DNA from: a bacterium
GTDB lineage: Bacteria; UBA8248
Assembly (NCBI GenBank): GCA_965213685.1
Contig: CBDBZY010000031.1
Location: 128,001 to 192,000 of the forward strand
Reading direction: 5' to 3'
DNA length: 64,000 nt
Made by a program: the position numbers and the translations under genes. The notes under the pieces are model-generated. The model searched no databases, was not told where the DNA came from, and was given only the letters and a program-made list of their open reading frames with translations. Positions 1 to 64,000 of the stretch are shown piece by piece (positions within the stretch are counted from its first letter, which is position 1; the number at the start of each line of letters is the position of its first letter).

Positions 1-612
1 CACCTTCTCGTGTGCCCAGGTGCGATCCGCGTCGAGCGGCATGTATTCGATGAAGCGCACGACGTGGCCCGTCTCGCGCGCCCACCGCGCGAAGCGCGGC
101 AGCTCCTCCTCGCTCAACCCCTTGACGGCCACCGCGTTGACCTTGATCGGGGCAAAGCCGGCGGCGGCGGCGGCCTCGATGCCGTCCATCACCTGGCGGA
201 AGGCGTCGCGGCGCGTCATGAGCAGGAATTTGCCCGCATCCATCGAGTCGAGGCTGATGTTCACGCGCCGCAGGCCCGCCGCATACAAATCCTTCGCCAT
301 CCGGGGGAGGAGAACGCCGTTGGTCGTGAGGGCCAGGTCCATGCCGGGCTGGACCGCGAGCATCTGCTCGATGAGGAGATGGAGGTCCCTGCGCAGGAGC
401 GGCTCGCCGCCCGTCAGGTGATAGCCCGAAAACCCCAGCGCGGTGGTGATGCGCACCACGCGGGCGATCTCCTCGTAGCCGAGAATCTCCTCGTGCGGCA
501 GCCATGTCATGCCCTCCTCGGGCATGCAGTAGAAGCAGCGGAAGTTGCACCTGTCGGTCACCGAGATTCTCAGGTCGTCGTGCATGCGTCCGTAGCGATC
601 AAGCAGTCCCAT
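1..612 (-). CDS. moaA: GTP 3',8-cyclase MoaA (radical SAM), 3' end runs off the window
   Basis: Reverse strand from 612 reads MGLLDRYGRMHDDLRISVTDRCNFRCFYCMPEEG (CxxxCxxC), then RLTGGEPLLR and ITTNG; lies downstream of two moeA genes. Absent from the ORF track because it has no stop in the window. Confidence 0.93.
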   Translation of the reverse strand, partial: MGLLDRYGRMHDDLRISVTDRCNFRCFYCMPEEGMTWLPHEEILGYEEIARVVRITTALGFSGYHLTGGEPLLRRDLHLLIEQMLAVQPGMDLALTTNGVLLPRMAKDLYAAGLRRVNISLDSMDAGKFLLMTRRDAFRQVMDGIEAAAAAGFAPIKVNAVAVKGLSEEELPRFARWARETGHVVRFIEYMPLDADRTWAHEKV

Positions 613-617
613 GTCCC

Positions 618-2579
618 CTAACCCTCTTGTCCGGACTCCGTCATCAACCGGCCCATCCACTGCGCATTATACCCGCCCAACGCCTCGACGCTATCCTGAA
701 ACGCCCGGTCGCGCAAAATATCCACCATCTTCCGGATCGCGGGCATCTCCCAATGCTCCCTGGGCACGATGAAATCGAAGCGCTCCCGCTCCAGGGGGAT
801 GAAATCCAGGCCCAGCAGCCGGGCGGCGGCGAAAATCCCCAAGCCGCAATCCGCGCGCCCCGCCGCCACCGCCATGGCCACCGCCATGTGCGTGGTCTCC
901 ACCCGCTCATAGCCGCGGACGCGCCCGGGCGAGAGGCCTGCGCGCGCCATGAGATGATCGAGCAGCATCCGCGTGCCCGCCCCGCTCTGGCGGTTGACGA
1001 TGGCCACGTCGCCGCGGCCCAGGTCAGCTATCCCCGCGATGCCCTTGGGGTTTCCCGCGGGCACGAGGATGCCCTGCTCGCGCTGGACGAAATGCGCCAC
1101 CACGACCTCGCGCCCCCGCAGATAGCGCCGGATGTAGCGCCAGTTGTAATCCCCCGTGTCGGCGTCGAGCAGATGGCTGCCCGCGATGTGCGCCTCGCCG
1201 TCCCGCACGGCGATGAGTCCCGCCAAGGAACCCACCGCCGAGGCGGAGAGGCGAACGTCCTCGTGCCGCTTCCGGAGCGCGTCCGCCAGCAGGTCGAGCG
1301 CGTTGTCGTGGCTGCCCGCCAGGAGCAGGTTCCCCCGAATCTCCCCCAGGGGACGCAAGAGCTCCACGGCGACCTCCTCGCCCGTCTCTATCCCCTCCGA
1401 GGCGGCCGGCACGCGCACCACGCCGTCGGCCTCCACCAGCGAGCTGATGACGCTGGCCCCGCGCTTGGCGGGCAGGCAGATCATCCGCTCGCCGACCAGA
1501 CCCAGCTTGACGCGCAAAAACTCCTCCATGCCGGGCCGCGACGCGCTCTTCCGGCTCATGCGGGCGCGCACCCGCTCCTCCGCGCCGGGCGCCGCGCCCG
1601 CCATGTGGGCCATCAGGGGACGCACGAACTCCTGGAGGGCGACGACGGCGGAGACCGGATAGCCCGGAATGCCGAGGACGGGCTTGCGCGCACCCGACAC
1701 CGACCGGCAGACGCCCAGGATGGTGGGCTTGCCGGGGAAGATGGCCACGCCATGCACCAGAAGCTCCCCGAGCGCCTCCACGACGGCTGCGGTATGATCC
1801 TCCCGCCCGGCGGAGGAGCCCGCGTTCACCAGCACGATGTCCGCGCACTCGAGGGCGCCGCGAACCGCGCGCAGGATGGCGTCGAACCTGTCCGCGCGTA
1901 TCGGGCCGACCGTCGCCTCTCCCCCCCATTCGGCGATGAAGGCCGACAGGACGGCCGAGTTGAACTCCACCAGGTCGCCCGGCTTCAAATCGGCGCCCGC
2001 CTCGACAAGCTCGTCTCCCGTGGGGATGATGGCGACGCGCGGACGCCTGCGCACCCGCACCCGCGTGACGCCCGCGGCCAGAAGCCCGCCTAGGTCGTAG
2101 GGGCGCAGGGAGTGCCCCGAGGTCAGGAGGAGCTGGCCCTCGACGATGTCCTCCCCCGCCACGCGCACGTTCTGCCAGGGCGAGAGCGCCGCCTCGATCC
2201 GAATCGCGCCGGGGCGCGCCTCGTGCACGTTTTCGACCATGACGACGCAATCCGCCCCCTCGGGCAGCGGGTCGCCCGTGTCGATGGGCCGGGCCGCATC
2301 GGGAACGGCGAACTCCCTGGGCGCCGCGGGCGCAGCGCCTGCGGTGTCCGCCGAGGAGAGCGCGTAGCCGTCCATGGCGGCGGCGTGGAAGTGCGGGCTG
2401 GAGACCTGCGCATAGACCGCGCCCGCCGTCACGCGGCCGAGCGCCTCGGACGCGGCGACCTCCTCCTCCCCGAGCCGGGACGCGCCCAGGCTGCCCAGCA
2501 GACGCGAGAGCGCCTCCTCGCGCGGAATGTTCTCCAAATAGATTTTCCGGCCCCCGCGGGCCGGGGACGAACCGCTCAT
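618..2579 (-). CDS. moeA: Molybdopterin molybdotransferase MoeA fused to a C-terminal PBP (substrate-binding-like) domain
   Basis: AAMDGYA, IPTGDEL, GSSAGRED and PGYPVSA motifs; C-terminal GSHD, GSLAGL and NRQSGAGTR PBP motifs. Start taken at MSGSS (2579). Confidence 0.9.
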   Translation of the reverse strand: MSGSSPARGGRKIYLENIPREEALSRLLGSLGASRLGEEEVAASEALGRVTAGAVYAQVSSPHFHAAAMDGYALSSADTAGAAPAAPREFAVPDAARPIDTGDPLPEGADCVVMVENVHEARPGAIRIEAALSPWQNVRVAGEDIVEGQLLLTSGHSLRPYDLGGLLAAGVTRVRVRRRPRVAIIPTGDELVEAGADLKPGDLVEFNSAVLSAFIAEWGGEATVGPIRADRFDAILRAVRGALECADIVLVNAGSSAGREDHTAAVVEALGELLVHGVAIFPGKPTILGVCRSVSGARKPVLGIPGYPVSAVVALQEFVRPLMAHMAGAAPGAEERVRARMSRKSASRPGMEEFLRVKLGLVGERMICLPAKRGASVISSLVEADGVVRVPAASEGIETGEEVAVELLRPLGEIRGNLLLAGSHDNALDLLADALRKRHEDVRLSASAVGSLAGLIAVRDGEAHIAGSHLLDADTGDYNWRYIRRYLRGREVVVAHFVQREQGILVPAGNPKGIAGIADLGRGDVAIVNRQSGAGTRMLLDHLMARAGLSPGRVRGYERVETTHMAVAMAVAAGRADCGLGIFAAARLLGLDFIPLERERFDFIVPREHWEMPAIRKMVDILRDRAFQDSVEALGGYNAQWMGRLMTESGQEG

Positions 2580-2649
2580 TCGCCTGCTCCGAATCCGGCA
2601 GGGGAAAAACCGCCCGAGGCGCACGCGCCCCCCGCCGCCTCCCTGCCGC

Positions 2650-3891
2650 TCAATACAGATGCACGCGCACCGGCGCGCCCGCCGGCAGCCCCTCCGCCTC
2701 CAGCGGAACCACGATGTAGCCGTCGGCCCTCGTCATGGTCGATATCATGGCGGAGTTGCCCATCAGGGGATGGGCGAGCCGTCCGCCGTCCCCCCGCTCG
2801 ATCGAGACGCGAACCATGTCCTCGCGCCCGGGGGCGGAGGCCACGTTTCTCGAGAGCGTCGCCGGCAGCGCCTCGGGCGCAGCCTCCGCCCGCGTCGCCT
2901 CGCCGCTCAGCTGCCGGAGGATGGGGCGGACGAAGGCGTGAAATATCATCAGCGCGGAGACCGGATGCCCCGGAATTCCGATGACTGCCTTCTCCCCGCC
3001 GTCGCGGCGGACGCGCCCGATGATGGTCGGCTTGCCGGGCTTGACCGATATGCCGTGCACCAGGACGCCAGGCTCCCCCAGGGAGTCGATGGCCTCCACC
3101 GTGTAGTCCCGAAGTCCCATGGAGCTGCCGCCGGAGATGAGGACGACGTCCGCGCGGCGGACAGCTCGCTCCAGGCGCTCCCGGATGACGGCGAGATCGT
3201 CGGGGAGAATCGCCTCCGTCTCGGGCGTCCCGCCCGCCTCGATCACCCCCGCCGCCAGGGAGAAGCGGTTGATGTCGCGCACCTCGCCTGTGCGGGGCGT
3301 CTCGCGCGGGTCGATGAGCTCGTCGCCCGTGGGGAGTATCGCCACGAGCGGGCGGCGGCGGACCGCGACCGACGTGACCCCGACGCCCGCGAGGGCGCCG
3401 ATGTCCTGGCTCCTCAGGCGCGCGCCCGCCCGCAGAACCGGATCGCCGCGCCGGATGTCGTCCCCGACCCCCAGGACGTTCTCGCCCACGGCGACGGGGC
3501 GGCGAACCTCCAGCGTCTCCGGGTCGGGCGCCGAGGTGAACTCCTCCATCACCACCGCGTCCGCCCCCTCGGGGATCATGCCGCCGGTCAGGATGCGGGC
3601 CGCCTCGCCCCGGCGCACCGGAAACGCGGGCGCCGCCCCCATCGGCACGGCGCCGACGACGTCGAGATAGGCGGGTATCGCCTCCCCCGCGCCGAACGAA
3701 TCCGCCGCCCGAAGCGCGTAGCCGTCCATCGTGGCGCGCGGGAAATCCGGCAGGTGGACGGGGGAGCGAACCTCTTCGGCGAGGATGCGGCCCACCGCCT
3801 CGAACGAGGAGAGCCGCTCGGCGGCCAGCGCCGGAAAACCCCGAATCGCCTCCTTCGCCTTCTCGGGCGACACGACCTGGAAGAATTCCAT
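2650..3891 (-). CDS. moeA: Molybdopterin molybdotransferase MoeA (gephyrin-like)
   Basis: ATMDGYA, ILTGGMIPEGADAVVMEE, TGDEL, SGGSSMG, KPGKP and PGHPVSA motifs. Confidence 0.92.
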   Translation of the reverse strand: MEFFQVVSPEKAKEAIRGFPALAAERLSSFEAVGRILAEEVRSPVHLPDFPRATMDGYALRAADSFGAGEAIPAYLDVVGAVPMGAAPAFPVRRGEAARILTGGMIPEGADAVVMEEFTSAPDPETLEVRRPVAVGENVLGVGDDIRRGDPVLRAGARLRSQDIGALAGVGVTSVAVRRRPLVAILPTGDELIDPRETPRTGEVRDINRFSLAAGVIEAGGTPETEAILPDDLAVIRERLERAVRRADVVLISGGSSMGLRDYTVEAIDSLGEPGVLVHGISVKPGKPTIIGRVRRDGGEKAVIGIPGHPVSALMIFHAFVRPILRQLSGEATRAEAAPEALPATLSRNVASAPGREDMVRVSIERGDGGRLAHPLMGNSAMISTMTRADGYIVVPLEAEGLPAGAPVRVHLY

Positions 3892-3982
3892 CGGGCGCCT
3901 CCGCGCATGAAAAAACCAACCGCTGCGCGCGCAGGGTCGGCCTGGGAATCGAGCGGGCGGGAGCGCCGCCCGGGGCGGCCCG

Positions 3983-4192
3983 CTAGGCCTTCTCTCCGTC
4001 CCCGGCGGAGGAGGAGGCGGGCGCCTCCTTTTTCTCGGGCAGCTCCGCGTCGTCGCTCATCCCCCTCTTGAAGCTCTTGATGCCGCGGGCGAGGCCCGAG
4101 CCGATCTCCGGCAGGCGCTTCGCGCCGAACACCAGCACGCATATCGCCAGGATGACCAGCAGCTCGGGAATACCCATATTCATCGGGAACAT
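3983..4192 (-). CDS. tatA: Twin-arginine translocase subunit TatA/E
   Basis: GIPELLVILAICVLVFGAKRLPEIGSGLARGIKSFK; AAGGAG RBS upstream. Confidence 0.92.
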   Translation of the reverse strand: MFPMNMGIPELLVILAICVLVFGAKRLPEIGSGLARGIKSFKRGMSDDAELPEKKEAPASSSAGDGEKA

Positions 4193-4217
4193 CGGACAGA
4201 CTCCTTCGGATGAATGA

Positions 4218-5400
4218 TCAGGAAGCGGCGTCCGCGAACACCTGCGAGGCGGCGCCGACCCCCTCTCCCGCCTTCGCAATATACCCCAGTTTCGAGAAAA
4301 TGGCCTCCAGGGCGGAGAGGAGGTAGACCACGTTCGCGTGGGTGGCGCCGTGGCCCATCATGCCGACCCGCCATATCTTCCCGGCCACGGCGCCCAGTCC
4401 GCCGCCAATCTCGATCTGGAAGTCGTTCAGCAGCCGCCCCCGAACGGCGGCGTCGTCCATCCCCTCCCGGAGGGCGATGGTGTTGAGCGTCGGCGTCCGC
4501 GCGCCCGCCTGGGCGAACATGGACATTCCCAGCGCCTCGACGCCCGCCTGGAGCGCCCGGCTCGCGAGGGCGTGCCTGCGGAAGCGGGCCTCCAGACCCT
4601 CCTCGAAGATGATGCGCAGCGCCTCGCGAATCGCGTAGTTCATGGAGATGGGGCCGGTGTGATGATAGACGCGCTCGCTCCCCCAGTATTTCTCCACCAT
4701 GCCCACGTCGAAGTACCAGCTCGTGACCTTCGATTTTCGCTCGCGCACCTTGCCGAGTGCCCGCTCGCTGAAGGTGATGGGCGCCACGCCCGGCGGACAC
4801 GCCAGGCATTTCTGCGTCCCGCTGTAGGCGACCTCCACCCCCCACCTGTCCAGCTCCACGGGCACCCCGCCGAGGGAGGGTGACGCAGTCGAGCAGCAGG
4901 AGCGCCCCGTGTGCCCGGCACATCTCGCCAATCTCCTCCATCGGCTGGAGGACACCCGTGCTCGTCTCCGCATGGACGATGCCGACCATGACGGCGTCGG
5001 GATGCGCGTCGAGGGCGGCGCGCACGTCCTCCGGGGCGACCGGCCGCCCCCAGGGCGCCTCCACGCGCACCACCTCCGCCCCGTAGCGGGCGGCCACCTC
5101 GCTCATCCGCCCGCCGAACACGCCGTTCACGCAGACGATGGCCTTCTCCCCCGGCTCGACGATGTTGCAGACCGACGCCTCCATCGCCGCACTGCCCGTG
5201 CCCGAGACGGGGAACGTCACCTCGTTCCGCGTGCGGAACAGGTCGCGCAGCATCCGCTGGCAATCGTCCATCACCGCCAGGAAATCGGGGTCCAGGTGCC
5301 CCACCACGTGGGTGGACATGGCCTTGAGGATTCTCGGATGAACCGGGCTGGGCCCCGGCCCCAGCAGCAGGCGCAAATGCGGATTCAACTCTCCGGTCAA
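4218..5400 (-). CDS. Alanine/serine-glyoxylate aminotransferase (class V PLP), apparent frameshift near 4878
   Basis: LLLGPGPS, GTGSAAME, VHAETSTG, LDCVT|SLGG and SGTQKCL split over two ORFs by one extra base. Confidence 0.88.
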
Positions 5401-5684
5401 GACGTTCCCCTCTAGCTTGCGTCAGAGTGATGTGGCGAACGAACGAGAGGCCTCCTGTGCCGCTTCCTCTCATCATCGTCCCGCCGTGCAACCGGGACAC
5501 CCTACCACATGGCCGCGCCATCGGGAAGCCGCCCGCATCCCCGGCGAAGCGCCCGTCGCCGCGCGACTTGCCCGCTCGTCTATTTTCGTGTTATTTTCAC
5601 TTTTATTGCCCAAAACATGGGCGATTCAGACTAAGAAGCGCACACATGCCGGTTCCCGGAACATATGCTGGAGGAAGAGCGCCA

Positions 5685-6347
5685 ATGAAGAAAGAAGAAT
5701 TGCTAGGAAAAGAATTGCTCAAGGAATTTGATACGCTGCGCAGAGAAGCGTGTTTCCTGATCGACACGTTCCGCACATTCGAAGATTTGTTCGCGGCCGG
5801 ACCTGAAGTCGACAAAATCCTGGGCAAATCGGCAAACGAGTTCTTTGTCGACATCAACAGAATCATGCTCGAATACATCTGCCTGGTCGTTTGCCGTATC
5901 ACCGACCCGCCGGGAACAGGCAAGAGGACCAATCTGACGATTCCCCGCATGAACAAACTACTGCGCGAGCGTGGTCTTCTTTCCCCGGAAATCAAAGCCC
6001 GAAGCGATCGCCTTATGTGTTACAGAGAGCTTGTGCAGGATGCGCGGAACAAAATTGTCGCCCACATGGACCTCAACACGTATATAAAGGACTTGAGTCT
6101 CGGCATCTACCCGAAAGAAGAAAAAGCAAAGAACTTTTTTGAGGTGAACCTTCCAAGATACCTCGACGCGGTCGCGAACGCCATTGGCGGTGACCCGGTG
6201 GGCGGCTTGGGGCGCATAGGTGGCGATGCCCAGTCCCTCCGCGGCACACTGAAAAGAGGACTGATCGCCGATAAGCTGCCCAAAGACCCCAGGGTTGGGC
6301 CCAAGCTTGCTTATGACCTTCTTGTCGCAAACCCGCCGGAGATTTAA
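5685..6347 (+). CDS. HEPN-domain protein (AbiU2-like), putative RNase/defence
   Basis: Helical-looking ~220 aa protein with RITDP and RNKIVAH (Rx5H) motifs; visibly more AT-rich than the flanks. Confidence 0.6.
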   Translation: MKKEELLGKELLKEFDTLRREACFLIDTFRTFEDLFAAGPEVDKILGKSANEFFVDINRIMLEYICLVVCRITDPPGTGKRTNLTIPRMNKLLRERGLLSPEIKARSDRLMCYRELVQDARNKIVAHMDLNTYIKDLSLGIYPKEEKAKNFFEVNLPRYLDAVANAIGGDPVGGLGRIGGDAQSLRGTLKRGLIADKLPKDPRVGPKLAYDLLVANPPEI

Positions 6348-6398
6348 TCACGACAAGTTTAGTCCCGGCAAGAGAAGAGCGTGCGCGCGCAACCGTCC

Positions 6399-6902
6399 CT
6401 ACGCCCCGTCGAGTGCGATGTTCTCGTAGTCGGGTATGGCGCCCATCCCCTTTCTGGCGGCGAGGGACTTTCGCTCATACTCCATCACCAGCTCCCCGCG
6501 CTGGTTGTGCGCGCGCGTCTTGATCGTCACGATCCCGCGGTCGGGCTTGCTCCGCGATTCGCGCTTGTCGAGAATCTCCGATTCCGCATACAGCGTATCG
6601 CCCGCGAAGACGGGGGCGGGCATCTTGATGTAGGTCCACTCCAGGTTCGCCACCGAGCGGTAGGAGGTGTCGGTGACCGTCATGCCGGCCACGACGGCCA
6701 GGGTGAGCGCCGAGTTCACCAGAGGCTTGCCGAACTGGGTCTTGGACGCATAGTGGGCGTCGAAATGGATCGGGTGGGTGTTGTTCGTCAGCAGGGTGAA
6801 CCAGGTGTTGTCCGATTCGAGGATGGTGCGGCCCGGGCGGTGCCGGATGACCTCGCCCACGACGAAATCCTCATACCAGCGTCCCATCTGAAAGTTCGGC
6901 AT
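6399..6902 (-). CDS. MaoC-family (hot-dog fold) dehydratase
   Basis: GRWYEDFVVGEVIRHRPGRTI, NTHPIHFD, PVFAGDTLYAESE. Confidence 0.9.
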   Translation of the reverse strand: MPNFQMGRWYEDFVVGEVIRHRPGRTILESDNTWFTLLTNNTHPIHFDAHYASKTQFGKPLVNSALTLAVVAGMTVTDTSYRSVANLEWTYIKMPAPVFAGDTLYAESEILDKRESRSKPDRGIVTIKTRAHNQRGELVMEYERKSLAARKGMGAIPDYENIALDGA

Positions 6903-6931
6903 CTCTCCCCTCCTCCGCATCCCGGCTCCGC

Positions 6932-8084
6932 CTACGCGGGGTATCGCTCCAGCAGCCTCTTGGCGATGATGAGGCGCTGAATCTCGTTGGAGCCCTCGCC
7001 CACCACCAGCAGTTTCGAGTCCCGGAAATAGCGCTCCACCGGCAGCTCCTGGATGTAGCCCATCCCGCCGTGCACCTGGATGGCCTCGCTCGCGCAGAAC
7101 TCGGCCGCCTCGGAGGCGAAGAACTTGGCCATCCCGGCCTCGAGGTCGCAGCGCTTGCCCTGTGCCTTCAGGTTCGCCGCATGGTAGGTCATCAGCTTCG
7201 CCGCGTGGATGCGCGTCCCCATCTCGGCGAGCTTCGCCTGTATCAGCTGGTGGCCGGCCAGCGGCTTGCCGAAGGTCTCGCGCTGCTGGGCGTAGCGCAT
7301 CGAATCCTCGAACGCCGCGCGCGCCAGGCCCACGCTGCGCGCCGCCACGTTGACGCGGCCCGCCCTCCAGGGCGCTCATGATCATCGGAAAGCCCTCGTT
7401 CTCGCGGCCCAGGAGGTTCTCGAGCGGCACGCGGGCGTCCTCGAATATCAGCTCGCTCGTGCGAATCCCCCGGTAGCCCATCTTCTTCAGGTGCCGGCTC
7501 ACCTGAAAGCCGGGGGTTCCCTTGTGCACCAGGATGCAGGAGATGCCCCGCGCCTTGGGCCGCTCCGGGTCCGTCCTTGCGAACACGCTGAACATCGTGC
7601 CGTGCTCGGCGTTCGAGATGTACATCTTCGTGCCGTTCATCACCCACTGGTCATCCTCGCGCGTCGCCCGCGTCTTGAGGGCGGCGGCGTCGGAGCCCGA
7701 GCCCGGCTCGGTCAGCGCCATGCCCGAGTGCCACTCGCCGGTGGCCATCCGGGGAAGATAGGTTCTCTTCTGCTCCTCCGTCCCGTAGTGGAGGAGCATC
7801 CAGGCGGTCATCATGTGCGTGCCGAGGATGCCCGCCACGCTCATCCAGCCGACGGAGAGCTCCTCCATGGCGATGGCGTAGCACACCTCGTCCATGCCGC
7901 TTCCGCCGTATTCCTCGGGTATCGTGAAGCCGAAGAAGCCGAGCTCCTGCATCTTCTCCACCACCGGCGTGGGGTATTTGTCGGCGAGCTCGTATTCCAT
8001 GGCGATGGGGATGACCTCGCGGTCGACGAAATCCTTCATCATCCGCCGCACGCTCGCCTGCAGCTCCGAGAACTCGAAATCCAA
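6932..8084 (-). CDS. Acyl-CoA dehydrogenase, apparent frameshift near 7360
   Basis: TEPGSGSD, NGTKMYISNA, RETFGKP, IQVHGGMGY and EGSNEIQR; TTG start (LDFEFS) with AAGGAG RBS. Confidence 0.9.
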
Positions 8085-8153
8085 TGGACGCTCCTTCCTC
8101 TTGGCTGGGGGGCCGGCCTCCACGCGCCGGACCGGAAACCATGCCGCCGGGCG

Positions 8154-9341
8154 TCAGATCACGCCGTCGCGGCGCAGCGCCGCCGTCTCCTCCGGGGAAT
8201 ATCCCAGGCGCTCCAACACCTCCTCCGTATGCGCGCCCAGTCTGGGCGGGTGCTCAAGCCTGGGCGTCATGCCGCTGAACTTCACCGGGAAGCGGCACAT
8301 TTTCAGGGCGCCGTATTCGCCTTCCACCTCGGGGAAAATCTCGCGGTGCGCCGTCTGGGGATGATCGCACACCTCGCCCAGGTCGTTCACCTCCCCGCAG
8401 GGAACGCCCGCCTCCATGAAGATGCGCCGCCACTCCCCGCACTCCCTCGTGGCGAGAATCGGCAGGATGCGCGCGAGTAGTGCCTCCTTGTTCGCGTATC
8501 TGTCCGCGTTGGTCGAGAAGCGCGGGTCGTCGGCCCATTCGGGGTGTCCGAGGACGCCGGCGAGAAGGCGCCAAGTGTTCTCGTTGCCGCACGCGATGCC
8601 GATGAGCTTCCCCCCCTTGGCGGGATAGGCGCCGTAGGGGGCGAGGAAGTGATGCCCCACCCCCACGCGGCGCGGCTTTTTGCCGTGGAGGTGGTAGAGA
8701 AAGTGAAAATAGCCCTGCATGCTCACCATGCAGTCGAACATCGAGACGTCCACCTCCTGGCCCCGGCCGGTGCGGTCGCGCTGGCGGAGCGCCATCATCG
8801 CCGCTAGGGCGACGAAAAGCCCCGTCACCCCGTCGCAGATGGAGTGGGCCATCTTCGCGGGAGACTCCGGGGTGCCCGTCATGTCCATGATTCCCGCCTC
8901 CGCCTGGATGAGGCCGTCGAACGCCTTCATGTCGCGGTAGGGGCCGTCCTGTCCGTATCCGGAGGCGTGGAGGTAGATGATGTCGGGCCGTATCCTCCGC
9001 ACCTCCTCGTAGGAGAAGCCGAGCCTCGCGACAGCCCCCGGGCTGAAATTCTCGAGGAAGACGTCCGCCCCCTCGAGCATCCGGCACAGAACCTCCCTGC
9101 CCCTCTCGTCCTTCAGGTCGAGCGTCACGCTCTTCTTGTTGGGGTTCACCCAGAAGTGCACCGCCCCCTCGCCCGAGACCGCGCTGTCCCAGTGGCGGAC
9201 CATGTCGCCCGACCCCGGCGTCTCGACCTTGAGCACCTCCGCGCCGAAATCGGCGAGATGGCGCAGACCCACCGGCCCGCTGATGGACACCCCCAGCGAA
9301 ACGACCCGAACGCCCTCGAGCGGAAGCGGCACTTTCCTCAA
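8154..9341 (-). CDS. CaiB/BaiF family III CoA-transferase
   Basis: LADFGAEVLKVE, NPNKKSVTLDLK, ENFSPG, SGYGQDGPY, PPRLGAHT. Confidence 0.92.
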   Translation of the reverse strand: MRKVPLPLEGVRVVSLGVSISGPVGLRHLADFGAEVLKVETPGSGDMVRHWDSAVSGEGAVHFWVNPNKKSVTLDLKDERGREVLCRMLEGADVFLENFSPGAVARLGFSYEEVRRIRPDIIYLHASGYGQDGPYRDMKAFDGLIQAEAGIMDMTGTPESPAKMAHSICDGVTGLFVALAAMMALRQRDRTGRGQEVDVSMFDCMVSMQGYFHFLYHLHGKKPRRVGVGHHFLAPYGAYPAKGGKLIGIACGNENTWRLLAGVLGHPEWADDPRFSTNADRYANKEALLARILPILATRECGEWRRIFMEAGVPCGEVNDLGEVCDHPQTAHREIFPEVEGEYGALKMCRFPVKFSGMTPRLEHPPRLGAHTEEVLERLGYSPEETAALRRDGVI

Positions 9342-9451
9342 CTCCCCGAAAAAACATGTTCCCGACGAAGGCGACCTCCCGAGAAGCGCGGGCCTCCATC
9401 AGAGAGACCTGACGATACACGATTGATTTCAGGGATGACAAGACGGGGGGC

Positions 9452-9799
9452 TCAGGCGGACTCCCCCGCCTCGTCCAGGTAGAACTGGAAATCGCCCAGG
9501 GTGCGGGAGATGAAGGACGCCGCGCGGTCGAGTGCGATGAACTCCATGTCCTCCGGGTCGTCCTCGACCTCGGCCCGCAGCGCGGCGAGGGCGTCGAGAT
9601 ACGCATGGGCCTCAGGCCCCGGGGGGGCGTCCCTCCTCTCCGCCGGCGCGGCGCCCGCCTCCACGAACGCCGCGAACGCGCCCACCTCGTAGGAGATGAA
9701 ACAGAACGCATGGTGGAGTGCCCTCTCCTCCACGCTCCCCTCCCCTTGCGCGTCTTTTCGCAGGGCGTTGAGCTTCGCCAAAACGGGTTCGTGCTTCAA
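9452..9799 (-). CDS. Hypothetical protein built from two ~50-aa internal repeats
   Basis: TTG start overlaps the upstream stop, AGGAG RBS; the two halves align (L..L.ALR...E..AL..A..FIS...G.F....EA). Confidence 0.65.
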   Translation of the reverse strand: MKHEPVLAKLNALRKDAQGEGSVEERALHHAFCFISYEVGAFAAFVEAGAAPAERRDAPPGPEAHAYLDALAALRAEVEDDPEDMEFIALDRAASFISRTLGDFQFYLDEAGESA

Positions 9800-10726
9800 T
9801 GGCGTCTCCTGGCAAGTTTGTCGAGAACGCGGGCGCGCGCCTCGACGCCCGCCATGCGCTCCAGCACCCGGACGAGGGCGATGTGGTCGAGCTCCCCCTC
9901 TCCGTTCGCCACCAGGGGCGTTGAACATCTGGGCCACGAGCGCAGCGCCGGGGAGTGCGACCTCGCGCTCGCGCGCCTGCTCGAGTGCGTAGCGCAGGTC
10001 CTTCACGTGGCTGCGCACCTTGCCGCCGGGCGAGAAATCGCCGGAGAGAATCTTGGGCGCCTTCACCTCCAGCCCCCCGCAGCGCGCGAGGCCCGCCCCC
10101 ATGACGTCCACCAGCGCGGCGGGGTCGAGGCCGGCCTTGGCGCCGAACACGAGCGCCTCCCCCACGCCCAGGAAGGTGACGGCCACCAGAATCTGGTTCG
10201 CGAGCTTGGCGATGCACCCCGAACCCGCCGCAACCCCGACGTGCGCCACCTTGGCCCCCAGAACGTCGAGCAGGGGCTCGCAGCGCTCGAAGGTGGCCCT
10301 TGGCCCCCCCGCCATGATGGCGAGCGTCCCCTGCGCCGCGCCCTCGGGAGCACCCGAGACCGGCGCGTCGAGCATCTCCACCCCCCGCTCCGACAGGGCA
10401 CTCGCGGTGCGGGCGGAGGAGGCCGGGTCGTTGCTCGTGCAGTCCACCAGAACGCTTCCGGGCTGCATGGCGGAGGCGAGGCCGCCTTCGGCGAACACCA
10501 CGTCCTCGACGTGCGGCGCGTCGGGCAGCATGGTGAAGACGACCTCCGCGACGCGCGCCACCTCGGCGGGCGATGCGCAGGCGCGAGCGCCCTCGCGCGC
10601 GAGTTCATCCACCGGCGGGCGGCTGCGGTTCGACACCGCCAGGGGATGCCCCGCCGCCAGAAAGCGCCTGGCCATCGGCTTTCCCATCAAGCCCAGACCC
10701 ACGAAACCGATCGAGACCGAAGGCAT
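9796..10726 (-). CDS. NAD(P)-dependent beta-hydroxyacid dehydrogenase (HIBADH/GarR family), apparent frameshift near 9915
   Basis: IGFVGLGLMGKPMA, DAPVSG, KLANQ, KDL; C-terminus ALVANGEGELDHIAL lies in the next frame. Confidence 0.88.
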
Positions 10727-10929
10727 CCCTCCCCCCTCTCCCCTGGCGACCGACCGGCGGCCCCCCAGCGGGAGGAACGCCGCGTCCGCCGAAACCCGGA
10801 ATCTACCCTGCAAATACCGATGCGCCAAACCGCCCGGAGAAATTTTTCGGGAAATGGCCCCCGCCTCCCGCCGGCGTAACGCCCGCCGGCGCGTTCCGAA
10901 GGCGCTCCCCAAACGGCGGACCGCGCGAA

Positions 10930-10958
10930 TTGACAGGCTCCCCGCTCCCCCGTAATCT
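10930..10958 (+). promoter_or_regulatory. Sigma70-type promoter for the Cache-domain gene
   Basis: TTGACA, 17-bp spacer, TAATCT. Confidence 0.6.
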
Positions 10959-11028
10959 CCCCTCTCTCTCTGTTTTCCCCATTCTACCCGAACGCCAACG
11001 AGGCGACATTCGCGGAGGAGCCGATTTC

Positions 11029-11502
11029 ATGGAACGCGCCTTCACCCGAAAAGCCATCCTCACCGCTTGTCTGCTGCTGCTCGCAACGCCCGCTTTCGCC
11101 CATAAGGTCGCGCGCGGCACCGCCCCCCAGGCCCAGGCCATGGTGGCCCGCGCCATCGCCCTGTTCGATCAGGCGGGCGCGAAAGCGGCGCTGGATCGCT
11201 TCACCAACAAGCCAGGGGTCGAATTCAACCAGGCCGACCTCTACATTTTCGTGCTTCGGGAGAAGGACGGCGCCATCGTCGCCCACGCCGCAGACCGCTC
11301 GCTCATCGGCCGGGACGTCAGAAAAATCAAAGACGCCAGGGGCCGGGACATCGGCCGCTCCCTTCTGGACCGCGCCACTCCCGAGGGCGCATGGGCCGAC
11401 TACTGGTGGAAAGACCCCATCTCGGGCAAGGCGCTCGCCAAGTCTTCCTGGGTCGTCCGCCACAAGGGACACGTCTTCGGCTGCGGCATCTACAAGCCCT
11501 GA
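11029..11502 (+). CDS. Secreted stand-alone single Cache domain protein
   Basis: Signal peptide ending PAFA; DLYIFV, AH...LIG, KDARG, WADYWWKDP and GCGIY Cache motifs; no TM or signalling domain follows. Confidence 0.8.
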   Translation: MERAFTRKAILTACLLLLATPAFAHKVARGTAPQAQAMVARAIALFDQAGAKAALDRFTNKPGVEFNQADLYIFVLREKDGAIVAHAADRSLIGRDVRKIKDARGRDIGRSLLDRATPEGAWADYWWKDPISGKALAKSSWVVRHKGHVFGCGIYKP

Positions 11503-11551
11503 AGGTATGATAGGATGACCGCCAGCCGAAACCATCCAGGGAGGGGCGCGT

Positions 11552-12367
11552 ATGCACGCCTCCGCCACCGCCCGGCAAGACGCCAGACTTCATGACCGCC
11601 TGCGGCTCGCCTCGTTTCCGGTGGCGGTGAAGTTCCTGGAATCCTGGGAGGATTTGCCGCCCCGGACGAAGCGCCCCCTTGCGGACATGGGCAACCGGTT
11701 CACCACCTGCCAGGCGGTCGCCATGGCGCGGCACCACGGCCGGGTGCTGGCGCTCGGGCGCGAGGACAGCAGCTGCGTGCTCGGAGCGATGGCCCTGGGC
11801 ATCGAGAAGCGCCTGCCCCACTACACCGAGGGCAACCTGTGCATCGACCTCTACACGGAGAACCTCGAGGCGGGCCGCCTGAGCGAGGCGAGCGTGCCGA
11901 GGCTGCCCGAGGGAAAATACGCGGGCGTCCTCGTCGCGCCGCTGGGCCGGGCCGCCTTCACGCCCGACTCCGTCATCATCTACGGCAACGGCGCGCAAAT
12001 CATGCGCCTGGGCCAGGCTTGGCTCTGGAAGCGCGGCGGCACGCTCACCAGCGCGTTCCGGGGCAGAATCGACTGCGCCGACCTCGCCATCGCCCCGCAC
12101 ACGACGGGCGAGCCGCAGATGGTCGTCCCCTGCACGGGGGACAGGATTTTCGGCCAGGTGCAGGATCACGAAGTGGCCTTCTCCTTCCCCTACGCCCTGA
12201 TCGAGGAGATTCTAGAGGGACTCGAAGCCACCCACCGGGCGGGGACGCGCTACCCGGTGACGAACTGGCTCAACTATTCGGGCGGCTTCCCGCCCTCCTA
12301 CGAGCGCTACCGGGAGATGCTCGAGGGGGAGGAGGAGGAATCCGCCGAAGGCGAGCAGGCCGTATAG
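11552..12367 (+). CDS. DUF169 family protein
   Basis: PVAVKF, CQAVAMAR, PDSVIIYGN..QIMRL, DCAD, PCTGDR and EVAFSFP pattern. Confidence 0.8.
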   Translation: MHASATARQDARLHDRLRLASFPVAVKFLESWEDLPPRTKRPLADMGNRFTTCQAVAMARHHGRVLALGREDSSCVLGAMALGIEKRLPHYTEGNLCIDLYTENLEAGRLSEASVPRLPEGKYAGVLVAPLGRAAFTPDSVIIYGNGAQIMRLGQAWLWKRGGTLTSAFRGRIDCADLAIAPHTTGEPQMVVPCTGDRIFGQVQDHEVAFSFPYALIEEILEGLEATHRAGTRYPVTNWLNYSGGFPPSYERYREMLEGEEEESAEGEQAV

Positions 12368-12407
12368 CGGCGCACCCTCGGGGGAGGCTCGAACAGGAGG
12401 GGGGAGA

Positions 12408-13310
12408 ATGGTGTCTCGTTTCAGGCTTTCGGCGGCGCTTCCGGTGGGAATCGCCCTCTGCCTCTCGGCGTGGACGCCAGCAGTCCCCGCGCGGGCGGAA
12501 CCACCCTGCGCGGACTGGAACACGCCCTCATTTTTCAAGCGCGCCGACGCGGCGGACGTCTCGCGTTGCCTGAAAGCGGGGGCCAGGATCAACGCGCGGA
12601 ACAAGCGCGGATGGACACCCCTGCACGCAGCGGCGGCAAAAAGCGAAACCCCGGCAATCATCACAGCCCTCCTGCAGGCGGGAGCCAGGATCAACGCGCG
12701 GAACAAGATCGGATGGACGCCCCTGCACGCAGCGGCGGCAGGCAGCAAAACCCCGGCAATCCTCTCAACACTCATCAAAGCCGGAGCCAGGATCAACGCC
12801 CGGAACAAGTTCGGATGGACGCCCCTGCACATGGCGGCGAGATACAGCGAAACCCCAGCAATCCTTACAACACTCATCAAGGCCGGAGCGGAAGTCAACG
12901 CGCGAGACAAGGGCGGAGTGATGCCCCTGCACGTGGCGGCGGAAAAAAGCAAAACCCCGGCAATCATCTCAACACTCATCAAGGCCGGAGCGGAGGTCAA
13001 CGCGCGGAACAAGGGCGGAGTGATGCCCCTGCACGTGGCGGCGGAAAAAAGCAAAACCCCGGCAATCATCTCAACACTCATCAAGGCCGGAGCGGAAATC
13101 AACGCGCGGGACAAGGGCGGATGGACGCCCCTGCACCGGGCGGCGGCAAAAAGCAAAACGCCGGCGGTCGTGGAGGCCTTGCTGGACGCCGGGGCGGACC
13201 CTGCGGCGCGAAACAGAGCGGGCAAAACGCCGTGGGACTTGGCGAAAAACAACGCCGCACTCAAGGGGACGGATGTATATTGGCGGCTGAACGATGGGCG
13301 GTTCAAGTAG
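12408..13310 (+). CDS. Secreted ankyrin-repeat protein (6 TPLH-type repeats plus caps)
   Basis: Signal peptide; 34-aa repeats GA.INAR.K.G.(T/M)PLH.AA; C-terminal GKTPWDLA. Confidence 0.93.
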   Translation: MVSRFRLSAALPVGIALCLSAWTPAVPARAEPPCADWNTPSFFKRADAADVSRCLKAGARINARNKRGWTPLHAAAAKSETPAIITALLQAGARINARNKIGWTPLHAAAAGSKTPAILSTLIKAGARINARNKFGWTPLHMAARYSETPAILTTLIKAGAEVNARDKGGVMPLHVAAEKSKTPAIISTLIKAGAEVNARNKGGVMPLHVAAEKSKTPAIISTLIKAGAEINARDKGGWTPLHRAAAKSKTPAVVEALLDAGADPAARNRAGKTPWDLAKNNAALKGTDVYWRLNDGRFK

Positions 13311-14740
13311 AAGCGGAGGGGGGAAGCCCACCCGAAAATCCTCCGGCGAACGATAGCAGGGACGCGCACCCGCCTGTGTGCCCGGCTTCTCCCGGAGCCG
13401 GTCGAGCATCCCGTGCGCGTACGGGGGAGGCGGTCATCTTCCGATGCGGGCGAGTTTCTGCCTGCGGGCAATTTTTGGTATAGGAAGATTGGTTGACGCT
13501 ATACCTGATGCGGGCGAGGTCCGACCGTTTTGCGAGCGGTTTTCGGGTGCGAAGAAGGAGGGGGAGGAATGAGGCGGTGCCTGAAATTGTTCATCGCGGG
13601 GCTTTGTCTTTCTCTCTCTGTCTTGGTGGACACAGTCCCCGCACAGGCGGCGGCAAACAGCAAAACTCCGGCAATCCTCACAACACTCCTCAAGGCCGGA
13701 GCGGAGGTCAACGCACGAGACAAGTATGGACATACGCCCCTGCGCGAGGCGGCGGCACTCAGCGAAACCCCGGCAATCATCATAACCCTCCTCAAGGCCG
13801 GAGCGAAGGTCAACGCGCGAGACAAGGACGGAGGGACACCCCTGCACGCAGCGGCGGCCAGAGAAACCCAGGTAATCCTCACAACACTCCTCAAGGCCGG
13901 AGCGGAAGTCAACGCGCGGGACAAGGACGGATGGACGCCCCTCCACCGGGCGGCGAGGGCGGCGGCATTCAGCAAAACCCCGGCAACCCTCACAACACTC
14001 CTCAAGGCGGGAGCAGAAGTCAATGCGCGAGACAAGGACGGACGAACGCCCCTCCACTGGGCGGCGGGAGACAGCGAAATCCGGGCAATCCTCACAATAC
14101 TCCTGAAGGCGGGAGCGGAGGTCAACGCGCGGGACAAGGACGGATGGACGCCCCTGCACGCAGCGGCGGCATTCAGCGAAACCCCGGCAATCCTCACCAC
14201 CCTCCTCAAGGGAGGAGCGGAGATCAACGCGCAGGACAAGGACGGACGAACGCCCCTCCACTGGGCGGCGGGAGACAGCGAAATCCGGGCAATCCTCACA
14301 ATACTCCTGAAGGCGGGAGCGGAGGTCAACGCGCGGGACAAGGACGGATGGACGCCCCTGCACATGGCGGCGGCGAGATTCAGCAAAACCCCGGCAATCC
14401 TCTCAACACTCCTCAAAGCCGGAGCGGAGGTCAACGCGCGGGACAAGCGCGGAGGGACGCTCCTGCACTGGGCGGCGGCATACAGCAAAACCCCGGCAAT
14501 CCTCACCACCCTCCTCAAGGGAGGAGCGGAGATCAACGCGCGGGACAAGGGCGGATGGACGCCCCTGCACTCGGCGGCGATATTCAGCAAAACCCCGGCG
14601 GTCGTGGAGGCCTTGCTGGACGCCGGGGCGAATCCTGCGGCGCGAGACAGAGCGGGCAAAACGCCTTGGGACTTGGCGAAAAACAACGGCGCACTCAAGG
14701 GGACGAAGGTCTATTGGCGGCTGAACGATGGGAGGTTCCA
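12570..14740 (+). repeat. ~102-bp tandem repeat units encoding ankyrin repeats (two arrays)
   Basis: Recurrent aaaccccggcaatc...aaggccggagcggaggtcaacgcgcgggacaagg units; some units are near-exact DNA copies. Confidence 0.9.
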
Positions 14741-14801
14741 GGCGCCAAAAACCCGGGAATACCGGGAAAGGCGCAAAAACAGAAACGTTTTTACCTTTTA
14801 G
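13569..14801 (+). CDS. Secreted ankyrin-repeat protein (9 repeats plus cap), paralog of the upstream gene
   Basis: GGAGG RBS, signal peptide; repeats LKAGAEVNARDKDG.TPLH.AA; C-terminus nearly identical to that of 12408-13310. Confidence 0.93.
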   Translation: MRRCLKLFIAGLCLSLSVLVDTVPAQAAANSKTPAILTTLLKAGAEVNARDKYGHTPLREAAALSETPAIIITLLKAGAKVNARDKDGGTPLHAAAARETQVILTTLLKAGAEVNARDKDGWTPLHRAARAAAFSKTPATLTTLLKAGAEVNARDKDGRTPLHWAAGDSEIRAILTILLKAGAEVNARDKDGWTPLHAAAAFSETPAILTTLLKGGAEINAQDKDGRTPLHWAAGDSEIRAILTILLKAGAEVNARDKDGWTPLHMAAARFSKTPAILSTLLKAGAEVNARDKRGGTLLHWAAAYSKTPAILTTLLKGGAEINARDKGGWTPLHSAAIFSKTPAVVEALLDAGANPAARDRAGKTPWDLAKNNGALKGTKVYWRLNDGRFQAPKTREYRERRKNRNVFTF

Positions 14802-14896
14802 GCGGACGCGCTCCCTCCCCCATCAGCCGCCCATCCGGGGACGGCGCGCGCCCGCGCGACGCAGCGCTTCTTGATTCGCCCAGGGAGACCGACTTT

Positions 14897-15616
14897 ATGC
14901 CCCGGATCATCGACCTCTCCATGCCCGTCCACATGTGGATGGAGCGCTACCCGGGCACCCCGCAGCCCGTCATCCAGATGATAGAGAGCACGTTCGAGTC
15001 TGCAAAGCGCATCGGGACGGACAAGATGGGCTTTCCCGAGTTGTTCGCGCACAGCGTGTGCATCTTCAGCGAGCATTGCGGCACCCACATCGACGCGAGG
15101 AGCCACGGCGGACGAAACGACTCGCGCTCCGAGCACATTCCGCTCGAGAAGTGCTACGGCCCCGGCCTGCGGCTGGACATGCGCCACAAGAAGCCGGGGG
15201 CGCCCATCGGCGTCGATGATTTGAAAGAGGCGCTCGCCAGGGAGGACTACGCCATTCGGGGGGGAGAGATCGTCTTTCTGTGGACGGGAGCGGCCGCCTA
15301 CAACGATGAGCCGCGATACCTGACCGACCATCCCGGCATGGTGGGGGAAAGCGCGGAATGGCTGATCGACCAGGGCGTCCAGGTGATGGGCATCGACGCG
15401 CCGGGGTTCGACCTGCCCATCCGGGAGATGCTCGAGCGAAAAGACCCCTGGCCCTGCCACCGCCTGTTCCAGACGCGCGAATACTGGCACATCGAGAACC
15501 TGTGCCGCCTCGACGCCATTCCCGCCGCCCACGGGTTCACCGCCAGCGTCCTGCCGCTGGCCTGGCGAGGGGCCACCGGAACCCACATTCGCGCCGTCGC
15601 CATCGTGGACGGATAG
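14897..15616 (+). CDS. Cyclase family (kynurenine formamidase-like) metal hydrolase
   Basis: IIDLSMP, EHCGTHIDA (HxGTHxD), GIDAPG.D, HIENL, IRAVA. Confidence 0.9.
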   Translation: MPRIIDLSMPVHMWMERYPGTPQPVIQMIESTFESAKRIGTDKMGFPELFAHSVCIFSEHCGTHIDARSHGGRNDSRSEHIPLEKCYGPGLRLDMRHKKPGAPIGVDDLKEALAREDYAIRGGEIVFLWTGAAAYNDEPRYLTDHPGMVGESAEWLIDQGVQVMGIDAPGFDLPIREMLERKDPWPCHRLFQTREYWHIENLCRLDAIPAAHGFTASVLPLAWRGATGTHIRAVAIVDG

Positions 15617-15623
15617 GCCAGCC

Positions 15624-16660
15624 ATGCGCTTCTCTCTCGGCGGAACGGTAAAGCGGAAAAGTCGCCTCGCCCGCATCCTGCTCGTCCTCGCACTCTCGCC
15701 GCTCCCGGCGTCGCCATTTTTCGCGGCGGGCGCGGCGGAGCCTCCCCCGGGACGCGAGGGGCGCATCCGCGCCTACGCGCGCACCCTCCGCGCGCACCTG
15801 GCGTCCGACCCGTATCCGCTGATCGATCTGGAAGTCTCTCTGGCCCAGTGGCGGAGCGCGGCGCAGCTCGTAGAGGGCATGAACCGCGCGGGGGGTCGCA
15901 CTCGCCGCGATCACCGCCCCCGACGAAGACGCCATCCGGAAGGCGGCGAGGCGCCATCCCCATCGGCTGATCCCCCTCACCGCCTCGGCCGAACCGGAAA
16001 CATGGGCGCGGGGCGAAGGGCGCCATCTCTCCAGCGTCAGGCGGCAGCTCGCCCGGGGCGCGTTCGGAATCGGCCCCATCGCGTGGCGGCCGGCGCCCTC
16101 TCGTTCAGACAGAACAGAAACGGCGCGGGCGCGCAGGGCGCTGCGGGCGCTCATGCGCCTGGCGACGTCCATGCGCGTCCCCCTCTGGATTCGGATGGCG
16201 CCCCACGACGCGGGCCTGGGCCGGCTGGAGCGGCGGCTGAGGTCGGCGCCCGAAGCGCGGGTCATCTGGACGCAGGCGGGCAGGATACCGAACCCGGCCG
16301 CCCTGCCCGGCTATGGGCACGGCCTCTTCCGGGCGTTGAGCCTCCGGCACGCCAACCTGTCTTTCACGCTGACCCAGGACCCACCCCCCGCCACGTACTC
16401 TCCCGCCACGCGGAAAAAAAAACCACCTGTTCGACCCGAGCGGGGCACTCTCCGCCGAATGGCGGGCGCTGCTGGAAGCGCGGGTGCGGCACTTCGTGGT
16501 CGGAAGCGCCCTCTCCCGGGCGACGCCCTCCGCATACGCGAGGCGAACGCGCCTGTTTCGGGAAGGAGTCCTCGGGAAAATCCGTCCGCCAGCCAGAGAG
16601 CGCATCGCCTACCGGAACGCATGGCGTCTGCTGACGCGGCGGCGCTGGCCGCCCCCCTGA
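15624..16660 (+). CDS. Amidohydrolase-like (TIM barrel) exported protein, two apparent frameshifts (~15892 G-run, ~16418 A-run)
   Basis: Stitched reading gives MNRAGVALA, VIWTQAG, RHANL, FVVGS and RERIAYRNAWRLL, typical amidohydrolase_2 segments; the metal-binding His residues look degenerate. Confidence 0.55.
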
Positions 16661-16800
16661 GCCGCAAAAGGCTCCCGAATCCGTTGCGTCCGGCCGGGGG
16701 CGCGGGGATAATGGGGCCCCCTCCGGCGGCGGGTGCGCCGCGGCGGTTGATTCCGCGGAAACGGGACGGGACGTACGCGCGACGCGCAAGGAGTTTCGCC

Positions 16801-17949
16801 ATGCACAGCATACGGCATCCGAAACGAACGTGGTTTGGCCCCGGAACCGTCTCCAAAATCCGGGACGAGGCGGAGTTCCTGGGCGCCGGCAGCGCGCTTT
16901 TCCTCACCGACGAGGGGGTGCGGGGCGCGGGAGTCGCGGACATGGCACTGGCGCCCCTCCGGGAGGCGGGCGTGGAAATCGAGATATACGACGCGTGCCC
17001 GCCCGAGCCGGCCATCGGCGATCTGGAAGAGGCGTTTGCGCAATGCCGGGGCCGCTCTTTCGACCTGGTGGTCGGGGTCGGGGGCGGCAGTTCGATGGAC
17101 ATGGCGAAATCCATCGGCGCCCTGCTGGGGAACGACGGCGCGCCCAGGGACTACCTGGGGGTCGAACTCGTGCCAAAACCCGGCGTGCCGACCATCCTGG
17201 CGCCCACCACGAGCGGAACCGGCGCGGAGGCGACTCCCAACGCCATCTTCTCGGTGCCGGAGGAGCAGGTGAAGCTGGCCATCGTCAGCACCCACATCAT
17301 CCCGTTCGCCGCCATCGTCGACCCGAACCTCACGCTTTCCGCCCCGCCCCGGGTTACCTCCGCCGCCGGGGTGGACGCCCTGACGCATTGCCTGGAAACC
17401 TACGTGGCCCGAAACGCCACCCCCCTGAGCGAGATGTACAGCCTCGAGGGGATGCGGCGCATCGCCGGTGCCCTGCGGCGCGTATGCGCTGATGGAAGCG
17501 ACATCGAAGCCAGAACCGACATGAGCCTGGGCTCCTACTATGGCGGCGTCGCGCTCGCCGGCGCGGGGGCGGGCGCCATCCACGCCCTGGCGTATCCGCT
17601 CGGCTCCCGGTTCCACATCCCCCACGGGGTCAGCAACTCCTTGATGTTCTCCCACGTCATGCGGGAGAACCACGCGGCGGCGCCCGAGAAATTCGCCCGC
17701 ATCGCCCAAATCCTCGGCGAGCCCACCGAGGGCGTCCCGCAAGACGAGGCGGCCGCACTCTCCGTCGGCGCGGTGGAGAAGCTCTGCCGGGACTGCGGGG
17801 TGCCCACCCGGCTCGGCGAGGTGAACGTCCCCGCGCACGCCATCCCGGAGCTGGCCGAAGCCGCCTTCAGGCTCGAGCGCCTTTTGCGCTGCAACCCCAG
17901 GGAGCTCACCCTGGAGGACATCGAGAGGATATACCGCGCCGCGGCCTGA
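16801..17949 (+). CDS. Iron-containing alcohol dehydrogenase
   Basis: GGGSSMD, PTTSGTGAE, GVDALTHCLE, HALAYPL, PHG. Confidence 0.92.
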   Translation: MHSIRHPKRTWFGPGTVSKIRDEAEFLGAGSALFLTDEGVRGAGVADMALAPLREAGVEIEIYDACPPEPAIGDLEEAFAQCRGRSFDLVVGVGGGSSMDMAKSIGALLGNDGAPRDYLGVELVPKPGVPTILAPTTSGTGAEATPNAIFSVPEEQVKLAIVSTHIIPFAAIVDPNLTLSAPPRVTSAAGVDALTHCLETYVARNATPLSEMYSLEGMRRIAGALRRVCADGSDIEARTDMSLGSYYGGVALAGAGAGAIHALAYPLGSRFHIPHGVSNSLMFSHVMRENHAAAPEKFARIAQILGEPTEGVPQDEAAALSVGAVEKLCRDCGVPTRLGEVNVPAHAIPELAEAAFRLERLLRCNPRELTLEDIERIYRAAA

Positions 17950-17950
17950 C

Positions 17951-18736
17951 ATGCGCATCCAGCCGACTCCCGCGCACGCGCTGCGCCCGATGATGGGGAT
18001 CTCTCCCGGCGACATGGTCTGCGTCATGGGGGCGGGAGGCAAGGCCACGCTGATGAAGCGGCTCGTCCGCGAGATGCTGGACGCGCCATTTCCCGTCATC
18101 ATCACCAGCACGACGAACCTCCACGCCCTCGGCGACGAGGACGCCCCCGCCGTCCTTCTGAGCGAGGAGGGTCGGGCCGGGCTGCAATCCGTCGCCCGGA
18201 GCTGGTCTGAACGCGGCGCCGTCGTCTGGGTGGAGAAAAAATTGCCCCACAACATGTTTCGCGGCCTCGAGGCGAGTGCGGTGGAGGCGTTGTTCGCCTC
18301 GGGTTTTCATGGCGTGATGATAGTGAAAACGGACGGGGCGCGAAAACGACTCATCAAGGCACCGGGACCGCACGAGCCGGTCATCCCCCGGGGAGCGACG
18401 CATTGCGTCGTCGTGCTCGGGCTGGGTGCGGTGGGACGAAAGGCGGACGAGGAAATTGTCCACCGCATGGAGAAGGTGCGCGCCATGACGGGTTTGCGGG
18501 CCGGCGACGTCATCGAGCCGCGCCACCTGGCGAGGCTGGCGGGTCATCCGGACAGCTATCCGAGCCGGTTTCCCCCGAACGCGAAGAGGGTGCTGTATCT
18601 GAGCCATTGCGCCTCCCCCGAAGCCCTCCGGGACGCGCGAGCGATATTCGCGGCCGTGCCGGAGGGGGCCTACGACGCGCTCATCGCCGGGGATTCCGTG
18701 GCGGGAAATTTCTATCCTGGGAGAATCCGCACATGA
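17951..18736 (+). CDS. yqeC: YqeC-like selenium-dependent molybdenum hydroxylase accessory protein
   Basis: GAGGK, ITSTT, DGARKRLIKAP..HEPVIP and VHR motifs of YqeC. Confidence 0.8.
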   Translation: MRIQPTPAHALRPMMGISPGDMVCVMGAGGKATLMKRLVREMLDAPFPVIITSTTNLHALGDEDAPAVLLSEEGRAGLQSVARSWSERGAVVWVEKKLPHNMFRGLEASAVEALFASGFHGVMIVKTDGARKRLIKAPGPHEPVIPRGATHCVVVLGLGAVGRKADEEIVHRMEKVRAMTGLRAGDVIEPRHLARLAGHPDSYPSRFPPNAKRVLYLSHCASPEALRDARAIFAAVPEGAYDALIAGDSVAGNFYPGRIRT

Positions 18737-19915
18737 TCGGCGCGGCGGCCATCAGAACGTATCTCGAAGCCCGAAAAGGGGAGATCATCGACCAAATCGC
18801 CCACGTGGTGAACATCGACTCCCCGACGTTTCCGAGCGGGGGGAACGAACGCCGTCTCCTCTCATTTCGCGGAGAACTATCGCAAGATGGGAGCCGACGT
18901 AGAGATGATTCCGGGGACGCATGAGACGGGAGATCATCTTCTGGCGACGTTTCGCGGCGCCAGAGAAGACGGCGCCCGGATATTCCTGATCGGGCATTGC
19001 GACACCGTTTTTCCGGAGGGAACCGCCGCGCAAAGGCCGTTCGCCATCCGGGAGGGCGTCGCCTATGGCCCCGGGGTGGCCGACATGAAGGGGTGCCTGG
19101 TGGTCTGTCAATTCGTGATGGAGGCGCTGCTGGCCAACGGCTTTCGGGAGTTCGCGGAAATCCAGGTTTTATACGACACCGACGAGGAGCGCGGAAACCC
19201 CTCCTCCCGGAAAGTGATCGAGCGAATCGGGCGAAACGCCGCCGTCGCGCTGATCATCGAATCCGGCCGCGCGGACGGCTCCCTCGTATCATCGAGAAAA
19301 GGGAGCTGCTACGGAAGGCTGCGCGTCGGAGGTGTCTCGGCCCACGCGGGCGTCGACCCCGAAAGGGGCAGAAGCGCCGTCCATGAACTCGCCCACAAAA
19401 TGGTGGCCATCCAGAACCTGGAGCGCGAGGGCGGCACCATCAACATCACCGGCCTCGCCGGCGGGCACAGGCCGCACATCGTGGCGGATGCGGCCTCTTG
19501 CCATGTCGAAATGCGCGCGGACCGGCAGGCGACCCTGGATTCCATGACAAACGAGATGGCGCGGATCGTCGCCGCGCCCCACATTGCGGGAACGCGCCCG
19601 GAGTTTGAAAACATCAGCGAAAGGCCGGTCATGGAGTGCAACCGCGCAACGGAGAAACTCCTCGCCGCCGCAGCCAGAATCGCACCGGAGGCGGGCGTCC
19701 GCTTTCGGCACACCCCCACCGGCGGGGGTTCTGACGGCAATTATCTCTCGCCGCTCGGGGTGGCCGTCCTCGACGGCTTGGGCCCCGTGGGCGGGTGCCT
19801 GCATACGGACGCGGAATACCTGGAGCTCGACTCCATCGCCCCCAGAGGCGCGTTGCTGGGGGGATTGGTGGAGGAATTCTCATCCGGGCGAGGCGCGCGG
19901 CGGAGGGGCGGCTAG
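18733..19915 (+). CDS. M20 metallopeptidase (glutamate carboxypeptidase-like), apparent frameshift in G-run ~18840
   Basis: VNIDSP, GHCDTVF, GPGVADMKG, DEERG, SAHAG, GGGSDGN, H..EY. Confidence 0.88.
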
Positions 19916-21153
19916 TCCTCGCAGGGAACCCCCGCCTCCGTTCGGGGCCTGGGCTCCGCAACCACCCTCTCCTCCAGCAACTCCTCTATTCTCTCATCGC
20001 CCAGCCCGAGAAGACCCGACAATATCTCCCGGGTGTGCTCCCCGTGCAAAGGCGCCGGGCCCTGCACCTTGCCCGGGTGCTCGGAGAATTTGGGGGGAAC
20101 GCCGGTCGCGTTCACCTTGCCCAGAAGCGCATGCTCCGTCTCCACCACCATCTCTCTGTGATGCACCTGCTCATCCTCGAGCGCCTCCCGCACGTCATAG
20201 ACCGGACTGCACGGAATCCCCTTTTCCTCCAGCAACCTCAGCCATTCATCCCCGTTCCGCCTGGCCAGGTATCCCTCCAGTATGGGGATGAGTTCGCCCC
20301 TGTTTTCCGCGCGGCTGGGGATGTCCACAAACCTCGGGTCGCGCGCCAGCCGGGGGGCGCCGATGATGCGGCAAAAATCCCTCCAGAACCGATCGCTCGT
20401 CACGCCGATGATGATTTCCTTGTCCTTCGCCCGGAGCGCCTGGTAGGGGACAATCTGAAAGTGGGCCGAACCCCACCGCCCGCCGACGCTGCCATCCATG
20501 AAATAGCAGCCGCTCAGGTTCGTGAGCAACGACACGCTGCTGTCCAGCAGGGAAAGGTCGATATATTGCCCCCTGCCCGTCTTCTCCCTGGCGAACAGCG
20601 CGCTGGCCACGCCATAGGCCGCCCACATGCCCGCCGTGAGGTCGCTCAGCGGAACGCCGGCCTTGCAGGGCCCGCCGTCCGGCTCTCCCGTCGCGCTCAT
20701 GATGCCGCTCATCGCCTGGCCAACGATGTCAAAGCCCGAGCGCTCCCGATACGGGCCCGTCTGCCCGAAACCGGAAACGGAAACGTACACGAGCCGGGGG
20801 TTCAGGGCGCGGAGCGCCTCGTATCCCACGCCCAGGCGCGCGGCGACGCCCGGCCGAAAATTCTCCACGAAGACGTCCGCCCGCCTCGCGATGGCGCGGG
20901 CGAGCTCCAGCCCCGCGTCTGTCTTGAGATCGACCACGACGCTCTTCTTCCCCCGGTTCACGCTCAGGAAATAGGCGCTCTCCCCCTTCTCGAACGGAGG
21001 CCCCCAGGTGCGGGTCTCGTCTCCGCTTCCGGGGGGCTCCAGCTTGATGACGTCCGCGCCCAGGTCCGAGAGCATCATGGTGCAAAAAGGCCCGGCGAGG
21101 ATGCGGGACAAATCCAGCACGCGAATTCCCCGCAATGGTCCCTGTCCGCTCAT
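19912..21153 (-). CDS. CaiB/BaiF family III CoA-transferase
   Basis: LDLSRILAGP, NRGKKS, ENFRPG, SGFGQTGPY. Confidence 0.92.
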   Translation of the reverse strand: MSGQGPLRGIRVLDLSRILAGPFCTMMLSDLGADVIKLEPPGSGDETRTWGPPFEKGESAYFLSVNRGKKSVVVDLKTDAGLELARAIARRADVFVENFRPGVAARLGVGYEALRALNPRLVYVSVSGFGQTGPYRERSGFDIVGQAMSGIMSATGEPDGGPCKAGVPLSDLTAGMWAAYGVASALFAREKTGRGQYIDLSLLDSSVSLLTNLSGCYFMDGSVGGRWGSAHFQIVPYQALRAKDKEIIIGVTSDRFWRDFCRIIGAPRLARDPRFVDIPSRAENRGELIPILEGYLARRNGDEWLRLLEEKGIPCSPVYDVREALEDEQVHHREMVVETEHALLGKVNATGVPPKFSEHPGKVQGPAPLHGEHTREILSGLLGLGDERIEELLEERVVAEPRPRTEAGVPCED

Positions 21154-21234
21154 GATATGGCCCTTCCCGAAAAAATCGAAAAACGCTCCAGACACGTCGC
21201 CATGCGCAAGGCGGCGCGGCTGCTCCTTCCGGTT

Positions 21235-22269
21235 CTATTTCGGGGCGGGGAAATGATTCCAGGCGAGATTTTCCAGCGCCGCCACCCCGTCGGCGCGCTT
21301 CACGGAAACGCCTCTTGCGGACGGCACGATCTCTCCGACGGGCGTGAGCGGCCCCCCGCCCGCCCGCCGGACGACCTCCTGCAGCGCGCGAACGGACTCT
21401 GGCGGAGCGGTGAGGAGGAGCTCGTAATCCTCTCCGCCATGCAGCACCCACTCCAGGGGGGCGCGCGCCGCGGCGGACGCCGCCTCGGACAGCGCGGCGG
21501 AGACGGGCAACGCCTGCTCCCAGAGGACGGCGCCCACCCCGCTCGCCGCGCAGAGGTGATGGATGTCGCCCGCCAGACCGTCGCTGATGTCCATCATGGA
21601 CGTGGCCAACCCCGATTCCGCGATGGCCATCCCCTCCGCGACGCGAGGACGCGGCCGCAACTGCGCGGAGGTGAGCCGCGCGTATGACGCATCCGCGAGC
21701 CGGTTCCGCGGACGGGACAACAAATGCAGCCCGGCGGCGGCATCGCCCAAATGCCCCGTCACCAGAATCCGCTCCCCGGGGCGGGCGCCGCTGCGGCACA
21801 GGACGTTTTCCCGCATCATCTCGCCAACGACGAACACGTCGATGAACAGGGGACCTTCCGTGCGCGTGACGTTCCCGCCCAAAACGAGGACGCCGTATCG
21901 CTCCGCCAGCGCGCGCACCCCCTCATACGCATCATCGAGAAACGAGACCGCCGTATCTTCGGGGACGCCCAGGGAGATGAGCGCGAAGCGCGGCCTCCCG
22001 CCCATGGCCGACACGTCGCTCAGGTTCACCGCCAGCGACTTGTGGCCCACGGAGAAGCCGGAGGCGTCCGCGGAGGATGGAAAATGCACGCCGCCCACCT
22101 GCGCGTCGCACGTCATCACCCAGCATTTTTCGCCACCCGCCCCGATGACGGCCGCATCGTCCCCGTTGCCGACGAGGACGTCCGCGCCCGCGCGCGCCGG
22201 GCCGAGTTTGCCTCTCAGGCGCTCTATCAGGGCGAACTCGCCGACCCCCCCCGCCGATTCGACGCTCAC
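21235..22269 (-). CDS. thiL: Thiamine-monophosphate kinase
   Basis: GEFALI, GDDAA, NLSDVSAMG, MMDISDGL, GGEDYELL; GTG start overlaps the thiE stop. Confidence 0.92.
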   Translation of the reverse strand: MSVESAGGVGEFALIERLRGKLGPARAGADVLVGNGDDAAVIGAGGEKCWVMTCDAQVGGVHFPSSADASGFSVGHKSLAVNLSDVSAMGGRPRFALISLGVPEDTAVSFLDDAYEGVRALAERYGVLVLGGNVTRTEGPLFIDVFVVGEMMRENVLCRSGARPGERILVTGHLGDAAAGLHLLSRPRNRLADASYARLTSAQLRPRPRVAEGMAIAESGLATSMMDISDGLAGDIHHLCAASGVGAVLWEQALPVSAALSEAASAAARAPLEWVLHGGEDYELLLTAPPESVRALQEVVRRAGGGPLTPVGEIVPSARGVSVKRADGVAALENLAWNHFPAPK

Positions 22270-22910
22270 CCCCTCGCCCTCTCCACGCGGTCCCGCAATT
22301 CCCTGGCCGCGGCTTCCGGGTCGGGCGCCCCCATCACCGCCCCGATCACGGCGACGCCGGATGCGCCGGCCGCCATCAGGGACTCCACGTTCTCGACCCC
22401 GATCCCCCCGATGGCGACGGCGGGCAATCCGGGAGCCCGCTCGATGATTTTCCGGAATCCCTCCGGCCCGATCGGCGCCCGCGCGTCCGCCTTGCTCCCC
22501 GTCGCGTAGACTGGACCCACGCCGATATAGTCCGCACCCTCGCCGGCGGCCCGCGCCGCCCATTCCGATTTTCCGGCCGTCACGCCGTAGAACAGCGCTT
22601 CGCCGGCCATCGCCCTGGCCCTCAGAAGCGGAAAATCCTCTTGCCCCAGGTGCACGCCGTCCGCACCGGAGGCCATCGCCACATCCACCCGGTCGTTCAC
22701 TGTAAAGGCGCAATCCGCTCCCTCCAGCGCCTCGCGCAGCTCATCCGCCAGACGAAGCGTCTCCATTCCGCTCATATGTTTCTCGCGGAGCTGAATCATG
22801 CTCGCCCCGCCCATCGCGGCGGCGCGCACCGCGTCCCTGAGCGCCCACCCGGAAGCCCGGGACAACATCCTCCGGTCGGTGATGACGATCAACGATGGGT
22901 CGAATCTCAT
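22266..22910 (-). CDS. thiE: Thiamine-phosphate synthase
   Basis: QLREK, VNDRVD, GVHLGQED, GPVYATGSK, AIGGI. Confidence 0.93.
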   Translation of the reverse strand: MRFDPSLIVITDRRMLSRASGWALRDAVRAAAMGGASMIQLREKHMSGMETLRLADELREALEGADCAFTVNDRVDVAMASGADGVHLGQEDFPLLRARAMAGEALFYGVTAGKSEWAARAAGEGADYIGVGPVYATGSKADARAPIGPEGFRKIIERAPGLPAVAIGGIGVENVESLMAAGASGVAVIGAVMGAPDPEAAARELRDRVERARG

Positions 22911-23003
22911 GACGTCCCCGAACGGGCGAGACGAAAAGGCACCCCCGCCGCCATGACGGGCAAGGGCGACGTCGACGCGCGTCGGGCGGCCTCCTCCGGC
23001 ATC

Positions 23004-23612
23004 TTACGGAGACAAACCGGCCGCTTTCCCATCGGCGGCGGCGGGTTCGCGGGCGGCCGTTTTCCCCTGAAGCAGACGGCGTATCATCCCGCTCGCCCGG
23101 GCGCCGCTCCAGTCCGCGGTCCCCACGGCCCAGGCGGCCAGCCGCTGCTCGCGGTCGATGAGATAGACCGTCGGCACGAAGCGCACGTTGTGCGTCTGGC
23201 GAGACGTCCAGTCCCGGTCGTGCAGAACCGGATAGTTCAGACCTTTCCCCCTGGCCCACCTTTCCACAAGGCCTGCGCCCGCCCCGTCCACGGAAACGGC
23301 CAGAACCGTGAAATCCTCGCCCCCGTATTTCTTTTGCAGGGCGGAGAACTTGGGCATCTCCTTGTCGCACATCGGGCACCACGTGGCGAAGAAGGCGAGC
23401 AACACCACCTTCCCCCGAAAATCCCCGAGGTTGCGGGGATTTCCGGCGAGGTCCGGATATTGAAAATCCGGCGGCGGCACAGCGTTCTCCGGCGCCGCCC
23501 GCAGAACGTGGAAACGGCTTCTCTGCGCGTCGGCGGGAGAAGCCAGCATCCCCAGAAAAAGCAAGGCGGCCAGGGCGAAGACGTGAGGTCGGGAGAGCGG
23601 AATTGGTCGCAT
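23004..23612 (-). CDS. TlpA/ResA-family thiol-disulfide reductase
   Basis: GKVVLLAFFATWCPMCDKEMP, VPTVYLID; N-terminal signal/anchor. Confidence 0.88.
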   Translation of the reverse strand: MRPIPLSRPHVFALAALLFLGMLASPADAQRSRFHVLRAAPENAVPPPDFQYPDLAGNPRNLGDFRGKVVLLAFFATWCPMCDKEMPKFSALQKKYGGEDFTVLAVSVDGAGAGLVERWARGKGLNYPVLHDRDWTSRQTHNVRFVPTVYLIDREQRLAAWAVGTADWSGARASGMIRRLLQGKTAAREPAAADGKAAGLSP

Positions 23613-23757
23613 GACGCTTCCTCGTGTACACTGGAAGATGCCGTTCGCAAGATACCACATTTCTGCCCGTGCGAACCACGGCCCGTGCGAACCACGCAAG
23701 CGGGCGTCGCGCGGAATCCGGGCGGAAAGGGGATACATAATAAGGGGAGCGCCGGTC

Positions 23758-24618
23758 ATGTGGTCCATCCTGGTCGCGTTCTCGCTCCTCGCACTCCCCC
23801 CTCCCGCAGAGGGGGCGGCCCGCCGTTGCGCGGAGGATGCGGGCGTCGTCAGAATCCCGCCGGGCGCCTTCTGGATGGGCAGCGACAGGGCCGAGCGGGA
23901 CTATGGCTATCGAATCGGGAGCCGCGCCGCGCGCGCGGGGGGCTGGTTCGACAACTGGGAGCGTCGGCGCAAGCGCGTCGCCCTGCCCGAATACTTCATC
24001 GACAAGAATCTGGCGACCCAGGCCGCATACCGCCGCTTCATCCGGGCGAGCGGCCATCGCGCGCCCTTCATCTCGGCGGGGGACTATCAGCGCCAGGGCT
24101 ACCTCGTCCACCCGTATGCGTCCGTTCGCCGCTACCTTTGGACTGAAGACGAAAACGGCAGGCCCACCTACCCGGAGGGCCTCCGGCATCACCCGGTCGT
24201 GCTCGTGAGCCAATCGGACGCGGAGGCCTATTGCGCCTGGCGGGGCGGAAAATCCGCGGGGCGATACCGCCTGCCCACAGAGGCGGAATGGGAAAAGGCG
24301 GCGCGCGGCGCCGACGCCCGGTATTTCCCCTGGGGGAGCGCATTCGACCCCCGGCGCCTGAACCACGCCTACGCGGTGGGCGCCACGACGCCCGCAGGCG
24401 CATATCCGCAGGGAAGAAGCCCGTATGGCGTCCTCGACATGGCGGGAAACGTTTTTGAATGGACGTCGACCCCGTTTTCCCCATCAACCGCCACGATGAA
24501 AGGCGGCGGCTCCTGGGACGACCAGCCAGGCATCACGCGGGCGGCCGCCCGCCATGGCCGCGACCCGAAGGCCAGGCACTTGCTTTTTGGCTTTCGGTGC
24601 GTTTGCGCGAACCGATGA
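23758..24618 (+). CDS. Exported FGE-sulfatase (SUMF1-like) domain protein
   Basis: IPPGAFWMGS, HPVV, RLPTEAEWEKAARG, DMAGNVFEW, GFRC. Confidence 0.88.
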   Translation: MWSILVAFSLLALPPPAEGAARRCAEDAGVVRIPPGAFWMGSDRAERDYGYRIGSRAARAGGWFDNWERRRKRVALPEYFIDKNLATQAAYRRFIRASGHRAPFISAGDYQRQGYLVHPYASVRRYLWTEDENGRPTYPEGLRHHPVVLVSQSDAEAYCAWRGGKSAGRYRLPTEAEWEKAARGADARYFPWGSAFDPRRLNHAYAVGATTPAGAYPQGRSPYGVLDMAGNVFEWTSTPFSPSTATMKGGGSWDDQPGITRAAARHGRDPKARHLLFGFRCVCANR

Positions 24619-24801
24619 GGCCGCATTCTCCAAGAAGCGGCGCCGCGACCGGTCTGTCCGGAACACGGGGGAACGCTCCCGCATTCCACGCCGCCGCCCG
24701 ACGCGGAGCGTTCCCATGCGCCGACAAATGCGCCATATTCCCCCTTGGGCGTTGCGCCCCCGGCAGAGAATCTCCTTTCCCCGTTTGCGCAGGAGCGCGC
24801 C

Positions 24802-25401
24802 ATGACCTGGATAGAGCCCATCTCCCCGGACGCTGCGGAGGGGGCGACGAAAAAAATTCTCGAAGACCTGCGCGCGGCGAGAAAAGCGGTTCCCAGGCTC
24901 TTTCTCCAGATGGGCCGAAGGCCCGGCGTTCTGGCCGGACGCGAGACGCTCCGCCGCTCGGTCCACGGCGGCTCCAGCCTGGGCAGGAGGCGAGAGGAGC
25001 TGCTCGCCTTCTATCTGGCGGCCCACGGCGGGTGATACGGCTGAGCGATGAACCACGGGCAGTTGTTCCGTGACGCGTGCGATGACGTCTCCATCGCCGA
25101 AGTGGCCGAGATACTCGACGCGCCCGCCCGGGCGCGAGCGCTCGACTCGGCGGACCGCGCCATGCTCGCGTATGCGGCAAAAATGACCCGCGCGCCTCGT
25201 CAACTGAGCGAAAGCGACATCGCGCGCTTGCGGCGCGCCGGCTTCAGCGAGGACAATGTGGTCGACATCATCGCGGCCGCGGCCTACAGAAACTTCGCCA
25301 ACGCCATCAACCACGCCTACGGGTACGTAGAGCAAAATCCCGAAGGCCCCGCAGAGTTGCAGGCCGCCATCCAGAGGTTGAAAAGGAAAATCGGTGGATA
25401 A
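24802..25401 (+). CDS. AhpD/CMD-like peroxidase, predicted selenoprotein with a UxxU motif (TGA at 25033 and 25042)
   Basis: Continuous frame RREELLAFYLAAHGG-U-YG-U-AMNH...AMLAYAAKMT...LRRAGFSEDNVVDI...NFANAI; both TGAs sit at the AhpD CxxC-xxx-H positions; AGGAG RBS before 24802. Confidence 0.85.
25054..25072 (+). promoter_or_regulatory. Putative bacterial SECIS hairpin (UxxU AhpD)
   Basis: CACGGG-CAGTTGT-TCCGTG stem begins 9 nt after the second UGA; apical GU. Confidence 0.55.
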
Positions 25402-26143
25402 AAAATCCCGCGCCCTCTCCTCCGCCTCCTGGCTGGGCCTGTTCGTATCGCTCGCCTGCGCATTGGCCGCCCTGGCGTCGGGGATGGGCCATCGCTGGGG
25501 CTTGTGGGATTTCGGCGCGGGGTTCCAGATTCTGAAGGCCGCCTCCATCGTCGCGCTCCTCTCCGTGGCCGTCTCCATGACGGGGGGAGTGTTCGCCCTG
25601 CGCGACGCCGCCAGAGCTAGGACGCTGGCCGCCGCCGCCGGCGTCGCACTCGGCTTCGGCGTGGCGGGCTTTCTCCACGCGCAAATGCAGATCGCCAGAC
25701 GGGTGCCCAGAATTCACGACATCACGACGGACGCGAAAAACCCGCCCGCCTTCCGGGCCCTCCTCCCGCTGAGAGAGGGGGCGAAAAACCCGCCCGCCTA
25801 CGAGGGGGCGCGCGTCGGACGGCTCCAGCACAAGGCGTATCCCGACATCGCGCCGCTCCTCTCCCGGGAGTCCAGGAGAGAGGTTTTCGGGCGCGCTCTG
25901 GCGGCCGCGCGCGCCATGGGCTGGCGGGTGGTGGCTTCCGACCCGGAGGAAGGACGCATCGAGGCGTATGACGAGACGTTCTGGTATGGCTTCATCGATG
26001 ACGTCGTCATCCGGATAACGTCGGAGGATGGAGCGACGCGCCTCGACATCCGCTCGAAATCCCGCGTGGGCGTGGGCGACGTCGGAGCGAACGCCAGGCG
26101 GATTCGCGGCTTTTTCCAAAAAATGAAAACTGCGATACACTGA
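25394..26143 (+). CDS. DUF1499 domain membrane protein
   Basis: Three TM segments, then PRIHDITTD, AYPDI, WYGFIDDVVIR, DIRSKSRVG.GDVGANARRI. Confidence 0.88.
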   Translation: MDKKSRALSSASWLGLFVSLACALAALASGMGHRWGLWDFGAGFQILKAASIVALLSVAVSMTGGVFALRDAARARTLAAAAGVALGFGVAGFLHAQMQIARRVPRIHDITTDAKNPPAFRALLPLREGAKNPPAYEGARVGRLQHKAYPDIAPLLSRESRREVFGRALAAARAMGWRVVASDPEEGRIEAYDETFWYGFIDDVVIRITSEDGATRLDIRSKSRVGVGDVGANARRIRGFFQKMKTAIH

Positions 26144-26214
26144 GGGCCTCTGCTTTTTCTGGCGAGGATGCGCCATGAGAGGATGGCGCCTCGAACATCC
26201 TGACGAGGAAGCGG

Positions 26215-28537
26215 ATGTCTGATTATCAGGTGCTGGGCAAACCCATCCCCAGGCTCGACTCGGCGGAGAAAGTCTCCGGATTCGCCGATTTTGGCGACGA
26301 TTTGCAAAGGCCCGGCCGCCTCGTCGCGAAATTGCTCCTCAGCCCGCACGCCCACGCCAAAATCCGGAAAATCGACGCCCGCGCGGCCCGGCAAGTCCCT
26401 GGCGTCCACGCCGTCGTCACGGCGGAGGATTTCTCCGGCATTCGCCACGGGAGGCTCGTGCGCGACGAGCCGCTGCTGGCCATCGACAAGGTGCTGTATA
26501 TCGGCGAGCGGGTGGCGGCCGTCGCCGCCGAGACCCCGGAGGCCGCGCAGGCGGCGATCGAGAAAATCCGTGTGGACTATCAAACCCTCCCCGCCGTGTT
26601 CACGACGGAGGACGCCCTCCAAGACGGGGCACCGCTCCTCCATGAGTCGCTGGATGATTTCATATCGTTTCCGGGCATCGTCCGCTATGGAAACGTGGCC
26701 GCGGAGATTCTCGTGCGCTCGGGCGATCCCGTCGAGGACGCGCTGGCGCGCGCCGATTTCGTCTTTGAGGACGCATACGAAACGCCCCGCGTTCACCAGA
26801 ATTATCTCGAACCGCGCGCCATGCTCGCCGAGCCCGGCCCCGAGGACAGCACGATCGTGCATTCCCCCACCCAGGCGGCCTTCGTGGTGCGCGCCATCTG
26901 CGCGGAAATCCTCGAACTGCCCATGAACAAGCTGCGCGTGGTGAGCACCCACGTGGGAGGGGCCTTTGGCGGCAAATCCCAGCACCTGCTGGAAGCCGTG
27001 GCCGTTCTGCTGAGCAGAAAGACGAACCGGCCCGTTCAGCTGACCCTCAGCCGCGAGGAGGAGACCATCACCGGAAACCCGAGACACGCCTACCACATGC
27101 GCTATCGGACGGGCGTGACCGGGGAGGGGAGGATCATCGCGCGCCATGTGGAAATCACATCGAACAACGGCGCCTATTGCATGACGGGGCCCATGGTGCT
27201 GGGAAAGTCCTGCTACACCAGCGGGGGGCCATACAAGATTCCCCACGTCCGGGTCGACGGCCTCCTCGTATATACGAACCTGCCCCCCAGCGGCTCCTAC
27301 CGGGGGCTGGGCGTGGCGCAGGTCGCCTTCGCCTGCGAGCGTCACACCGACCGCATCGCCTCCGAACTGCGAATGGACCCCCTCGCCTTTCGGCTCCGCA
27401 ACGCGATGGATGAAAACGACCGCGACCCCGCCGGCACGATCCTGCAAAGCGTGAGCATCAAGGAAACGCTGGAGTGCGCGGGCAGGCGGGCCGGCTGGAA
27501 GGAGCGGAGCGGCAAGCGCCGGGGCGGCGGCAGAATCCGGCGGGGGCGGGGCATCGGCTGCGCGCGCTACCCCACGGGGGGCGGCGCGTCGGGGGCTGTC
27601 GTGAAGGTGAACGAGGATGGCGGCCTCGCCGTGCTGGCCGGGTGCTCCGACCTGGGCACGGGAGCGGCCACCCTGATGGCGCAGGTGGCGGCGGAGGTCC
27701 TCCAGTCGGAGGTTGCGAAGGTGCGCGTTCACGTCGCCGACACCGAAACCACGCCCTTTGACGCCATCACCGCCGGCAGCCGAACCACGTTCAACATGGC
27801 ACACGCAGTGCGCATGGCGGCGGAGGACGCGCGGGAGCAGATGCTGCGCCAGGCGGCGCGCACCCTCGAATCCTCGCCGGAGGATTTGGACATCGGCGAG
27901 GGGAACATATTCGTGCGCTCGGCGCCCTCGCGCGCCATTCCGTTCGCCGAGGTGGCGCACGCGGCCGTCTGGAAGGGCGACGGCCCCGTGACGGGGCGCG
28001 GCGCCTACCGCGGAGAGAATCCGCCCCACCGGGCACACAACGTGCGGGGGCATCCGGAACCATCGAGGCCGGGGCCGGAATTCGCCACCCAGATCGCCGA
28101 GGTCGAAGTCGACGTCGAGACGGGAGAAACCTCGGTCGTGCGGATCACCAGCGCGCAAGACGTGGGCTTCGCCATGAACCCCCTCACCCTGAACGGCCAG
28201 ATAGAGGGGGGGCATCGCGCAGGGGCTGGGCTGGGCGCTGGCCGAGCGGATTCACCATGAGGGCGGCCTCATCACCCACCCGGACTTCGAGAGCCAGCTC
28301 AATCCCACGAGTCTGGACGTCTCGGACGTCGAGAGCGTGATCGTGGAATCGCCCGACGCGGAGGGCCCCTTTGGCGCGAAAGGAGCGGGGGAGATGCCGC
28401 TCATTCCGGCTGCGCCCGCCATCGCCAACGCGATTGCCGACGCCATCGGGGATCCGGCGAACCCGCACCTCAACAGGCTGCCCATCGCACCGGAAGACAT
28501 CGTCCGCGCGGTTCGGGAGAACAGCCCCGCCCCCTAG
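26215..28537 (+). CDS. Xanthine dehydrogenase/CoxL-family molybdopterin-binding subunit, apparent frameshift in G-run ~28208
   Basis: SPHAHAKI, YLEP, VGGAFGGK, YRGLG, AGSRTT, GQIEGG|IAQGLG, GPFGAKGAGE. Confidence 0.9.
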
Positions 28538-28538
28538 T

Positions 28539-29822
28539 CTATTCGTTTTTCAACGCGAACGTTTCGTCGTAAATATCAAAGCTGGAAGACGCCGCCATAT
28601 CCCGCGCCCGCGCGATGAGCCGGCGCGACAACGCGGAGATATTCGGGTTTTTGAGGAAATTGACGTAGAAGCCGTGATAAAAGGCGTCGGGCCGCACATG
28701 CACGCGCACCCGGAGCCGCACGGCGCCCTTCGCGCGCCTCCTTCCATATCGGAACGTGATGGATTTTTGCGGGGGAATGCGCGTGTCATATATCTCGCGA
28801 CGAAAATCCGGCGATAGTTTCCGCTCCATCACGTCCACCTGCCTCGAACCCGGTATGGTCTCTCCCTTCTCGTCCTCCATCTCGGAGATGAGGTCCACGG
28901 CGGGCGTGATGTAGGTGGGAAAATAATGACCGGCCCCTGAATTCGTGATCGTGATCCGGGCGGCGACGCGCTCCCCCGGGACCTTCTCGTCGAGTGCGAC
29001 GTCTATCTGCACGGCACCCTGGGTCATCTCCTTGTCATGGATTCCCCGCCACAGATGCGCGCGCCCGGGCATGTGGCAACTCTGGCAGGCGACGCCCTCC
29101 GCACCCCAAAGCGAGTTTTTCCATTCATTGTATGTATTCTGAATCGGCTTTCCGTTCGGCCCGGCGAACGTGTGCTGGTGGCAGCCCATGCAAAACTCCG
29201 CGCGGCTGAAGAAAGGCGTGCGCTCCACTCCGGCGTGCGGGCCGCTGCTCGTCGCGTCGTTCACCCCCTCCGGGGTATCCTTCTTGGGCGGGCCATGCAC
29301 CCTCCACTGCCGCACATGACATGCGGCACAGGCCAGGCCATGCATCTCCAGCTGCGGGTCGTGCGTCGGGTTTTTCCCCCAACGCGCAAAGGGGCCCACG
29401 CCCAGCTTCGCCTTTTTCTGCTGCTCCGCCAGAGGCGCGTGGCATTCGTTGCAGTCCCGCGCCCCCTCGGGATCCGTCTCCCACATATCGACGAGTTGTC
29501 CATAGAAGCCCGGGCTCATCGCCTTGGCGTGAAGGGTGGTTCGCCACTGCTTGTACTGCTCGGGATGGCAGCCCCCGCAACTCTCGGGCCGAAGGGAGCG
29601 CTCGGCGCCCTCGTATGATTTGGGCGCCTCGCCCATGGGAGGCAGCGGATAGCGAAAATGCGCGTCCACAAAATCTCGCCAATCCTTCCATTTTCCGGGA
29701 CGCGCCTCCTTCCCCGCCGCCTCGACGGAGGGGTGGGCGGGCGCATCCGGCGCATCCTGCGAGACGCAGGGGATGAGGACGAAGAAAATACCGAGAACGG
29801 CTATCCTGAACGCAAAACGCAT
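28539..29822 (-). CDS. Pentaheme cytochrome c (c554/c552-like)
   Basis: Five CxxCH motifs (CGGCH, CNECH, CAACH, CMGCH, CQSCH), N-terminal signal and GAGHYFPT C-terminal domain. Confidence 0.88.
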   Translation of the reverse strand: MRFAFRIAVLGIFFVLIPCVSQDAPDAPAHPSVEAAGKEARPGKWKDWRDFVDAHFRYPLPPMGEAPKSYEGAERSLRPESCGGCHPEQYKQWRTTLHAKAMSPGFYGQLVDMWETDPEGARDCNECHAPLAEQQKKAKLGVGPFARWGKNPTHDPQLEMHGLACAACHVRQWRVHGPPKKDTPEGVNDATSSGPHAGVERTPFFSRAEFCMGCHQHTFAGPNGKPIQNTYNEWKNSLWGAEGVACQSCHMPGRAHLWRGIHDKEMTQGAVQIDVALDEKVPGERVAARITITNSGAGHYFPTYITPAVDLISEMEDEKGETIPGSRQVDVMERKLSPDFRREIYDTRIPPQKSITFRYGRRRAKGAVRLRVRVHVRPDAFYHGFYVNFLKNPNISALSRRLIARARDMAASSSFDIYDETFALKNE

Positions 29823-30141
29823 CGCACGCTTCCTGAGCCGGCGGCCGGCCTGCGCGTTCCATCTATTTTTGCGGCGCGACATTCGCGCGAAGACGCGCCG
29901 GAGCGGGAAAAACGCAAGGAATTGTAGCGTCCCCGTCCGTCTGTTTCCAGCGGGCATCCAGACCGCCCCCCTTTCCCGAGGGGGGTGCGCTCCGCCGCCA
30001 AAGGAGCCGGTGGTTCGTCGCCTGCGAAAAACGACGCCCTCCCGGTGCGGGCGCGGCGACTTTTACTTGCGGGATGGAATCCGATAGGGTCTGTGCGTCC
30101 AGACGACCGATTCCGACGCTTCCCGCCGAACCTGGAGTCCT

Positions 30142-30639
30142 GTGATGAATCTCGCCATACGCCCGGCCACCCCTGCGGACTCGGAGAAAATCATCGCATT
30201 CAACATGGAGATGGCGTGGGAGAGCGAAAGCCTGCGCCTCGACCGCGCGACAGTCCGCCGGGGAGTGGAAAAATCCCTCTCCGACCCATCGCTGGGCCGA
30301 TACTATCTCGCGCATCTCGGAGGCGAAACGCTGGGCCAGATTCGGGTCACCCTGGAGTGGAGCGACTGGAACAACGCGCATTACTGGTGGATTCAGAACG
30401 TATACGTCATCCCCTCTGCGAGAAGGCAGGGGGTCTACAGCGCCCTGCACCATTACGTGAAAAATCTCGCCGGCGGGGCGGGCGCCTGCGGCCTGCAGCT
30501 ATACGTGGACGCGCAAAACGCGGACGCGCAGCGGGCCTACGAAAGGCTGCGCATGGAGCAAAGCCACTATCTGATTTTCGAGCAGGTCGCAGAGGGGAAG
30601 AACCGCCAGGAGAAGCGCCGCGCCCCCTCATCCGCATGA
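30142..30639 (+). CDS. GNAT family N-acetyltransferase
   Basis: IRPATPAD, EWSDWNN, IQNVYV...RRQGVY, N..AQRAYERL. Confidence 0.88.
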   Translation: MMNLAIRPATPADSEKIIAFNMEMAWESESLRLDRATVRRGVEKSLSDPSLGRYYLAHLGGETLGQIRVTLEWSDWNNAHYWWIQNVYVIPSARRQGVYSALHHYVKNLAGGAGACGLQLYVDAQNADAQRAYERLRMEQSHYLIFEQVAEGKNRQEKRRAPSSA

Positions 30640-30727
30640 TGGCCCGGCCTCTCGCATGCGGCGGAGGGCGTCGTCCGCCGCCGTCCCCGCCCCGAGCGAC
30701 GCGAATCCCGGGACGTTCGGGGGGAGG

Positions 30728-31273
30728 CTAGCGCCCTTCTTGATTTCTCTTGAGGGGGATGACGTCGGCAGGTTTCCGCGCGCCCTTGCGGCGGCTCGCC
30801 CGCCAGGAGGGAGGCCAGACATAACGCACCCGCCACGCGGCGCGCGCCGCGCCTCCCACCACCCACGTGGCGACGCTTCCCGCGGCGCGGGTTCTTTGTC
30901 CCAGCGAGCGGAACGCCTTTTTCCCGCCCTCCTCGCCGATGGAGACGAGGCGCGACGTCGCCTCCCGCGCCGCGCCAATCGGCCGAAGCGCCTGGGCGAT
31001 GGCCTGGCGCAAAACCCACCGAATCATCCAGCAGAACAAGACGGAAAGCGCCAGAAAGACGCCCAGCACCTTGAACCCCCGTTCGGGTTCATCCACTATC
31101 ATCACGCTCGTCTGGGCGATGCCGTAAAACGCCAGACCCACCATCGCCAGGCCAACGGCCACGGCACCGCCCGAGCGCGTTATCACCCGCAAGAGGCCAA
31201 ACATCCCCATCTCCCAGGACATGCCGATGCGAGAGAACCTCCTCGATGCGCCCACCATACCCCATTTCCCCAA
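30728..31273 (-). CDS. Hypothetical membrane protein (start uncertain)
   Basis: Two hydrophobic segments and a basic C-terminus ending DVIPLKR; fills the gap between the GNAT gene and serS. Confidence 0.45.
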   Translation of the reverse strand: MGKWGMVGASRRFSRIGMSWEMGMFGLLRVITRSGGAVAVGLAMVGLAFYGIAQTSVMIVDEPERGFKVLGVFLALSVLFCWMIRWVLRQAIAQALRPIGAAREATSRLVSIGEEGGKKAFRSLGQRTRAAGSVATWVVGGAARAAWRVRYVWPPSWRASRRKGARKPADVIPLKRNQEGR

Positions 31274-31317
31274 CCGAAATCCAGCGCGAGTGCCTCACGT
31301 CCTGCGAGGCGTTTCCG

Positions 31318-31346
31318 TTGACGCGCGAAAACTCTCGTTTTATGTT
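31318..31346 (+). promoter_or_regulatory. Sigma70-type promoter upstream of serS
   Basis: TTGACG, 17-bp spacer, TATGTT. Confidence 0.55.
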
Positions 31347-31397
31347 CACTGTCCCGGGCGCGAACGCCGCGACGCCTCGCCGTGAAGGAGCCGGAAA

Positions 31398-32684
31398 TTG
31401 TTGGACATTCGCCTTATCAGAAACGATCCGGAAGGGGTGGCGCGCGCCCTCGCCCGCAGGGGCGGTGCCTGGGGCATCCCGGAGGTGCTGGAAATCGACG
31501 CCCGAAGACGGGACTTAACCCATCGGGTCGAGAGCCGGGTGGCCGAGGTGAGAAAACGCAGCAAGAAAATCGGGGAGCTCAAGCGCAACAAGGCGTCCGA
31601 TGAGGAGGTGGCGGCGTTTCTGAACGAGAGTCACCGATTGACGGCCGAGGCCAAATCCCTGGAGGGAGAGCTCGCGGGCCTCGCGCAAAAGCAGAACGAC
31701 CTCCTCCTCGGCCTGCCCAACGTGCCGCATGCAACCACGCCCGACGGACAAGGCCCGGCCGAGAATGCCCTCCTGAGAGTCTCGGGCGAGAGGCCGGCTT
31801 TCGACTTCCCCCCCAAGCCGCACGACGAGCTGGGCGACGCCCTCGGCATTCTGGACATGAAGCGCGCCGCAAAAATAGCCGGTGCGCGCTTTGCGCTATA
31901 CCGGGGGGCGGGCGCGCGCCTGGAGCGCGCCTTGATCAACTTCATGCTCGATCTGCATACGAGCGCGCACGGCTACACCGAGTGGCTTCCGCCGTTCATG
32001 GTGAACCCCAAGGCCATGACGGGCACTGGCCAGCTGCCCAAGTTCGAGGAGGACCTCTTTCGGGTGGACGACGGGCGATACTACCTGATCCCCACCGCCG
32101 AGGTCCCCATCACCAACATCCACCGGGAAGAAATTCTCGACGGGCGGGATTTGCCGCTCAAATACACGGCCTACACCCCCTGTTTTCGCAGCGAGGCGGG
32201 CTCCTACGGCCAGGACACGCGCGGCCTCATCCGCCAGCATCAGTTCAACAAGGTGGAGCTCGTCCAGTTCAGCCGGCCGGACGGGAGCTATGAGGAGCTG
32301 GAAAACCTGACGGCCGACGCCGAAGAGGTGCTGAGGCACCTGGGGCTGCACTACCGGGTCGTCACGCTGTGCGCGGGAGACCTCGGGTTCTCGGCCGCCA
32401 AAACGTATGACATCGAAGTCTGGGTCCCCTCCCAGAACACGTACCGCGAAATCTCCTCCTGCAGCAACTTTGAGGATTTTCAGGCCAGGCGCGCCGCGAT
32501 TCGCTTTCGCCCGCAGCCGGGGGCCAAACCCGAATTCGTCCACACGCTGAACGGCTCCGGCCTCGCCGTCGGTCGCACCCTGGTGGCGATTCTGGAGAAC
32601 TTCCAGAGAGCCGACGGAAGCGTGGAGATACCCGAAGCCCTGAGAGCCTACATGGGCGGGCGGGAGAGGATTGTGGCTGCCTGA
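31398..32684 (+). CDS. serS: Seryl-tRNA synthetase
   Basis: [61 protein letters not shown]. Confidence 0.97.
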
Positions 32685-32773
32685 ACGGCTCGTCCGTTCT
32701 TCATCCGCCGTCGCGCGCCATGGTCGCGCGCCATGCTAGTATGGTTCCGGAGTTTCCGCCTCCCGGGGTGTGC

Positions 32774-32859
32774 GGAGGGATGGCCGAGCGGCCGAAGGCG
32801 GTGGTCTTGAAAACCACTGAGCGAAAGCTCCGGGGGTTCGAATCCCTCTCCCTCCGCCA
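32774..32859 (+). tRNA. tRNA-Ser (anticodon TGA)
   Basis: GGAGGGA/TCCCTCC acceptor stem, G73-CCA, anticodon loop CT-TGA-AA, long variable arm, GGTTCGAATCC. Confidence 0.95.
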
Positions 32860-32949
32860 TGGAAAACGCCGGATGCGGCAGGTCGGGAATCCTCCGGACG
32901 GCGGGGATAGCCGCCGGAGAGGTTGTGCGATAGAATGAGCACCCCGCAC

Positions 32950-33041
32950 GGAGAGATGGCCGAGTGGCTGAAGGCGCTCGCCTGCTAAGCGAGTAGGCTG
33001 GGAAACTGGCCTCGAGGGTTCGAATCCCTCTCTCTCCGCCA
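32950..33041 (+). tRNA. tRNA-Ser (anticodon GCT)
   Basis: GGAGAGA/TCTCTCC acceptor stem, GCCA end, anticodon loop CT-GCT-AA, long variable arm. Confidence 0.95.
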
Positions 33042-33190
33042 TCGTTGCCCCGGCACAGGGGGCGTTTCTCGCTCTCCCGCGCGCCTTGCCGCCTCATGAG
33101 ATCCCGGGGAGGAGAGGCCCGCGCGCGTTCGCTTCCGGTGCGGGGCCGCGCATCCCTCCTCCCCCCGGCGATGTGGATGGAGACGGCGTC

Positions 33191-33727
33191 TTGGACACGG
33201 CAGGCAAGGCTGGGCAGACCGCGCGACGCAACTTCTTTCGCATGGACGTGGTCCAGAGGCTCCCCATCCCGTTGGACGCCGCCTGGGCGTTTTTCTCCGA
33301 CCCCCGGAATCTGCGGGAGATCACGCCGCCCGAACTCCACCTGGTCGTGGAGAATGCGCTTCCCTCGAGAATGCACGCAGGCATGCTCATTCGCTATCGG
33401 GTCAGGCCTGTTTGGCGGATTTCCATCCACTGGACAACGGAGATCACCCACGTGGAGGAGGGTCGCCTCTTTGTGGACGAGCAACGCTTCGGCCCCTATC
33501 GCTTCTGGCATCACCAGCACCATTTTCACGTCATCGAGGGCGGCGTCGAGATGCGGGACGTCATCCACTACATGCTGCCGCTGCTGGGGCCTTTGTCATT
33601 CCTGGCCGACCGCCTCGTCGTGCGCCCGAGGCTTCGCCACATCTTCGCTTATCGCGAAGAGGTGCTCGCGCAGCGCTTCGGGCGCATGGCTGACGACGCC
33701 GGGTCCCCGACGACATGCGGAGGTTGA
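33191..33727 (+). CDS. SRPBCC family protein
   Basis: AWAFFSDPRNL..ITPP, W.TEIT, FVDEQRFGPYRFWHHQHHF, IFAYR; start inferred. Confidence 0.82.
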   Translation: MDTAGKAGQTARRNFFRMDVVQRLPIPLDAAWAFFSDPRNLREITPPELHLVVENALPSRMHAGMLIRYRVRPVWRISIHWTTEITHVEEGRLFVDEQRFGPYRFWHHQHHFHVIEGGVEMRDVIHYMLPLLGPLSFLADRLVVRPRLRHIFAYREEVLAQRFGRMADDAGSPTTCGG

Positions 33728-33823
33728 TGCCCCGTCCCATGCCTGCCAGGATTCGTGGATTATTCTTCCCCCCCATACGATCGGGAAAACGCCCTCTCTC
33801 ATGCCGCTACCCTGGAGATGCCC

Positions 33824-34651
33824 ATGAAAATCTTCCTCGCCCTGGTCGTCTGGCTCTTCCTGGCGCCGGTCTCTCTCGCGCAAGAAATACAAAGGGAAAA
33901 ACCCACCAACCCGATCCTCTTGATGAAAACCAATTTTGGAGACGTCTTCATCGAAATGTTTCCCGAAGAGGCGCCCAGAACGGTGGCGAATTTCATCGAA
34001 CTCGCCACGGGGAGGCGCGAATTCACCGACGAGAGGACAAAAAAGAAAGTGAAACGCCCGTTTTACGACGGCCTGACGTTTCACCGCGTCATCAAAAAAT
34101 TCATGATCCAGGGAGGCGACCCCCGGGGGAACGGAACCGGAGGCCCCGGCTACCGCTTTGCGGATGAAATCAACGCGGACGCCCTCGGCCTGCACAAGCT
34201 ACAGGCGATGCGGGACGGCCGCCCCCACGTTTTTCTGTCCATCCAAACCCGGAGCGACTTCCGGCGCCGCCTGCTGCACCCCTTGTTCTACAAGATGGGC
34301 ATTCGCTCCCGGGACGACCTCGACAAGCGCATGGACGAGGTGAGCGACCGTCTCCAGAAGCTCACGCTGAAGGACGCCTACGAGAACATGGGCTATCGCT
34401 TCACGGACAAACTCCCATCGCGCCCGCCCCGAAAAGGCGTGCTCGCGATGGCGAACTCCGGCCCCAACACGAACGGCTCGCAGTTTTTCATCAACCTGGC
34501 GGACACGCCCTGGCTCACCGGGAAGCACACGGTTTTCGGCAAGGTCGCGAGGGGGATGAGCGTGGTGGAGGAGATCGGCGAAACGCCCGTGGGAGCAGAC
34601 AACGCCCCCAAAAAAGAAGTTACCATCGTCTCGATTCGGATGCGCCCCTGA
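33824..34651 (+). CDS. Exported cyclophilin-type peptidyl-prolyl isomerase with a large internal insertion
   Basis: FHRVIKKFMIQGGDP, LAMANSGPNTNGSQFFI, HTVFGKV; ~85-aa insert after GYRFADEI. Confidence 0.92.
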   Translation: MKIFLALVVWLFLAPVSLAQEIQREKPTNPILLMKTNFGDVFIEMFPEEAPRTVANFIELATGRREFTDERTKKKVKRPFYDGLTFHRVIKKFMIQGGDPRGNGTGGPGYRFADEINADALGLHKLQAMRDGRPHVFLSIQTRSDFRRRLLHPLFYKMGIRSRDDLDKRMDEVSDRLQKLTLKDAYENMGYRFTDKLPSRPPRKGVLAMANSGPNTNGSQFFINLADTPWLTGKHTVFGKVARGMSVVEEIGETPVGADNAPKKEVTIVSIRMRP

Positions 34652-34685
34652 TCGTCGCTCCGGGCCGGGACGCGCTCCGTGGGCG

Positions 34686-35294
34686 CTACATCTCCCGACG
34701 TCCTTCCAGGGATTTGGTGAGCGTCATCTCGTCGGCGTATTCCAGATGACTCCCCATCGGCAGGCCGTGCGCCAACTGCGTGACGCGCACGCCGAGCGGC
34801 TTCAGCAGCTGGGCGAGATACAGGGAGGTACCCTCGCCCGCCATGTTGGGGTTGAGAGCCAAGATCACCTCCCTCACCTCATCGCGCCTCACGCGCTCCA
34901 CCAGCTGGGGGATGGTGAGATCCTCAGGCTCCACGCCGTCGAGGGGAGATATGACGCCCATCAGCACATGGTAGCGGCCCTGCACGCCCCCCGCGCGCTC
35001 CACCGCAAACACGTCGGCCGGCTCCTCCACCACGCAGATGACGCCGGGCTCCCGCCCACGGCAGACTGGGCAGTCGCTCCCGCCGGCTTCGCCTTCCACC
35101 AACATCGAGCAGGTGGCGCACAGGCCCACCCTCTCGTGAAGCCCGGCGCACGATGCGGCAATTCTGCCGGCGGCCTCCGGGTCTTTGCCGAGCAGATGAA
35201 AAACGATTCTTTGCGCGCTCTTGGGGCCGATGCCCGGCAGGCGCCGAAACGCCTCGATGCACTCCTCTATCGCCGGAAACTGGTTCAGTCGCAT
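34686..35294 (-). CDS. recR: Recombination protein RecR
   Basis: LPGIGPKSAQR, C4 zinc finger, ICVVEE, YHVL.G..SP, GLPMG..LEYAD. Confidence 0.95.
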   Translation of the reverse strand: MRLNQFPAIEECIEAFRRLPGIGPKSAQRIVFHLLGKDPEAAGRIAASCAGLHERVGLCATCSMLVEGEAGGSDCPVCRGREPGVICVVEEPADVFAVERAGGVQGRYHVLMGVISPLDGVEPEDLTIPQLVERVRRDEVREVILALNPNMAGEGTSLYLAQLLKPLGVRVTQLAHGLPMGSHLEYADEMTLTKSLEGRREM

Positions 35295-35505
35295 GGGGCG
35301 CTCTCATTGCGTTTCTGAAAACGGCGACGCAAAAACGACGGCGGAGGCGAACGAGTGCCGCCAACCGGGGAGCGGGCGCCGCCCATTCCCCACAAAGCAC
35401 AGCCTCGCCACATATCCCGCGCGGCGGACGGAAACGGCCTCGGCGAGAACCTCGTTTCGGCAACCCCGGCTCCCCCCGGGGGGCGCCTGCGGCCGGCCCG
35501 CCAGT

Positions 35506-35823
35506 TCAGAACAGGCCGGGAATGCGCATGCCGCCTGTGAGCTTCTTCATCTGCTCGGCCATCATGTCCCTGCCTTTTTTCAACGCCTCATTGCAGGCGG
35601 CGCGCACCAAATCCTCGAGCATCTCCACATCGTCCCGGTCCACCACCTGCGGGTCTATCTTCACCGAGACCACATCGCCCGCGCCATTGGCGGTGACGTT
35701 CACCATGCCGCCGCCGGCGGAGGCCTCCACCGTTTTATCCGCCATCTCTTTCTGGATGCTCGCCATTTTGTCCTGGAGCTGGCGCGTCTGCTTCATCAAA
35801 TTGCCGATGCCGCCCTTTAGCAT
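35506..35823 (-). CDS. ybaB: YbaB/EbfC nucleoid-associated protein
   Basis: ASAGGGMV, DVEMLEDLV, TGG..IPGLF; lies between dnaX and recR. Confidence 0.95.
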   Translation of the reverse strand: MLKGGIGNLMKQTRQLQDKMASIQKEMADKTVEASAGGGMVNVTANGAGDVVSVKIDPQVVDRDDVEMLEDLVRAACNEALKKGRDMMAEQMKKLTGGMRIPGLF

Positions 35824-35883
35824 TGGAACCTCCCCGATATATTATCCCCTCGCCACGCACGATATGGGATTTTCGTCCGGCTT

Positions 35884-37584
<1,701 letters not shown>

Positions 37585-37656
37585 CCGGAATCCATCCCAA
37601 ACGATTGAACGAATTCGGCCCTGGAGATGGAGCGTCCTGTATGAAAAACGCGCGAA

Positions 37657-37792
37657 TCCTGCGATGGAGACGACCGGCCAGGCGCCCTCGTGGCGCCCGG
37701 GAGTATCCGCTTACCGCTGCTTCCTTCCGGACCTGACGGGGTTCACAGGCTCCCGCCGCACGAGACCCGACCGGCCGTCTTCATCGCAGGCT
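37657..37792 (-). ncRNA. ffs: Signal recognition particle RNA (4.5S)
   Basis: Reverse strand contains GAACCCCGTCAGGTCCGGAAGGAAGCAGCGG (helix 8) within a long closing stem; canonical position upstream of dnaX. Ends approximate. Confidence 0.9.
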
Positions 37793-38049
37793 CCCACCGG
37801 AAATCCTACCCCGGACTCCGGTTTTTGGGAAGCGGGGAATCGCCATTGCGGAGGGGACGAACCCGGGGGCGGACGCTCTCCTGCGGCGTGGGCGGGAAAA
37901 CCATGCGGGAGATCAGAAATTTTCCGGCGGGATGCAAAAATCCCCCGTTTCGCATAAGATGAACTTCTCCCGGCCACGAAGCGCACAACAGACTCCCGGG
38001 CGCGTATCGACATTCCCGCGCCTCCGAAAACAAGAAAGGCCGCAGCCTC

Positions 38050-38913
38050 ATGTCACGCTCCAGCGTCACCGAACTTGCCGAGGGGAAAGTCTACGCTTTC
38101 CAGAATACGTTTCCCCTCGACGGCCGAATCAGCGCCTATCCCATCAGCGCGCGCGGTCATACCGCCTCGAACTGCTATCTCCTGAAAGAAGATGCGGGTG
38201 CGCTTCTGCTCGATACCGGCTACGCCGCCCACGAGGACAAAATCCTGGAGCAGCTCGGCTCCGTCCTCGACCCCGACACGCCGCTGTCGATGCTTCCCCT
38301 ACGCATCAACGAATTCATGTCGGTGGGCAACGCCATGGCGATCGCCAAGCGGTTCCACGTGGTGGAATGCTTCGCCGGCGTGCCGAAAATCAACGAATGG
38401 CTGGAATTTGAAACGATTGACCCGGAGGGCGGGAACAGGGGGACTCCCACCCTGCACACCACGATACTGCGGCCGCTCCACCCCTTCGAGATCGGCGACC
38501 GGTATATCGAGGTGATGAATGCGCCGATCCGCCTCATCAGCACCCGCTGGATTTACGATGCGGCCACCCGCACGCTGTTCACCTCGGACATGTTCACCCA
38601 CATCTGGCAGGAAACGGCCGATGGCCCCTGGGTGCTGGAGGAAGACGACGTCACCACGTCCGCCTTCGTCCGCTCGTTTTTGCTGAACACCCGCTACTGG
38701 TGGCTGGAGGGGGCGAAGACGGACGGGCTGCGAAAAAACATCGCCGACGTCTTCCATCGGTATGAAATCGAAACCATCGCCCCGGGCTATGGCGCCATCT
38801 TGCGCGGGCGGCGTCTGGTCGAGCGTCAATTCTCGGTGCTGGACGAGGTTCTCGCCGGTCTCGACCGGGAAATCATCGCTCCGCAATACGTCGCACTCGG
38901 CCTGGAGAGATAG
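38050..38913 (+). CDS. MBL-fold/flavodiiron-like protein lacking the canonical metal motif
   Basis: NCYLL...LLLDTG, WIYD...TLFTSDMF, IAPGYG; LRINEF sits where HxExxH is expected. Confidence 0.65.
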   Translation: MSRSSVTELAEGKVYAFQNTFPLDGRISAYPISARGHTASNCYLLKEDAGALLLDTGYAAHEDKILEQLGSVLDPDTPLSMLPLRINEFMSVGNAMAIAKRFHVVECFAGVPKINEWLEFETIDPEGGNRGTPTLHTTILRPLHPFEIGDRYIEVMNAPIRLISTRWIYDAATRTLFTSDMFTHIWQETADGPWVLEEDDVTTSAFVRSFLLNTRYWWLEGAKTDGLRKNIADVFHRYEIETIAPGYGAILRGRRLVERQFSVLDEVLAGLDREIIAPQYVALGLER

Positions 38914-38921
38914 GAGCTCCC

Positions 38922-39683
38922 ATGAATCGTCCCCTGCCCCGTGAAATCTCGCCCGGCGTCTTCTGGCTCGGCGACTGCCTCGTGCAACACTCCAAAGGAA
39001 AAATATACCACTCCTACAACGCGGCTTTCCTCGTCATCGGCTCAGAGGCTTCCATGCTCGTGGAAACGGGACATCCCAAAGATTTTCCCGTCATCGAGCG
39101 ACAGATGAGAGAAATCCTGGCACGGGGGGGCGGAGAGCTCCGGCACCTGTTCCTGACCCATCAGGAAACCCCGCATTCGGGCGGTCTGGGCCGCGTGCTC
39201 GACCGATACCCGCACCTCACCATCCACGGCGACATGTGCGACTACCACCTGGCTTTCCCGCAACATGCGGATCGCTTCCGGGCCATGGCGGTCGGCGACG
39301 CCATCGACCTGGGAGATCGCCGGTTCATGGCGGTGGAGCCGGTCATCCGGGACTTGCGAAGTTCTCTTTGGGGATTCGAGACCAGCGGGCGCGTCCTCTT
39401 TCCCGGGGACGGCTTCGCCTACAGCCACTACCATACGGACGGACATTGCGGGCTGTTCGCCGAGGAGGCCAAATCCCTGGATCTGGTCGACGTCCTGGGA
39501 GTGTTCGCAGAGCGCGCCTTGTTTTGGACCACGTTCACCGACATGAACGTCTATGCGGACAAGCTCGAGGAGCTGATGGACGCGCTGGGCGTCCGCGTGG
39601 TCGCACCCACACACGGACTCCCGATAAGAGACATCGCCCGCACCATGCCCAAGGTCAGGGAAGGCCTCGTCAGGGGGGAATGA
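38922..39683 (+). CDS. MBL-fold/flavodiiron-like (ODP-like) metallo-protein
   Basis: YNAAFLV, LVETG, THQETPHSGG, LFPGDGF, APTHG. Confidence 0.72.
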   Translation: MNRPLPREISPGVFWLGDCLVQHSKGKIYHSYNAAFLVIGSEASMLVETGHPKDFPVIERQMREILARGGGELRHLFLTHQETPHSGGLGRVLDRYPHLTIHGDMCDYHLAFPQHADRFRAMAVGDAIDLGDRRFMAVEPVIRDLRSSLWGFETSGRVLFPGDGFAYSHYHTDGHCGLFAEEAKSLDLVDVLGVFAERALFWTTFTDMNVYADKLEELMDALGVRVVAPTHGLPIRDIARTMPKVREGLVRGE

Positions 39684-39797
39684 GGCCCCCGGGGGGAGGG
39701 GGGCCGCCGGCTTGCCGCGTCCGCCCGTCCAGACGGATTCGGCCCGGGCGCGCGCATCAGCCACCGCCCATCCCCCCTCCGCAAGGCTCCCCCCCTC

Positions 39798-40196
39798 CTA
39801 GACGTCCTCCACCAGCTCCCACAGCGTGCCCATCGTGCTCTTGGGCTGGATGAAGGCGATGAGATGCCCGCCAAAGCCGGGCCTTGACTTCTCGTCGATG
39901 AGCTCGAAGCCCTGCGCTTTCAAGTCGGCCAGGACGCCGTCAATGTTTTTCACGTCAAAGGCCACGTGGTGGATGCCCTCGCCGCGCTCCTCGATAAATT
40001 TGGCGAGACTCGTCCCTTCCCGAAGAGGCGAGATGGGCTCCACGAGGTCGCCTCCCAAGTCCAGCATCGCCAGATCGGTCGCGCCATCGCTGGAAGTCTC
40101 CCTTGCGAGCAGCTGCGCTCCCATGCTTTCGTACAGGGCGATGGCGGCGTCCATGTCCCGCACCGCAACCCCGATGTGATGCACCTTGTTGAACAT
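39798..40196 (-). CDS. VOC-family protein, methylmalonyl-CoA epimerase-like
   Basis: HHIGVAV, KFIEERGEGIHHVAF, LIDEKSRPG, GTLWELVE. Confidence 0.82.
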   Translation of the reverse strand: MFNKVHHIGVAVRDMDAAIALYESMGAQLLARETSSDGATDLAMLDLGGDLVEPISPLREGTSLAKFIEERGEGIHHVAFDVKNIDGVLADLKAQGFELIDEKSRPGFGGHLIAFIQPKSTMGTLWELVEDV

Positions 40197-40220
40197 GTTC
40201 GCACTCCCTCCCCGGCAGGC

Positions 40221-40299
40221 CGCGGCAGGCTTGGGCTCCGCCTCCGCCGCTCCAGACGTTGATGATGGGCCGGCCGCGCGCGGCAGGCTTGGGCTCCGC
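40221..40299. repeat. 21-bp direct repeat, two copies
   Basis: CGCGGCAGGCTTGGGCTCCGC at 40221-40241 and 40279-40299. Confidence 0.85.
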
Positions 40300-40460
40300 T
40301 CGTATTTGTATCATCCTTCCTGTTTTGCGTCTCGTCTTCGCTCCCTGGATGAGGCCCCGGCCGGATTCTCCCGCCGGAAACTATACTTATACCAGCGTTT
40401 GCCATATACTGGCTTCCTGCCTGAAATGATGGAAACAACATGCGCATGAGGAGAAGATTC

Positions 40461-41021
40461 ATGGAAGGTCCCGTTGATGGACACAGCACGTCGACCGTTC
40501 CGGGCGAGCGCGTCATAGACAAGCCGGAACTCCCCCTCAAAGGGCTGTATACGGACAACACCGTCCACGCGGAGATGGTGGAGGGCTCCTTGCAGCTGAA
40601 ACGCGGCACCGCCGGGGAGTTCGAGATATTTTGTGACGAGGGTGCGCACATTGGCGGAACGGCCCGGTATCCCACGCCGATGGCCTATCTGGCGATGGCG
40701 ACGGGATTCTGACTGCTCACCCAGGTGTCGCGGTACGCGCACATGATGAAGCTGACCATCAAAGGGGCGAGCGTCTCGGTTCGGTTCAGAAAAATTCTGG
40801 GCGGCTCCGTTCTGAAGGGAACCGTGTTCAACAAATGGGAGGGCGTGGACACGCATCTGCGGGTGGAATCGGACGAGCCGGAAGAGAAGCTCGCCCATCT
40901 GATAAAAAACGCCAAGAATGGCTGCTTCGCAGAGTGCCTCATCACGGAGCCAGTGCCCCTGACCTCCACCGTGGAAGTGAACGGCAAGCCATTCAGAATC
41001 GAGGGCATAACCGCCGACTAG
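40461..41021 (+). CDS. OsmC-like protein, predicted selenoprotein (TGA at 40710)
   Basis: FCDEGAHIGG...PTPMAYLAMATGF-U-LLTQ...AKNGCFAE in one frame; GAGGAG RBS; SECIS-like hairpin. Confidence 0.87.
40725..40742 (+). promoter_or_regulatory. Putative bacterial SECIS hairpin (OsmC-like gene)
   Basis: GTG-T-CGCG-GTA-CGCG-CAC: 12 nt after UGA, 5' bulged U and apical GU, similar to the E. coli fdhF SECIS layout. Confidence 0.7.
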
Positions 41022-41120
41022 CCCTTGCCCGATACTCAAAAAGGCTCTTGAGTGCTCCACCCAAGAGCGTAGCGCCTTCGTCAGACATTCCATTTTTTGC
41101 CCATCACCGGAGGAATGGCA

Positions 41121-42674
41121 ATGTACGGATTCATCATGCGCGTTGTTCTGCTCGCGACCGTGGCGACCATGGTTTGGGAGGCGGCCCCTCGCCAGTCATA
41201 CGCCGGCAAGAAAGACGACACGCTCGTCGTCGCCCTCCAGCGCGGGATACGCTCGCTCGACAGGCTGTACACCCGAAGGCGCGAGGGGCTGATCTTTGCC
41301 CAGCTGACGGACGACGGCCTGTTTTACGCGGACCCCAAAACGCTCCGATTCATTCCCCTGGCGGCGAAGTCCCACAAATTCCTGGATCCGAAAACGCTGG
41401 ACGTCACCGTGCGCGAGGGGGTGAAATTCCACGACGGCAGCCCCCTGAACGCCGATGACGTCGTCTACACGTACAACTGGGTGCTCAACAAAAAGAGCAA
41501 GTCCCGCAACACCAAGCGCGTCAGGCGCTGGCTGAAAAGCGTCGAGAAGGTGGGGCCCATGAAAGTCCGCTTCCGGCTGAAGCGCCCCTACCCCCTGGCG
41601 CTTCGGGATATGGCCATCTCCATTTACCTGAGGAAAAAGAACGCCTATCACGCAGGCGGCGGAAAACGAGGAAACCGCAAGGCGATGACGAATGCGCTGA
41701 ACGGTTTGGGGCCATACAGGGTGGTGGATTTCGACCCGGGAAAGCGAATCGTCCTGGAGCGCTTTGAGGGGTATTACAGGTCCAGCCCCAAGCCGTTTCC
41801 CGCCATCAGGAGGATAGAGGCGCGGACCATTCCGGACTGGGGAACCCAGCAGGCGGAACTCATGAGCGGCGGCGTGCAATGGATGTACAGCGTGCCCACG
41901 GACATCGCGGAGAACATCGGCAAAACGCCGCTGGCGCAACACATCGCCGGCCCCTCCCTGCGCGTCGGGTTCGTCATCCTGGACGCCATCGGCTACACGG
42001 GGAGAAACAACCCGCTGACGAAGCTGGAAGTTCGCCAGGCGATGAACCACGCCATCAACCGCGAGGCGATCGTCCGGCACATCGTGAAAGGCTCCTCGAA
42101 GGTCATCCACTCCGCATGCCATCCGGTGCAGTTCGGCTGCGCCCAGGACGTGAAGAAATACGACTACAACCCGCAGAAAGCGAAAGCGCTCCTGGCAAAG
42201 GCGGGATACGAAAACGGATTCGCGTTTGAGCTGTGGGCGTATCGCGAAAAAAGCGTGGCCGAGGCCATCACGGCCGACCTCCACAAGGTCGGCATCCGCG
42301 CCAAGCTGCGCTACGTGAAGCTCTCCACGCTGTCGAGAGCGAGAAAGAGCAGGGAGATTCCCGCGTATTTCGCCACCTGGGGCTCCGGCAGCACTGCGGA
42401 CACCGCCGCCATCGCCACCTTCCATTTCTCGCCGACGACGAACAGGAACCTCTCCCGGGACAAGGAGGTGGAAAAATACGTCATGGCGGCGGAGGGGACG
42501 CTGGACCCCGCGAAACGCAAAGAGGCCTACGCCCGCGCCCTCCGGCTCATCGCGGAAAGGGCGCTGTGGATTCCCCTGTACTCTTTTACGCTCAACTACC
42601 TGACGTCCAACGATCTGGCGTTCGAGGCACCCAAGGACGGCCTGCCCAGATTGTTTCTCGCAAGGTGGAAATAG
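41121..42674 (+). CDS. ABC transporter substrate-binding protein, family 5 (peptide/nickel type)
   Basis: VREGVKFHDGSPLNADDVVYT, GLGPY, VRQAMNHAINRE. Confidence 0.92.
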   Translation: MYGFIMRVVLLATVATMVWEAAPRQSYAGKKDDTLVVALQRGIRSLDRLYTRRREGLIFAQLTDDGLFYADPKTLRFIPLAAKSHKFLDPKTLDVTVREGVKFHDGSPLNADDVVYTYNWVLNKKSKSRNTKRVRRWLKSVEKVGPMKVRFRLKRPYPLALRDMAISIYLRKKNAYHAGGGKRGNRKAMTNALNGLGPYRVVDFDPGKRIVLERFEGYYRSSPKPFPAIRRIEARTIPDWGTQQAELMSGGVQWMYSVPTDIAENIGKTPLAQHIAGPSLRVGFVILDAIGYTGRNNPLTKLEVRQAMNHAINREAIVRHIVKGSSKVIHSACHPVQFGCAQDVKKYDYNPQKAKALLAKAGYENGFAFELWAYREKSVAEAITADLHKVGIRAKLRYVKLSTLSRARKSREIPAYFATWGSGSTADTAAIATFHFSPTTNRNLSRDKEVEKYVMAAEGTLDPAKRKEAYARALRLIAERALWIPLYSFTLNYLTSNDLAFEAPKDGLPRLFLARWK

Positions 42675-42798
42675 GGAAGAGCGCGTTTGCTGCGGAACGT
42701 CATCCGCCAAACCGGCCCGTCCGGGAGGGGCGCGCGCGTCTTCCTGGATGGACGAGAGGGCGTTGCGTGAACGACCTCCCGGGTGAGGGAATCCCGCC

Positions 42799-43716
42799 AT
42801 GCTGAAATACGCGGTCCATCGCGGCGTCATGGCCATACTCGTGGCGTTCACCGTCTCCCTGCTCACGTTCATGCTGCTGCATTTCGCGACCGACCCCGCA
42901 TCCGCCATCGCGGGCGAGGACGCGACGCCGGATGAAATCGCGCAAATCCGGGAAGACTACGGCCTCGACAAGCCGCTCCCCGTCCAGTATTACGATTGGC
43001 TGAGCGGCATATTCCAGGGAGATTTCGGGGACAGCTACTACTGGAAAAAACCGGTGGGCGCCCTCATCGTCTCCCACGCCCCGGTCACGATACAACTCTC
43101 CTTGTGGGCGTTCGTGGTCACCATCCTCATCGCCCTTCCCCTCGGCGTCCTGGCCGCCATGCGCCCCAACTCCCTCGTCGATCGCTTCGCACTCTCGGTG
43201 GCCGTCTCCGCCCAGGCGGTGCCCAACTTCTGGCTGGGCCTGATGTGCATCATTCTCTTCTCGGTAAAACTGGGGCTGTTCCCCGTGTCGGGAGACGGCA
43301 CCTGGCTGCATTTCGTGATGCCCGCCATCGTGCTCGGCTCCAGCTCGGTGCCCGCGGTGATGCGCCTGACGCGCACGGGCCTCCTGGACGTCATGTCGTC
43401 AGACTACATCCGCACCGCCCGCTCCAAGGGGTTCCGCGCCACCCGGCTCCTCGTCCGACACGCGCTCAGAAACGCCATACTGCCCGTCGTGAGCGTCCTG
43501 GCCGTACAACTGGGGAACAAACTCGGCGGCTCCGTCATCACCGAGTCGGTGTTTGCGCTCAACGGGCTGGGCCGCCTCACCATCGAGTCCATCATCGGCG
43601 CGGACATCCCGATGGTGCAGATGCTGGTTTTCGTCTTCGCCGTCACGTTCATCGTGCTCAACTATCTGGCGGATCTGCTCAACGCCTGGCTGGATCCGAG
43701 AATCCGTCTGGCTTGA
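42799..43716 (+). CDS. ABC transporter permease (DppB-like)
   Basis: GLDKPLPVQY, GDFGDS, DYIRTARSKG, HALRNA. Confidence 0.92.
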   Translation: MLKYAVHRGVMAILVAFTVSLLTFMLLHFATDPASAIAGEDATPDEIAQIREDYGLDKPLPVQYYDWLSGIFQGDFGDSYYWKKPVGALIVSHAPVTIQLSLWAFVVTILIALPLGVLAAMRPNSLVDRFALSVAVSAQAVPNFWLGLMCIILFSVKLGLFPVSGDGTWLHFVMPAIVLGSSSVPAVMRLTRTGLLDVMSSDYIRTARSKGFRATRLLVRHALRNAILPVVSVLAVQLGNKLGGSVITESVFALNGLGRLTIESIIGADIPMVQMLVFVFAVTFIVLNYLADLLNAWLDPRIRLA

Positions 43717-43724
43717 GGGCGAAC

Positions 43725-44636
43725 ATGACCGCACAAACCGAGGAACGCATTCCGGCCTCCGGGGACGCGGACGACCTGCTGAGTCCGGCAGAGGCGCTCC
43801 AGCTCCGGATCAAGAGCCACAGGGGGCTTTTGATCGGCTTCGGCGTCATCCTCTTCATGGCGCTGCTCGCGGTTCTGGCGCCGTGGATCACCGCGCACGG
43901 GCCCTATGAGCAGACGCTGGCGAACCGGCTTCTCCCGCCCGCGTGGGAGGCGGGCGGAAGGTGGGAGTACCTGCTGGGCACGGACCATCTGGGGCGGGAT
44001 TACCTGAGCAGGCTCCTGTATGGATCCCGCATATCGCTGGCCATCGGCATGGGGGCCGCCACCATTGGCTGCCTGATCGGGGTGCCGATGGGGATTTGCG
44101 CGGGCTACTTTGGCGGCCGCGTGGATCACTTCATCAATTTCATCCTGACGTGCAAGCTCGCCATGCCCGGGCTCGTGCTCACGATGTCCCTGGTTTTTCT
44201 GATCGGCCCCTCGGTTTTCGTGGTGATGGGCATCATCGGCGTGCTCCACTGGTCCTATTATCTGGTGGTCACCAGGGCCGCCACGATGCAGATTCGCCAG
44301 ATAGACTACATCGCGGCGGCCCGCTCCATCGGCAGCAGCAGGAAGCAGCTCGTCTTCTATGAAATCCTTCCCAATCTCCTGAACCAGATCATCGTCATCT
44401 TCACGTTTGAGGTAGGCATCGCCATCCTCTCCGAGGCGGCGCTGTCGTTCCTCGGCGTAGGCATCCAGGCGCCGACCCCCTCCTGGGGGCTGATGATCGC
44501 CGAGGGGAGAAGCGCCATGTTCTACCGGCCCTGGCTCGTCATACTGCCCGGCGTCTTCTTGTTCACCCTGGTCATCGGCACCAACCTCATGGGGGACGGC
44601 ATCCGGGACGTCACCGCTCCGGAGAACAGGAACTAG
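43725..44636 (+). CDS. ABC transporter permease (DppC-like)
   Basis: LGTDHLGRD, YIAAARSIG, EAALSFLG, PSWG. Confidence 0.92.
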   Translation: MTAQTEERIPASGDADDLLSPAEALQLRIKSHRGLLIGFGVILFMALLAVLAPWITAHGPYEQTLANRLLPPAWEAGGRWEYLLGTDHLGRDYLSRLLYGSRISLAIGMGAATIGCLIGVPMGICAGYFGGRVDHFINFILTCKLAMPGLVLTMSLVFLIGPSVFVVMGIIGVLHWSYYLVVTRAATMQIRQIDYIAAARSIGSSRKQLVFYEILPNLLNQIIVIFTFEVGIAILSEAALSFLGVGIQAPTPSWGLMIAEGRSAMFYRPWLVILPGVFLFTLVIGTNLMGDGIRDVTAPENRN

Positions 44637-44639
44637 GCG

Positions 44640-46638
44640 ATGCGCGCAGACTCCCCCTTCTTTCAGGTCTCCAACCTCAGCGTGGACATCCCGCTCGGGG
44701 CGGGGGACCTCCATGCGGTGCGGAACGTGGATTTCTCCCTGCGCAAGGGGGAGGTGCTCGGAATCGTGGGCGAATCCGGCTCGGGAAAATCGATGACCGC
44801 CCTGGCCGTCATGGGTTTGCTGCCCCGACACGCCCGACGGACGGCGGACGTGATGCGCCTGAATGAAAGCAATCTGCTGGAAATGTCCGACCAGGAGATG
44901 GCGCAGCGGATTCGCGGCAACCGCATCGCCATGATTTTCCAGGAGCCGATGACCTCGCTCAATCCCGTCTACACCATCGGCCGGCAACTCTCGGAAACCA
45001 TCATCCTCCCACCAGCGAACGCCTAGAAAACAGGCGGAGGAGCGCGCCGTCCACCTGCTGGAGAAAGTGGGGATTCCGGACGCAAAAAATCGATTGCGCC
45101 AATATCCGCATCAGCTCTCCGGCGGCCAAAGGCAGCGCGTGATGATCGCCATGTCGCTGATGAACGAACCGGAACTCATCATAGCGGACGAGCCCACCAC
45201 GGCACTCGACGTGACGATTCAGGCCCAGATACTCCTGCTCCTCGTGGAGCTGCAAAAGGAGATGGGCACCTCCATGATCCTCATCACCCACGATCTGGGC
45301 ATCATCGCGAGGACGGCGAACCAGGTCGCCGTGATGTATGGGGGAGAAATCGTGGAGCGGGGAATGACGAAGCCCGTTTTCGAGAATCCGAAACACCCCT
45401 ATACGAGAGGGCTGCTCTCCTGCATCCCGGAATCGGGCCATTCGCGCACCGGCCGAAGGCTGGGCTCCATCCCCGGCGTGGTGCCCTCCATGGTGGGCGA
45501 CGTCGCGGGCTGCGCATTCGCCAGCCGCTGCGGACTCGTGCGCCCCGAGTGCCGGACATCCCCTCCCCCGCTGCGCATTCTGGGGGACGACAGAAACTAT
45601 CGCTGCGTGCTGTCGGAACGAGACCTCCCCGACGAGCGGGAACGAAGCGGCCGGGAAGAAACGGCGGCGACCGGCCGCGCGCAAAGCACCCCCAGCCTCC
45701 TGCGCGTGGAAGACGTGCGCTGCGCTTTTCAAATCAAGCCGAACGTCTTCTCCGCCACCAGGCAGTTGCGCGCGGTGGACGGCGTCTCCCTGGACATCCG
45801 GAAAGGAGAGGTGCTCGCCCTCGTGGGCGAGTCCGGGTGCGGCAAGACGACCCTGGCCAAGATACTGCTCGCCCTGCAGCCGGCGAATGCGGGAGAGGTG
45901 TTTCTGGACGGCGACAAGATGGGGGCGCTAAAAGGCAGGGAGCGGGCCCGGCGGATACAGCCCGTTTTCCAGGACCCGTATTCCTCCCTGAACCCGCGCA
46001 AGACGATCGGACAGATCATTCGCAGGCCCCTGGACGTCCACCAGGTGGGCACGACCCGCGAAAGACGCGAAGAGTTGGAGCGCATGATGGCGCTCGTCGG
46101 CCTGCCCAGGCGCCTGACGCACCGATACCCCAGCCAGGTTTCCGGCGGACAGAGGCAGCGCGTCGCCATCGCGCGCGCCATCATCATGAAGCCCGACATC
46201 CTGATTTGCGACGAACCCACCTCCGCACTGGACGTCTCCGTTCAATCCCAGATACTGAACCTTCTCCTGGACCTGCAGGAGGAGCTGGGCCTTACCTACC
46301 TCCTCATCACGCACGACCTGTCCGTCGTGGAATACATGGCCACGCGGGTGGCGGTGATGTATCTGGGCGAGATTGTCGAGATGGGAAAAACCAGCCGCAT
46401 CTTTCGGGCACCGCAACATCCATACACAAAAGCCCTGCTGAAATCCGTCCTCTCGCTCAACACGGAGGCGGGCATCCCCGACAACCGGATGGGGCACAGC
46501 TACCCGAATCCCCTGGCGGTTCCCCCCGGGTGCCGCTTCCACCCGAGATGCCCCGAAGCCATGCCCCACTGCTCGAAACGGGCGCCGACGCTGCGGCACA
46601 ACGGCTCCGATTCCGTTCGCTGCCTGCTGTATGAATGA
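44640..46638 (+). CDS. Fused double ABC ATPase (DppD/F-like), apparent frameshift near 45008
   Basis: GESGSGKS and GESGCGKT Walker A motifs, two SGGQRQR, DEPT, C-terminal Cys-rich oligopeptide-transporter tails. Confidence 0.9.
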
Positions 46639-46687
46639 GTCGGGAGGCGGTGCCTGCGCAACGCGCGGGAGGCCCGCCCCTCCCCCT

Positions 46688-47608
46688 CTAGGGCGTGCCG
46701 ATGAGCTCCATGGCGCGCGCGGCCATGCCGGAGTTGCTGTGCCCCACGTCGGGGACGATCTCCAGCGCCCATCGATACGGGTACCCCTTTCGCCTGGCGT
46801 ACGCCTTTGCGCGGGCGTAAAAATTCCTGCCCCGCGCCAGGCGGTGCGCTCCCTGGGCGACGGCCTCATCCTCCAGGTTGAGCGACGGGTGGCGGGGGTC
46901 GTCGTCTTCCGCGCCCAGCAATATCGTGAGGCGCGCCGCGAGAGATTCCCGCAAACTCGCCGCGCTCAAACCGATGTTGGATATCCCGTAGGGAATCTCC
47001 ACGCCCTCATCCAGCATGGTGTACCAGCCCGGGTTCGCCGCAACGGCCCGCCGGATGCGGGCGCGGGGGTGGAAAAGGACGAGCCGATGCACGAACTGCC
47101 CGCCGGCCGAGTGCCCGTAAATGTCATACCGCGCCGCTTTCAGTCCGTTGGCGGTGCGAACAAAATCGAACAGCTTCTCGAGAATCGTGAACGTCCACTC
47201 CGCCCGGGGCTTGCGCTTGCCGTTCGGGCGATACACGTTGCCCAAATGATACCGCCACGCGCCTGGAAAGTGCTCGTCCGAGAATTCGGGAACCAGCAAA
47301 ACAAACCCGTTGACGTTGGCGAAAGGACGCCACTCATCCCTGTATTGCTCTGCGTCGCGGCCGTTCCCGTGCATGACGAACACCACGGGGGCGGATTTTT
47401 CCACGCCCTCGGGCCAGTGGTACCAGACCTCGACGGGCAAGCCGGGGTTGCTCCCCCCCTCTTCAAACACAAAGCTGCCCGTGCCCATCTTCATAGCAGG
47501 CTTCCCGCTCTCAGGCTCCGCCTTCGACACGGCGCCTCCCGCCAGAAAGGCGGACATCAAAACGATGACGAATCGACGAGAGAACCCGCCCTTCTCCCCG
47601 GCGTCCAT
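46688..47608 (-). CDS. Exported alpha/beta hydrolase
   Basis: VMHG, YGHSAGGQFVHR nucleophile elbow, VGH catalytic His. Confidence 0.82.
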   Translation of the reverse strand: MDAGEKGGFSRRFVIVLMSAFLAGGAVSKAEPESGKPAMKMGTGSFVFEEGGSNPGLPVEVWYHWPEGVEKSAPVVFVMHGNGRDAEQYRDEWRPFANVNGFVLLVPEFSDEHFPGAWRYHLGNVYRPNGKRKPRAEWTFTILEKLFDFVRTANGLKAARYDIYGHSAGGQFVHRLVLFHPRARIRRAVAANPGWYTMLDEGVEIPYGISNIGLSAASLRESLAARLTILLGAEDDDPRHPSLNLEDEAVAQGAHRLARGRNFYARAKAYARRKGYPYRWALEIVPDVGHSNSGMAARAMELIGTP

Positions 47609-47758
47609 GCCCCACCCTTTCGCGCGCGCAAGCCATCCCCGGCCTCATCCCGGAGATGATGGTAGCACTCCCGTTCCCCATCGACCACGAGTGCCGGCGA
47701 CGTTCCGGCGGACCGCAACGAAGCGGCGGTCGGCGACCCCCATCGCCCCCCGCGGAGG

Positions 47759-47788
47759 TTCACTTCCTGCGCAAGACCGCCGTATAAT
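47759..47788 (+). promoter_or_regulatory. Sigma70-type promoter for the Sec-DUF442 gene
   Basis: TTCACT, 18-bp spacer, perfect TATAAT in a GC-rich context. Confidence 0.5.
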
Positions 47789-47845
47789 GCGCCCGCACGC
47801 CCCGGGGAGGAATGGAGACATCCGCTCATTTTCGATGGAGTTCGC

Positions 47846-48298
47846 ATGGACTATTTCGACGCTTCCCAAGACATCTCCTTCGGCTCGCAGCCCACGCTGG
47901 ACGACCTCAAGGCGCTCGCCGCCAGAGGCGTCAAAACCATCATCAACACCCGTTTTCCGGACGAGGAGCAGGGCGCGCTTCCGCCGGCGCGCGCCAAGGC
48001 CGAGGCCGAGGCGCTGGGGATGGCATACCTCAACATCCCCGTCTCGCCCGTCGCGTTCACCGACGACTCCCTCGCCGAGGTGAGCCGGGCGCTGCGCGAG
48101 GCGAGGTCCGACGGCCCCGCCTTCGTGCACTGAAAGGCGACGGGGCGAGCCGGGATTTGCTCGCTACATCACCTGGCGGAGGAGAATGATTGGACGGGCG
48201 ATGAGATGGAAAGGGCGGCGGACGCCACCGGCTACGACTGGCGCGAGGCGAGGCTCGCGGCCAAGTTCCGGGAATTTTTCGACAGACGGGGGCGATGA
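47846..48298 (+). CDS. DUF442/Blh-like phosphatase-fold (sulfurtransferase) protein, predicted selenoprotein (TGA at 48131)
   Basis: QPT..DL..LA..GVKTIINTR.PDEE, YLNIPV, GPAFVH-U-KATGRAG, then EMERAADATGYD; the frame stays open for 54 codons after the TGA. Confidence 0.83.
48144..48165 (+). promoter_or_regulatory. Putative SECIS hairpin (DUF442 gene)
   Basis: GGCGAGC-CGGGATTT-GCTCGCT stem begins 10 nt after UGA; G-containing loop. Confidence 0.55.
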
Positions 48299-48457
48299 GC
48301 GCCCCGTCGGCCGGGTGCGGGAGGGCAGGGGGGGGTCTTGTGCACGTCGTTCCCCACCGGGAGCGCATCCCCGCCGGTCTCATTCCTCGCCCAGAGGCGT
48401 CCCGCGCGCGCTTGGGGGCCGCTTCCGTCAAACTCCCCCCCCTCCTTTGGAGGAACC

Positions 48458-48874
48458 CTAGAGGAACTCGTGCACCTCGGCGAACATCCCCTTCACGATT
48501 CCCCCGCTCAAGTGACCTACCAGGACTTCCTCCGGCCGATACGGCCCCCCGCTCAGCGCCAGGTGGAGGTGGATATACGGCTGGGGGCCATCCCAGTTTT
48601 CGTCCCCCCGAACGGCAGGGGGCTTCTCCGGCCAGCTGATGTTGCCCACGGCGAGGAGCTCGCGCCAGTCGTCGAAGCGTCGCCGGGCGGAGGGGCCGAT
48701 GATCTCCCGGAAGCCGGTGCGGACGTCGGATTCCTTCAGGGCGCCGAACACGATGAGCGAGGCGCTTCGTATGTTCTCCTCCTTCACGAACCGGTGGAAC
48801 TCCCCGAAAAAATCATCGTCCTCATCAAATTCCAGATGAAAGACGCGGCCCAGGCGCTTCTGCTCCGCTCGCAT
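48458..48874 (-). CDS. PPC/DUF296 domain protein
   Basis: FGAL, ELLAVGNI, PYIHLHLAL, VGHL. Confidence 0.8.
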   Translation of the reverse strand: MRAEQKRLGRVFHLEFDEDDDFFGEFHRFVKEENIRSASLIVFGALKESDVRTGFREIIGPSARRRFDDWRELLAVGNISWPEKPPAVRGDENWDGPQPYIHLHLALSGGPYRPEEVLVGHLSGGIVKGMFAEVHEFL

Positions 48875-49763
48875 GTCCCATTCCCCCCCTCACCTCCGCG
48901 TAGAGGTTCTCCAGACCCCGCCGAAAGGTCCTTCTCCTGTGCTCCACCCAGGACGCGCCCCGCGACCGGTCGGACCAGAAAAATTTCTCGAACGCGGCGT
49001 CCGCGACGGCCTCCTCGCGGGCCATTCCCCTCCCCAGCAAGCTCTCCATGATCTCCCACATCTCCACGAAGTCGTTCCTGAGCCTCCGGACGCCCTCCAT
49101 TCCGCATATTTCTCCGTGCCCGGGAACGACATATTCCACCGACAGCCCCTCGATCCACTCGAGTGCCCCGATCCATTGCCGAAACCGGGCCTCCCGCATC
49201 CCCGGCCCCGGCTCGTTGATAACCACGTCGCCCGTGAAGATGACGCCTTCCTCGGGCACGTACACCGAACTGCAGGCGGGCGTGTGGCCCCCCAGACAAA
49301 AAACCTCGAACGTCAGGGGGTGGAGGTGAAGCGTCATCTCCTTTTCAAAGCACACCTGCGGCAGGGGGAGGACGGCCTCCGCGATTTCGTTCGCCTCCTC
49401 GCGTTCGCCGATGTCGTTGAGGGTGTTGACGAAGGTTTCGCGTCCCGCGCGGGAGTTCGCCTCGGCGGCGGCGAGCTCCTCGAAAACACGCCGGGGGGCG
49501 ATGGAAACCACCCCCGCATCCTCAATGAACGCCGCTCCGATGACGTGGTCGCCGTGATAGTCCGTCGCGATGCGGTATCGAACGCCTTTCGGGCTGAGGG
49601 TTCGAAGCTCCCCCTGCCAGTGGCGCGAATCGGAGGGCCGCACGGGGCAATCCACGAGAACCACGCCGTCGGCGGTAATCCCCGCTCCCACATTCGCCCA
49701 CAGATACTCCGTCTCCGCCACCAGGTGCTCGCTCAGCCGCCGCATGACGCACATCCCGTCCAT
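48825..49763 (-). CDS. MBL-fold metallo-hydrolase (cyclase-like)
   Basis: TDYHGDH, GGHT, FTGD, VPGHG; C-terminal boundary uncertain. Confidence 0.85.
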   Translation of the reverse strand: MDGMCVMRRLSEHLVAETEYLWANVGAGITADGVVLVDCPVRPSDSRHWQGELRTLSPKGVRYRIATDYHGDHVIGAAFIEDAGVVSIAPRRVFEELAAAEANSRAGRETFVNTLNDIGEREEANEIAEAVLPLPQVCFEKEMTLHLHPLTFEVFCLGGHTPACSSVYVPEEGVIFTGDVVINEPGPGMREARFRQWIGALEWIEGLSVEYVVPGHGEICGMEGVRRLRNDFVEMWEIMESLLGRGMAREEAVADAAFEKFFWSDRSRGASWVEHRRRTFRRGLENLYAEVRGGMGHASGAEAPGPRLSSGI

Positions 49764-49862
49764 TCAGGCGCAAATCGGACGATCTTCATGGACAATGTGG
49801 ACGCACCGGGCGGGAGAGACGCGCGGGACGCGGCGCCTCCCGCGCCCGGGCCTCCTCCATCC

Positions 49863-50852
49863 CTATTGTCTGATTTTCACGCCCGCGTTCTTGTAAATGT
49901 TCTTGTTGCTGTCGTACTCCGCCTGCAACTGCTTCTGGAGCTCCTCCCCGACGACCGGCTGCGCGCTGACGCCCATCTTCCTGAGAAGACGCTTGAAGGT
50001 CTTGTCCTTGGCCATCTTCAGGAGGGCCTTCCGCAGAATGTCGATTCGATCCGCGGGCGTTCCCGCGGGCGCCATGACGATTCGCTTGGAGGAAAGGAGG
50101 AGGTCCACCCCCTGCTCCCTGAAGGTCGGCACGTCCGGGAAGAGCGGGAACCGCTTGGCGGCGGCGACGCCGAGGATGCGGATTTTGCCGGACTTGTAGT
50201 TGGAGAGAACGCCCCCCGTAGCCGGGTTGGCTCCCGCCGTGTCCACATGGCCGCCCAGCATGGCGAGCATGGCGGGGCCGCCCCCCCGGAAGGGCACGTG
50301 GTTCAGCGTCACCTTCATGTCATAGGCGATCTTCATGAGCATGGTGTGGCTGAGGCCATACGTTCCCGTGGAGCCGTGCATGACCTTTCCCTTGCTCTTT
50401 CGGGCCGCGGCGATGTAGTCCTTGAAGTTCTTCCACGGCTTGCTCCCCAGCGTGACCAGCAGGTAGGGAAGTTCGTTGATCTGGAACACGGGCACGAAAT
50501 CATTGAAGGGGTCGAACCCCATGTCCTTCACGTGGGGGGACATGTAAAGATGGCTGTTCGCCCCCATGGCGAGGGTGTAGCCGTCGGGCTTGGCCCGCTT
50601 GAGCGCTCCCATCCCTATCTTTCCGCCGCCGCCCGGCATGAGCTGCACGAACGCCGGCTGGCCAATGTACTGGTGCAGGACGCTGGCCACGGCGCGCGCG
50701 TGGAGGTCGTGCGACCCGCCGGCACCCAGCGGCACAATGATCTTGATGGGTTTGGAGGGATACTTCTCCGCGCTGGCCAGCGGCGCGGAGAAGGCGAGAA
50801 GGGCGAGCGACAGAACTGCCGCCCAGGCGATTTTCCAGGATTTGCGCATCAT
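49863..50852 (-). CDS. tctC: Tripartite tricarboxylate transporter substrate-binding protein (TctC/Bug)
   Basis: YPSKPIKIIVP..AGG, PGGGG, PDGYTL, VPFRGG, PDVPTF.E.G. Confidence 0.9.
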   Translation of the reverse strand: MMRKSWKIAWAAVLSLALLAFSAPLASAEKYPSKPIKIIVPLGAGGSHDLHARAVASVLHQYIGQPAFVQLMPGGGGKIGMGALKRAKPDGYTLAMGANSHLYMSPHVKDMGFDPFNDFVPVFQINELPYLLVTLGSKPWKNFKDYIAAARKSKGKVMHGSTGTYGLSHTMLMKIAYDMKVTLNHVPFRGGGPAMLAMLGGHVDTAGANPATGGVLSNYKSGKIRILGVAAAKRFPLFPDVPTFREQGVDLLLSSKRIVMAPAGTPADRIDILRKALLKMAKDKTFKRLLRKMGVSAQPVVGEELQKQLQAEYDSNKNIYKNAGVKIRQ

Positions 50853-52387
50853 CTTCGGTCCTCCTTTGGGGGGTCTGAATGGGCTCCCGTTCGCGGCCCC
50901 AGCGTCGACGCCCAGGGACGCCGCCAGATGCTCAACGCCAGCATCAACACCGTCATGCCTATGAAGAAAGCCGCGATGGGGCGGGTGATGAAAACGGAAT
51001 AATCGCCCCGCGAGATGATGAGCGCCTGCTGCAGGGCCTCCTCCGCCCGGGGCGCGAGGATGAACGCGATGACGAGCGGGGCCATGGGAAATTTCAGTTT
51101 CCGGAGCCCGTAGCCGAACAGCCCGGCGATGAGCGCCAGAACGAGGTCTCCCAGATTGCTGTGATAGACATACGCCCCCACGAGGCAGGAGAGAATGATG
51201 CCCGGCACCAGTATCGACTGCCGGATGGAGACGATCTTGGCGAACATGCCCGTGAGAAGCCAGCCCTGGATCAGCATGATGGGGTTTCCCAGCATCAGCA
51301 GGGTGAAGATGGCGTACATGGTGGGGGCGTGTTCCTGGAAGAGGCTCGGCCCCGGGCGCAGCCCCTGGGCGATGAACGCGCCCATGAGAATCGCCGCGCT
51401 CGGATCGCCCGGAATCCCGAACGTGAGGGTGGGTATCAGGTCCGCCCCCGCGACCGCGCTGTTGGCCGCCTCGGACGCCGCGACGCCCTCGTAGCTGCCG
51501 TGGCCGAACTCCTCTGGCCGCTTCGAGGCGCGCTTCGCCGCCGCATAGCTGACGAAGGTGGCGATGGCCGCCCCCGTCCCCGGAATCGCGCCGACGAAGG
51601 TGCCTATCATGGAGGAGCGCAGGATGGTTCGGGCGGAATTTCGCACTTCGCCGATGCGCAGCTTTCTGCCGCCGCGCAGGCGCAGCGTCTCGGGCGGGCG
51701 CGCCAGGTCCGCCGCCCGCTTCTCGGCCTGGATGAACACCTCGCTGACGGCGAACAACCCGATGAGCAGGGGCACCACCCCCACCCCCTCCGCCAGGCCG
51801 GGAAGGCCGAACGTGAAGCGCTCTCCCCCCGAGACAATGTCCGTGCCCACCATGCCGAGCTGGAGTCCTATGAGGGCGGACAGCACCCCCTTCACCACGG
51901 AGGCGCCCGTCACGCTGGAGATGATGGCCATCCCCATCAGGAGGAGGCCGAAAAACTCGGCCGGCCCAAACAGGAGCGCCACCGCGGCCAGCGGGAGCGC
52001 CGCCAGAATCAAGACGAGGTCGCTGAACGTGTCCCCGATGGTGGAGGAGTACAGCGCCATCTGAATGGCGCTCCTCGCCTCGCCCTTTTGCGCGAGCGGA
52101 AATCCGTCCATGCAGGTCGCCGCGGCGGGCGCCGTCCCGGGCGTGTTGACCAGGATGGCGGGGATGGAGCCCCCGAAGAGCGTCCCCTTATGGATACCCA
52201 ACAAAAAGGGGATGCCCAGAACGGGGGGCATGAAAAAGGAGAAGGGAACCAGAATCGCCGTCGCCATGACGCTGGTGAGTCCCGGAATCGCGCCCACCGT
52301 GATGCCCACGAAGACGCCCACCGCGATCATGGCCAGGGCCTGCCAGGTAAGCGCCATCGTCACTCCCTGGAGTATCTGTTCGAACAT
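50849..52387 (-). CDS. tctA: Tripartite tricarboxylate transporter large permease TctA
   Basis: GAIPGL, GGSIPAILVNTPGT, EAANSA, TFGIPG, GLRPGP. Confidence 0.92.
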   Translation of the reverse strand: MFEQILQGVTMALTWQALAMIAVGVFVGITVGAIPGLTSVMATAILVPFSFFMPPVLGIPFLLGIHKGTLFGGSIPAILVNTPGTAPAAATCMDGFPLAQKGEARSAIQMALYSSTIGDTFSDLVLILAALPLAAVALLFGPAEFFGLLLMGMAIISSVTGASVVKGVLSALIGLQLGMVGTDIVSGGERFTFGLPGLAEGVGVVPLLIGLFAVSEVFIQAEKRAADLARPPETLRLRGGRKLRIGEVRNSARTILRSSMIGTFVGAIPGTGAAIATFVSYAAAKRASKRPEEFGHGSYEGVAASEAANSAVAGADLIPTLTFGIPGDPSAAILMGAFIAQGLRPGPSLFQEHAPTMYAIFTLLMLGNPIMLIQGWLLTGMFAKIVSIRQSILVPGIILSCLVGAYVYHSNLGDLVLALIAGLFGYGLRKLKFPMAPLVIAFILAPRAEEALQQALIISRGDYSVFITRPIAAFFIGMTVLMLALSIWRRPWASTLGPRTGAHSDPPKEDRR

Positions 52388-52395
52388 GCGGACCC

Positions 52396-52879
52396 CTAGT
52401 CAAACAGGCTGCCCGAGGGCAGCGCCAGCTGAAAGCTGAACCAGAAGAAATAGTTCACCCCGATGGGGAACAAAACGGCGATGGGCACGACGTATCGCCA
52501 GTCGCGGGTGCCCATGAACATCATCAAGGCGGCGAGGAAAACGGGAGAGCTCAGCAGGAAGCCAAAAAAAAAAATACGCCAAGGACTGGACGTAGGCGTA
52601 GCAGGCCACAAAGACCACGCCCACCTGCAGGAGCGCCCTCTTGGTGGCTATTTGCCGGCCGCCCGCCTCCTTCCTCCTGAGCGCGCCGAACAGGAGCATG
52701 AGGCTCACCAGCGCGAAGAGGACGACGGAGGAGGTGGGAAAAAAGGTGGGCAGGAAGACGGCGTTCGAGACATCCTCCGGCGGAATGGAGTATTGAATCT
52801 GCGTGGGGATGATGTAGAAAAAGCCGACGGCGCTGTAGATGAGAAAAACGACCGCCGTGTAGACATCCGCCTTTCGCAC
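52396..52879 (-). CDS. tctB: TctB small membrane subunit, apparent frameshift in A11 run ~52570
   Basis: Four TM segments, PTFFP, C-terminal FQLALPSG; lies directly upstream of tctA. Confidence 0.75.
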
Positions 52880-53167
52880 GCCCGGCTCCTTCCGCTGACA
52901 TGGAGCGCGCACCGCCGGCATTCATGACGCCCGACGATGCCGTGATTCCGGAACTCAACCGCTCGCTGCTTCACTTTTGGCGCAGTGGACGCAGTCTAGC
53001 AGAAATGGCCGCGCGCGTCACCACGCCGCGCGCCCGGAGGCGGGATTTTCACTCATAAGCACCCCCTCCCGTTCCTTCCCGCCTGCGCGAAATGTGGGAT
53101 AATCTGCGAAAATGAAGTTTTCAGATGCGCAAGCAGACCTCGCCAGAGAACAAAAGGAGCGGATTTC

Positions 53168-53823
53168 ATGTCCAGAGTCCCCGCTGCTCAGCCAGGAGGG
53201 TGCGGAGGGCGAGATCGCGCGCACCTTCGACATCCTGGGGAACTTTCAGCCGCACCAGGTACACTCCACCCGCGCGACGGCCCACTCCCCGTTTCTCGCC
53301 CGAATCTTCTACCCTCTCGTTCAGACCCTGATGCGCGAGGGGCTGGGAACCGTCCTCTCCTCGAAGGTCAAGGAGATCGCCGTCATCAAGACCAGCCAGC
53401 TCAACGGGTGCGACTACTGACTGGCCCACAACACCGCTCTCGGCCGGGTGCTGGGAATCACCGGCGCGCACGTCGCCGCCATCGGGTCGGACGACTACAT
53501 GGATTCGCCCCTCCTCACGCCCAGGGAGAAGGCGGCCGTTCTCTGGGCCGAACACGTGACGAGGAACACCGCAAAGTTTCGGGACGACGTGGCGGAGGAG
53601 GTGCAGGCGCACTTCCCGGACGCGGAGTTCGTCGAACTCACCTTCGTCATCAGCTACTTCAACATGCGCAACCGCTACCACGACTCCCTGCGGCTGCCGA
53701 ACGACGAGGAGAGCGTCGTCGAGGGACGTCGGACGGCTTCGGCCGGACCCGGAGAAACTGAAAGCGTTTCTGCAGGACATTCTAGACGCATGGCCGGACG
53801 CCTTCCCGGAACCCAACCCGTGA
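53168..53823 (+). CDS. AhpD/CMD-like protein, predicted selenoprotein with CxxU (TGA at 53418); apparent frameshifts near 53180 and 53723
   Basis: KEIAVIKTSQLNGCDY-U-LAHN...REKAAVLWAE.VT...VELTF.ISYFNM.NR; AAGGAG RBS before MSRVP; the stitched end reads PDPEKLKAFLQDILDAWP. Confidence 0.83.
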
Positions 53824-54227
53824 GCGCGCCCCCGCGCCCGGCCGCTGGGACCAGAGAACCCGTGCGTCGCCCAACGGGCGCAGCCGGCGTCGGCGCGCCA
53901 GGGGCGGGGGACGCCGCGCAGGTCGCAAGGGGGTCGGATCGGGAGGCGCGCGGCACATCACGCTTGCGGGCGACGAACGCAGGAGCGCACCGGAGAGGAA
54001 TCGGGATGCGTCTCGTCGGTTGCCCGTTCCCGCCGCTCCGGCTATCGTCGGACTGGCCGTAGAAATATCCTCCGGGCGATCATGCGGGAGAGCGACTCTG
54101 CGCCCCCCGCGCGGTGCGCCGGAGTCGGGCGCTTCCACCCCGGCCCCCGGGGTGCGACAAATGCGTGATGCGGTCGCTCGGAGACTGCCCCGATGATTTT
54201 TCGCCCCATTCGCTGAACTGCGCCGCC

Positions 54228-57158
54228 GTGGAAAAACAATCCAGACCCCAGCTCGGCGTCGACGGCCCGTTACGCGCTCAGACGAAGCGGTCTGGGCGCC
54301 GTTCTGTTTCGACTCCTCCGTCCGGGAGACGCCGCAGCCGCCACGATCAGCGCGAACGCCTTGCGCCTGAGGTTCGTGTTCCGAACCACAGACATACCCC
54401 TCGGAGACATCGAGAAGGTTGCGTTGCAGACAGGGCGACTCTGGGGGCGCGTGAGCGTCTCTCACGCCTTCGGGGCGGCGGCCGTGTCCGGGCTGTCGCG
54501 CAAGAACGCGCAGGGGTTCGCGGCCGCGCTGGAGGCCGCCAGGGGCGATTGGTGGCGCAAGGTGCTCGCCGAACGGGCCGGGACGCTCCATTCCGTCCAT
54601 GACCGCGTGGCGAATTTCGAGGCCGCGGCCGTCTACGCGACGCGCAGCGCGTTTGCCGCACTCAAGCGCGACATCGTGAAGGCGGTCCGCGAGTTGCCGA
54701 CCACATGGCCGGACGCGCTGTCGGGTGCCCGCGAAGTCCGGATGCTGGACAAGATGCGGCGCTTCCTGGCCGGTGCCAAAAACCTCCGGGAGAGAACGAA
54801 CGAGGTCTATCTCACGAAGGAGCTGGAGCGGTCGCGCGCGTTCTTCGATCAGGTGGAAGAGAGGCCGCTCACTGACGAGCAACGCAGAGCGGTCGTTGTG
54901 GACGAGGAGCGCAATCTGGTGGTCGCCGCCGCCGGCAGCGGCAAGACCTCGGTGCTTGTCGCGAAGGCCGGGTGGCTCATCGACAAAGGCCACCGACGAC
55001 CGTCGGAGCTGTTGCTGCTGGCCTTCGCAAAAAACGCCCAGAAAGAACTCGAAGAGCGGATGAGGAGGCGTCTCCGCCGTCGGGTAACGATTCGCACATT
55101 CCACAGTCTCGGCATGTCGATTCTCGGCGAAGCCGAAGGCAAGAGGCCCACGCTGGCCAGATTCGCCGAAGACGAAGCGAGGCTGAGCGATCTGCTGAAG
55201 AAGATCGTGAGCGACTTGCTCGCCAACCGGAAACTCTCGGGGCTCCTGAAGTGGTTCCAGGAGCAGCTCGCACCCTACAAGAGCCAGCATGCGTGCCGAA
55301 GTTGGCGCGAGTACCATGAACACCTTCACCGCTACGGGCTCCGCTCGCTGAACGGGGAGAAGGTGAAGAGCCACGAGGAGTGCGAGATCGCCAACTTCCT
55401 CTACCTCAACGGCGTGCCCTACAAGTACGAAGCTCCCTATGAGCACGATACCCGCACGCGGGAGAAGCAGCAGTATCGCCCCGACTTCTACCTCCCCGAA
55501 GCCAAAATATACATTGAGCATTTCGGGATCGACGCAAACGGAAACCCCGCGCCGTTCGTCGATAAGAAAGAGTATCGCGAAGGAATGGACTGGAAGCGTG
55601 GGGTGCACCGGGAGAAAGGCACCGTCCTGATCGAGACCTTCTCCCATGAGCGCGCCTCCGGCAGGTTGAGCGACAGTTTGAAGAGGAAGCTGACCGCGCG
55701 CGGCGTGTCCCTCTCGCCGCGCCCCCAAACCTCGATCTTCGACACCCTCAATCGGCAGGGCTGGATCGATCCGTTCATACATTTGCTGGCGAAATTTCTG
55801 AACCTTTACAAGAGCGCGCGGCTGTCCTTCCAGGACATTGTCCGCCGCCTCCCATCGGGCCCCGAACCCAGGCGGCGGGCCGAGGCGTTCCTGACCGTGT
55901 TCCGACCGATCTTCGAGGGCTACCAGGAAAGGCTCGGCGGGCGGAGAGAGATTGATTTCCACGACATGATCAACAAGGCGGCGGAACATGTGGAGGCCGG
56001 ACGCTATCGCAGCCCGTTCGGCTACATCCTGGTTGACGAGTTCCAGGACATCTCGCCCGGCAGAGCGCGGCTGCTGAAAGCGTTGCTGGAGCAGTCCCCC
56101 ACCGCTCGGTTGTTCGCCGTGGGCGACGACTGGCAGGCGATATACCGCTTCGCCGGATCGGACATCGCCATCATGCGCGAGTTCGGCAAGCGCTTCGGCA
56201 GCAGCGAGCGGTGCGATCTCGAGACGACCTTCAGGTGCGCCGACCGCATCGCCTCGGTCGCGACCGAGTTCATCCTTCGCAACCCCGCGCAGATCCGCAG
56301 GGAGGTGCGCTCCACACGCCCCGCGGGCGAGCCGTGCGTGCACGTCGGACTTCCCGGCGACGGAAACCTTCCCCTGCTAGGCGAAGCGCTCGGGAGGGTC
56401 GCGGCCGGACGCCGCCAGACATTCTGACAGGTCAAGCGTTCTGCTGTTGGGACGCTACAAGCACCTGCGCCCGAAGCATCTGACCAGATTGGCCAGGCAG
56501 CATCCCCGCCTGGAGCTCTCCTACCAGACCGTGCATGGGGCGAAGGGGCTTCAGGCCGATTACGTGGTGGTGCTCGGCCTGTGCGCGGGGAAATACGGCT
56601 TTCCGGCGGAGGTCGACGATGATCCGCTCCTCGATCTCGTCCTCTCGGCACCCGAACCATATCCCAACGCCGAGGAGCGGCGCCTGTTCTATGTCGCCCT
56701 GACCCGGGCGAGACGTCAGGTCTTCCTTCTCGCGGACGAAGAGCCGCCGTCTTCCTTCGTCCGGGAACTGCTCGAGGGAAACTACGACGTCACCGTTTTC
56801 GGGCGGTTGCCCGAGGAAGATGTGCCCTGTCCGGCATGCGGGACGGGGCGTCTGGGTGCGGCGCGAGGATGCGCGCAAGCGCACCTTCTACGGCTGCTCG
56901 AACTCCTATTGCAAGCACACGCAGGCCCCCTGCCCCGCCTGCGGCACGGGATTGCCAATCCAGGAGGCGGACAAGGGACTCCGCTGCCGAGATTGCAAAC
57001 TGTCGCTCGAGGCTTGCCCCGTCTGCGACGGCTGGCTACAACGCCGGTTCGGGCGGCACGGCCCCTTCATCGGCTGCTCCAAATACCCCGCGTGCAAATA
57101 CACCCGCAACGTCACGGAACACCGGCGGCGCCGCGGCGACGTTGCCGGTTCCGTGTGA
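54228..57158 (+). CDS. UvrD/helicase IV-like SF1 helicase with a nuclease-like insertion and C-terminal topoisomerase-type Zn ribbons; apparent frameshifts ~54234, ~56420, ~56856
   Basis: LTDEQR, AAAGSGKT, LVDEFQD, VGDDWQAIYRF, TVHGAKG, EERRLFYVALTRA; CPACG, CPVCDG and GPFIGCSKYPAC. Start inferred. Confidence 0.85.
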
Positions 57159-57199
57159 CAAGAGAACCCGTGCGCCGCCCCGACGAGGAGAACGGACGA

Positions 57200-57925
57200 A
57201 TGGACAGAGGAATTTGGGCGATATGGTATGACCTTCCCGAGGAGGGAGGGGAGGAATACATCTCCTGGCTACACGAAGTGCATATTCCCCGCGCACTCCA
57301 GCGACCGGGCTACCTGTGGGCGGCGCACGTCAAGAACGTCGTCACGCCGGAGCGGGAGGCGCGCATCCGTCAAATCGTTCACCACACGCAAGATCGGAGC
57401 GTCCCGGCGGGCGTGCAATACCTGATGCTTTTCGGCGCCTTGGGCCCCACCGTTTTTCTCGATCCGAGTCCTGCGCAAATCCGCGAGAAGATGACGCCGG
57501 AGGCGCGCGAGATGCTGGGACGGCGACGCAACCCGCGCTCCTCCATTTTCATGGAGCACAACCGCATCGCCGGCCCCGAGGTCAAGTCCCGGGCGCCGGG
57601 CATCACGCCGGGCCCCGCCATCCAGATGGGAACCTTCAACATCAACGCCGTAGAAAACGAGGACGAACTCGGGAGTTGGTACGCCCAGGAGCGGATGCCG
57701 CGCCTCACGAAAATGGAGGGATGCGTCGGGGCGCGCAACCTGGTCTCCGTCTCCGGCTGGGCCAAGCACGCCATCCTCTACGAGTGGGTTTCGCTCGAAT
57801 CCCTTCAGGAGAATTTCATCACGGAGAAGATACCGCGCTCGCGCCGGGCGGTGAGTACCCTGGTGCACGCGCCCAGTTCCCCCAGCCTGGGAGAGCGCAT
57901 CTGGCCGCCCGCGAGGAATTTTTGA
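57200..57925 (+). CDS. Hypothetical protein, tandem EthD/DUF4286-like alpha-beta barrel
   Basis: Two similar halves (YISWLHEVHIP...PGY and GSWYAQERMP...EGCVGAR); GAGGAG RBS. Confidence 0.6.
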   Translation: MDRGIWAIWYDLPEEGGEEYISWLHEVHIPRALQRPGYLWAAHVKNVVTPEREARIRQIVHHTQDRSVPAGVQYLMLFGALGPTVFLDPSPAQIREKMTPEAREMLGRRRNPRSSIFMEHNRIAGPEVKSRAPGITPGPAIQMGTFNINAVENEDELGSWYAQERMPRLTKMEGCVGARNLVSVSGWAKHAILYEWVSLESLQENFITEKIPRSRRAVSTLVHAPSSPSLGERIWPPARNF

Positions 57926-57990
57926 CCCTCTGGGGCTGACGCCCGGAGCCCCGCAAGGGAGCGCCAGCCCGCACGGGCGGCGGGCCGGGC

Positions 57991-59376
57991 TCAATACGCG
58001 AGCTGCGAGAATCCCTCGAAGAGGCGGACGAGAAATTTCTCGGACTGGAGCACCCCCCGCACCTGCGCGTATTCGTTCGCCGCGTGCTTTCGCATGGCGT
58101 GGCAGGGCAGCCCCCCGATCCAGGGCACCCCGAGTTCTTCTGTCCACAGCGCCACAGGCATCCCCGCCGGGTGCACGGGCCAGACCTCGGGGTCGGCGCC
58201 CATCTCCGAATGCGCCTTCAGAAAACACTGGACGACGGGGTGATCCGGCGGCGTTCCCCCGCCCGCGTAGCGGTTGTTCACCACGAACTCGACGTCGCCA
58301 TAACCTCCCTCGGACAGAATGCGCCGAACGTTTTCGACCCGCTCATCGGGGTCCTCGCCGGGCTGGAAGCGCATGTTCACCACCGCCTGCGCCTCCGAGG
58401 GGATGCTGACCTTCACCGACTTCCCCTCGCCGATGAATCCCGCCTGCAGGCCGATGACGGTGAATTCCGCCTGAAACAGATGGGCGCGAACCGCCGCGTG
58501 GAAATCCTCCTGCCGAAACCGACGCACCCCCAGGCGCTCCTTCATCATCTCCGGGTCCATGCGCTCCGAGAGCCGGCGGCACAGCGCCTCCTGGGAGTCG
58601 CTCGGCGTCCAGCCCTCCCCGTTTTCGTATATCTCCCGCAGCCTCTTCTGCAGATGGGCGATCGCCTCGACGAGATGCTCGGCGGGATTGTCCACCCAGT
58701 TGCAGTTGAGCGCGTGCATCTCGTTTCCCACCGGTCCGCCCCACGCCCCGGGACGGCAGAAGAGCCTGCCCATCAGGTTCCCCTTGAGGCCCAGCGGCAC
58801 GATCGGCGTGCCGTCGGCCTGGGCCATCGGACAGAGCCAATAGGCCGCGTTCGCCCGCTTCATCCTCTCCTTGTAGCGGGGGAAGAAATCCCGGATGCCG
58901 CCGCTGCCGAGCTCGGAGGCCTCGTGGACGAACATCAAATTGAGCGGGAGCCTCTCGCCGGCGGCGCGCGCCGCGCAGACCGCGTTCATCACGCAGGCGA
59001 TCCCCGTCTTCATGTCCTCCGCCCCCCGGCCCACGACGCAGCGCCCCAGGCCGTCGAGTTCCTGAATCTGCGGGTCGAACGGGGGGTTGACCCAGTTCGG
59101 CTCATCGGCGGGCGTCACGTCGTAGAGGCCGTGGCAAAGGAGCGTCCTGTCCGCCCCCTCGTCTATCAGGCCGTAGACCACCGGAAACTCCGAAGTCGCC
59201 ACCACCTCCGCCTCGCCGCCGACCTCGCGAATCTCCTCCGCCAGCATCTGCGCCATCTCCGCGTTCCCGAGGTTTCGGGCGGATACGCTCGGCTGGCGGA
59301 TATACCGCAGGAGGCGTTCGATGTGCGAGGCCTCGAAATCCTTTTCGATCTGCGCGATCACCCGTTCGACGTTCAT
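57991..59376 (-). CDS. M20/M25/M40 family metallo-hydrolase
   Basis: IRQPSVSA, HGLYDV.P, PPF, GRGAEDMK, EASELGS, HAANEY. Confidence 0.85.
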   Translation of the reverse strand: MNVERVIAQIEKDFEASHIERLLRYIRQPSVSARNLGNAEMAQMLAEEIREVGGEAEVVATSEFPVVYGLIDEGADRTLLCHGLYDVTPADEPNWVNPPFDPQIQELDGLGRCVVGRGAEDMKTGIACVMNAVCAARAAGERLPLNLMFVHEASELGSGGIRDFFPRYKERMKRANAAYWLCPMAQADGTPIVPLGLKGNLMGRLFCRPGAWGGPVGNEMHALNCNWVDNPAEHLVEAIAHLQKRLREIYENGEGWTPSDSQEALCRRLSERMDPEMMKERLGVRRFRQEDFHAAVRAHLFQAEFTVIGLQAGFIGEGKSVKVSIPSEAQAVVNMRFQPGEDPDERVENVRRILSEGGYGDVEFVVNNRYAGGGTPPDHPVVQCFLKAHSEMGADPEVWPVHPAGMPVALWTEELGVPWIGGLPCHAMRKHAANEYAQVRGVLQSEKFLVRLFEGFSQLAY

Positions 59377-62284
59377 CAGGAAGGCTCCCCGGCGCGAGGC
59401 GAGGGCCGCGTGCTCTTGCCCCCGTGCACGCTCGGCTCGGCGCACCACTGGCGGCGGACGACGTCGAAATCGGCCGCGACATCCGCCGGAACGCCGAGCA
59501 AATCCACAAGCAGGGCATGGTCCAGCGCCTTCCTGTTAGCGTCATGGTAACTCTCGTTCGCGGGCAGGAACCGCGCGTCGCGGAAACGCTCGAACAGGGC
59601 GTCAGCCTTCGCCAGCATCGTCTTGTCGAACTGTCGGGGGTCGATGGACAGCAGCGATGGCAAGGCGGAGATCGTTACAATCGTTCTCCCTGGCTGTTGT
59701 CTAGCGCCAGTCCACCAATAAAGCATCAAGCCCAACGTTGAATTGAACCAGAGGACGACGGCCTTCTCATGCTCGACTTCGTCCAGAACGAAGTTTGGCC
59801 AAGCACGGCCCCCCAGGGTCTTCTCCGGCGTCAGGCAGGCCGCCAGACTCTGCGAGTTCAACCCGAAATCAAGCGTAAAATGAAGCCGGGAGGCGAAGCG
59901 CGTCCAGGCGTCCGCCGCTTTGTCCTCGTATCCCTTTCGCACCAGCAGCGCGCAATCGGCATCGACGACAAAGGAACGCTCGCGCGCGGCGGCATGGCTC
60001 CAGAGGCTGGGATAGGTGGGGAACTGCCCGGGACGCAGCGGCGCCTTGTCGAACGGCCCTCGCGCGGGTGTTCCTGTAATATCCCGATGCAACAAACCTC
60101 GACTTCCCAATTCCCCTAATCTGACGGCGGGCAAATTTATCTGTTCTCTCGTTCGCGGAGCGAAAAATATTCCATCCAACAACGCGAGCATGAACCGGGC
60201 GATGTCGGCTTCCGCCAAACCCGCGTAGCCGCAACTGAATTGCCCGGCATTGATGTAACCGCCGTTGCTGTCCTCACCGCCGATGGCGATGCGTCCGGTA
60301 CCCGGTTGACGGTCGGCCCCGGCTACGAACTTCGCCAGTTCGACGGCCTCGACGTGGTGGAGCGGGCGACGCCGCAGGTTGACGAACTGGAAGGCGGATT
60401 TTTTCGGCCTCCCCCCCCCTCCATTCTTCGTGGCGAGGACCAGCACTTCCGCTATGGACGTATCAGCGGAAAAGGCCCGGTTGCCCATACCGGTATCGGC
60501 AATAGAAACAACCGTTATGTCCTGATAACAATCTATCAGCAGATTCCGCGCGGCTTCCCATGATTGGCCGGAGGCGAAGGTCGCCGGCAGCACGAGTGCC
60601 AGGACGCCGCCCGGCTTCAGCTTGACGTGCGCCAGATCGATGAAGTTCGACGCCAGCCCGGCGTTGCCGTGGCCGGCGGGCTGCGGGAGGCTCCTGCGTA
60701 TTTGTTTCAGCCGGGAGCTCATGGCCTTCTGCTCCTCGTCGGACGTCCGGAAGCCCGCGAAGGAGGGAACCGGCACGCCTATTTTTCCGGCTTCATGCCC
60801 CGTCGGGCGCGTGAAGGGCGGATTCATGATCATGACGTCGAAAAAATCGTGCGGGACGCCGATTTTCTCGTCCGCCTCCTCGTTCTTTTGGCTCTTCTGG
60901 CCAGCCACCTTTTCACCCAGGCTGAACAGGGGCGTCACAGAAACCTGGTCGATGAGATCCAGCGAGCCGATGTGCGGATGCCCGTTCTTCTCGTCTTGGC
61001 CATAGGGCATCGTCAGAATCTTGGTGGCTCCGAAGACGCGGGCGGGATGGGCGTTCGACAGGGTGGACGCCCCAGATGCGTGGCGGCGGGCATGATGTCG
61101 GCAGCGTAAAGCGCCTCCTCGATCATGGCGGAATGCACCTCGGCGTCGTCGCGTCCCGCCCGGCGGTGGCGGGCCAGCATCGCGTGGTAGAGTGCGCCGA
61201 TGAGGGTTCCGGTTCCGCAGGCGAGATCGGCGACCCGCAAGCCCTTCACCGCGTCCGCACTTGACCAGTCCGTTCGCAGCCTGGCGACGGCGAGCTCGGC
61301 GAGCAAGGTGGCGGACACCGGAAGTGTATAGAAGGTGGCGAGGAACTTTCTGTCGGCGATGAGTTTTTGGAACATGCGCCCCGACAGGTCATTGAGGCTC
61401 GTCGCGCCCATGTTCGCCAGGGTGGACGCCGTCCGGTAAAGCAGGTCCAGCACCCGATTCGCCTGAGGCGTCGGCATGGACCTCAGCAAATCCGAAGCAA
61501 TCTGAAAAATCGGCCAGTAGTTGACGTTTTCGACAATCCACTGCCAGGCGCTGATGACTTCCGTATTGACGAATCCGGTCGGACCTTTCAATTCGCCAAT
61601 CGCGGAGATGTCCCCTTCCCCCTCGACCCGCGTATGGAACACGGCGGCGTTGGCGATAATGGCGACGGCCATGCGGTTGGTCTGCTCCCCAGGCGACTGG
61701 TGCAGACGCCCGGCGATTTTGCGGAGAATTTCCTCGCGCGCCGTCTTGAGGACGTTGGCGGCCTGGGTGACGCCCTCCTCCAAGACATCCGTGGTTCTCG
61801 ATATGAGGGATTCGGACAGGGTTACCGACTCCAGGCAGTTCGCCACGTCGTCGACGCCGCCATCGAGCCAGCCCCGCTCAGGCCATCTTTGGAGCCCGCC
61901 GGTTTTCGTTTCGGAAAGAACGCAGTAGGTGAAGGTCGCCCGCTCGATGGCTTCCGCGATTCCGCTCTGCCCGACGGTGCGCAGCTCGCCCGGAACCCGA
62001 AGCGCGATGGCGTTCTCTATCTTTCTCCCGTCGCTCGCCAGGCACTCTCCCAACCGGTCGACTGCGTCCTGCTCCACGCCGGCGGCGGGCGGGAACTCCG
62101 TTTCCAGTGCCACCGGCGAGCTGCCCGGAGGGGAGAGGAGCAGGTCGGGTTGCTTTCCCGGCGCGCCCTTCAGGACGCCCGTCTGCTCGACGCCGATGGC
62201 GTCCTTCCAGAGCGGATGCTTCCCGCGAAGCACGTCGCCGAGGGAAGAATTGAAGAACCCCTCACTCGTGGACGCCATCGCCAT
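59376..62284 (-). CDS. Fused endonuclease-N6-adenine methyltransferase (Type IIG/IIL RM-like), apparent frameshift near 61070
   Basis: N-terminal PDLLL...ALETE (PD-(D/E)xK-like), ATFYT, DLACGTGTL (motif I), IMNPPF (motif IV), putative C-terminal specificity region. Confidence 0.8.
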
Positions 62285-62600
62285 TGCGCGGAACTCCGGG
62301 GCTTCGGGGCGGATTTTCGGGCGAAGGGCCCCCGCACAGCCGGAAGGAATCACGTTGGGGCTTCCGCCGCCTCACACAGACCCTCGGGACGCACGCCAGC
62401 GGGAACGGAACGGTGGCAAGCGTAAAGGCTGCGCAGTGGATGCGTCAACCGGAAAGCCGCGGCCGATGGGCACTGCGCACATCCGGAATCAGCCTTCAGC
62501 GGCTACTCGCGGGAGACGCCCCGCGCGGACGCGATGGATTGCGCGAGAGAGGGGGGACGCGCGGGAGAGAATCCCCCCCCCCCCTCTTTTTTGGGGGTCG

Positions 62601-63038
62601 CTATGAACGCACGCGCAGCCGCTCGGGCTCGATGATGGCCTCCACCTCTATCTCTACCAGCGCGTCGGGCGGGCCGAGCCGGGAGATTTCGATCAGCGTG
62701 CTGGCCGGGCGAACGTTCTTGAAGTATTTGAAGCGCTCATCGGAGTGCTTGTAGTATTCCATGATGTCGGTCACATAGGTCGTGGAGCGCACGATGTCAT
62801 CGAACGTCGCGCCCGCGTGGGCCAGCCCCTTGCCGATGTTCTCGCAGGTGACCCGTATCTGGGTGCGCATGTCGCCCACGCCCTCCACCTCGCCGCTGGG
62901 CTTTCGGGGCACCTGGCCGGAAAGGTAGATGTGGGCGTGGTCCGCGCCGTGGATCGTCACCACGGGCACATACAGCAACTCGCCATTCTCCACGCGCGCC
63001 CACATGTCGTCGGGCTGCATGAACTGTCTCTGGATCAT
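62601..63038 (-). CDS. RidA/YjgF family protein
   Basis: IYLSGQV, RPASTLIEI..L....LVEIE. Confidence 0.88.
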   Translation of the reverse strand: MIQRQFMQPDDMWARVENGELLYVPVVTIHGADHAHIYLSGQVPRKPSGEVEGVGDMRTQIRVTCENIGKGLAHAGATFDDIVRSTTYVTDIMEYYKHSDERFKYFKNVRPASTLIEISRLGPPDALVEIEVEAIIEPERLRVRS

Positions 63039-63066
63039 GTTTTCGGCTCCCCCCTGTGATTTGCGC

Positions 63067-63882
<816 letters not shown>

Positions 63883-63904
63883 GACACACCCCCATCCGCG
63901 CGCT

Positions 63905-64000
63905 CTATTCGCGCAGCGTTCCCCAACGCTGGACCGTGGCCAGCTCGATGCTCCGCAAGAAGACGCGCTCCACGATGACGCCCAGAATGCCCACGACCAC
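63905..64000 (-). CDS. ABC transporter permease (NitT/TauT type), C-terminal fragment
   Basis: VVVGILGVIVERVFLRSIELATVQRWG, directly upstream of the ATPase. Confidence 0.7.
   Translation of the reverse strand: MVVGILGVIVERVFLRSIELATVQRWGTLRE

What the first reader, a model, noticed from the sequence alone, without database searches (positions are those of the whole stretch)
24802..25401. AhpD-like protein with a double-selenocysteine UxxU active site (candidate diselenide peroxidase)
Seen: the ORFs ending at 25035 and starting at 25048 are one frame, GGG-TGA-TAC-GGC-TGA-GCG-ATG-AAC-CAC, giving G-U78-Y-G-U81-A-M-N-H in a 199-aa protein. Known: AhpD/CMD peroxidases use E...CxxC-xxx-H, and both TGAs land on the two Cys while the upstream Glu and downstream His are kept. 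CxxU AhpD selenoproteins are known; UxxU/diselenide chemistry is known mainly from the thioredoxin-fold SelL family. I do not know of a described UxxU AhpD. Inference: a diselenide-forming AhpD that needs two UGA recodings 9 nt apart, apparently from one hairpin (25054-25072, 18 and 9 nt downstream), which strains the fixed-spacing model of bacterial SECIS.
Basis: partly seen in the sequence, partly recalled or inferred. Interest (0 to 1): 0.9.

Follow-up and report, generated by a model that had tools for sequence, protein, structure and literature searches.

The report
Double-selenocysteine AhpD-like redox protein
This is a real, conserved gene for an AhpD-type antioxidant-family protein in which both active-site cysteines are replaced by selenocysteine codons, a two-selenium version of a selenoprotein family that two recent reviews list only with one.

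Summary
Window 24802-25401 (+) is one 199-codon frame with TGA at codons 78 and 81 (G-U-Y-G-U-A-M-N-H). It belongs to the AhpD-like/"peroxidase-related" family (TIGR01926, CMD fold; AlphaFold model matches PDB 6K40). Both TGAs fall on the family's CxxC cysteines, with Glu66 and His85 kept.

It is neither an error nor a pseudogene. The same HGG-TGA-TAY-GGN-TGA is kept in 24 of 51 genomes of the phylum (three genera). dN/dS is 0.17 upstream and 0.25 downstream of the TGAs. Synonymous sites are frozen only around codons 79-91. selA, selB and tRNA-Sec are present. selD is present but frameshifted at homopolymers, probably by assembly errors.

The UxxU genes form one clade, sister to a CxxU paralogue found in the same genomes. 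One hairpin (25054-25072) puts its apical loop 25 and 16 nt after the two UGAs. Both distances lie within the published 16-37 nt bacterial SECIS model, so the spacing model is not strained.

AhpD-like CxxU selenoproteins and UxxU motifs in other folds are known. A UxxU AhpD-like form is absent from the passages I read in two reviews. Verdict: a new variant of a known kind. Sec insertion and diselenide chemistry remain inferred.

The parts
24802..25401 (+). Coding sequence of the 199-residue AhpD-like (TIGR01926 / CMD fold) protein, read with two TGA as Sec; stop TAA at 25399-25401
   Evidence: AlphaFold2 model pLDDT 95.6; Foldseek 6k40_A TMq 0.77; dN/dS 0.17 (codons 1-77) and 0.25 (codons 94-199) among 23 orthologues
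24997..24999 (+). Codon of Glu66, the conserved acidic residue 12 positions before the first Sec (aligned with the Glu of ERELLA in PDB 6K40)
25024..25026 (+). Codon of His75, invariant in all 23 UxxU sequences compared and replaced by Ile/Leu in the 6 CxxU sister paralogues compared
25033..25035 (+). UGA1, codon 78, at the first Cys position of the family's CxxC
25042..25044 (+). UGA2, codon 81, at the second Cys position (the Sec position of the known CxxU AhpD-like selenoproteins)
25054..25072 (+). Putative SECIS hairpin: stem CACGGGC / G-(bulged U)-UCCGUG, apical loop AGUU at 25061-25064. The first stem codon is the catalytic His85 codon
   Evidence: synonymous sites frozen at codons 79-91; fits the four published bSECIS criteria
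25045..25097 (+). Possible lower helix enclosing the hairpin (25045-25050 pairing with 25092-25097); weak support
   Evidence: 79% of cells paired, 3 pairs with changes on both sides; inconclusive
25394..26143 (+). Downstream DUF1499 gene overlapping the stop of the AhpD-like gene by 8 nt; probably co-transcribed
   Evidence: DUF1499 follows the UxxU gene in 18 of 18 same-genus loci and in L057
26215..28260 (+). Xanthine-dehydrogenase-family molybdopterin-binding subunit gene, next in the same direction; frameshifted in this assembly at the G7 run 28206-28212
23611..24618 (+). Upstream FGE-sulfatase-domain gene, 183 nt before the AhpD-like gene
   Evidence: By my reading of the table it is also upstream of the UxxU gene in 4 of the 18 distinct other same-genus loci and, as full-length matches, in 2 of the 5 loci from other genera (2 more give only 22-39-residue matches, 1 none)

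Best explanation
The locus encodes a functional selenoprotein of the AhpD-like 'peroxidase-related' family (TIGR01926/COG2128, carboxymuconolactone-decarboxylase fold). Both cysteines of the E...CxxC...H redox centre are encoded by UGA and are most likely both inserted as selenocysteine (U78-Y-G-U81). Shown: the gene, its fold, the position of both TGAs, their conservation, purifying selection on both sides, and the presence of selA, selB and tRNA-Sec. Inferred: SelB-tRNA(Sec) is recruited by a single in-frame SECIS hairpin at 25054-25072. Its apical loop lies 25 nt after UGA1 and 16 nt after UGA2, so one element serves both codons in succession. Also inferred: the protein cycles between a diselenol and a diselenide (or selenenic acid) state. 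In that cycle it would act as a peroxide or disulfide/hydroperoxide reductase like its CxxC relative DR_1765 of Deinococcus radiodurans and like AhpD of Mycobacterium tuberculosis, with His85 and Glu66 as the proton relay. On the quick tree the UxxU genes form one clade beside a CxxU paralogue that persists in the same genomes, with CxxC homologues outside. This suggests the order CxxC, then CxxU, then UxxU. The sister CxxU genes appear to use a different hairpin 8 nt further downstream, so the SECIS seems to have been repositioned when the second UGA arose.
For: Gene and family:
- a single frame with two TGAs.
- PF02627 scores 24.9 bits (cut-off 23); TIGR01926 scores 83.5 bits (cut-off 81.8).
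- 6k40_A at E 1.2e-16, with its CxxC aligned to U78/U81.
- model pLDDT 95.6; Foldseek TMq 0.77 to 6K40.

Conservation:
- 25 database relatives of 116-118 aa all start at the Met after UGA2. They are truncated gene calls; the two that carry a name are called 'hypothetical protein'.
- the HGGUYGU motif is present in 24 of 51 genomes of the phylum (G000, 18 of 22 same-genus genomes, 5 from two other genera) at 49-78% identity.
- among 23 distinct orthologues (253 pairs), dN/dS is 0.17 N-terminal and 0.25 C-terminal, with dS about 0.9. dS is 0.37 in the 12 codons after UGA2.
- in 19 same-genus sequences, a single codon is used at 7 of 10 invariant degenerate columns in codons 79-91, against 2 of 37 and 4 of 47 elsewhere.
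- Both internal stops are always TGA, in 24 of 24 distinct coding sequences. Terminal stops are TAA in 17 and TGA in 6 of 23.
- Met83 is Val or Ile in the other genera, so a separate C-terminal start is not conserved.

Hairpin:
- 93% of cells are paired. Energies are -6.8 to -10.5 kcal/mol in 16 distinct UxxU sequences. Loops are AGUU or GGUC.
- the hairpin meets the published bSECIS criteria.

Sec machinery:
- selB 369.8 bits, selA 564.2 bits, and one tRNA-Sec(UCA) at 78.6 bits. All lie on contigs of 65-66% G+C, like the window.
- 21 of 22 same-genus genomes have an intact selD with 1 TGA.

Relatives:
- quick tree gives the UxxU clade SH-aLRT 99, the CxxU sister clade 97, and both together 95.
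- passages of PMC8945050 report that the DR_1765 mutant is H2O2-sensitive and that complementation depends on the CxxC cysteines.
Against: - There is no direct evidence of Sec insertion. No RNA or proteome data were available, and the organism is uncultured.
- The hairpin shows no compensatory double changes (0 of 7 pairs). Its stem encodes His-Gly and Phe-Arg, so part of its conservation could be constraint on the protein.
- The hairpin energy (-7.6 kcal/mol) only just meets the -7.5 criterion. The 81-nt region folds no better than shuffled sequence (z = +0.78). The 16-nt spacing for UGA2 is at the lower limit of the model.
- Rfam gave no match.
- selD of this assembly is broken into three frames. 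I attribute this to homopolymer insertion errors, like the one in the neighbouring XDH gene, but a true pseudogene is not excluded.
- The TIGR01926 score passes its cut-off by only 1.7 bits.
- Peroxidase or diselenide chemistry is untested for any member of this clade.
- The tree is the quick one; the careful search did not finish.
Confidence: 0.72

Rival explanations
1. The gene is functional and both UGAs are recoded, but only one position (probably U81, as in the CxxU relatives) receives Sec. The other is decoded as Cys, for instance by a SelB-dependent tRNA(ReC)/selC*-type tRNA or by near-cognate suppression. The protein would then be effectively CxxU, or a mixture.
For: PMC13582414 (passages) reports that tRNA(ReC)-like genes are more frequent in genomes with UXXU hydrogenases (about 56% against 2.3%) and raises this possibility. 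The 25-nt spacing of UGA1 differs from the 16 nt of UGA2, so efficiencies could differ. No data here distinguish Sec from Cys at either site.
Against: Only one tRNA-Sec-like gene was found in G000. RF01852 gave one hit above the gathering score, and seven of the eight weaker hits examined are Leu, Ser or Tyr tRNAs; the ninth is an ordinary tRNA. A whole-genome ARAGORN run gives a single tRNA-SeC. ARAGORN's 98-nt 'tRNA-Cys(gca)' at C13 has no Rfam tRNA match at E<=1. TGA at codon 78 is kept in 24 of 24 distinct orthologues at dS about 0.9, although TGC or TGT is one mutation away. That argues that UGA gives something Cys codons do not.
Confidence: 0.12
2. Both residues are Sec, but the protein is not a peroxidase. 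The H75-x2-U78-x2-U81-x3-H85 cluster would bind a metal or metalloid or carry selenium or sulfur. Alternatively it would serve as a very low-potential reductant for a partner encoded nearby (DUF1499 protein, XDH-family molybdoenzyme, FGE-like protein).
For: His75 is invariant in the UxxU clade and is Ile/Leu in the CxxU sister clade. Other bacterial UxxU proteins listed in the 2026 review include a metal-binding protein (NF041115), and UXXU occurs as a Ni ligand motif in hydrogenases. The UxxU gene is followed by DUF1499 and an XDH-family gene in 18 of 18 same-genus loci, and none of these genes neighbours the CxxU paralogue. The same fold also hosts non-peroxidase enzymes such as the debrominase Bmp8 (6OHJ).
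Against: The Glu66/His85 relay typical of AhpD-type redox catalysis is kept. The nearest characterised relative acts in H2O2 defence. Synteny with XDH is not seen in the other genera within the flanks fetched. Neighbour annotations show no selenium or metal link above any curated cut-off.
Confidence: 0.13
3. Not a selenoprotein: a pseudogene, a split gene expressed as two polypeptides, a sequencing artefact, or a lineage that reads TGA as a standard amino acid.
For: Gene callers split it: 25 truncated database entries of 116-118 aa. The assembly does contain indel errors.
Against: Both TGAs are conserved in 24 of 24 distinct orthologues and in 2 of 2 metagenome loci, and they are never TAA or TAG. 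Purifying selection acts on both halves. The Met after UGA2 is not conserved as a start. Contigs of a 98%-identical strain carry both TGAs. TGA is used as the true terminator in 6 of 23 orthologues, and selA and selB have no internal stops, so TGA is not a general sense codon.
Confidence: 0.03

Closest known systems
AhpD-like selenoprotein family (COG2128/YciW, TIGR01926; 'AhpD-like 1' of Zhang & Gladyshev 2008, PMC2398784)
   Same: [quoted passage not shown] The family was abundant in marine metagenomes (299 sequences in GOS; passages).
   Different: The family is listed as CxxU with one Sec in the 2008 paper and in the 2022 and 2026 reviews (passages). Here the first Cys is also UGA (UxxU), His75 is clade-specific, and the SECIS hairpin lies about 8 nt closer to the motif than in the sister CxxU genes.
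Deinococcus radiodurans AhpD-like protein DR_1765 (PDB 6K40) and the structural-genomics 'peroxidase-related proteins' 2PRR, 3C1L, 2PFX, 2OYO
   Same: Best sequence and fold matches. CxxC, Glu and His align. DR_1765 contributes to H2O2 tolerance in a CxxC-dependent way (PMC8945050, passages).
   Different: All of these are Cys proteins at 19-27% identity. None has Sec.
Other bacterial UxxU selenoproteins: Prx-like thiol:disulfide oxidoreductase / SelL-type, metal-binding protein NF041115, FmdB-family protein, UXXU Group 4 [NiFeSe] hydrogenases
   Same: Two UGA codons separated by two sense codons. A single downstream SECIS is proposed to serve both (PMC13582414 discussion; the SelL paper of 2007 from recall only, not held).
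   Different: Unrelated folds (thioredoxin fold, HMA-like, zinc ribbon, hydrogenase large subunit). In the hydrogenases the motif ligates Ni rather than forming a redox dithiol.
Mycobacterium tuberculosis AhpD (PDB 1KNC/1GU9)
   Same: Archetype of the E...CxxC...H mechanism (recalled knowledge). Same superfamily (PF02627).
   Different: Only a distant structural match here (Foldseek E 0.2-0.5, TMq about 0.4). It has a different domain arrangement, its partner is AhpC/lipoamide, and it has no Sec.

Membership tests
CMD/AhpD superfamily (PF02627) | Match to the Pfam model above the gathering score | tested here: met
   24.9 bits against a cut-off of 23, residues 112-177
CMD/AhpD superfamily (PF02627) | All-helical AhpD-like fold | tested here: met
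   AlphaFold2 model with pLDDT 95.6 and ten helices. Foldseek: 6k40_A E 6.8e-07, TMq 0.77; also 2prr, 3c1l, 2oyo, 2pfx
Peroxidase-related enzyme subfamily TIGR01926 (COG2128/YciW-like) | Whole-protein score above the NCBIfam cut-off | tested here: met
   83.5 bits against 81.8, residues 3-177 of model positions 2-175/178. The margin is narrow
AhpD-type redox centre | Glu ... C/U-x-x-C/U-x-x-x-His in register with characterised homologues | tested here: met
   E66, U78, U81 and H85 align with E, C, C and H of 6K40. H85 is invariant and position 78 is at least 90% Cys in a 56-sequence alignment. 91 of 150 representative homologues are CxxCxxxH
AhpD-type redox centre | Peroxidase or disulfide-reductase activity | not testable with these tools
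   Needs purified protein
Known AhpD-like selenoproteins (CxxU) | Exactly one Sec, at the second motif position | tested here: not met
   The second position is UGA as in the family, but the first is UGA too. The CxxU form exists as a separate paralogue in the same genome (G000:C42:44216-44791)
Bacterial SECIS consensus model (bSECISearch criteria as given in PMC13188914, section 5) | 3-9 nt apical loop and 4-16 bp upper stem | tested here: met
   4-nt loop AGUU and a 7-bp stem with one bulged U
Bacterial SECIS consensus model | G in one of the first two loop positions | tested here: met
   AGUU in the window's genus and GGUC in three of the four distinct sequences from the other genera. L057 folds with a shorter loop, or a GGUCC loop by my own manual pairing
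Bacterial SECIS consensus model | [quoted passage not shown] | tested here: met
   25 nt for UGA1 and 16 nt for UGA2 (coordinates). UGA2 sits at the lower limit
Bacterial SECIS consensus model | MFE <= -7.5 kcal/mol | tested here: inconclusive
   -7.6 kcal/mol for the window. The range is -6.8 to -10.5 over 16 distinct orthologues, with 3 weaker than -7.5
Bacterial SECIS (function) | Binding by SelB and hairpin-dependent UGA read-through | not testable with these tools
   Needs a reporter assay. Supporting but indirect: synonymous-site freezing at codons 79-91
Sec-decoding organism | selA, selB, selC and selD present | tested here: inconclusive
   selA, selB and tRNA-Sec are intact. selD is present with its own TGA but is frameshifted at G/C homopolymers in this assembly. 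It is intact in 21 of 22 same-genus genomes
SelL / Prx-like UxxU family | Thioredoxin fold | tested here: not met
   The fold is all-helical AhpD-like. Only the motif is shared

The most novel reading that the evidence does not exclude
The UxxU clade is a natural experiment in SECIS placement and diselenide chemistry. When the second UGA arose, the SECIS was rebuilt 8 nt upstream. The old hairpin, with its loop 24 nt after the single UGA, is kept in the sister CxxU paralogue of the same genomes. The rebuilt element places one SelB-binding loop at 25 nt and 16 nt from two UGAs, which would define the functional reach of a bacterial SECIS. The product, with clade-specific His75 next to U78/U81/His85, would be either the first diselenide-forming AhpD-fold enzyme or a Se2His2 metal or selenium-handling site working with the co-transcribed DUF1499 protein and the XDH-family molybdoenzyme.
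Probability: 0.3. Interest if true: 0.7.

Novelty: new variant of a known kind. Interest (0 to 1): 0.52.

Why it matters
- Two selenocysteines three residues apart in a bacterial gene with an in-frame SECIS test how far one SECIS/SelB complex can reach and whether it can act twice in quick succession. Here the same genomes carry a one-Sec paralogue with a differently placed hairpin, which gives a built-in control for reporter experiments.
- A diselenide in the AhpD fold would extend very low-potential Se-Se redox chemistry beyond the thioredoxin fold.
- Public gene calls for this clade are truncated entries of 116-118 aa, and the two that carry a name are called 'hypothetical protein'. The family is therefore missed by standard annotation in a lineage already noted as among the most selenoprotein-rich bacteria (PMC13326102).

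Tried and rejected
- Rfam scan of 24000-26000 at E<=10 gave only two chance lncRNA matches and no SECIS or other family.
- Folding 25025-25105 as one piece gave a z-score of +0.78, no better than shuffles. The case for the hairpin therefore rests on conservation, not on energy.
- The hairpin shows no compensatory changes. A possible lower helix (25045-25050 with 25092-25097) is 79% paired with some double changes. The alignment mixes paralogues and the controls are not decisive, so I left it as 'possible'.
- Sequencing runs: no RNA holder was listed, so nothing can be said on expression. Run X5 does not cover the TGAs. Only contigs were available, not raw reads.
- Pseudogene, split gene, sequencing error and alternative genetic code were each considered and rejected, as set out under rival explanations.
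- tRNA(ReC)/selC* was searched with RF01852, ARAGORN on the loci and on the whole genome and Rfam on the one odd ARAGORN call. None was found. A divergent allo-tRNA could still be missed.
- The metagenome scan gave only 2 loci, both UxxU, so it says little about breadth.
- The careful maximum-likelihood tree did not finish in 300 s. I report the quick tree (SH-aLRT only, midpoint root) and did not run test_one_clade, so the order CxxC, CxxU, UxxU is parsimony on an unrooted quick tree.
- Neighbour genes were scanned against Pfam and NCBIfam for a selenium or metal link. Nothing scored above a curated cut-off. The AIR-synthase-like gene is ThiL, not a second SelD.
- No complex prediction was run, because no binding claim is made. 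I could not measure Se-Se or His distances because model coordinates are not exposed.

Rows dropped:
- L041-L050 and L053-L056 duplicate L024-L037 (the same genomes from two collections) and were removed as identical coding sequences.
- L063 was left out of dN/dS and codon counts because my script found no ATG start. It is included in the motif, hairpin and tree analyses.
- L030 and L051 were left out of alignment A2 (28 of 30 references given) because they are identical to L029 over those 72 nt.
- L084 gave no motif match in my script.
- P0002-P0026 were excluded from the motif tally because they are C-terminal fragments.

Literature:
- The claim that a UxxU AhpD-like protein is not in print rests on full-text searches for 'UxxU'+'AhpD' (3 papers), 'UxxU'+'selenoprotein'+'bacteria' (5 papers), 'YciW'+'selenoprotein' and 'Nitrospinota'+'selenocysteine'.
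- It also rests on passages returned by term searches in PMC2398784, PMC9312934, PMC13188914, PMC13326102 and PMC13582414. I read passages, not whole papers.
The supplementary tables of these papers, and the BSepDB database itself, could already list such entries.
- The SelL paper (PNAS 2007) is not held, and what I say of it is recalled.
Full report
**1. The observation**

Reading 24600-25600 and listing ORFs confirms that the ORF ending at 25035 and the ORF starting at 25048 are in one frame. With TGA read as U, 24802-25401 gives a 199-residue protein with TGA at codons 78 (25033-25035) and 81 (25042-25044).

**2. Family and fold**

- Pfam gives the carboxymuconolactone decarboxylase (CMD/AhpD) family at 24.9 bits, cut-off 23.
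- NCBIfam gives TIGR01926 'peroxidase-related enzyme' at 83.5 bits, cut-off 81.8. The dedicated selenoprotein models NF053654 and NF041238 score far below their cut-offs.
- The best solved relatives are 6K40 (the AhpD-like protein of Deinococcus radiodurans, E 1.2e-16), 3C1L, 2PFX, 2OYO and 2PRR. In the printed alignment U78 and U81 face the two Cys of CxxC, and E66 and H85 face the conserved Glu and His.
- An AlphaFold2 model built from a 56-sequence alignment has pLDDT 95.6 and pTM 0.90. It puts U78 just before, and U81 in the first turn of, helix 79-92.
- Foldseek returns the same AhpD-like structures, with 6k40_A at TMq 0.77.
- Among 150 representative homologues from the 1.84-billion-protein library, 91 carry CxxCxxxH at the aligned positions. 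Two are N-terminal fragments that stop right after ...GGCYG or ...GGCTG, which marks them as CxxU forms.

**3. Is it real?**

- The word-index search returned 25 relatives of 116-118 aa, 48-100% identical. All begin at the Met that follows UGA2. Gene callers everywhere therefore truncate this gene at the same place, and the two entries that carry a name are called 'hypothetical protein'.
- In the DNA, all 14 of 14 species-representative loci from genome contigs read GG*YG*AMNHG, with a conserved N-terminal half upstream.
- A six-frame search of 51 genomes of the phylum found a match with two TGAs at 49-78% identity in 24 genomes. These are G000, 18 of 22 same-genus genomes, one genome of a second genus and four of five genomes of a third. 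One further '2 TGA' hit at 29% identity is a CxxU gene that ends in TGA.
- Every one of these loci shows H-G-G-U-Y-G-U-A-[MVI]-N-H-G.
- Two metagenome loci show the same motif.
- Among 23 distinct orthologues, mean dN/dS is 0.17 for codons 1-77 and 0.25 for codons 94-199, at dS about 0.9. The 3' half is therefore not decaying.
- The internal stops are always TGA. True terminators are TAA in 17 and TGA in 6 of 23.
- Met83 is Val or Ile in the other genera, so the C-terminal piece has no conserved start of its own.
- Logan contigs from three runs carry both TGAs. One comes from a 98%-identical strain.

These results exclude sequencing error, pseudogene, split gene and a TGA-sense genetic code.

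**4. Sec machinery**

- G000 has selB (369.8 bits) and selA (564.2 bits) side by side on contig C5, and one tRNA-Sec(UCA) at 78.6 bits on C44.
- selD lies on the window's own contig, about 26 kb before the window. It has the typical K-A-G-G-U-G-S-K Sec site, but it is broken into three reading frames.
- Aligned with a relative's intact selD, the differences are single-base insertions, mostly in G or C runs.
- The XDH-family gene inside the window has the same kind of frameshift at a G7 run (28206-28212). I therefore read these as assembly errors.
- 21 of 22 same-genus genomes have an intact selD with one TGA.
- A true selD pseudogene in this one genome cannot be excluded without reads.

**5. 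The recoding signal**

The hairpin is CACGGGC-AGUU-G-(U)-UCCGUG, and its first codon is that of His85.

- Across 27 distinct sequences (UxxU and CxxU together) 93% of cells pair. There are only one-sided changes (G-U to A-U, C-G to U-G) and no double changes.
- The RNA-level constraint shows in synonymous sites. dS falls to 0.37 in the 12 codons after UGA2.
- Within the window's genus a single codon is used at 7 of 10 invariant degenerate columns in codons 79-91, against 2 of 37 before and 4 of 47 after. Examples are Leu88 always TTG and Arg90 always CGT.
- The 2026 review (PMC13188914, section 5, passages) gives the consensus bacterial SECIS criteria: a 3-9 nt loop, a 4-16 bp stem, G in the first two loop positions, 16-37 nt from UGA to the apical loop, and MFE <= -7.5 kcal/mol.
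- Here the loop is AGUU in the window's genus and GGUC in most of the other-genus sequences. It starts 25 nt after UGA1 and 16 nt after UGA2. The energy is -7.6 kcal/mol, with a range of -6.8 to -10.5 over 16 distinct orthologues.

One hairpin therefore satisfies the model for both UGAs. A single SECIS for UXXU has also been suggested for Group 4 [NiFeSe] hydrogenases (PMC13582414).

**6. Relation to the CxxU paralogue**

- The same genomes, G000 included (C42:44216-44791), carry a paralogue at 44-54% identity with one TGA and the motif [IL]-G-G-C-Y-G-U-T.
- On the quick tree the 24 UxxU sequences form one clade (SH-aLRT 99) beside the CxxU clade (97). The two together (95) are separate from CxxC database homologues.
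- Five more distant paralogues of the phylum that carry a TGA are all CxxU.
- In 6 of 8 distinct CxxU sequences the best local hairpin is not the CACGG/CCGUG one (-3.0 to -6.8 kcal/mol, 7-9-nt loop, without a G in its first two positions in 7 of the 8). It is instead GCUUUC-CGUGCU-GAAAGC, whose loop starts 24 nt after the UGA (-6.5 to -10.5 kcal/mol).
- In the UxxU genes that second hairpin is absent, at -0.9 to -3.8 kcal/mol.

This suggests, as inference, that the SECIS loop moved 8 nt upstream in the UxxU lineage. That shift would keep about 25 nt to the new UGA while still reaching the old one at 16 nt.

**7. Mechanism**

By family membership, the most likely chemistry is a redox cycle at U78/U81 with His85 and Glu66 as the proton relay. 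It would be like the CxxC centre of DR_1765, whose loss sensitises D. radiodurans to H2O2 (PMC8945050, passages), and like M. tuberculosis AhpD (recalled). With two Sec residues the oxidised form would be a diselenide. None of this is tested.

His75 is specific to the UxxU clade. The gene is followed by a DUF1499 gene with an 8-nt overlap and then an XDH-family molybdoenzyme gene in 18 of 18 same-genus loci, a context the CxxU paralogue never has. This leaves room for a metal, selenium-handling or partner-specific role.

A second rival is that one UGA is read as Cys by a tRNA(ReC)-type tRNA, as discussed for UXXU hydrogenases. I found no such tRNA.

**8. Novelty**

- AhpD-like selenoproteins are long known and abundant: 'AhpD-like 1', COG2128, CxxU, 299 sequences in GOS (PMC2398784).
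- The 2022 and 2026 reviews list TIGR01926/COG2128 as CxxU with one Sec. They list UxxU only for a Prx-like oxidoreductase, a metal-binding protein (NF041115) and an FmdB-family protein. UXXU hydrogenases were added in 2026.
- My full-text searches found no UxxU AhpD-like protein. Supplements and the BSepDB database could not be seen.
- BSepDB's paper ranks this lineage among the most selenoprotein-rich bacteria.

I file the finding as a new variant of a known kind. It is a real, conserved double-Sec form of a known selenoprotein family, with a possibly repositioned SECIS. It is interesting to specialists but not a break with known principles.

Noticed in passing
whole assembly G000 (contigs C64, C18, C41, C16 and others): The assembly looks chimeric. 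22 contigs (4.90 Mb) have G+C below 55% and carry many copies of a tRNA-derived, SINE-like repeat: ARAGORN 'tRNAs', including 42 'tRNA-Pyl', 49 Thr and 33 Ala. 49 contigs (3.07 Mb) have G+C of 55% or more. These include the window's contig (65.5%) and the contigs with selA/selB, tRNA-Sec and the CxxU paralogue. Relatives have 2-4.6 Mb genomes. The low-G+C part is probably DNA of another, possibly eukaryotic, organism that marker-gene contamination scores do not see.
   Followed up: partly
G000:C31:101342-102000 (about 26 kb before the window) and window 28206-28212: selD and the XDH-family gene are frameshifted by single-base insertions in G/C homopolymer runs relative to relatives. This points to indel errors in this assembly. 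selA, selB and the AhpD-like gene are intact.
   Followed up: partly
G000:C42:44216-44791 and loci L060-L091: A CxxU paralogue (44-54% identical) coexists with the UxxU gene in most same-genus genomes. It appears to use a different SECIS hairpin (GCUUUC-CGUGCU-GAAAGC, loop 24 nt after the UGA). In one genus (L088, L089) that hairpin is weak.
   Followed up: partly
genomes G023, G024, G025, G034: Four of 22 same-genus genomes lack the UxxU gene but keep the CxxU paralogue. G024 holds two identical stop-free matches to residues 114-199 only (67% identity), possibly 3' remnants of the UxxU gene.
   Followed up: no
loci L068-L071 and table: SelD itself is a selenoprotein (one in-frame TGA in the K-A-G-G-U-G-S-K site) in 21 of 22 same-genus genomes.
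   Followed up: no
proteins P0002-P0026: Public gene calls for this clade are C-terminal fragments of 116-118 aa that start at Met83. The two with names are 'hypothetical protein'. The selenoprotein is not annotated as such.
   Followed up: no
window 31398-33038: Seryl-tRNA synthetase gene (31398-32684) is followed by two tRNA-Ser genes (about 32772-32857, anticodon UGA, and 32949-33038, anticodon GCU). These gave sub-threshold hits to the tRNA-Sec model.
   Followed up: partly
window 28539-29957 (-), 23004-23768 (-), 21235-22713 (-): Neighbours on the opposite strand are a multihaem cytochrome c, a secreted TlpA/ResA-like thiol-disulfide oxidoreductase (WCPMC motif) and ThiL with a roughly 150-residue N-terminal extension. 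ThiL gave a sub-threshold selD hit.
   Followed up: no
loci L060, L065, L066 downstream of the CxxU paralogue: Read-through translations show a metallo-beta-lactamase-like gene (HxHxDH motif) directly after the CxxU paralogue in several genomes. This context differs from that of the UxxU gene. The family name comes from the motif as I recall it and was not tested.
   Followed up: no

Follow-up and report, generated by a model that had tools for sequence, protein, structure and literature searches.

Four genes in the window, by which we mean the whole 64,000-nucleotide stretch analysed here, are, with high confidence, genuine selenoprotein genes of one bacterium. When their frames were translated through TGA, five in-frame TGA codons were found (5/5), at 25033, 25042, 40710, 48131 and 53418. 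Two of the genes are AhpD/CMD-like, one is OsmC-like and one belongs to DUF442, a family of PTP fold. All five codons lie opposite a Cys of homologs, and the family profiles span the selenocysteine (Sec, U) position in genes 2 to 4 (OsmC, residues 73-175; BLH_phosphatase, 7-102; CMD, 79-147, respectively). An earlier note on this DNA had proposed that the TGAs fall on catalytic Cys residues, which alignment with homologs bears out for genes 1 to 3, and the CxxU motif together with the Pfam CMD span bears out for gene 4. Between 24 and 42 related genomes retain the TGAs. Considering that the same TGAs are retained in the relatives' copies of genes 1, 3 and 4, they are not products of chance or error. 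Sec at the four catalytic sites is predicted from the sequences, and so is the insertion of selenium itself. Since the four genes differ in their contexts and orientations, they do not form a single operon, as the note had also held.

Gene 1 (24802..25401, forward strand) encodes a selenoprotein of the AhpD-like type (TIGR01926) whose redox motif is UxxU. Its two Sec codons (25033..25044, forward strand; TGA TAC GGC TGA) occupy the CxxC positions, and both U residues of the read-through product, HGGUYGU, align with the CxxC of the solved AhpD-like proteins 6k40 and 3c1l. The TIGR01926 match spans U over residues 22-196 and scores 83.1 bits, above the cut-off of 81.8, whereas the score against the YciW-related (seleno)protein model NF053654 was 40.4 bits with a cut-off of 310. 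Throughout the gene 1 clade, both TGAs are retained and GGUYGU is read, at 24 of 24 loci in three genera. A candidate SECIS hairpin (25054..25072, forward strand; CACGG...CCGUG) is located 23 nt past the first UGA and 14 nt past the second, and this one downstream hairpin would serve both UGAs, which are 9 nt apart. Compensatory changes were looked for at its 6 pairs and none were found; the synonymous sites at the hairpin are frozen, where 3 of 10 vary compared with 46 of 49 elsewhere (p = 3.6e-5). Gene 1 runs into the beginning of a DUF1499 gene (25394-26143), and next comes a xanthine-dehydrogenase-type Mo subunit. The candidate hairpin also overlaps the conserved NHG...FR codons.

Comparing with the AhpD-like selenoproteins on record (TIGR01926; CMD PF02627; NF041238), genes 1 and 4 share the fold family and the location of the redox motif. 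The accessible part of a review table enters AhpD-like families as CxxU with one Sec. Gene 4 and a gene 1 paralog on contig C42 do have CxxU, whereas gene 1 has Sec at both motif positions. In the portions of the literature available to us, UxxU appears only in other families, namely Prx-like proteins, a metal-binding protein and FmdB.

Gene 4 (53112..53823, forward strand) encodes a CMD/AhpD-like selenoprotein with a CxxU motif, and its Sec codon (53418..53420, forward strand) is an in-frame TGA giving NGCDYULAHN. The assembly contains a frameshift near 53730, past which the true C-terminus is read in the +1 frame, ending at 53823. The product scored 52.4 bits against TIGR01926, under the cut-off of 81.8, and 57 bits against NF053654, where 310 is the cut-off. 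Relatives were found in 42 of 42 family genomes, and all but 3 of the matches listed contain exactly one TGA. The candidate SECIS hairpin of gene 4 (53436..53451, forward strand) lies 18 nt downstream of the first UGA base and presents GGCC in its apical loop, in contrast with GGUC in the other seven paralogs. Among the 8 CMD paralogs, 4 of the 6 pairs of this hairpin show compensatory changes, and in gene 4 itself one position is mismatched, with U facing U.

In the case of gene 2 (40440..41021, forward strand), the product is an OsmC-related selenoprotein with a ULLT motif and a second Cys at GCF. The in-frame TGA (40710..40712, forward strand) gives GFULLTQ, whose U aligns with a Cys of the OsmC-like protein 3cje. 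The match to OsmC_like_Se (NF041052) is 170.2 bits with a cut-off of 95, and the catalogued UxxT motif is present as ULLT; gene 2 is an ordinary member of that family with nothing notable to set it apart. Its candidate SECIS hairpin (40726..40743, forward strand) has a GUA loop; across 3 paralogs, one of its pairs has changed in a compensatory way.

Gene 3 (47846..48298, forward strand) encodes a DUF442 / BLH_phosphatase protein of PTP fold with an HUxxGxR loop, and ends in an ordinary TGA stop at 48296. Its Sec codon (48131..48133, forward strand) is an in-frame TGA giving VHUKATGRAG. The U column corresponds to the Cys of HCxxGxR, which is Cys in 36 and Ser in 2 of 38 database homologs, while the H and R are invariant. 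The Pfam PF04273 score of 46.8 bits (cut-off 26.1), the PTP fold and the loop place gene 3 in this family with U for Cys; for the TIGR01244 sulfur transferase model, 53.2 bits is below the cut-off of 85.85. Structural matches to 3gxh and 2f46 gave TM values of 0.71-0.78; phmmer found nothing for gene 3 in the PDB, whereas a profile search did find matches. Like gene 3, the known DUF442/TIGR01244 proteins (PDB 2f46 and 3gxh; the N-terminal domain of Blh, NF040641) combine the PTP fold with an HCxxGxR loop, but the nucleophile of gene 3 is Sec. Furthermore, Blh is fused to a metallo-beta-lactamase-fold partner, whereas at gene 3 the metallo-beta-lactamase gene is adjacent, convergent and unfused.

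Matches to gene 3 were obtained in 24 of the 24 other family genomes searched, with one TGA in 45 of 48 matches, and the gene 3 profile applied across the phylum found TGA in 57 of 59. Among the 41 other genomes of this bacterial family, 35 have Sec-DUF442, in most cases with two paralogs. A search for related loci in a collection of genome contigs gave only 4 Cys-form loci, all of them distant, and nothing closely related. The candidate SECIS element (48144..48165, forward strand) has a 7-bp stem and an 8-nt loop CGGGAUUU, and the sole change in its stem among 12 orthologs is A-U versus G-U; a synonymous-site test downstream of the UGA was not significant (p = 0.20). No seleno-specific NCBIfam model matched gene 3. 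Sec-DUF442 probably carries a persulfide or perselenide. To our knowledge, no natural Sec enzyme with the cysteine-phosphatase fold has been described before, which would make this one the first.

The Sec machinery, for which the earlier note had suggested a search, is complete on the high-GC contigs: selA (564 bits), selB (370 bits), selD and a tRNA-Sec with the anticodon UCA (78.6 bits). As for extra UCA tRNAs, which would have raised the question of a different decoding, no second UCA-anticodon tRNA was found on these contigs, and the only one is the canonical tRNA-Sec. The selD product itself contains Sec (AGGUGSK). The gene is split over three frames in the assembly, which we read as a probable assembly error. 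Hairpins with covariation were seen in three families, CMD, UGSC and OsmC, where the UGSC hairpins have compensatory changes in 2 of 8 pairs. The folding energy after 40 Sec-TGAs (mean -19.05 kcal/mol) was not different from that after 1500 Cys codons (-18.47, p = 0.24) or 644 TGA stops (-18.75, p = 0.29). Because of this lack of difference, folding energy was dropped as a SECIS test, being uninformative in a genome of 65% GC.

The assembly is a mixed bin consisting of 49 contigs with GC of at least 0.59 (3.07 Mb) and 22 contigs with GC of 0.33-0.54 (4.90 Mb), and the low-GC 4.9 Mb does not look bacterial. For this reason, genome-wide here refers to the 49 high-GC contigs. A scan of their 3.07 Mb gave at least 43 selenoprotein genes with 44 Sec codons, in agreement with the proposal that the organism is rich in selenoproteins and routinely uses Sec in small redox enzymes. 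They comprise 13 AhpD/CMD, 6 UGSC, 5 OsmC, 3 PrdB-like, 3 Prx-like, 3 DsbA-like, 2 deiodinase-like, 2 DUF442 and 2 rhodanese genes and one each of Trx, MGMT, DUF3179 and SelD. A candidate was accepted only when an in-frame TGA stood at the catalytic Cys position, as was the case for 40 of the 275 examined, in 13 families. The other 235 were same-frame junctions of neighbouring genes (such as Fer4/DCC1, FAS1_DH/MaoC, and ThiS followed by UUU), antisense frames, or candidates without a domain across the TGA. Lon with two TGAs was ruled out on its Pfam result, and based on NCBIfam the TGAs of Era (C9:23013) and of a CocE/NonD hydrolase (C12:49095) lie within a frameshifted stretch and not at Cys. 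A phmmer match at C31:327095 was put down to the normal stop codon of the gene next to it. We also considered and rejected the statement that Sec forms outnumber Cys forms: phmmer had given only 10 targets without U, and Pfam CMD contradicts it, as 14 of its 21 matches in the genome are without TGA. NCBIfam cut-offs were passed by 3 of 5 genes for OsmC_like_Se and 5 of 6 for UGSC_fam, and most CMD-like genes are under the equivalog cut-offs. In complete single-contig relatives, the UGSC matches with TGA were 4/4, 6/6, 8/8 and 2/2. As judged from the TGAs retained in related genomes, the trait belongs to the lineage.

Sequencing or assembly errors could in principle create such TGAs, or the genes could be pseudogenes, and the assembly does contain real indel errors (selD, gene 4, Lon and Era). 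However, the errors observed are indels and not substitutions, and the same codon is TGA in the independent assemblies of 24 to 42 genomes, in relatives at 43-89% protein identity with the downstream frame intact. We therefore give this explanation next to no chance, in line with the argument of the earlier note that indels do not account for the TGAs. It is also extremely improbable that this organism decodes UGA as a standard amino acid (such as Cys, Trp or Gly), whether by reassignment or through suppression by a different tRNA. Nothing specific to this genome favours it, although the Sec pathway could insert Cys when selenium is scarce. TGA is an ordinary stop elsewhere, as had been claimed, ending ybaB at 35506 as well as gene 3, and it is the commonest stop of the 1512 well-scoring ORFs (TGA 729, TAG 602, TAA 181). 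Moreover, the sole UCA-anticodon tRNA is the canonical tRNA-Sec, accompanied by selA, selB and selD, and the accepted TGAs are confined to catalytic Cys positions.

That translation ends at the TGAs, leaving functional shortened proteins or two separate halves, is what public gene callers predict. For gene 3, each of the 55 homologs in public databases ends before the Sec codon, 53 of them at 95 aa, and a C-terminal piece of 53 aa is predicted as well (P0064), so the claim that annotation fragments such genes is correct. Two of three source names attached to the gene 3 homologs are Nitrospinae bacterium and Nitrospinaceae bacterium. The shortened product, however, would lose half of the fold along with the catalytic residue, whereas AlphaFold models the full-length product of gene 3 as one compact PTP-fold domain (pLDDT 93). 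The part past the TGA is conserved and stays in frame, and the nearest Cys homolog (P0060) is full length. Translational ends at these sites are thus very unlikely. The mixed bin might also suggest that the genome-wide richness is an artefact of two organisms binned together, 49 high-GC contigs against 22 low-GC ones. Yet the Sec machinery and all 43 genes are on the high-GC contigs, which hold one tRNA set (49 genes), and same-genus relatives, which measure 2.9-4.6 Mb and include several single-contig genomes, carry the same genes, leaving only an extremely small chance for such an artefact. Taken all together, the reading of the four genes as selenoprotein genes of one bacterium is strongly preferred.

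Selenoprotein richness is not new in lineages of this kind, which are on record already. The accessible part of BSepDB (2026) includes, in its top-ten table, three MAGs of the GTDB phylum UBA8248 with 54, 50 and 48 selenoprotein genes, named as Nitrospinota, Nitrospinaceae and Nitrospinae bacterium, names of the kind that two of the three sources of gene 3 homologs bear; the Olavius algarvensis Delta 1 symbiont and a Methylomirabilota MAG have 63 each. Within what these sources make accessible, all of them resemble the present genome in a very large selenoproteome of mostly small redox proteins. Compared with these counts, the at least 43 genes found here are a lower bound obtained by another method. 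The selenoproteome had been called hidden, and it is hidden from routine annotation, but the richness of the lineage is already in BSepDB. The BSepDB supplement, which is a list of species and does not bear on whether DUF442 is in that database, gave no match for UBA8248 or for family terms. A DUF442 protein with Sec at the Cys of HCxxGxR was found in no catalogue. Sec-DUF442 (HUxxGxR) and the AhpD-like clade with an obligate UxxU (diselenide) centre, in which one hairpin would serve both UGAs, may both be new to the catalogue, a view on which our doubts slightly outweigh our confidence.

In the proposed mechanism, SelB and tRNA-Sec would read UGA as Sec where an mRNA hairpin just downstream directs it, and UGA elsewhere, without a directing hairpin, would stop translation. 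Small enzymes of presumed peroxide, thiol and sulfur handling, namely the AhpD/CMD-like, OsmC-like and DUF442 sulfurtransferase-like proteins, would have Sec in place of a Cys that acts as nucleophile or in redox chemistry. In genomes of this lineage, dozens of redox genes are split at their Sec codons by routine annotation, and therefore peroxide-, thiol- and sulfur-handling enzymes are under-counted when these genomes are read. A density of about one selenoprotein gene in every 70 kb ranks the organism with the richest so far known, and it must rely strongly on a supply of selenium. Both conserved groups, Sec-DUF442 and the AhpD-like clade with UxxU, provide test cases for what Sec gains over Cys and for the recoding of closely spaced UGAs.

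When frames on the + strand of the window were read through in-frame TGA codons, with TGA taken as selenocysteine (Sec, U), four complete small proteins resulted, which we placed in families using Pfam and NCBIfam. Gene 1 (24802-25401) carries two TGAs, at 25033 and 25042, in the motif HGGUYGU and is AhpD-like (TIGR01926, 83.1 bits, cut-off 81.8). Gene 2 (40440-41021; TGA at 40710, GFULLTQ) matched the OsmC-related (seleno)protein model NF041052 with 170.2 bits (cut-off 95), gene 3 (47846-48298; TGA at 48131, VHUKATGRAG) is a DUF442/BLH_phosphatase protein (PF04273, 46.8 bits, cut-off 26.1), and gene 4 (from 53112; TGA at 53418, NGCDYULAHN) belongs to the CMD family (PF02627, 31 bits, cut-off 23). 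The reading frame of gene 4 shifts near 53730 (window 53700-53823), and its +1 frame supplies a paralog-like C-terminus, ...KLKAFLQDILDAWPDAFPEPNP, that ends at 53823. In alignments, the CxxC of the solved AhpD-like proteins 6k40 and 3c1l coincides with both U residues of gene 1, and the U of gene 2 lies opposite a Cys of 3cje. The U of gene 3 is opposite the Cys of the HCxxGxR loop, a column that holds Cys in 36 and Ser in 2 of the 38 database homologs (40-row alignment). The AlphaFold model of gene 3 has a pLDDT of 93.1, and its best matches are the DUF442 structures 3gxh and 2f46 (TM 0.71-0.78). As judged from sequence, the U positions are catalytic Cys positions, and the claim of the earlier note to this effect is confirmed by the Cys alignments for genes 1-3 and by the CMD family match for gene 4.

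The GC content of the assembly is bimodal, with 49 contigs at or above 0.59 (3,074,173 bp, including C31, the contig of the window) and 22 contigs at 0.33-0.54 (4,895,517 bp; for example C64, C18, C41, C16, C51 and C7, outside the window). ORFs of at least 300 aa number 3792 in the high-GC part versus 480 in the low-GC part, and none of the nine EF-Tu-family matches is in the latter. The low-GC part gave 193 tRNA-like hits dominated by few anticodons (CTA 40, AGC 29, AGA 25, GGT 22, AGT 22), whereas the high-GC part holds a single bacterial tRNA set of 49 genes including tmRNA. Based on these contrasts, and since the genomes of same-genus relatives measure 2.9-4.6 Mb, we took the organism to be the high-GC contigs. 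The low-GC 4.9 Mb has the appearance of foreign DNA, possibly eukaryotic and rich in repeats, that was binned with the bacterium.

The Sec machinery, which the earlier note proposed to look for, was found in full: C5 carries selA (564 bits) together with selB (370 bits), C44 carries tRNA-Sec (78.6 bits, anticodon UCA), and selD is located 26 kb ahead of the window on C31 (L184, C31:100900-102400). The N-terminus of SelD reads AGGUGSK, and SelD is therefore itself a selenoprotein. In the present assembly selD is split over three reading frames, probably by indel error, as in gene 4, Lon and Era. On the high-GC contigs, tRNA-Sec was the only tRNA detected with the anticodon UCA. TGA is still an ordinary stop, as had been stated, ending 729 of 1512 well-scoring ORFs (TAG 602, TAA 181), and gene 3 itself terminates with TGA at 48296. 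At 31398-33041 of the window, two tRNA-Ser genes, with the anticodons TGA and GCT, come directly after a seryl-tRNA synthetase gene; tRNA-Sec is also charged by SerRS.

For a genome-wide scan, 68,118 TGA codons in six frames were scored with a codon log-odds model trained on the high-GC contigs, and 447 were coding-like on both sides (score > 0.15, flanks of at least 15 codons). The 275 scoring above 0.2 were examined and the other 172 were left out. Candidates were tested with Pfam over 80 aa to each side of the TGA and with NCBIfam on longer reads. In 40 genes a domain bridged the TGA, which stood at a Cys-motif position; four of these (L084, L094, L101, L108) lacked a Pfam match over the short span and were accepted by NCBIfam or paralogy. 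When the 40 were used as phmmer queries against every six-frame segment, two more genes emerged, both DsbA-like, with U 11-12 residues from the start and confirmed by Pfam DSBA. Including SelD, the high-GC contigs hold 43 genes with 44 Sec codons, which bears out the suggestion of a selenoprotein-rich organism; the count is a lower bound because genes from families lacking a Pfam domain, genes with short flanks and genes broken by indels are missed. The genes comprise AhpD/CMD-like (13), UGSC (6), OsmC-like (5), PrdB/GrdB-like, Prx/TlpA-like and DsbA-like (3 each), deiodinase-like, DUF442 and rhodanese (2 each), and thioredoxin-like, O6-alkylguanine methyltransferase (PUHR), DUF3179 and SelD (1 each). 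UGSC matches carry TGA throughout, both here (6/6) and in complete single-contig relatives (4/4, 6/6, 8/8, 2/2), and CMD matches do so in 7/21 here and in 7/16, 7/18, 9/21 and 5/11 there. Sec has thus not replaced Cys wholesale, many of the CMD domains being of the ordinary Cys form.

The methyltransferase (MGMT, L057:9305-9865; C13, TGA at 39885) has Sec at the acceptor site, with PUHR for PCHR, and scored 98.8 bits with TIGR00589. The PrdB/GrdB-like proteins L094, L105 and L119 (C33, C39, C44) share UxLC and scored 117-170 bits with the PrdB model, below its cut-off of 300. Selenoprotein genes of different families are often 4-5 kb apart (OsmC/UGSC, UGSC/MGMT, CMD/UGSC), with nearby pairs at C31:8964/12831, C13:34617/39885 and C31:328108/332203.

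Conservation was followed in a phylum sample of only 51 species genomes. Gene 3 had a match in all 24 other genomes searched of its family, f1, versus none of 16 outside it. Exactly one TGA is present in 45 of the 48 matches, the remainder being a match with two TGAs, a fragment at a contig end that stops short of the site and a weak match that has TAA, and VHUKATGRAG recurs in all 12 orthologs fetched. When all 51 genomes were searched with a profile, 57 of the 59 matches contained TGA, and 35 of 41 other f1 genomes were represented. Gene 1 has a match in 37 of 42 family genomes; its two-TGA form occurs at 24 loci, in 19 of 23 genomes of the genus (this one included), the single g3 genome and four of five from genus g2, with GGUYGU at every locus. 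A paralogous clade, with a copy on C42 here, has GGCYGU. Relatives of gene 4 are present in all 42 family genomes, with exactly one TGA in all but three among the matches listed. Several relatives have genes 1, 3 and 4 within 25-70 kb of one another.

Downstream of the 40 Sec sites, overall folding energy was no different from that at control Cys codons or stop codons. Paralog alignments revealed hairpins with compensatory changes in three families: CMD (8 paralogs) has a 6-bp stem with four of six pairs compensated and an apical loop, GGUC in 7/8, starting 24 nt after the first base of UGA; UGSC has eight pairs, two compensated; and in OsmC one pair is compensated, via a synonymous site. The candidate hairpin of gene 1 had no compensatory changes. 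In the 13 codons after its first UGA, 3 of 10 degenerate codons for invariant residues vary, versus 46 of 49 elsewhere (p = 3.6e-5); the same test on gene 3 (5/11 versus 46/72) was not significant.

The four genes have different neighbours and are separate transcription units, in agreement with the view that they are not in one operon. Gene 1, which overlaps a DUF1499 gene, lies upstream of a xanthine-dehydrogenase-type Mo subunit, gene 2 is upstream of an oligopeptide ABC transporter, and gene 4 is flanked by a TctABC transporter (opposite strand) and a UvrD helicase. Gene 3 is alone on its strand; the genes convergent to it encode a PCC-domain protein and a metallo-beta-lactamase-fold protein (48825-49763, - strand). 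In the fusion protein Blh (NF040641), DUF442 is joined to a dioxygenase of this fold, whereas here the latter is a separate gene; the fusion hints at a shared sulfur pathway.

Most of these families are already catalogued. A 2026 review (PMC13188914) covers AhpD-like (TIGR01926), CMD-like, OsmC-like (UxxT) and UGSC proteins, as well as DUF3179, deiodinase-like, DsbA-like, rhodanese, PrdB/GrdB, Prx and Trx, and MGMT as a predicted selenoprotein. It quotes a selenoproteome of 57 genes for the Olavius Delta 1 symbiont, where BSepDB Table 2 (PMC13326102) gives 63, and one of 63 genes for a Methylomirabilota MAG. BSepDB also records 54, 50 and 48 genes in three MAGs from the GTDB phylum UBA8248 named Nitrospinota, Nitrospinaceae and Nitrospinae bacterium, and deep-Sep (PMC12013277) records 46 in Desulfosediminicola flagellatus and 39 in Syntrophobacter fumaroxidans. 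Two of three source names attached to gene 3 homologs are Nitrospinae bacterium and Nitrospinaceae bacterium. With these names and a phylum of only 51 species genomes, the lineage is probably UBA8248, and the richness would then be a further instance of a recorded pattern. The observation is confirmed, its interpretation is supported, and the kind of thing is already known.

The text of the review makes no mention of DUF442, PF04273 or TIGR01244, a literature search found nothing joining DUF442 with selenocysteine or its family terms with selenoprotein, and no seleno-specific NCBIfam model matches gene 3. Sec-DUF442 may thus be a new selenoprotein variant, as compared with the review and NCBIfam. 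AhpD-like proteins as catalogued in the review have CxxU with one Sec, in contrast with UxxU and two Sec in gene 1. In the literature passages compared, UxxU refers to families other than AhpD-like, and the UxxU AhpD-like protein may also be a new variant. Routine annotation breaks such genes, as anticipated: none of the 55 public homologs of gene 3 is full length, and 53 of them end at 95 aa. Taken together, the interest lies in the two candidate variants, Sec-DUF442 and the UxxU AhpD-like protein, and in the extent of mis-annotation.

Follow-up and report, generated by a model that had tools for sequence, protein, structure and literature searches.

Gene organization of the locus

The window, i.e., the whole stretch of 64,000 nucleotides that was analyzed, carries on its forward strand a coding sequence (CDS, 47846..48298) for a protein of 150 aa followed by a terminal TGA, within which codon 96 is a UGA (48131..48133) that is predicted to be read as selenocysteine (Sec). 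As stated in a preliminary description of this DNA, an ORF of 95 aa (47846-48133, + strand) ends in FVH-TGA, and the same frame continues past this codon with KATGRAGICSLHHLAEENDWTGDEMERAADATGYDW... until, after another 54 codons, a second TGA (48296-48298) is reached, resulting in the total length of 150 aa. Public gene calls end the protein at residue 95. The longer CDS is indicated by read-through, profile matches, alignment, fold, and dN/dS, while alignment with Cys homologs assigns the UGA to the catalytic position of an H-U-x4-R loop. On the basis of sequence, comparison, and fold, the codon-96 TGA almost certainly specifies Sec at the active site of a stand-alone 150-residue protein with a DUF442 (PTP-like) fold.

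Direct reading of the sequence revealed a Shine-Dalgarno-like GGAG (47837..47840, + strand) 5 nt before the ATG. Farther upstream lies a sigma-70-like promoter of the form TTCACT-18 nt-TATAAT (47759..47788, + strand), assigned by consensus match only (10/12 positions); 1 such site was found compared to 0.1 expected from shuffles. While the upstream TATAAT promoter noticed earlier is therefore present as a site, it belongs to the rearranged locus of the window. Here, the CDS is separated from a gene for an OsmC-like selenoprotein by an ABC peptide-transporter operon (41097-46638) and, on the - strand, an esterase gene (46688-47608), and this arrangement fits a separate promoter-like site. The OsmC-like gene (40461..41021, + strand, start codon approximate) lies 6.8 kb upstream of the DUF442 gene, matches NF041052 with 162.1 bits, and contains an in-frame TGA (40710-40712) within the motif GFULLTQ. 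Downstream of the CDS, a PCC-domain gene (48458-48874) and an MBL-fold gene (48825-49763, - strand) were found, the latter matching general MBL and SoxH-related models only.

Selenocysteine machinery of the genome

Genes for Sec insertion are present in the same genome. selA (564 bits) and selB (370 bits) adjoin each other on contig C5, and a tRNA-Sec was detected with 78.6 bits, all of these being over the respective cut-offs. Across the phylum, selB exceeded its cut-off in 48 of 51 genomes, and the three genomes without selB are 67-91% complete. selD is encoded on the contig of the window; it likewise scored over its cut-off and contains the usual Sec TGA (...VKAGG-U-GSK...), with its coding sequence spread over several frames. 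Within the window, the gene for an ABC ATPase is broken up over frames in the same way. We read the frame changes of both genes as probable assembly indels, the alternative for selD being real damage.

Conservation of the in-frame TGA and of the downstream frame

A six-frame search of 51 genomes of the phylum returned matches in 36 of them, and 57 of the 59 match rows included an in-frame TGA. Related loci were translated from MAGs of this one phylum, titled Nitrospinota, Nitrospinaceae, or Tectomicrobia, and all 52 of them (50 + 2) have TGA at codon 96, which settles the earlier concern that the codon might be unique to this assembly. Furthermore, contigs from three runs of a single study show no difference over this stretch, and a contig from another study differs by 9 letters over 48090-48392, with the TGA unchanged. 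Most genomes of the genus to which the window belongs have two copies of the gene (the second copy of this genome is located at C26:35187-35633), and the paralogs, which are only 43-48% identical as proteins, both have the TGA. The motif H-U-x3-G-R-A-G-[IVL]-C-S-L was found in 50/50 loci of the Sec clade, and these loci are alignable over their full length.

In order to compare the regions on both sides of the TGA, dN/dS ratios (NG86) were determined for 25 orthologous loci, resulting in 0.23 for codons 108-135 (after the TGA) and 0.17 for codons 2-95. For the same loci, the mean pairwise differences at the first, second, and third codon positions were 0.119, 0.115, and 0.285 for codons 108-135, and 0.125, 0.106, and 0.358 for codons 2-95. 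The low dN/dS together with the excess of third-position differences after the TGA indicates that this region evolves as protein; the frame is conserved, and under purifying selection, among sequences that are 43-84% identical.

These data bear on the view that the TGA is a true stop, i.e., that the gene is truncated or split, a pseudogene, or subject to another kind of recoding, with no selenocysteine being involved. A word-indexed protein search returned 55 matches, 53 of which have a length of exactly 95 aa and span the N-terminal 63% of the query; their names include 'sulfur transferase domain-containing protein [Nitrospinae bacterium]'. Taken at face value, this uniform length as well as the apparent frame shift of selD in this assembly would speak for a true stop. 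However, proteins of this one length are cut at the same codon, beyond which the frame is under purifying selection and completes a domain that is folded confidently in an AF2 model, whereas a 95-residue product would be left without the active-site loop and three helices. Moreover, the residue following the TGA is K or R in the window and in most other loci, so that a conserved start codon is not found there, and several of these same genes, including that of the window, end in TGA, which argues against a genome-wide reassignment of TGA as a sense codon. We therefore regard a true stop as extremely improbable.

A SECIS-like hairpin follows the UGA

The hairpin that had been noticed 10 nt past the UGA was recovered as a SECIS-like structure (48144..48165, + strand) with a stem of 7 bp (48144-48150 / 48159-48165) and an 8-nt loop, CGGGAUUU (48151-48158). 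With a spacer of 10 nt, its stem starts 11 nt past the UGA, and the apical loop contains a G. In E. coli fdhF, the minimal SECIS consists of an upper stem-loop at a distance of 11 nt from the UGA. Within the genome of the window, GC-rich hairpins starting 10-12 nt past the UGA are likewise found in selD and in the gene for the OsmC-like selenoprotein.

Across the 50 loci, none of the 7 pairs is broken, and the sole variation is a change from G-U to A-U at two pairs; covariation in the sense of changes on both sides of a pair was seen for 0/7 pairs in these 50 sequences. Codons 100, 102, 103, and 106 (Gly, Ala, Gly, and Ser) are identical in 49-50 of the 50 sequences, with a third-position entropy of 0 compared to 0.67-1.85 bits for 26 other conserved degenerate columns. 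Arg101 (48146..48148, + strand), which is the R of the U-x4-R loop and does not vary in alignment A2 and hardly varies in A3, is encoded exclusively by CGA or CGG, keeping either an A-U or a G-U pair in the stem. That synonymous sites are frozen to this extent although the paralogs share only 43-48% of their residues points to selection on the RNA. The support for the hairpin thus stems from conservation and not from energy, as its folding energy in comparison to shuffles is unremarkable for GC-rich DNA (z = -0.41). Neither a scan of the whole window at the gathering thresholds nor a permissive scan of 48090-48230 gave a match to a SECIS family of Rfam.

We propose that, during translation, the mRNA hairpin 11 nt downstream of UGA-96 would bind SelB carrying Sec-tRNA(Sec), and that the ribosome at UGA-96 would then insert selenocysteine instead of stopping. 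Decoding by SelB at the hairpin, with SelB binding being a prediction, represents the well-supported part of the mechanism.

Taxonomic distribution

Searching one genome per species (185,579 species) with alignment A2 and the motif GRAG[IV]CSLxH resulted in 39 confirmed loci, all of which are from MAGs titled Nitrospinota, Nitrospinaceae, Candidatus Tectomicrobia, or plainly 'bacterium'; by this route, no member was found outside the lineage. A cysteine form from the protein search described below (P0057), used alone as a query for related loci, led to no confirmed locus. Within the phylum, the Sec form is distributed over 6 genera of one family and occurs in 0/9 genomes of three other families. 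The lineage has already been reported to be rich in selenoproteins, with BSepDB counting 48-54 genes per MAG (PMC13326102).

Family assignment, predicted fold, and active-site loop

With U treated as C, the read-through protein matches Pfam PF04273 (BLH_phosphatase / DUF442) over residues 7-102 with 46.8 bits, compared to a gathering cut-off of 26.1. The NCBIfam model TIGR01244 matches residues 8-133 with 53.2 bits, i.e., below its curated cut-off of 85.85, and the Blh model NF040641 matches residues 7-136, also below its curated cut-off. From the score below the TIGR01244 cut-off, we conclude that the protein represents a distinct subfamily of the DUF442 superfamily rather than a member of TIGR01244; NCBIfam has no dedicated model for it. 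Both NCBIfam matches extend well past the TGA, in line with the expectation that the sequence following it would align with the C-terminus of DUF442.

The AF2 model, which is based on an alignment of 88 sequences, reached a pLDDT of 96.7 and a pTM of 0.91. It consists, around the TGA-encoded position, of a strand (residues 92-95), a loop, and a helix (residues 100-114), and the post-TGA part contributes three further helices. A short anion-binding loop, U-K-A-T-G-R101, opens with Sec96 and runs into the helix, and position 97 is mostly Lys or Arg among the 50 translated loci. A Foldseek search of the PDB with this model yielded 222 matches at E <= 0.001, with DUF442 structures ranked first and dual-specificity phosphatases next. 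The top structures (3gxh, 3gxg, and 2f46) were aligned with TM scores of 0.69-0.77 over 144-150 alignment columns. By sequence, 2f46 is the best match among solved structures, and its loop Cys is aligned with U96.

Cysteine-containing relatives and phylogeny

Homologs were sought by searching 1.84 billion representatives exhaustively and without a profile. This yielded 1587 matches at E <= 0.001, and 148 of the matches listed were aligned. The U96 column contains Cys in 134 of these 148 homologs, Ser in 5, and Asp in 1, while 8 do not cover the column, 3 of which end exactly at ...F[VI]H. Among the matches listed, P0099 (94 aa, 42% identical) ends in ...PVFVH and is a candidate for a Sec form in another phylum. 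The proposed pairing of Sec and Cys at this column is thereby seen directly, as TGA in 52/52 translated loci is set against Cys in 134/148 homologs. Together with the Cys of 2f46, this corroborates the proposal that U96 takes the place of the catalytic Cys. The same alignment speaks against the loop being atypical, as had been suggested for U-K-A-T-G-R: many of the listed Cys relatives read H-C-x4-R-A-G with variable x, and the loop is therefore normal for its own subfamily.

Among the matches listed, P0057 is the only close full-length Cys form; it is 48% identical and reads HCKAIGRAGVCSF. A maximum-likelihood tree placed the 50 Sec forms and P0057 in one clade (support 100/99). Outside this clade, the DUF442 domains of P0060, which combines an MBL domain and two rhodanese domains with DUF442, and of P0061, which consists of two rhodanese domains and DUF442, are nearest. 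In other relatives (P0067 and P0167), AhpC-TSA/Redoxin domains are fused to DUF442. In genome G040, the sole match is a Cys-type protein (HCQSANRTG) that is distantly related, has an N-terminus resembling a signal peptide, and is not an ortholog.

Genomic neighborhood

In the genus to which the window belongs, tblastn with the window copy detected the OsmC-like gene on the same strand in 21/21 other orthologous loci, each time with one in-frame stop. The distance from its end to the start of the DUF442 gene is 24-28 nt in 17 of these loci, 76-86 nt in 2, and 211 and 700 nt in the remaining ones. The short ORF found directly upstream in most loci of the genus encodes the C-terminal portion of a selenoprotein related to OsmC (NF041052), for which read-through gives GFULLTQ. 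The OsmC-like gene was found by tblastn in none of the other 29 loci. Instead, the second paralog, as well as each single copy in another genus, is located approximately 24-55 nt behind a transglutaminase-like gene (PF13369, SirB1-like) and adjoins ilvD.

A setting in sulfide oxidation, the process in which the preliminary description placed DUF442 domains, was not borne out: the conserved neighbors are OsmC-like or transglutaminase-like genes, and neither sqr nor pdo was seen among the neighboring genes (OsmC-like, transglutaminase-like, ilvD, ABC transporter, and esterase genes). The MBL-fold gene of the window was considered as a sulfide-oxidation context and dismissed, since its score is far below the cut-offs (65.8 vs 300 bits). 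ORF clustering did not group the MBL-fold and PCC-domain genes with the flanks of other loci. Such clustering of flanking ORFs is made noisy by the shadow ORFs that arise on both strands of GC-rich DNA, and the neighborhoods were therefore resolved by family scans and tblastn. The usual place of the Sec gene behind an OsmC-like gene suggests that the protein serves to protect against reactive oxygen or sulfur species and not to gain energy from the oxidation of sulfide.

Proposed chemistry

The characterized DUF442 domains serve as a guide to the reaction. The DUF442 domain of Xylella Blh takes sulfane sulfur from thiosulfate and delivers it to cyanide or GSH (PMC5823870). In the DUF442 domain from Cupriavidus, Cys94 is essential and acts as a persulfide carrier within a cationic cradle that includes R99 (C-x4-R), and the sulfur is passed to sulfite or GSH (PMC6441731; PMC9163753). 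The arrangement U96-x4-R101, with mostly Lys or Arg at position 97, fits a cradle of the Cupriavidus type. By analogy, thiosulfate, GSSH, polysulfide, or a similar donor would hand over a sulfane sulfur to the selenolate of Sec96, the resulting enzyme Se-S(H) intermediate would be held by the cationic loop, and the sulfur would then be passed to a thiol or to sulfite. With selenium, both steps would be accelerated, and the site would be less prone to over-oxidation. Judged from the Cys relatives, there is about an even chance that the actual chemistry is sulfane-sulfur transfer by way of a Sec-Se-S intermediate, and the best explanation as a whole, i.e., a selenoprotein gene with SelB decoding and sulfane-sulfur transfer chemistry, appears probable to us.

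The fold itself raises the question of whether the protein could be an enzyme of the PTP superfamily acting on phosphate or arsenate, for instance an arsenate reductase or a phosphatase of proteins or small molecules, with Sec as the nucleophile. The predicted structure matches TpbA, PFA-DSP1, PTPMT1, and Tk-PTP at TM scores of 0.6-0.7, Pfam gives weak hits for PTP-NADK, PTP-SAK, and Tc-R-P, and the depositors of DUF442 structures labeled them 'putative phosphatase', with one described as phosphate-bound (PMC4409338). Furthermore, arsenate reductases with a different fold have already been recognized as selenoproteins (PMC13188914 Table 1). However, the loop reads H-U-x4-R-A in 50/50 loci and not H-C-x5-R-(S/T) as in PTPs, and no Asp that could serve as the general acid is invariant or nearly so in A2 or A3. 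The DUF442 domains that have been characterized in the studies cited here are sulfur transferases (PMC5823870; PMC6441731; PMC9163753). As the loop falls one residue short of a PTP loop and a conserved Asp is missing, we favor sulfur transfer through Sec-Se-S. For comparison, the six-residue loop of rhodanese favors sulfur and the seven-residue loop of Cdc25 favors phosphate. Activity of the window protein on phosphate or arsenate thus seems very improbable.

The main rival to sulfur transfer is a role as a redox partner, in which a selenenylsulfide between Sec96 and Cys105 would reduce or recycle the OsmC-like selenoprotein or another thiol peroxidase, the two selenoproteins forming a peroxide relay. 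The close and consistent linkage to the OsmC-like gene (same strand in 21/21 other loci of the genus, ending 24-28 nt upstream in 17) lends weight to this proposal, as do the Cys relatives in which AhpC-TSA/Redoxin domains are fused to DUF442 (P0067 and P0167); fusions and neighbor fit thiol-redox chemistry as well as they fit sulfur transfer. Moreover, the candidate resolving cysteine, Cys105 (48158..48160, + strand), is invariant in 50/50 Sec forms and is present in P0057, while most of the distant Cys homologs listed have another residue at this position. Its codon, however, is located within the 3' arm of the hairpin, so that the invariance may reflect a constraint on the RNA and is ambiguous in this respect. 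Adjacency alone is also no proof of partnership: the second paralog and the copies in other genera have a transglutaminase-like gene in place of an adjoining OsmC-like gene, and in the window itself the two genes are 6.8 kb apart. We consider the redox-partner role unlikely overall, though clearly less so than activity on phosphate or arsenate. The same low probability is assigned to its most specific version, according to which the Sec of the OsmC-like protein would attack a peroxide or persulfide and Sec96/Cys105 of the PTP-fold protein would regenerate it, making the latter the first natural selenocysteine enzyme of the PTP fold, and one that acts as a reductase instead of a transferase or phosphatase.

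Relation to known selenoproteins and DUF442 proteins

As far as its sequence can tell, the gene is a real and conserved selenoprotein gene, representing a new family of a well-known kind. In accordance with the preliminary description, which did not recall the family among the listed bacterial selenoproteins, DUF442 is absent from Table 1 of a review from May 2026 that catalogs 119 prokaryotic selenoprotein families (PMC13188914), and the terms PF04273, TIGR01244, NF040641, Blh, beta-lactamase, tyrosine, and phosphatase do not occur in its full text. Text searches of the literature revealed no paper that links DUF442 with selenoproteins, and DUF442, PF04273, and TIGR01244 do not occur in the 20 best-ranked of 256 papers; the family may be contained in supplementary candidate lists (deep-Sep; Deng et al. 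2026). BSepDB (PMC13326102) draws on the same literature as the review. The protein adds the PTP-like DUF442 fold, which is missing from the 2026 catalog of 119 families, and a dedicated family model would mend the 95-residue gene calls across the genomes of the lineage. In addition, a natural Sec/Cys pair within a C-x4-R cradle allows for testing what selenium contributes to persulfide-type chemistry, and the operon with the OsmC-like selenoprotein offers a concrete candidate for a partner.

Sec at the catalytic Cys of rhodanese-type sulfurtransferases has already been cataloged. These Sec rhodanese-like proteins (PF00581 forms 1, 2, and 4; NF041203; TsoB, NF045694; PMC13188914 Table 1) have Sec in or beside the catalytic motif of the sulfurtransferase and were predicted from Sec/Cys pairs and SECIS elements. 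Furthermore, a Geobacter 'sulfur transferase' selenoprotein is listed beside a Wolinella 'sulfur transferase precursor' in PMC1242214. In contrast to the rhodanese-like proteins, whose fold is unrelated, the window protein is PTP-like and has no match to PF00581 (rhodanese); the likeness is one of loop and chemistry only. The Geobacter protein presumably is of the rhodanese/Sud type.

The closest characterized systems are the N-terminal domain of Blh (Xylella and Agrobacterium) and the DUF442 domain of the Cupriavidus pinatubonensis SQR, which share with the window protein the fold, the C-x4-R loop, the catalytic Cys at the U96 column, and C-terminal helices that can be aligned. The window protein differs from both in having Sec in place of Cys, in being a stand-alone protein of 150 aa that is neither fused to nor clustered with a persulfide dioxygenase or SQR, in its own motif, and in its other neighbors. 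With TpbA, PFA-DSP1, PTPMT1, and Tk-PTP, it has in common the overall fold and a nucleophile at the strand-loop-helix junction, whereas its loop is x4 and not x5 as in dual-specificity and PTP phosphatases, lacks a Ser/Thr past the Arg, and is not accompanied by a conserved general-acid residue. The best structural matches, 2f46 (Neisseria meningitidis NMA1982) and 3gxh/3gxg (Shewanella putrefaciens), are 20-25% identical and have Cys instead of Sec. In 2f46, a further Cys directly follows the Arg (C-R-T-G-T-R-C-S), while the Cys of the window protein is located four residues past the Arg.

Genomic context of the DUF442 selenoprotein gene

In all 21 other orthologous loci of the genus, the DUF442 selenoprotein gene is directly preceded by a gene for an OsmC-like selenoprotein, a family that is already catalogued (NF041052). 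The window differs from the rest of the genus in that its OsmC-like gene (40461–41021, plus strand; TGA at 40710–40712, within the motif GFULLTQ) is displaced, lying 6.8 kb upstream of the DUF442 gene. Three extra OsmC-like matches, each with one in-frame TGA, were found elsewhere in the same genome, on contigs C12 (39067–39495) and C44 (161935–162345) as well as on the window's own contig, C31 (8853–9248), and 2 of the 3 exceed the family cut-off. This genome seems to be rich in selenoprotein genes.

Two genes on the minus strand are convergent to the DUF442 gene in the window: one for a PCC-domain protein (48458–48874) and one for an MBL-fold hydrolase (48825–49763), which is weakly related to SoxH, with a match far under the cut-off. 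Neither was grouped with the flanks of other DUF442 loci.

Split genes and assembly quality

An oligopeptide-type ABC ATPase gene (44640–46638, plus strand) is apparently split over two frames, with Walker A encoded in the ORF 44640–45026 and LSGGQ in the ORF 45067–46638; this appears to be one gene interrupted by a frameshift or an assembly indel. Furthermore, selD, located about 26 kb ahead of the window start (C31, 101342–102073, minus strand; locus L068), contains its customary Sec TGA (...VKAGG-U-GSK...) and shows several changes of reading frame in this assembly. Since such split genes coincide with an assembly size of 7.97 Mb (71 contigs), compared to 2.9–4.6 Mb for the 22 congeneric genomes, the assembly is suggested to be mixed or error-prone in origin.

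A second DUF442 paralogue

A second DUF442 selenoprotein paralogue, 43% identical to the window copy, is encoded on contig C26 of the same genome (35187–35633, plus strand; locus L047, 2501–2953). It has the same hairpin as the window's DUF442 gene and a transglutaminase-like (PF13369) gene upstream; its orthologous loci adjoin ilvD. One copy of this second paralogue, from another genome (G024, contig C5, 285643–286089, minus strand; locus L071), harbors an additional in-frame TGA at the column of the invariant Trp132 (FD*EN), and possibly represents a pseudogene or a sequencing error.
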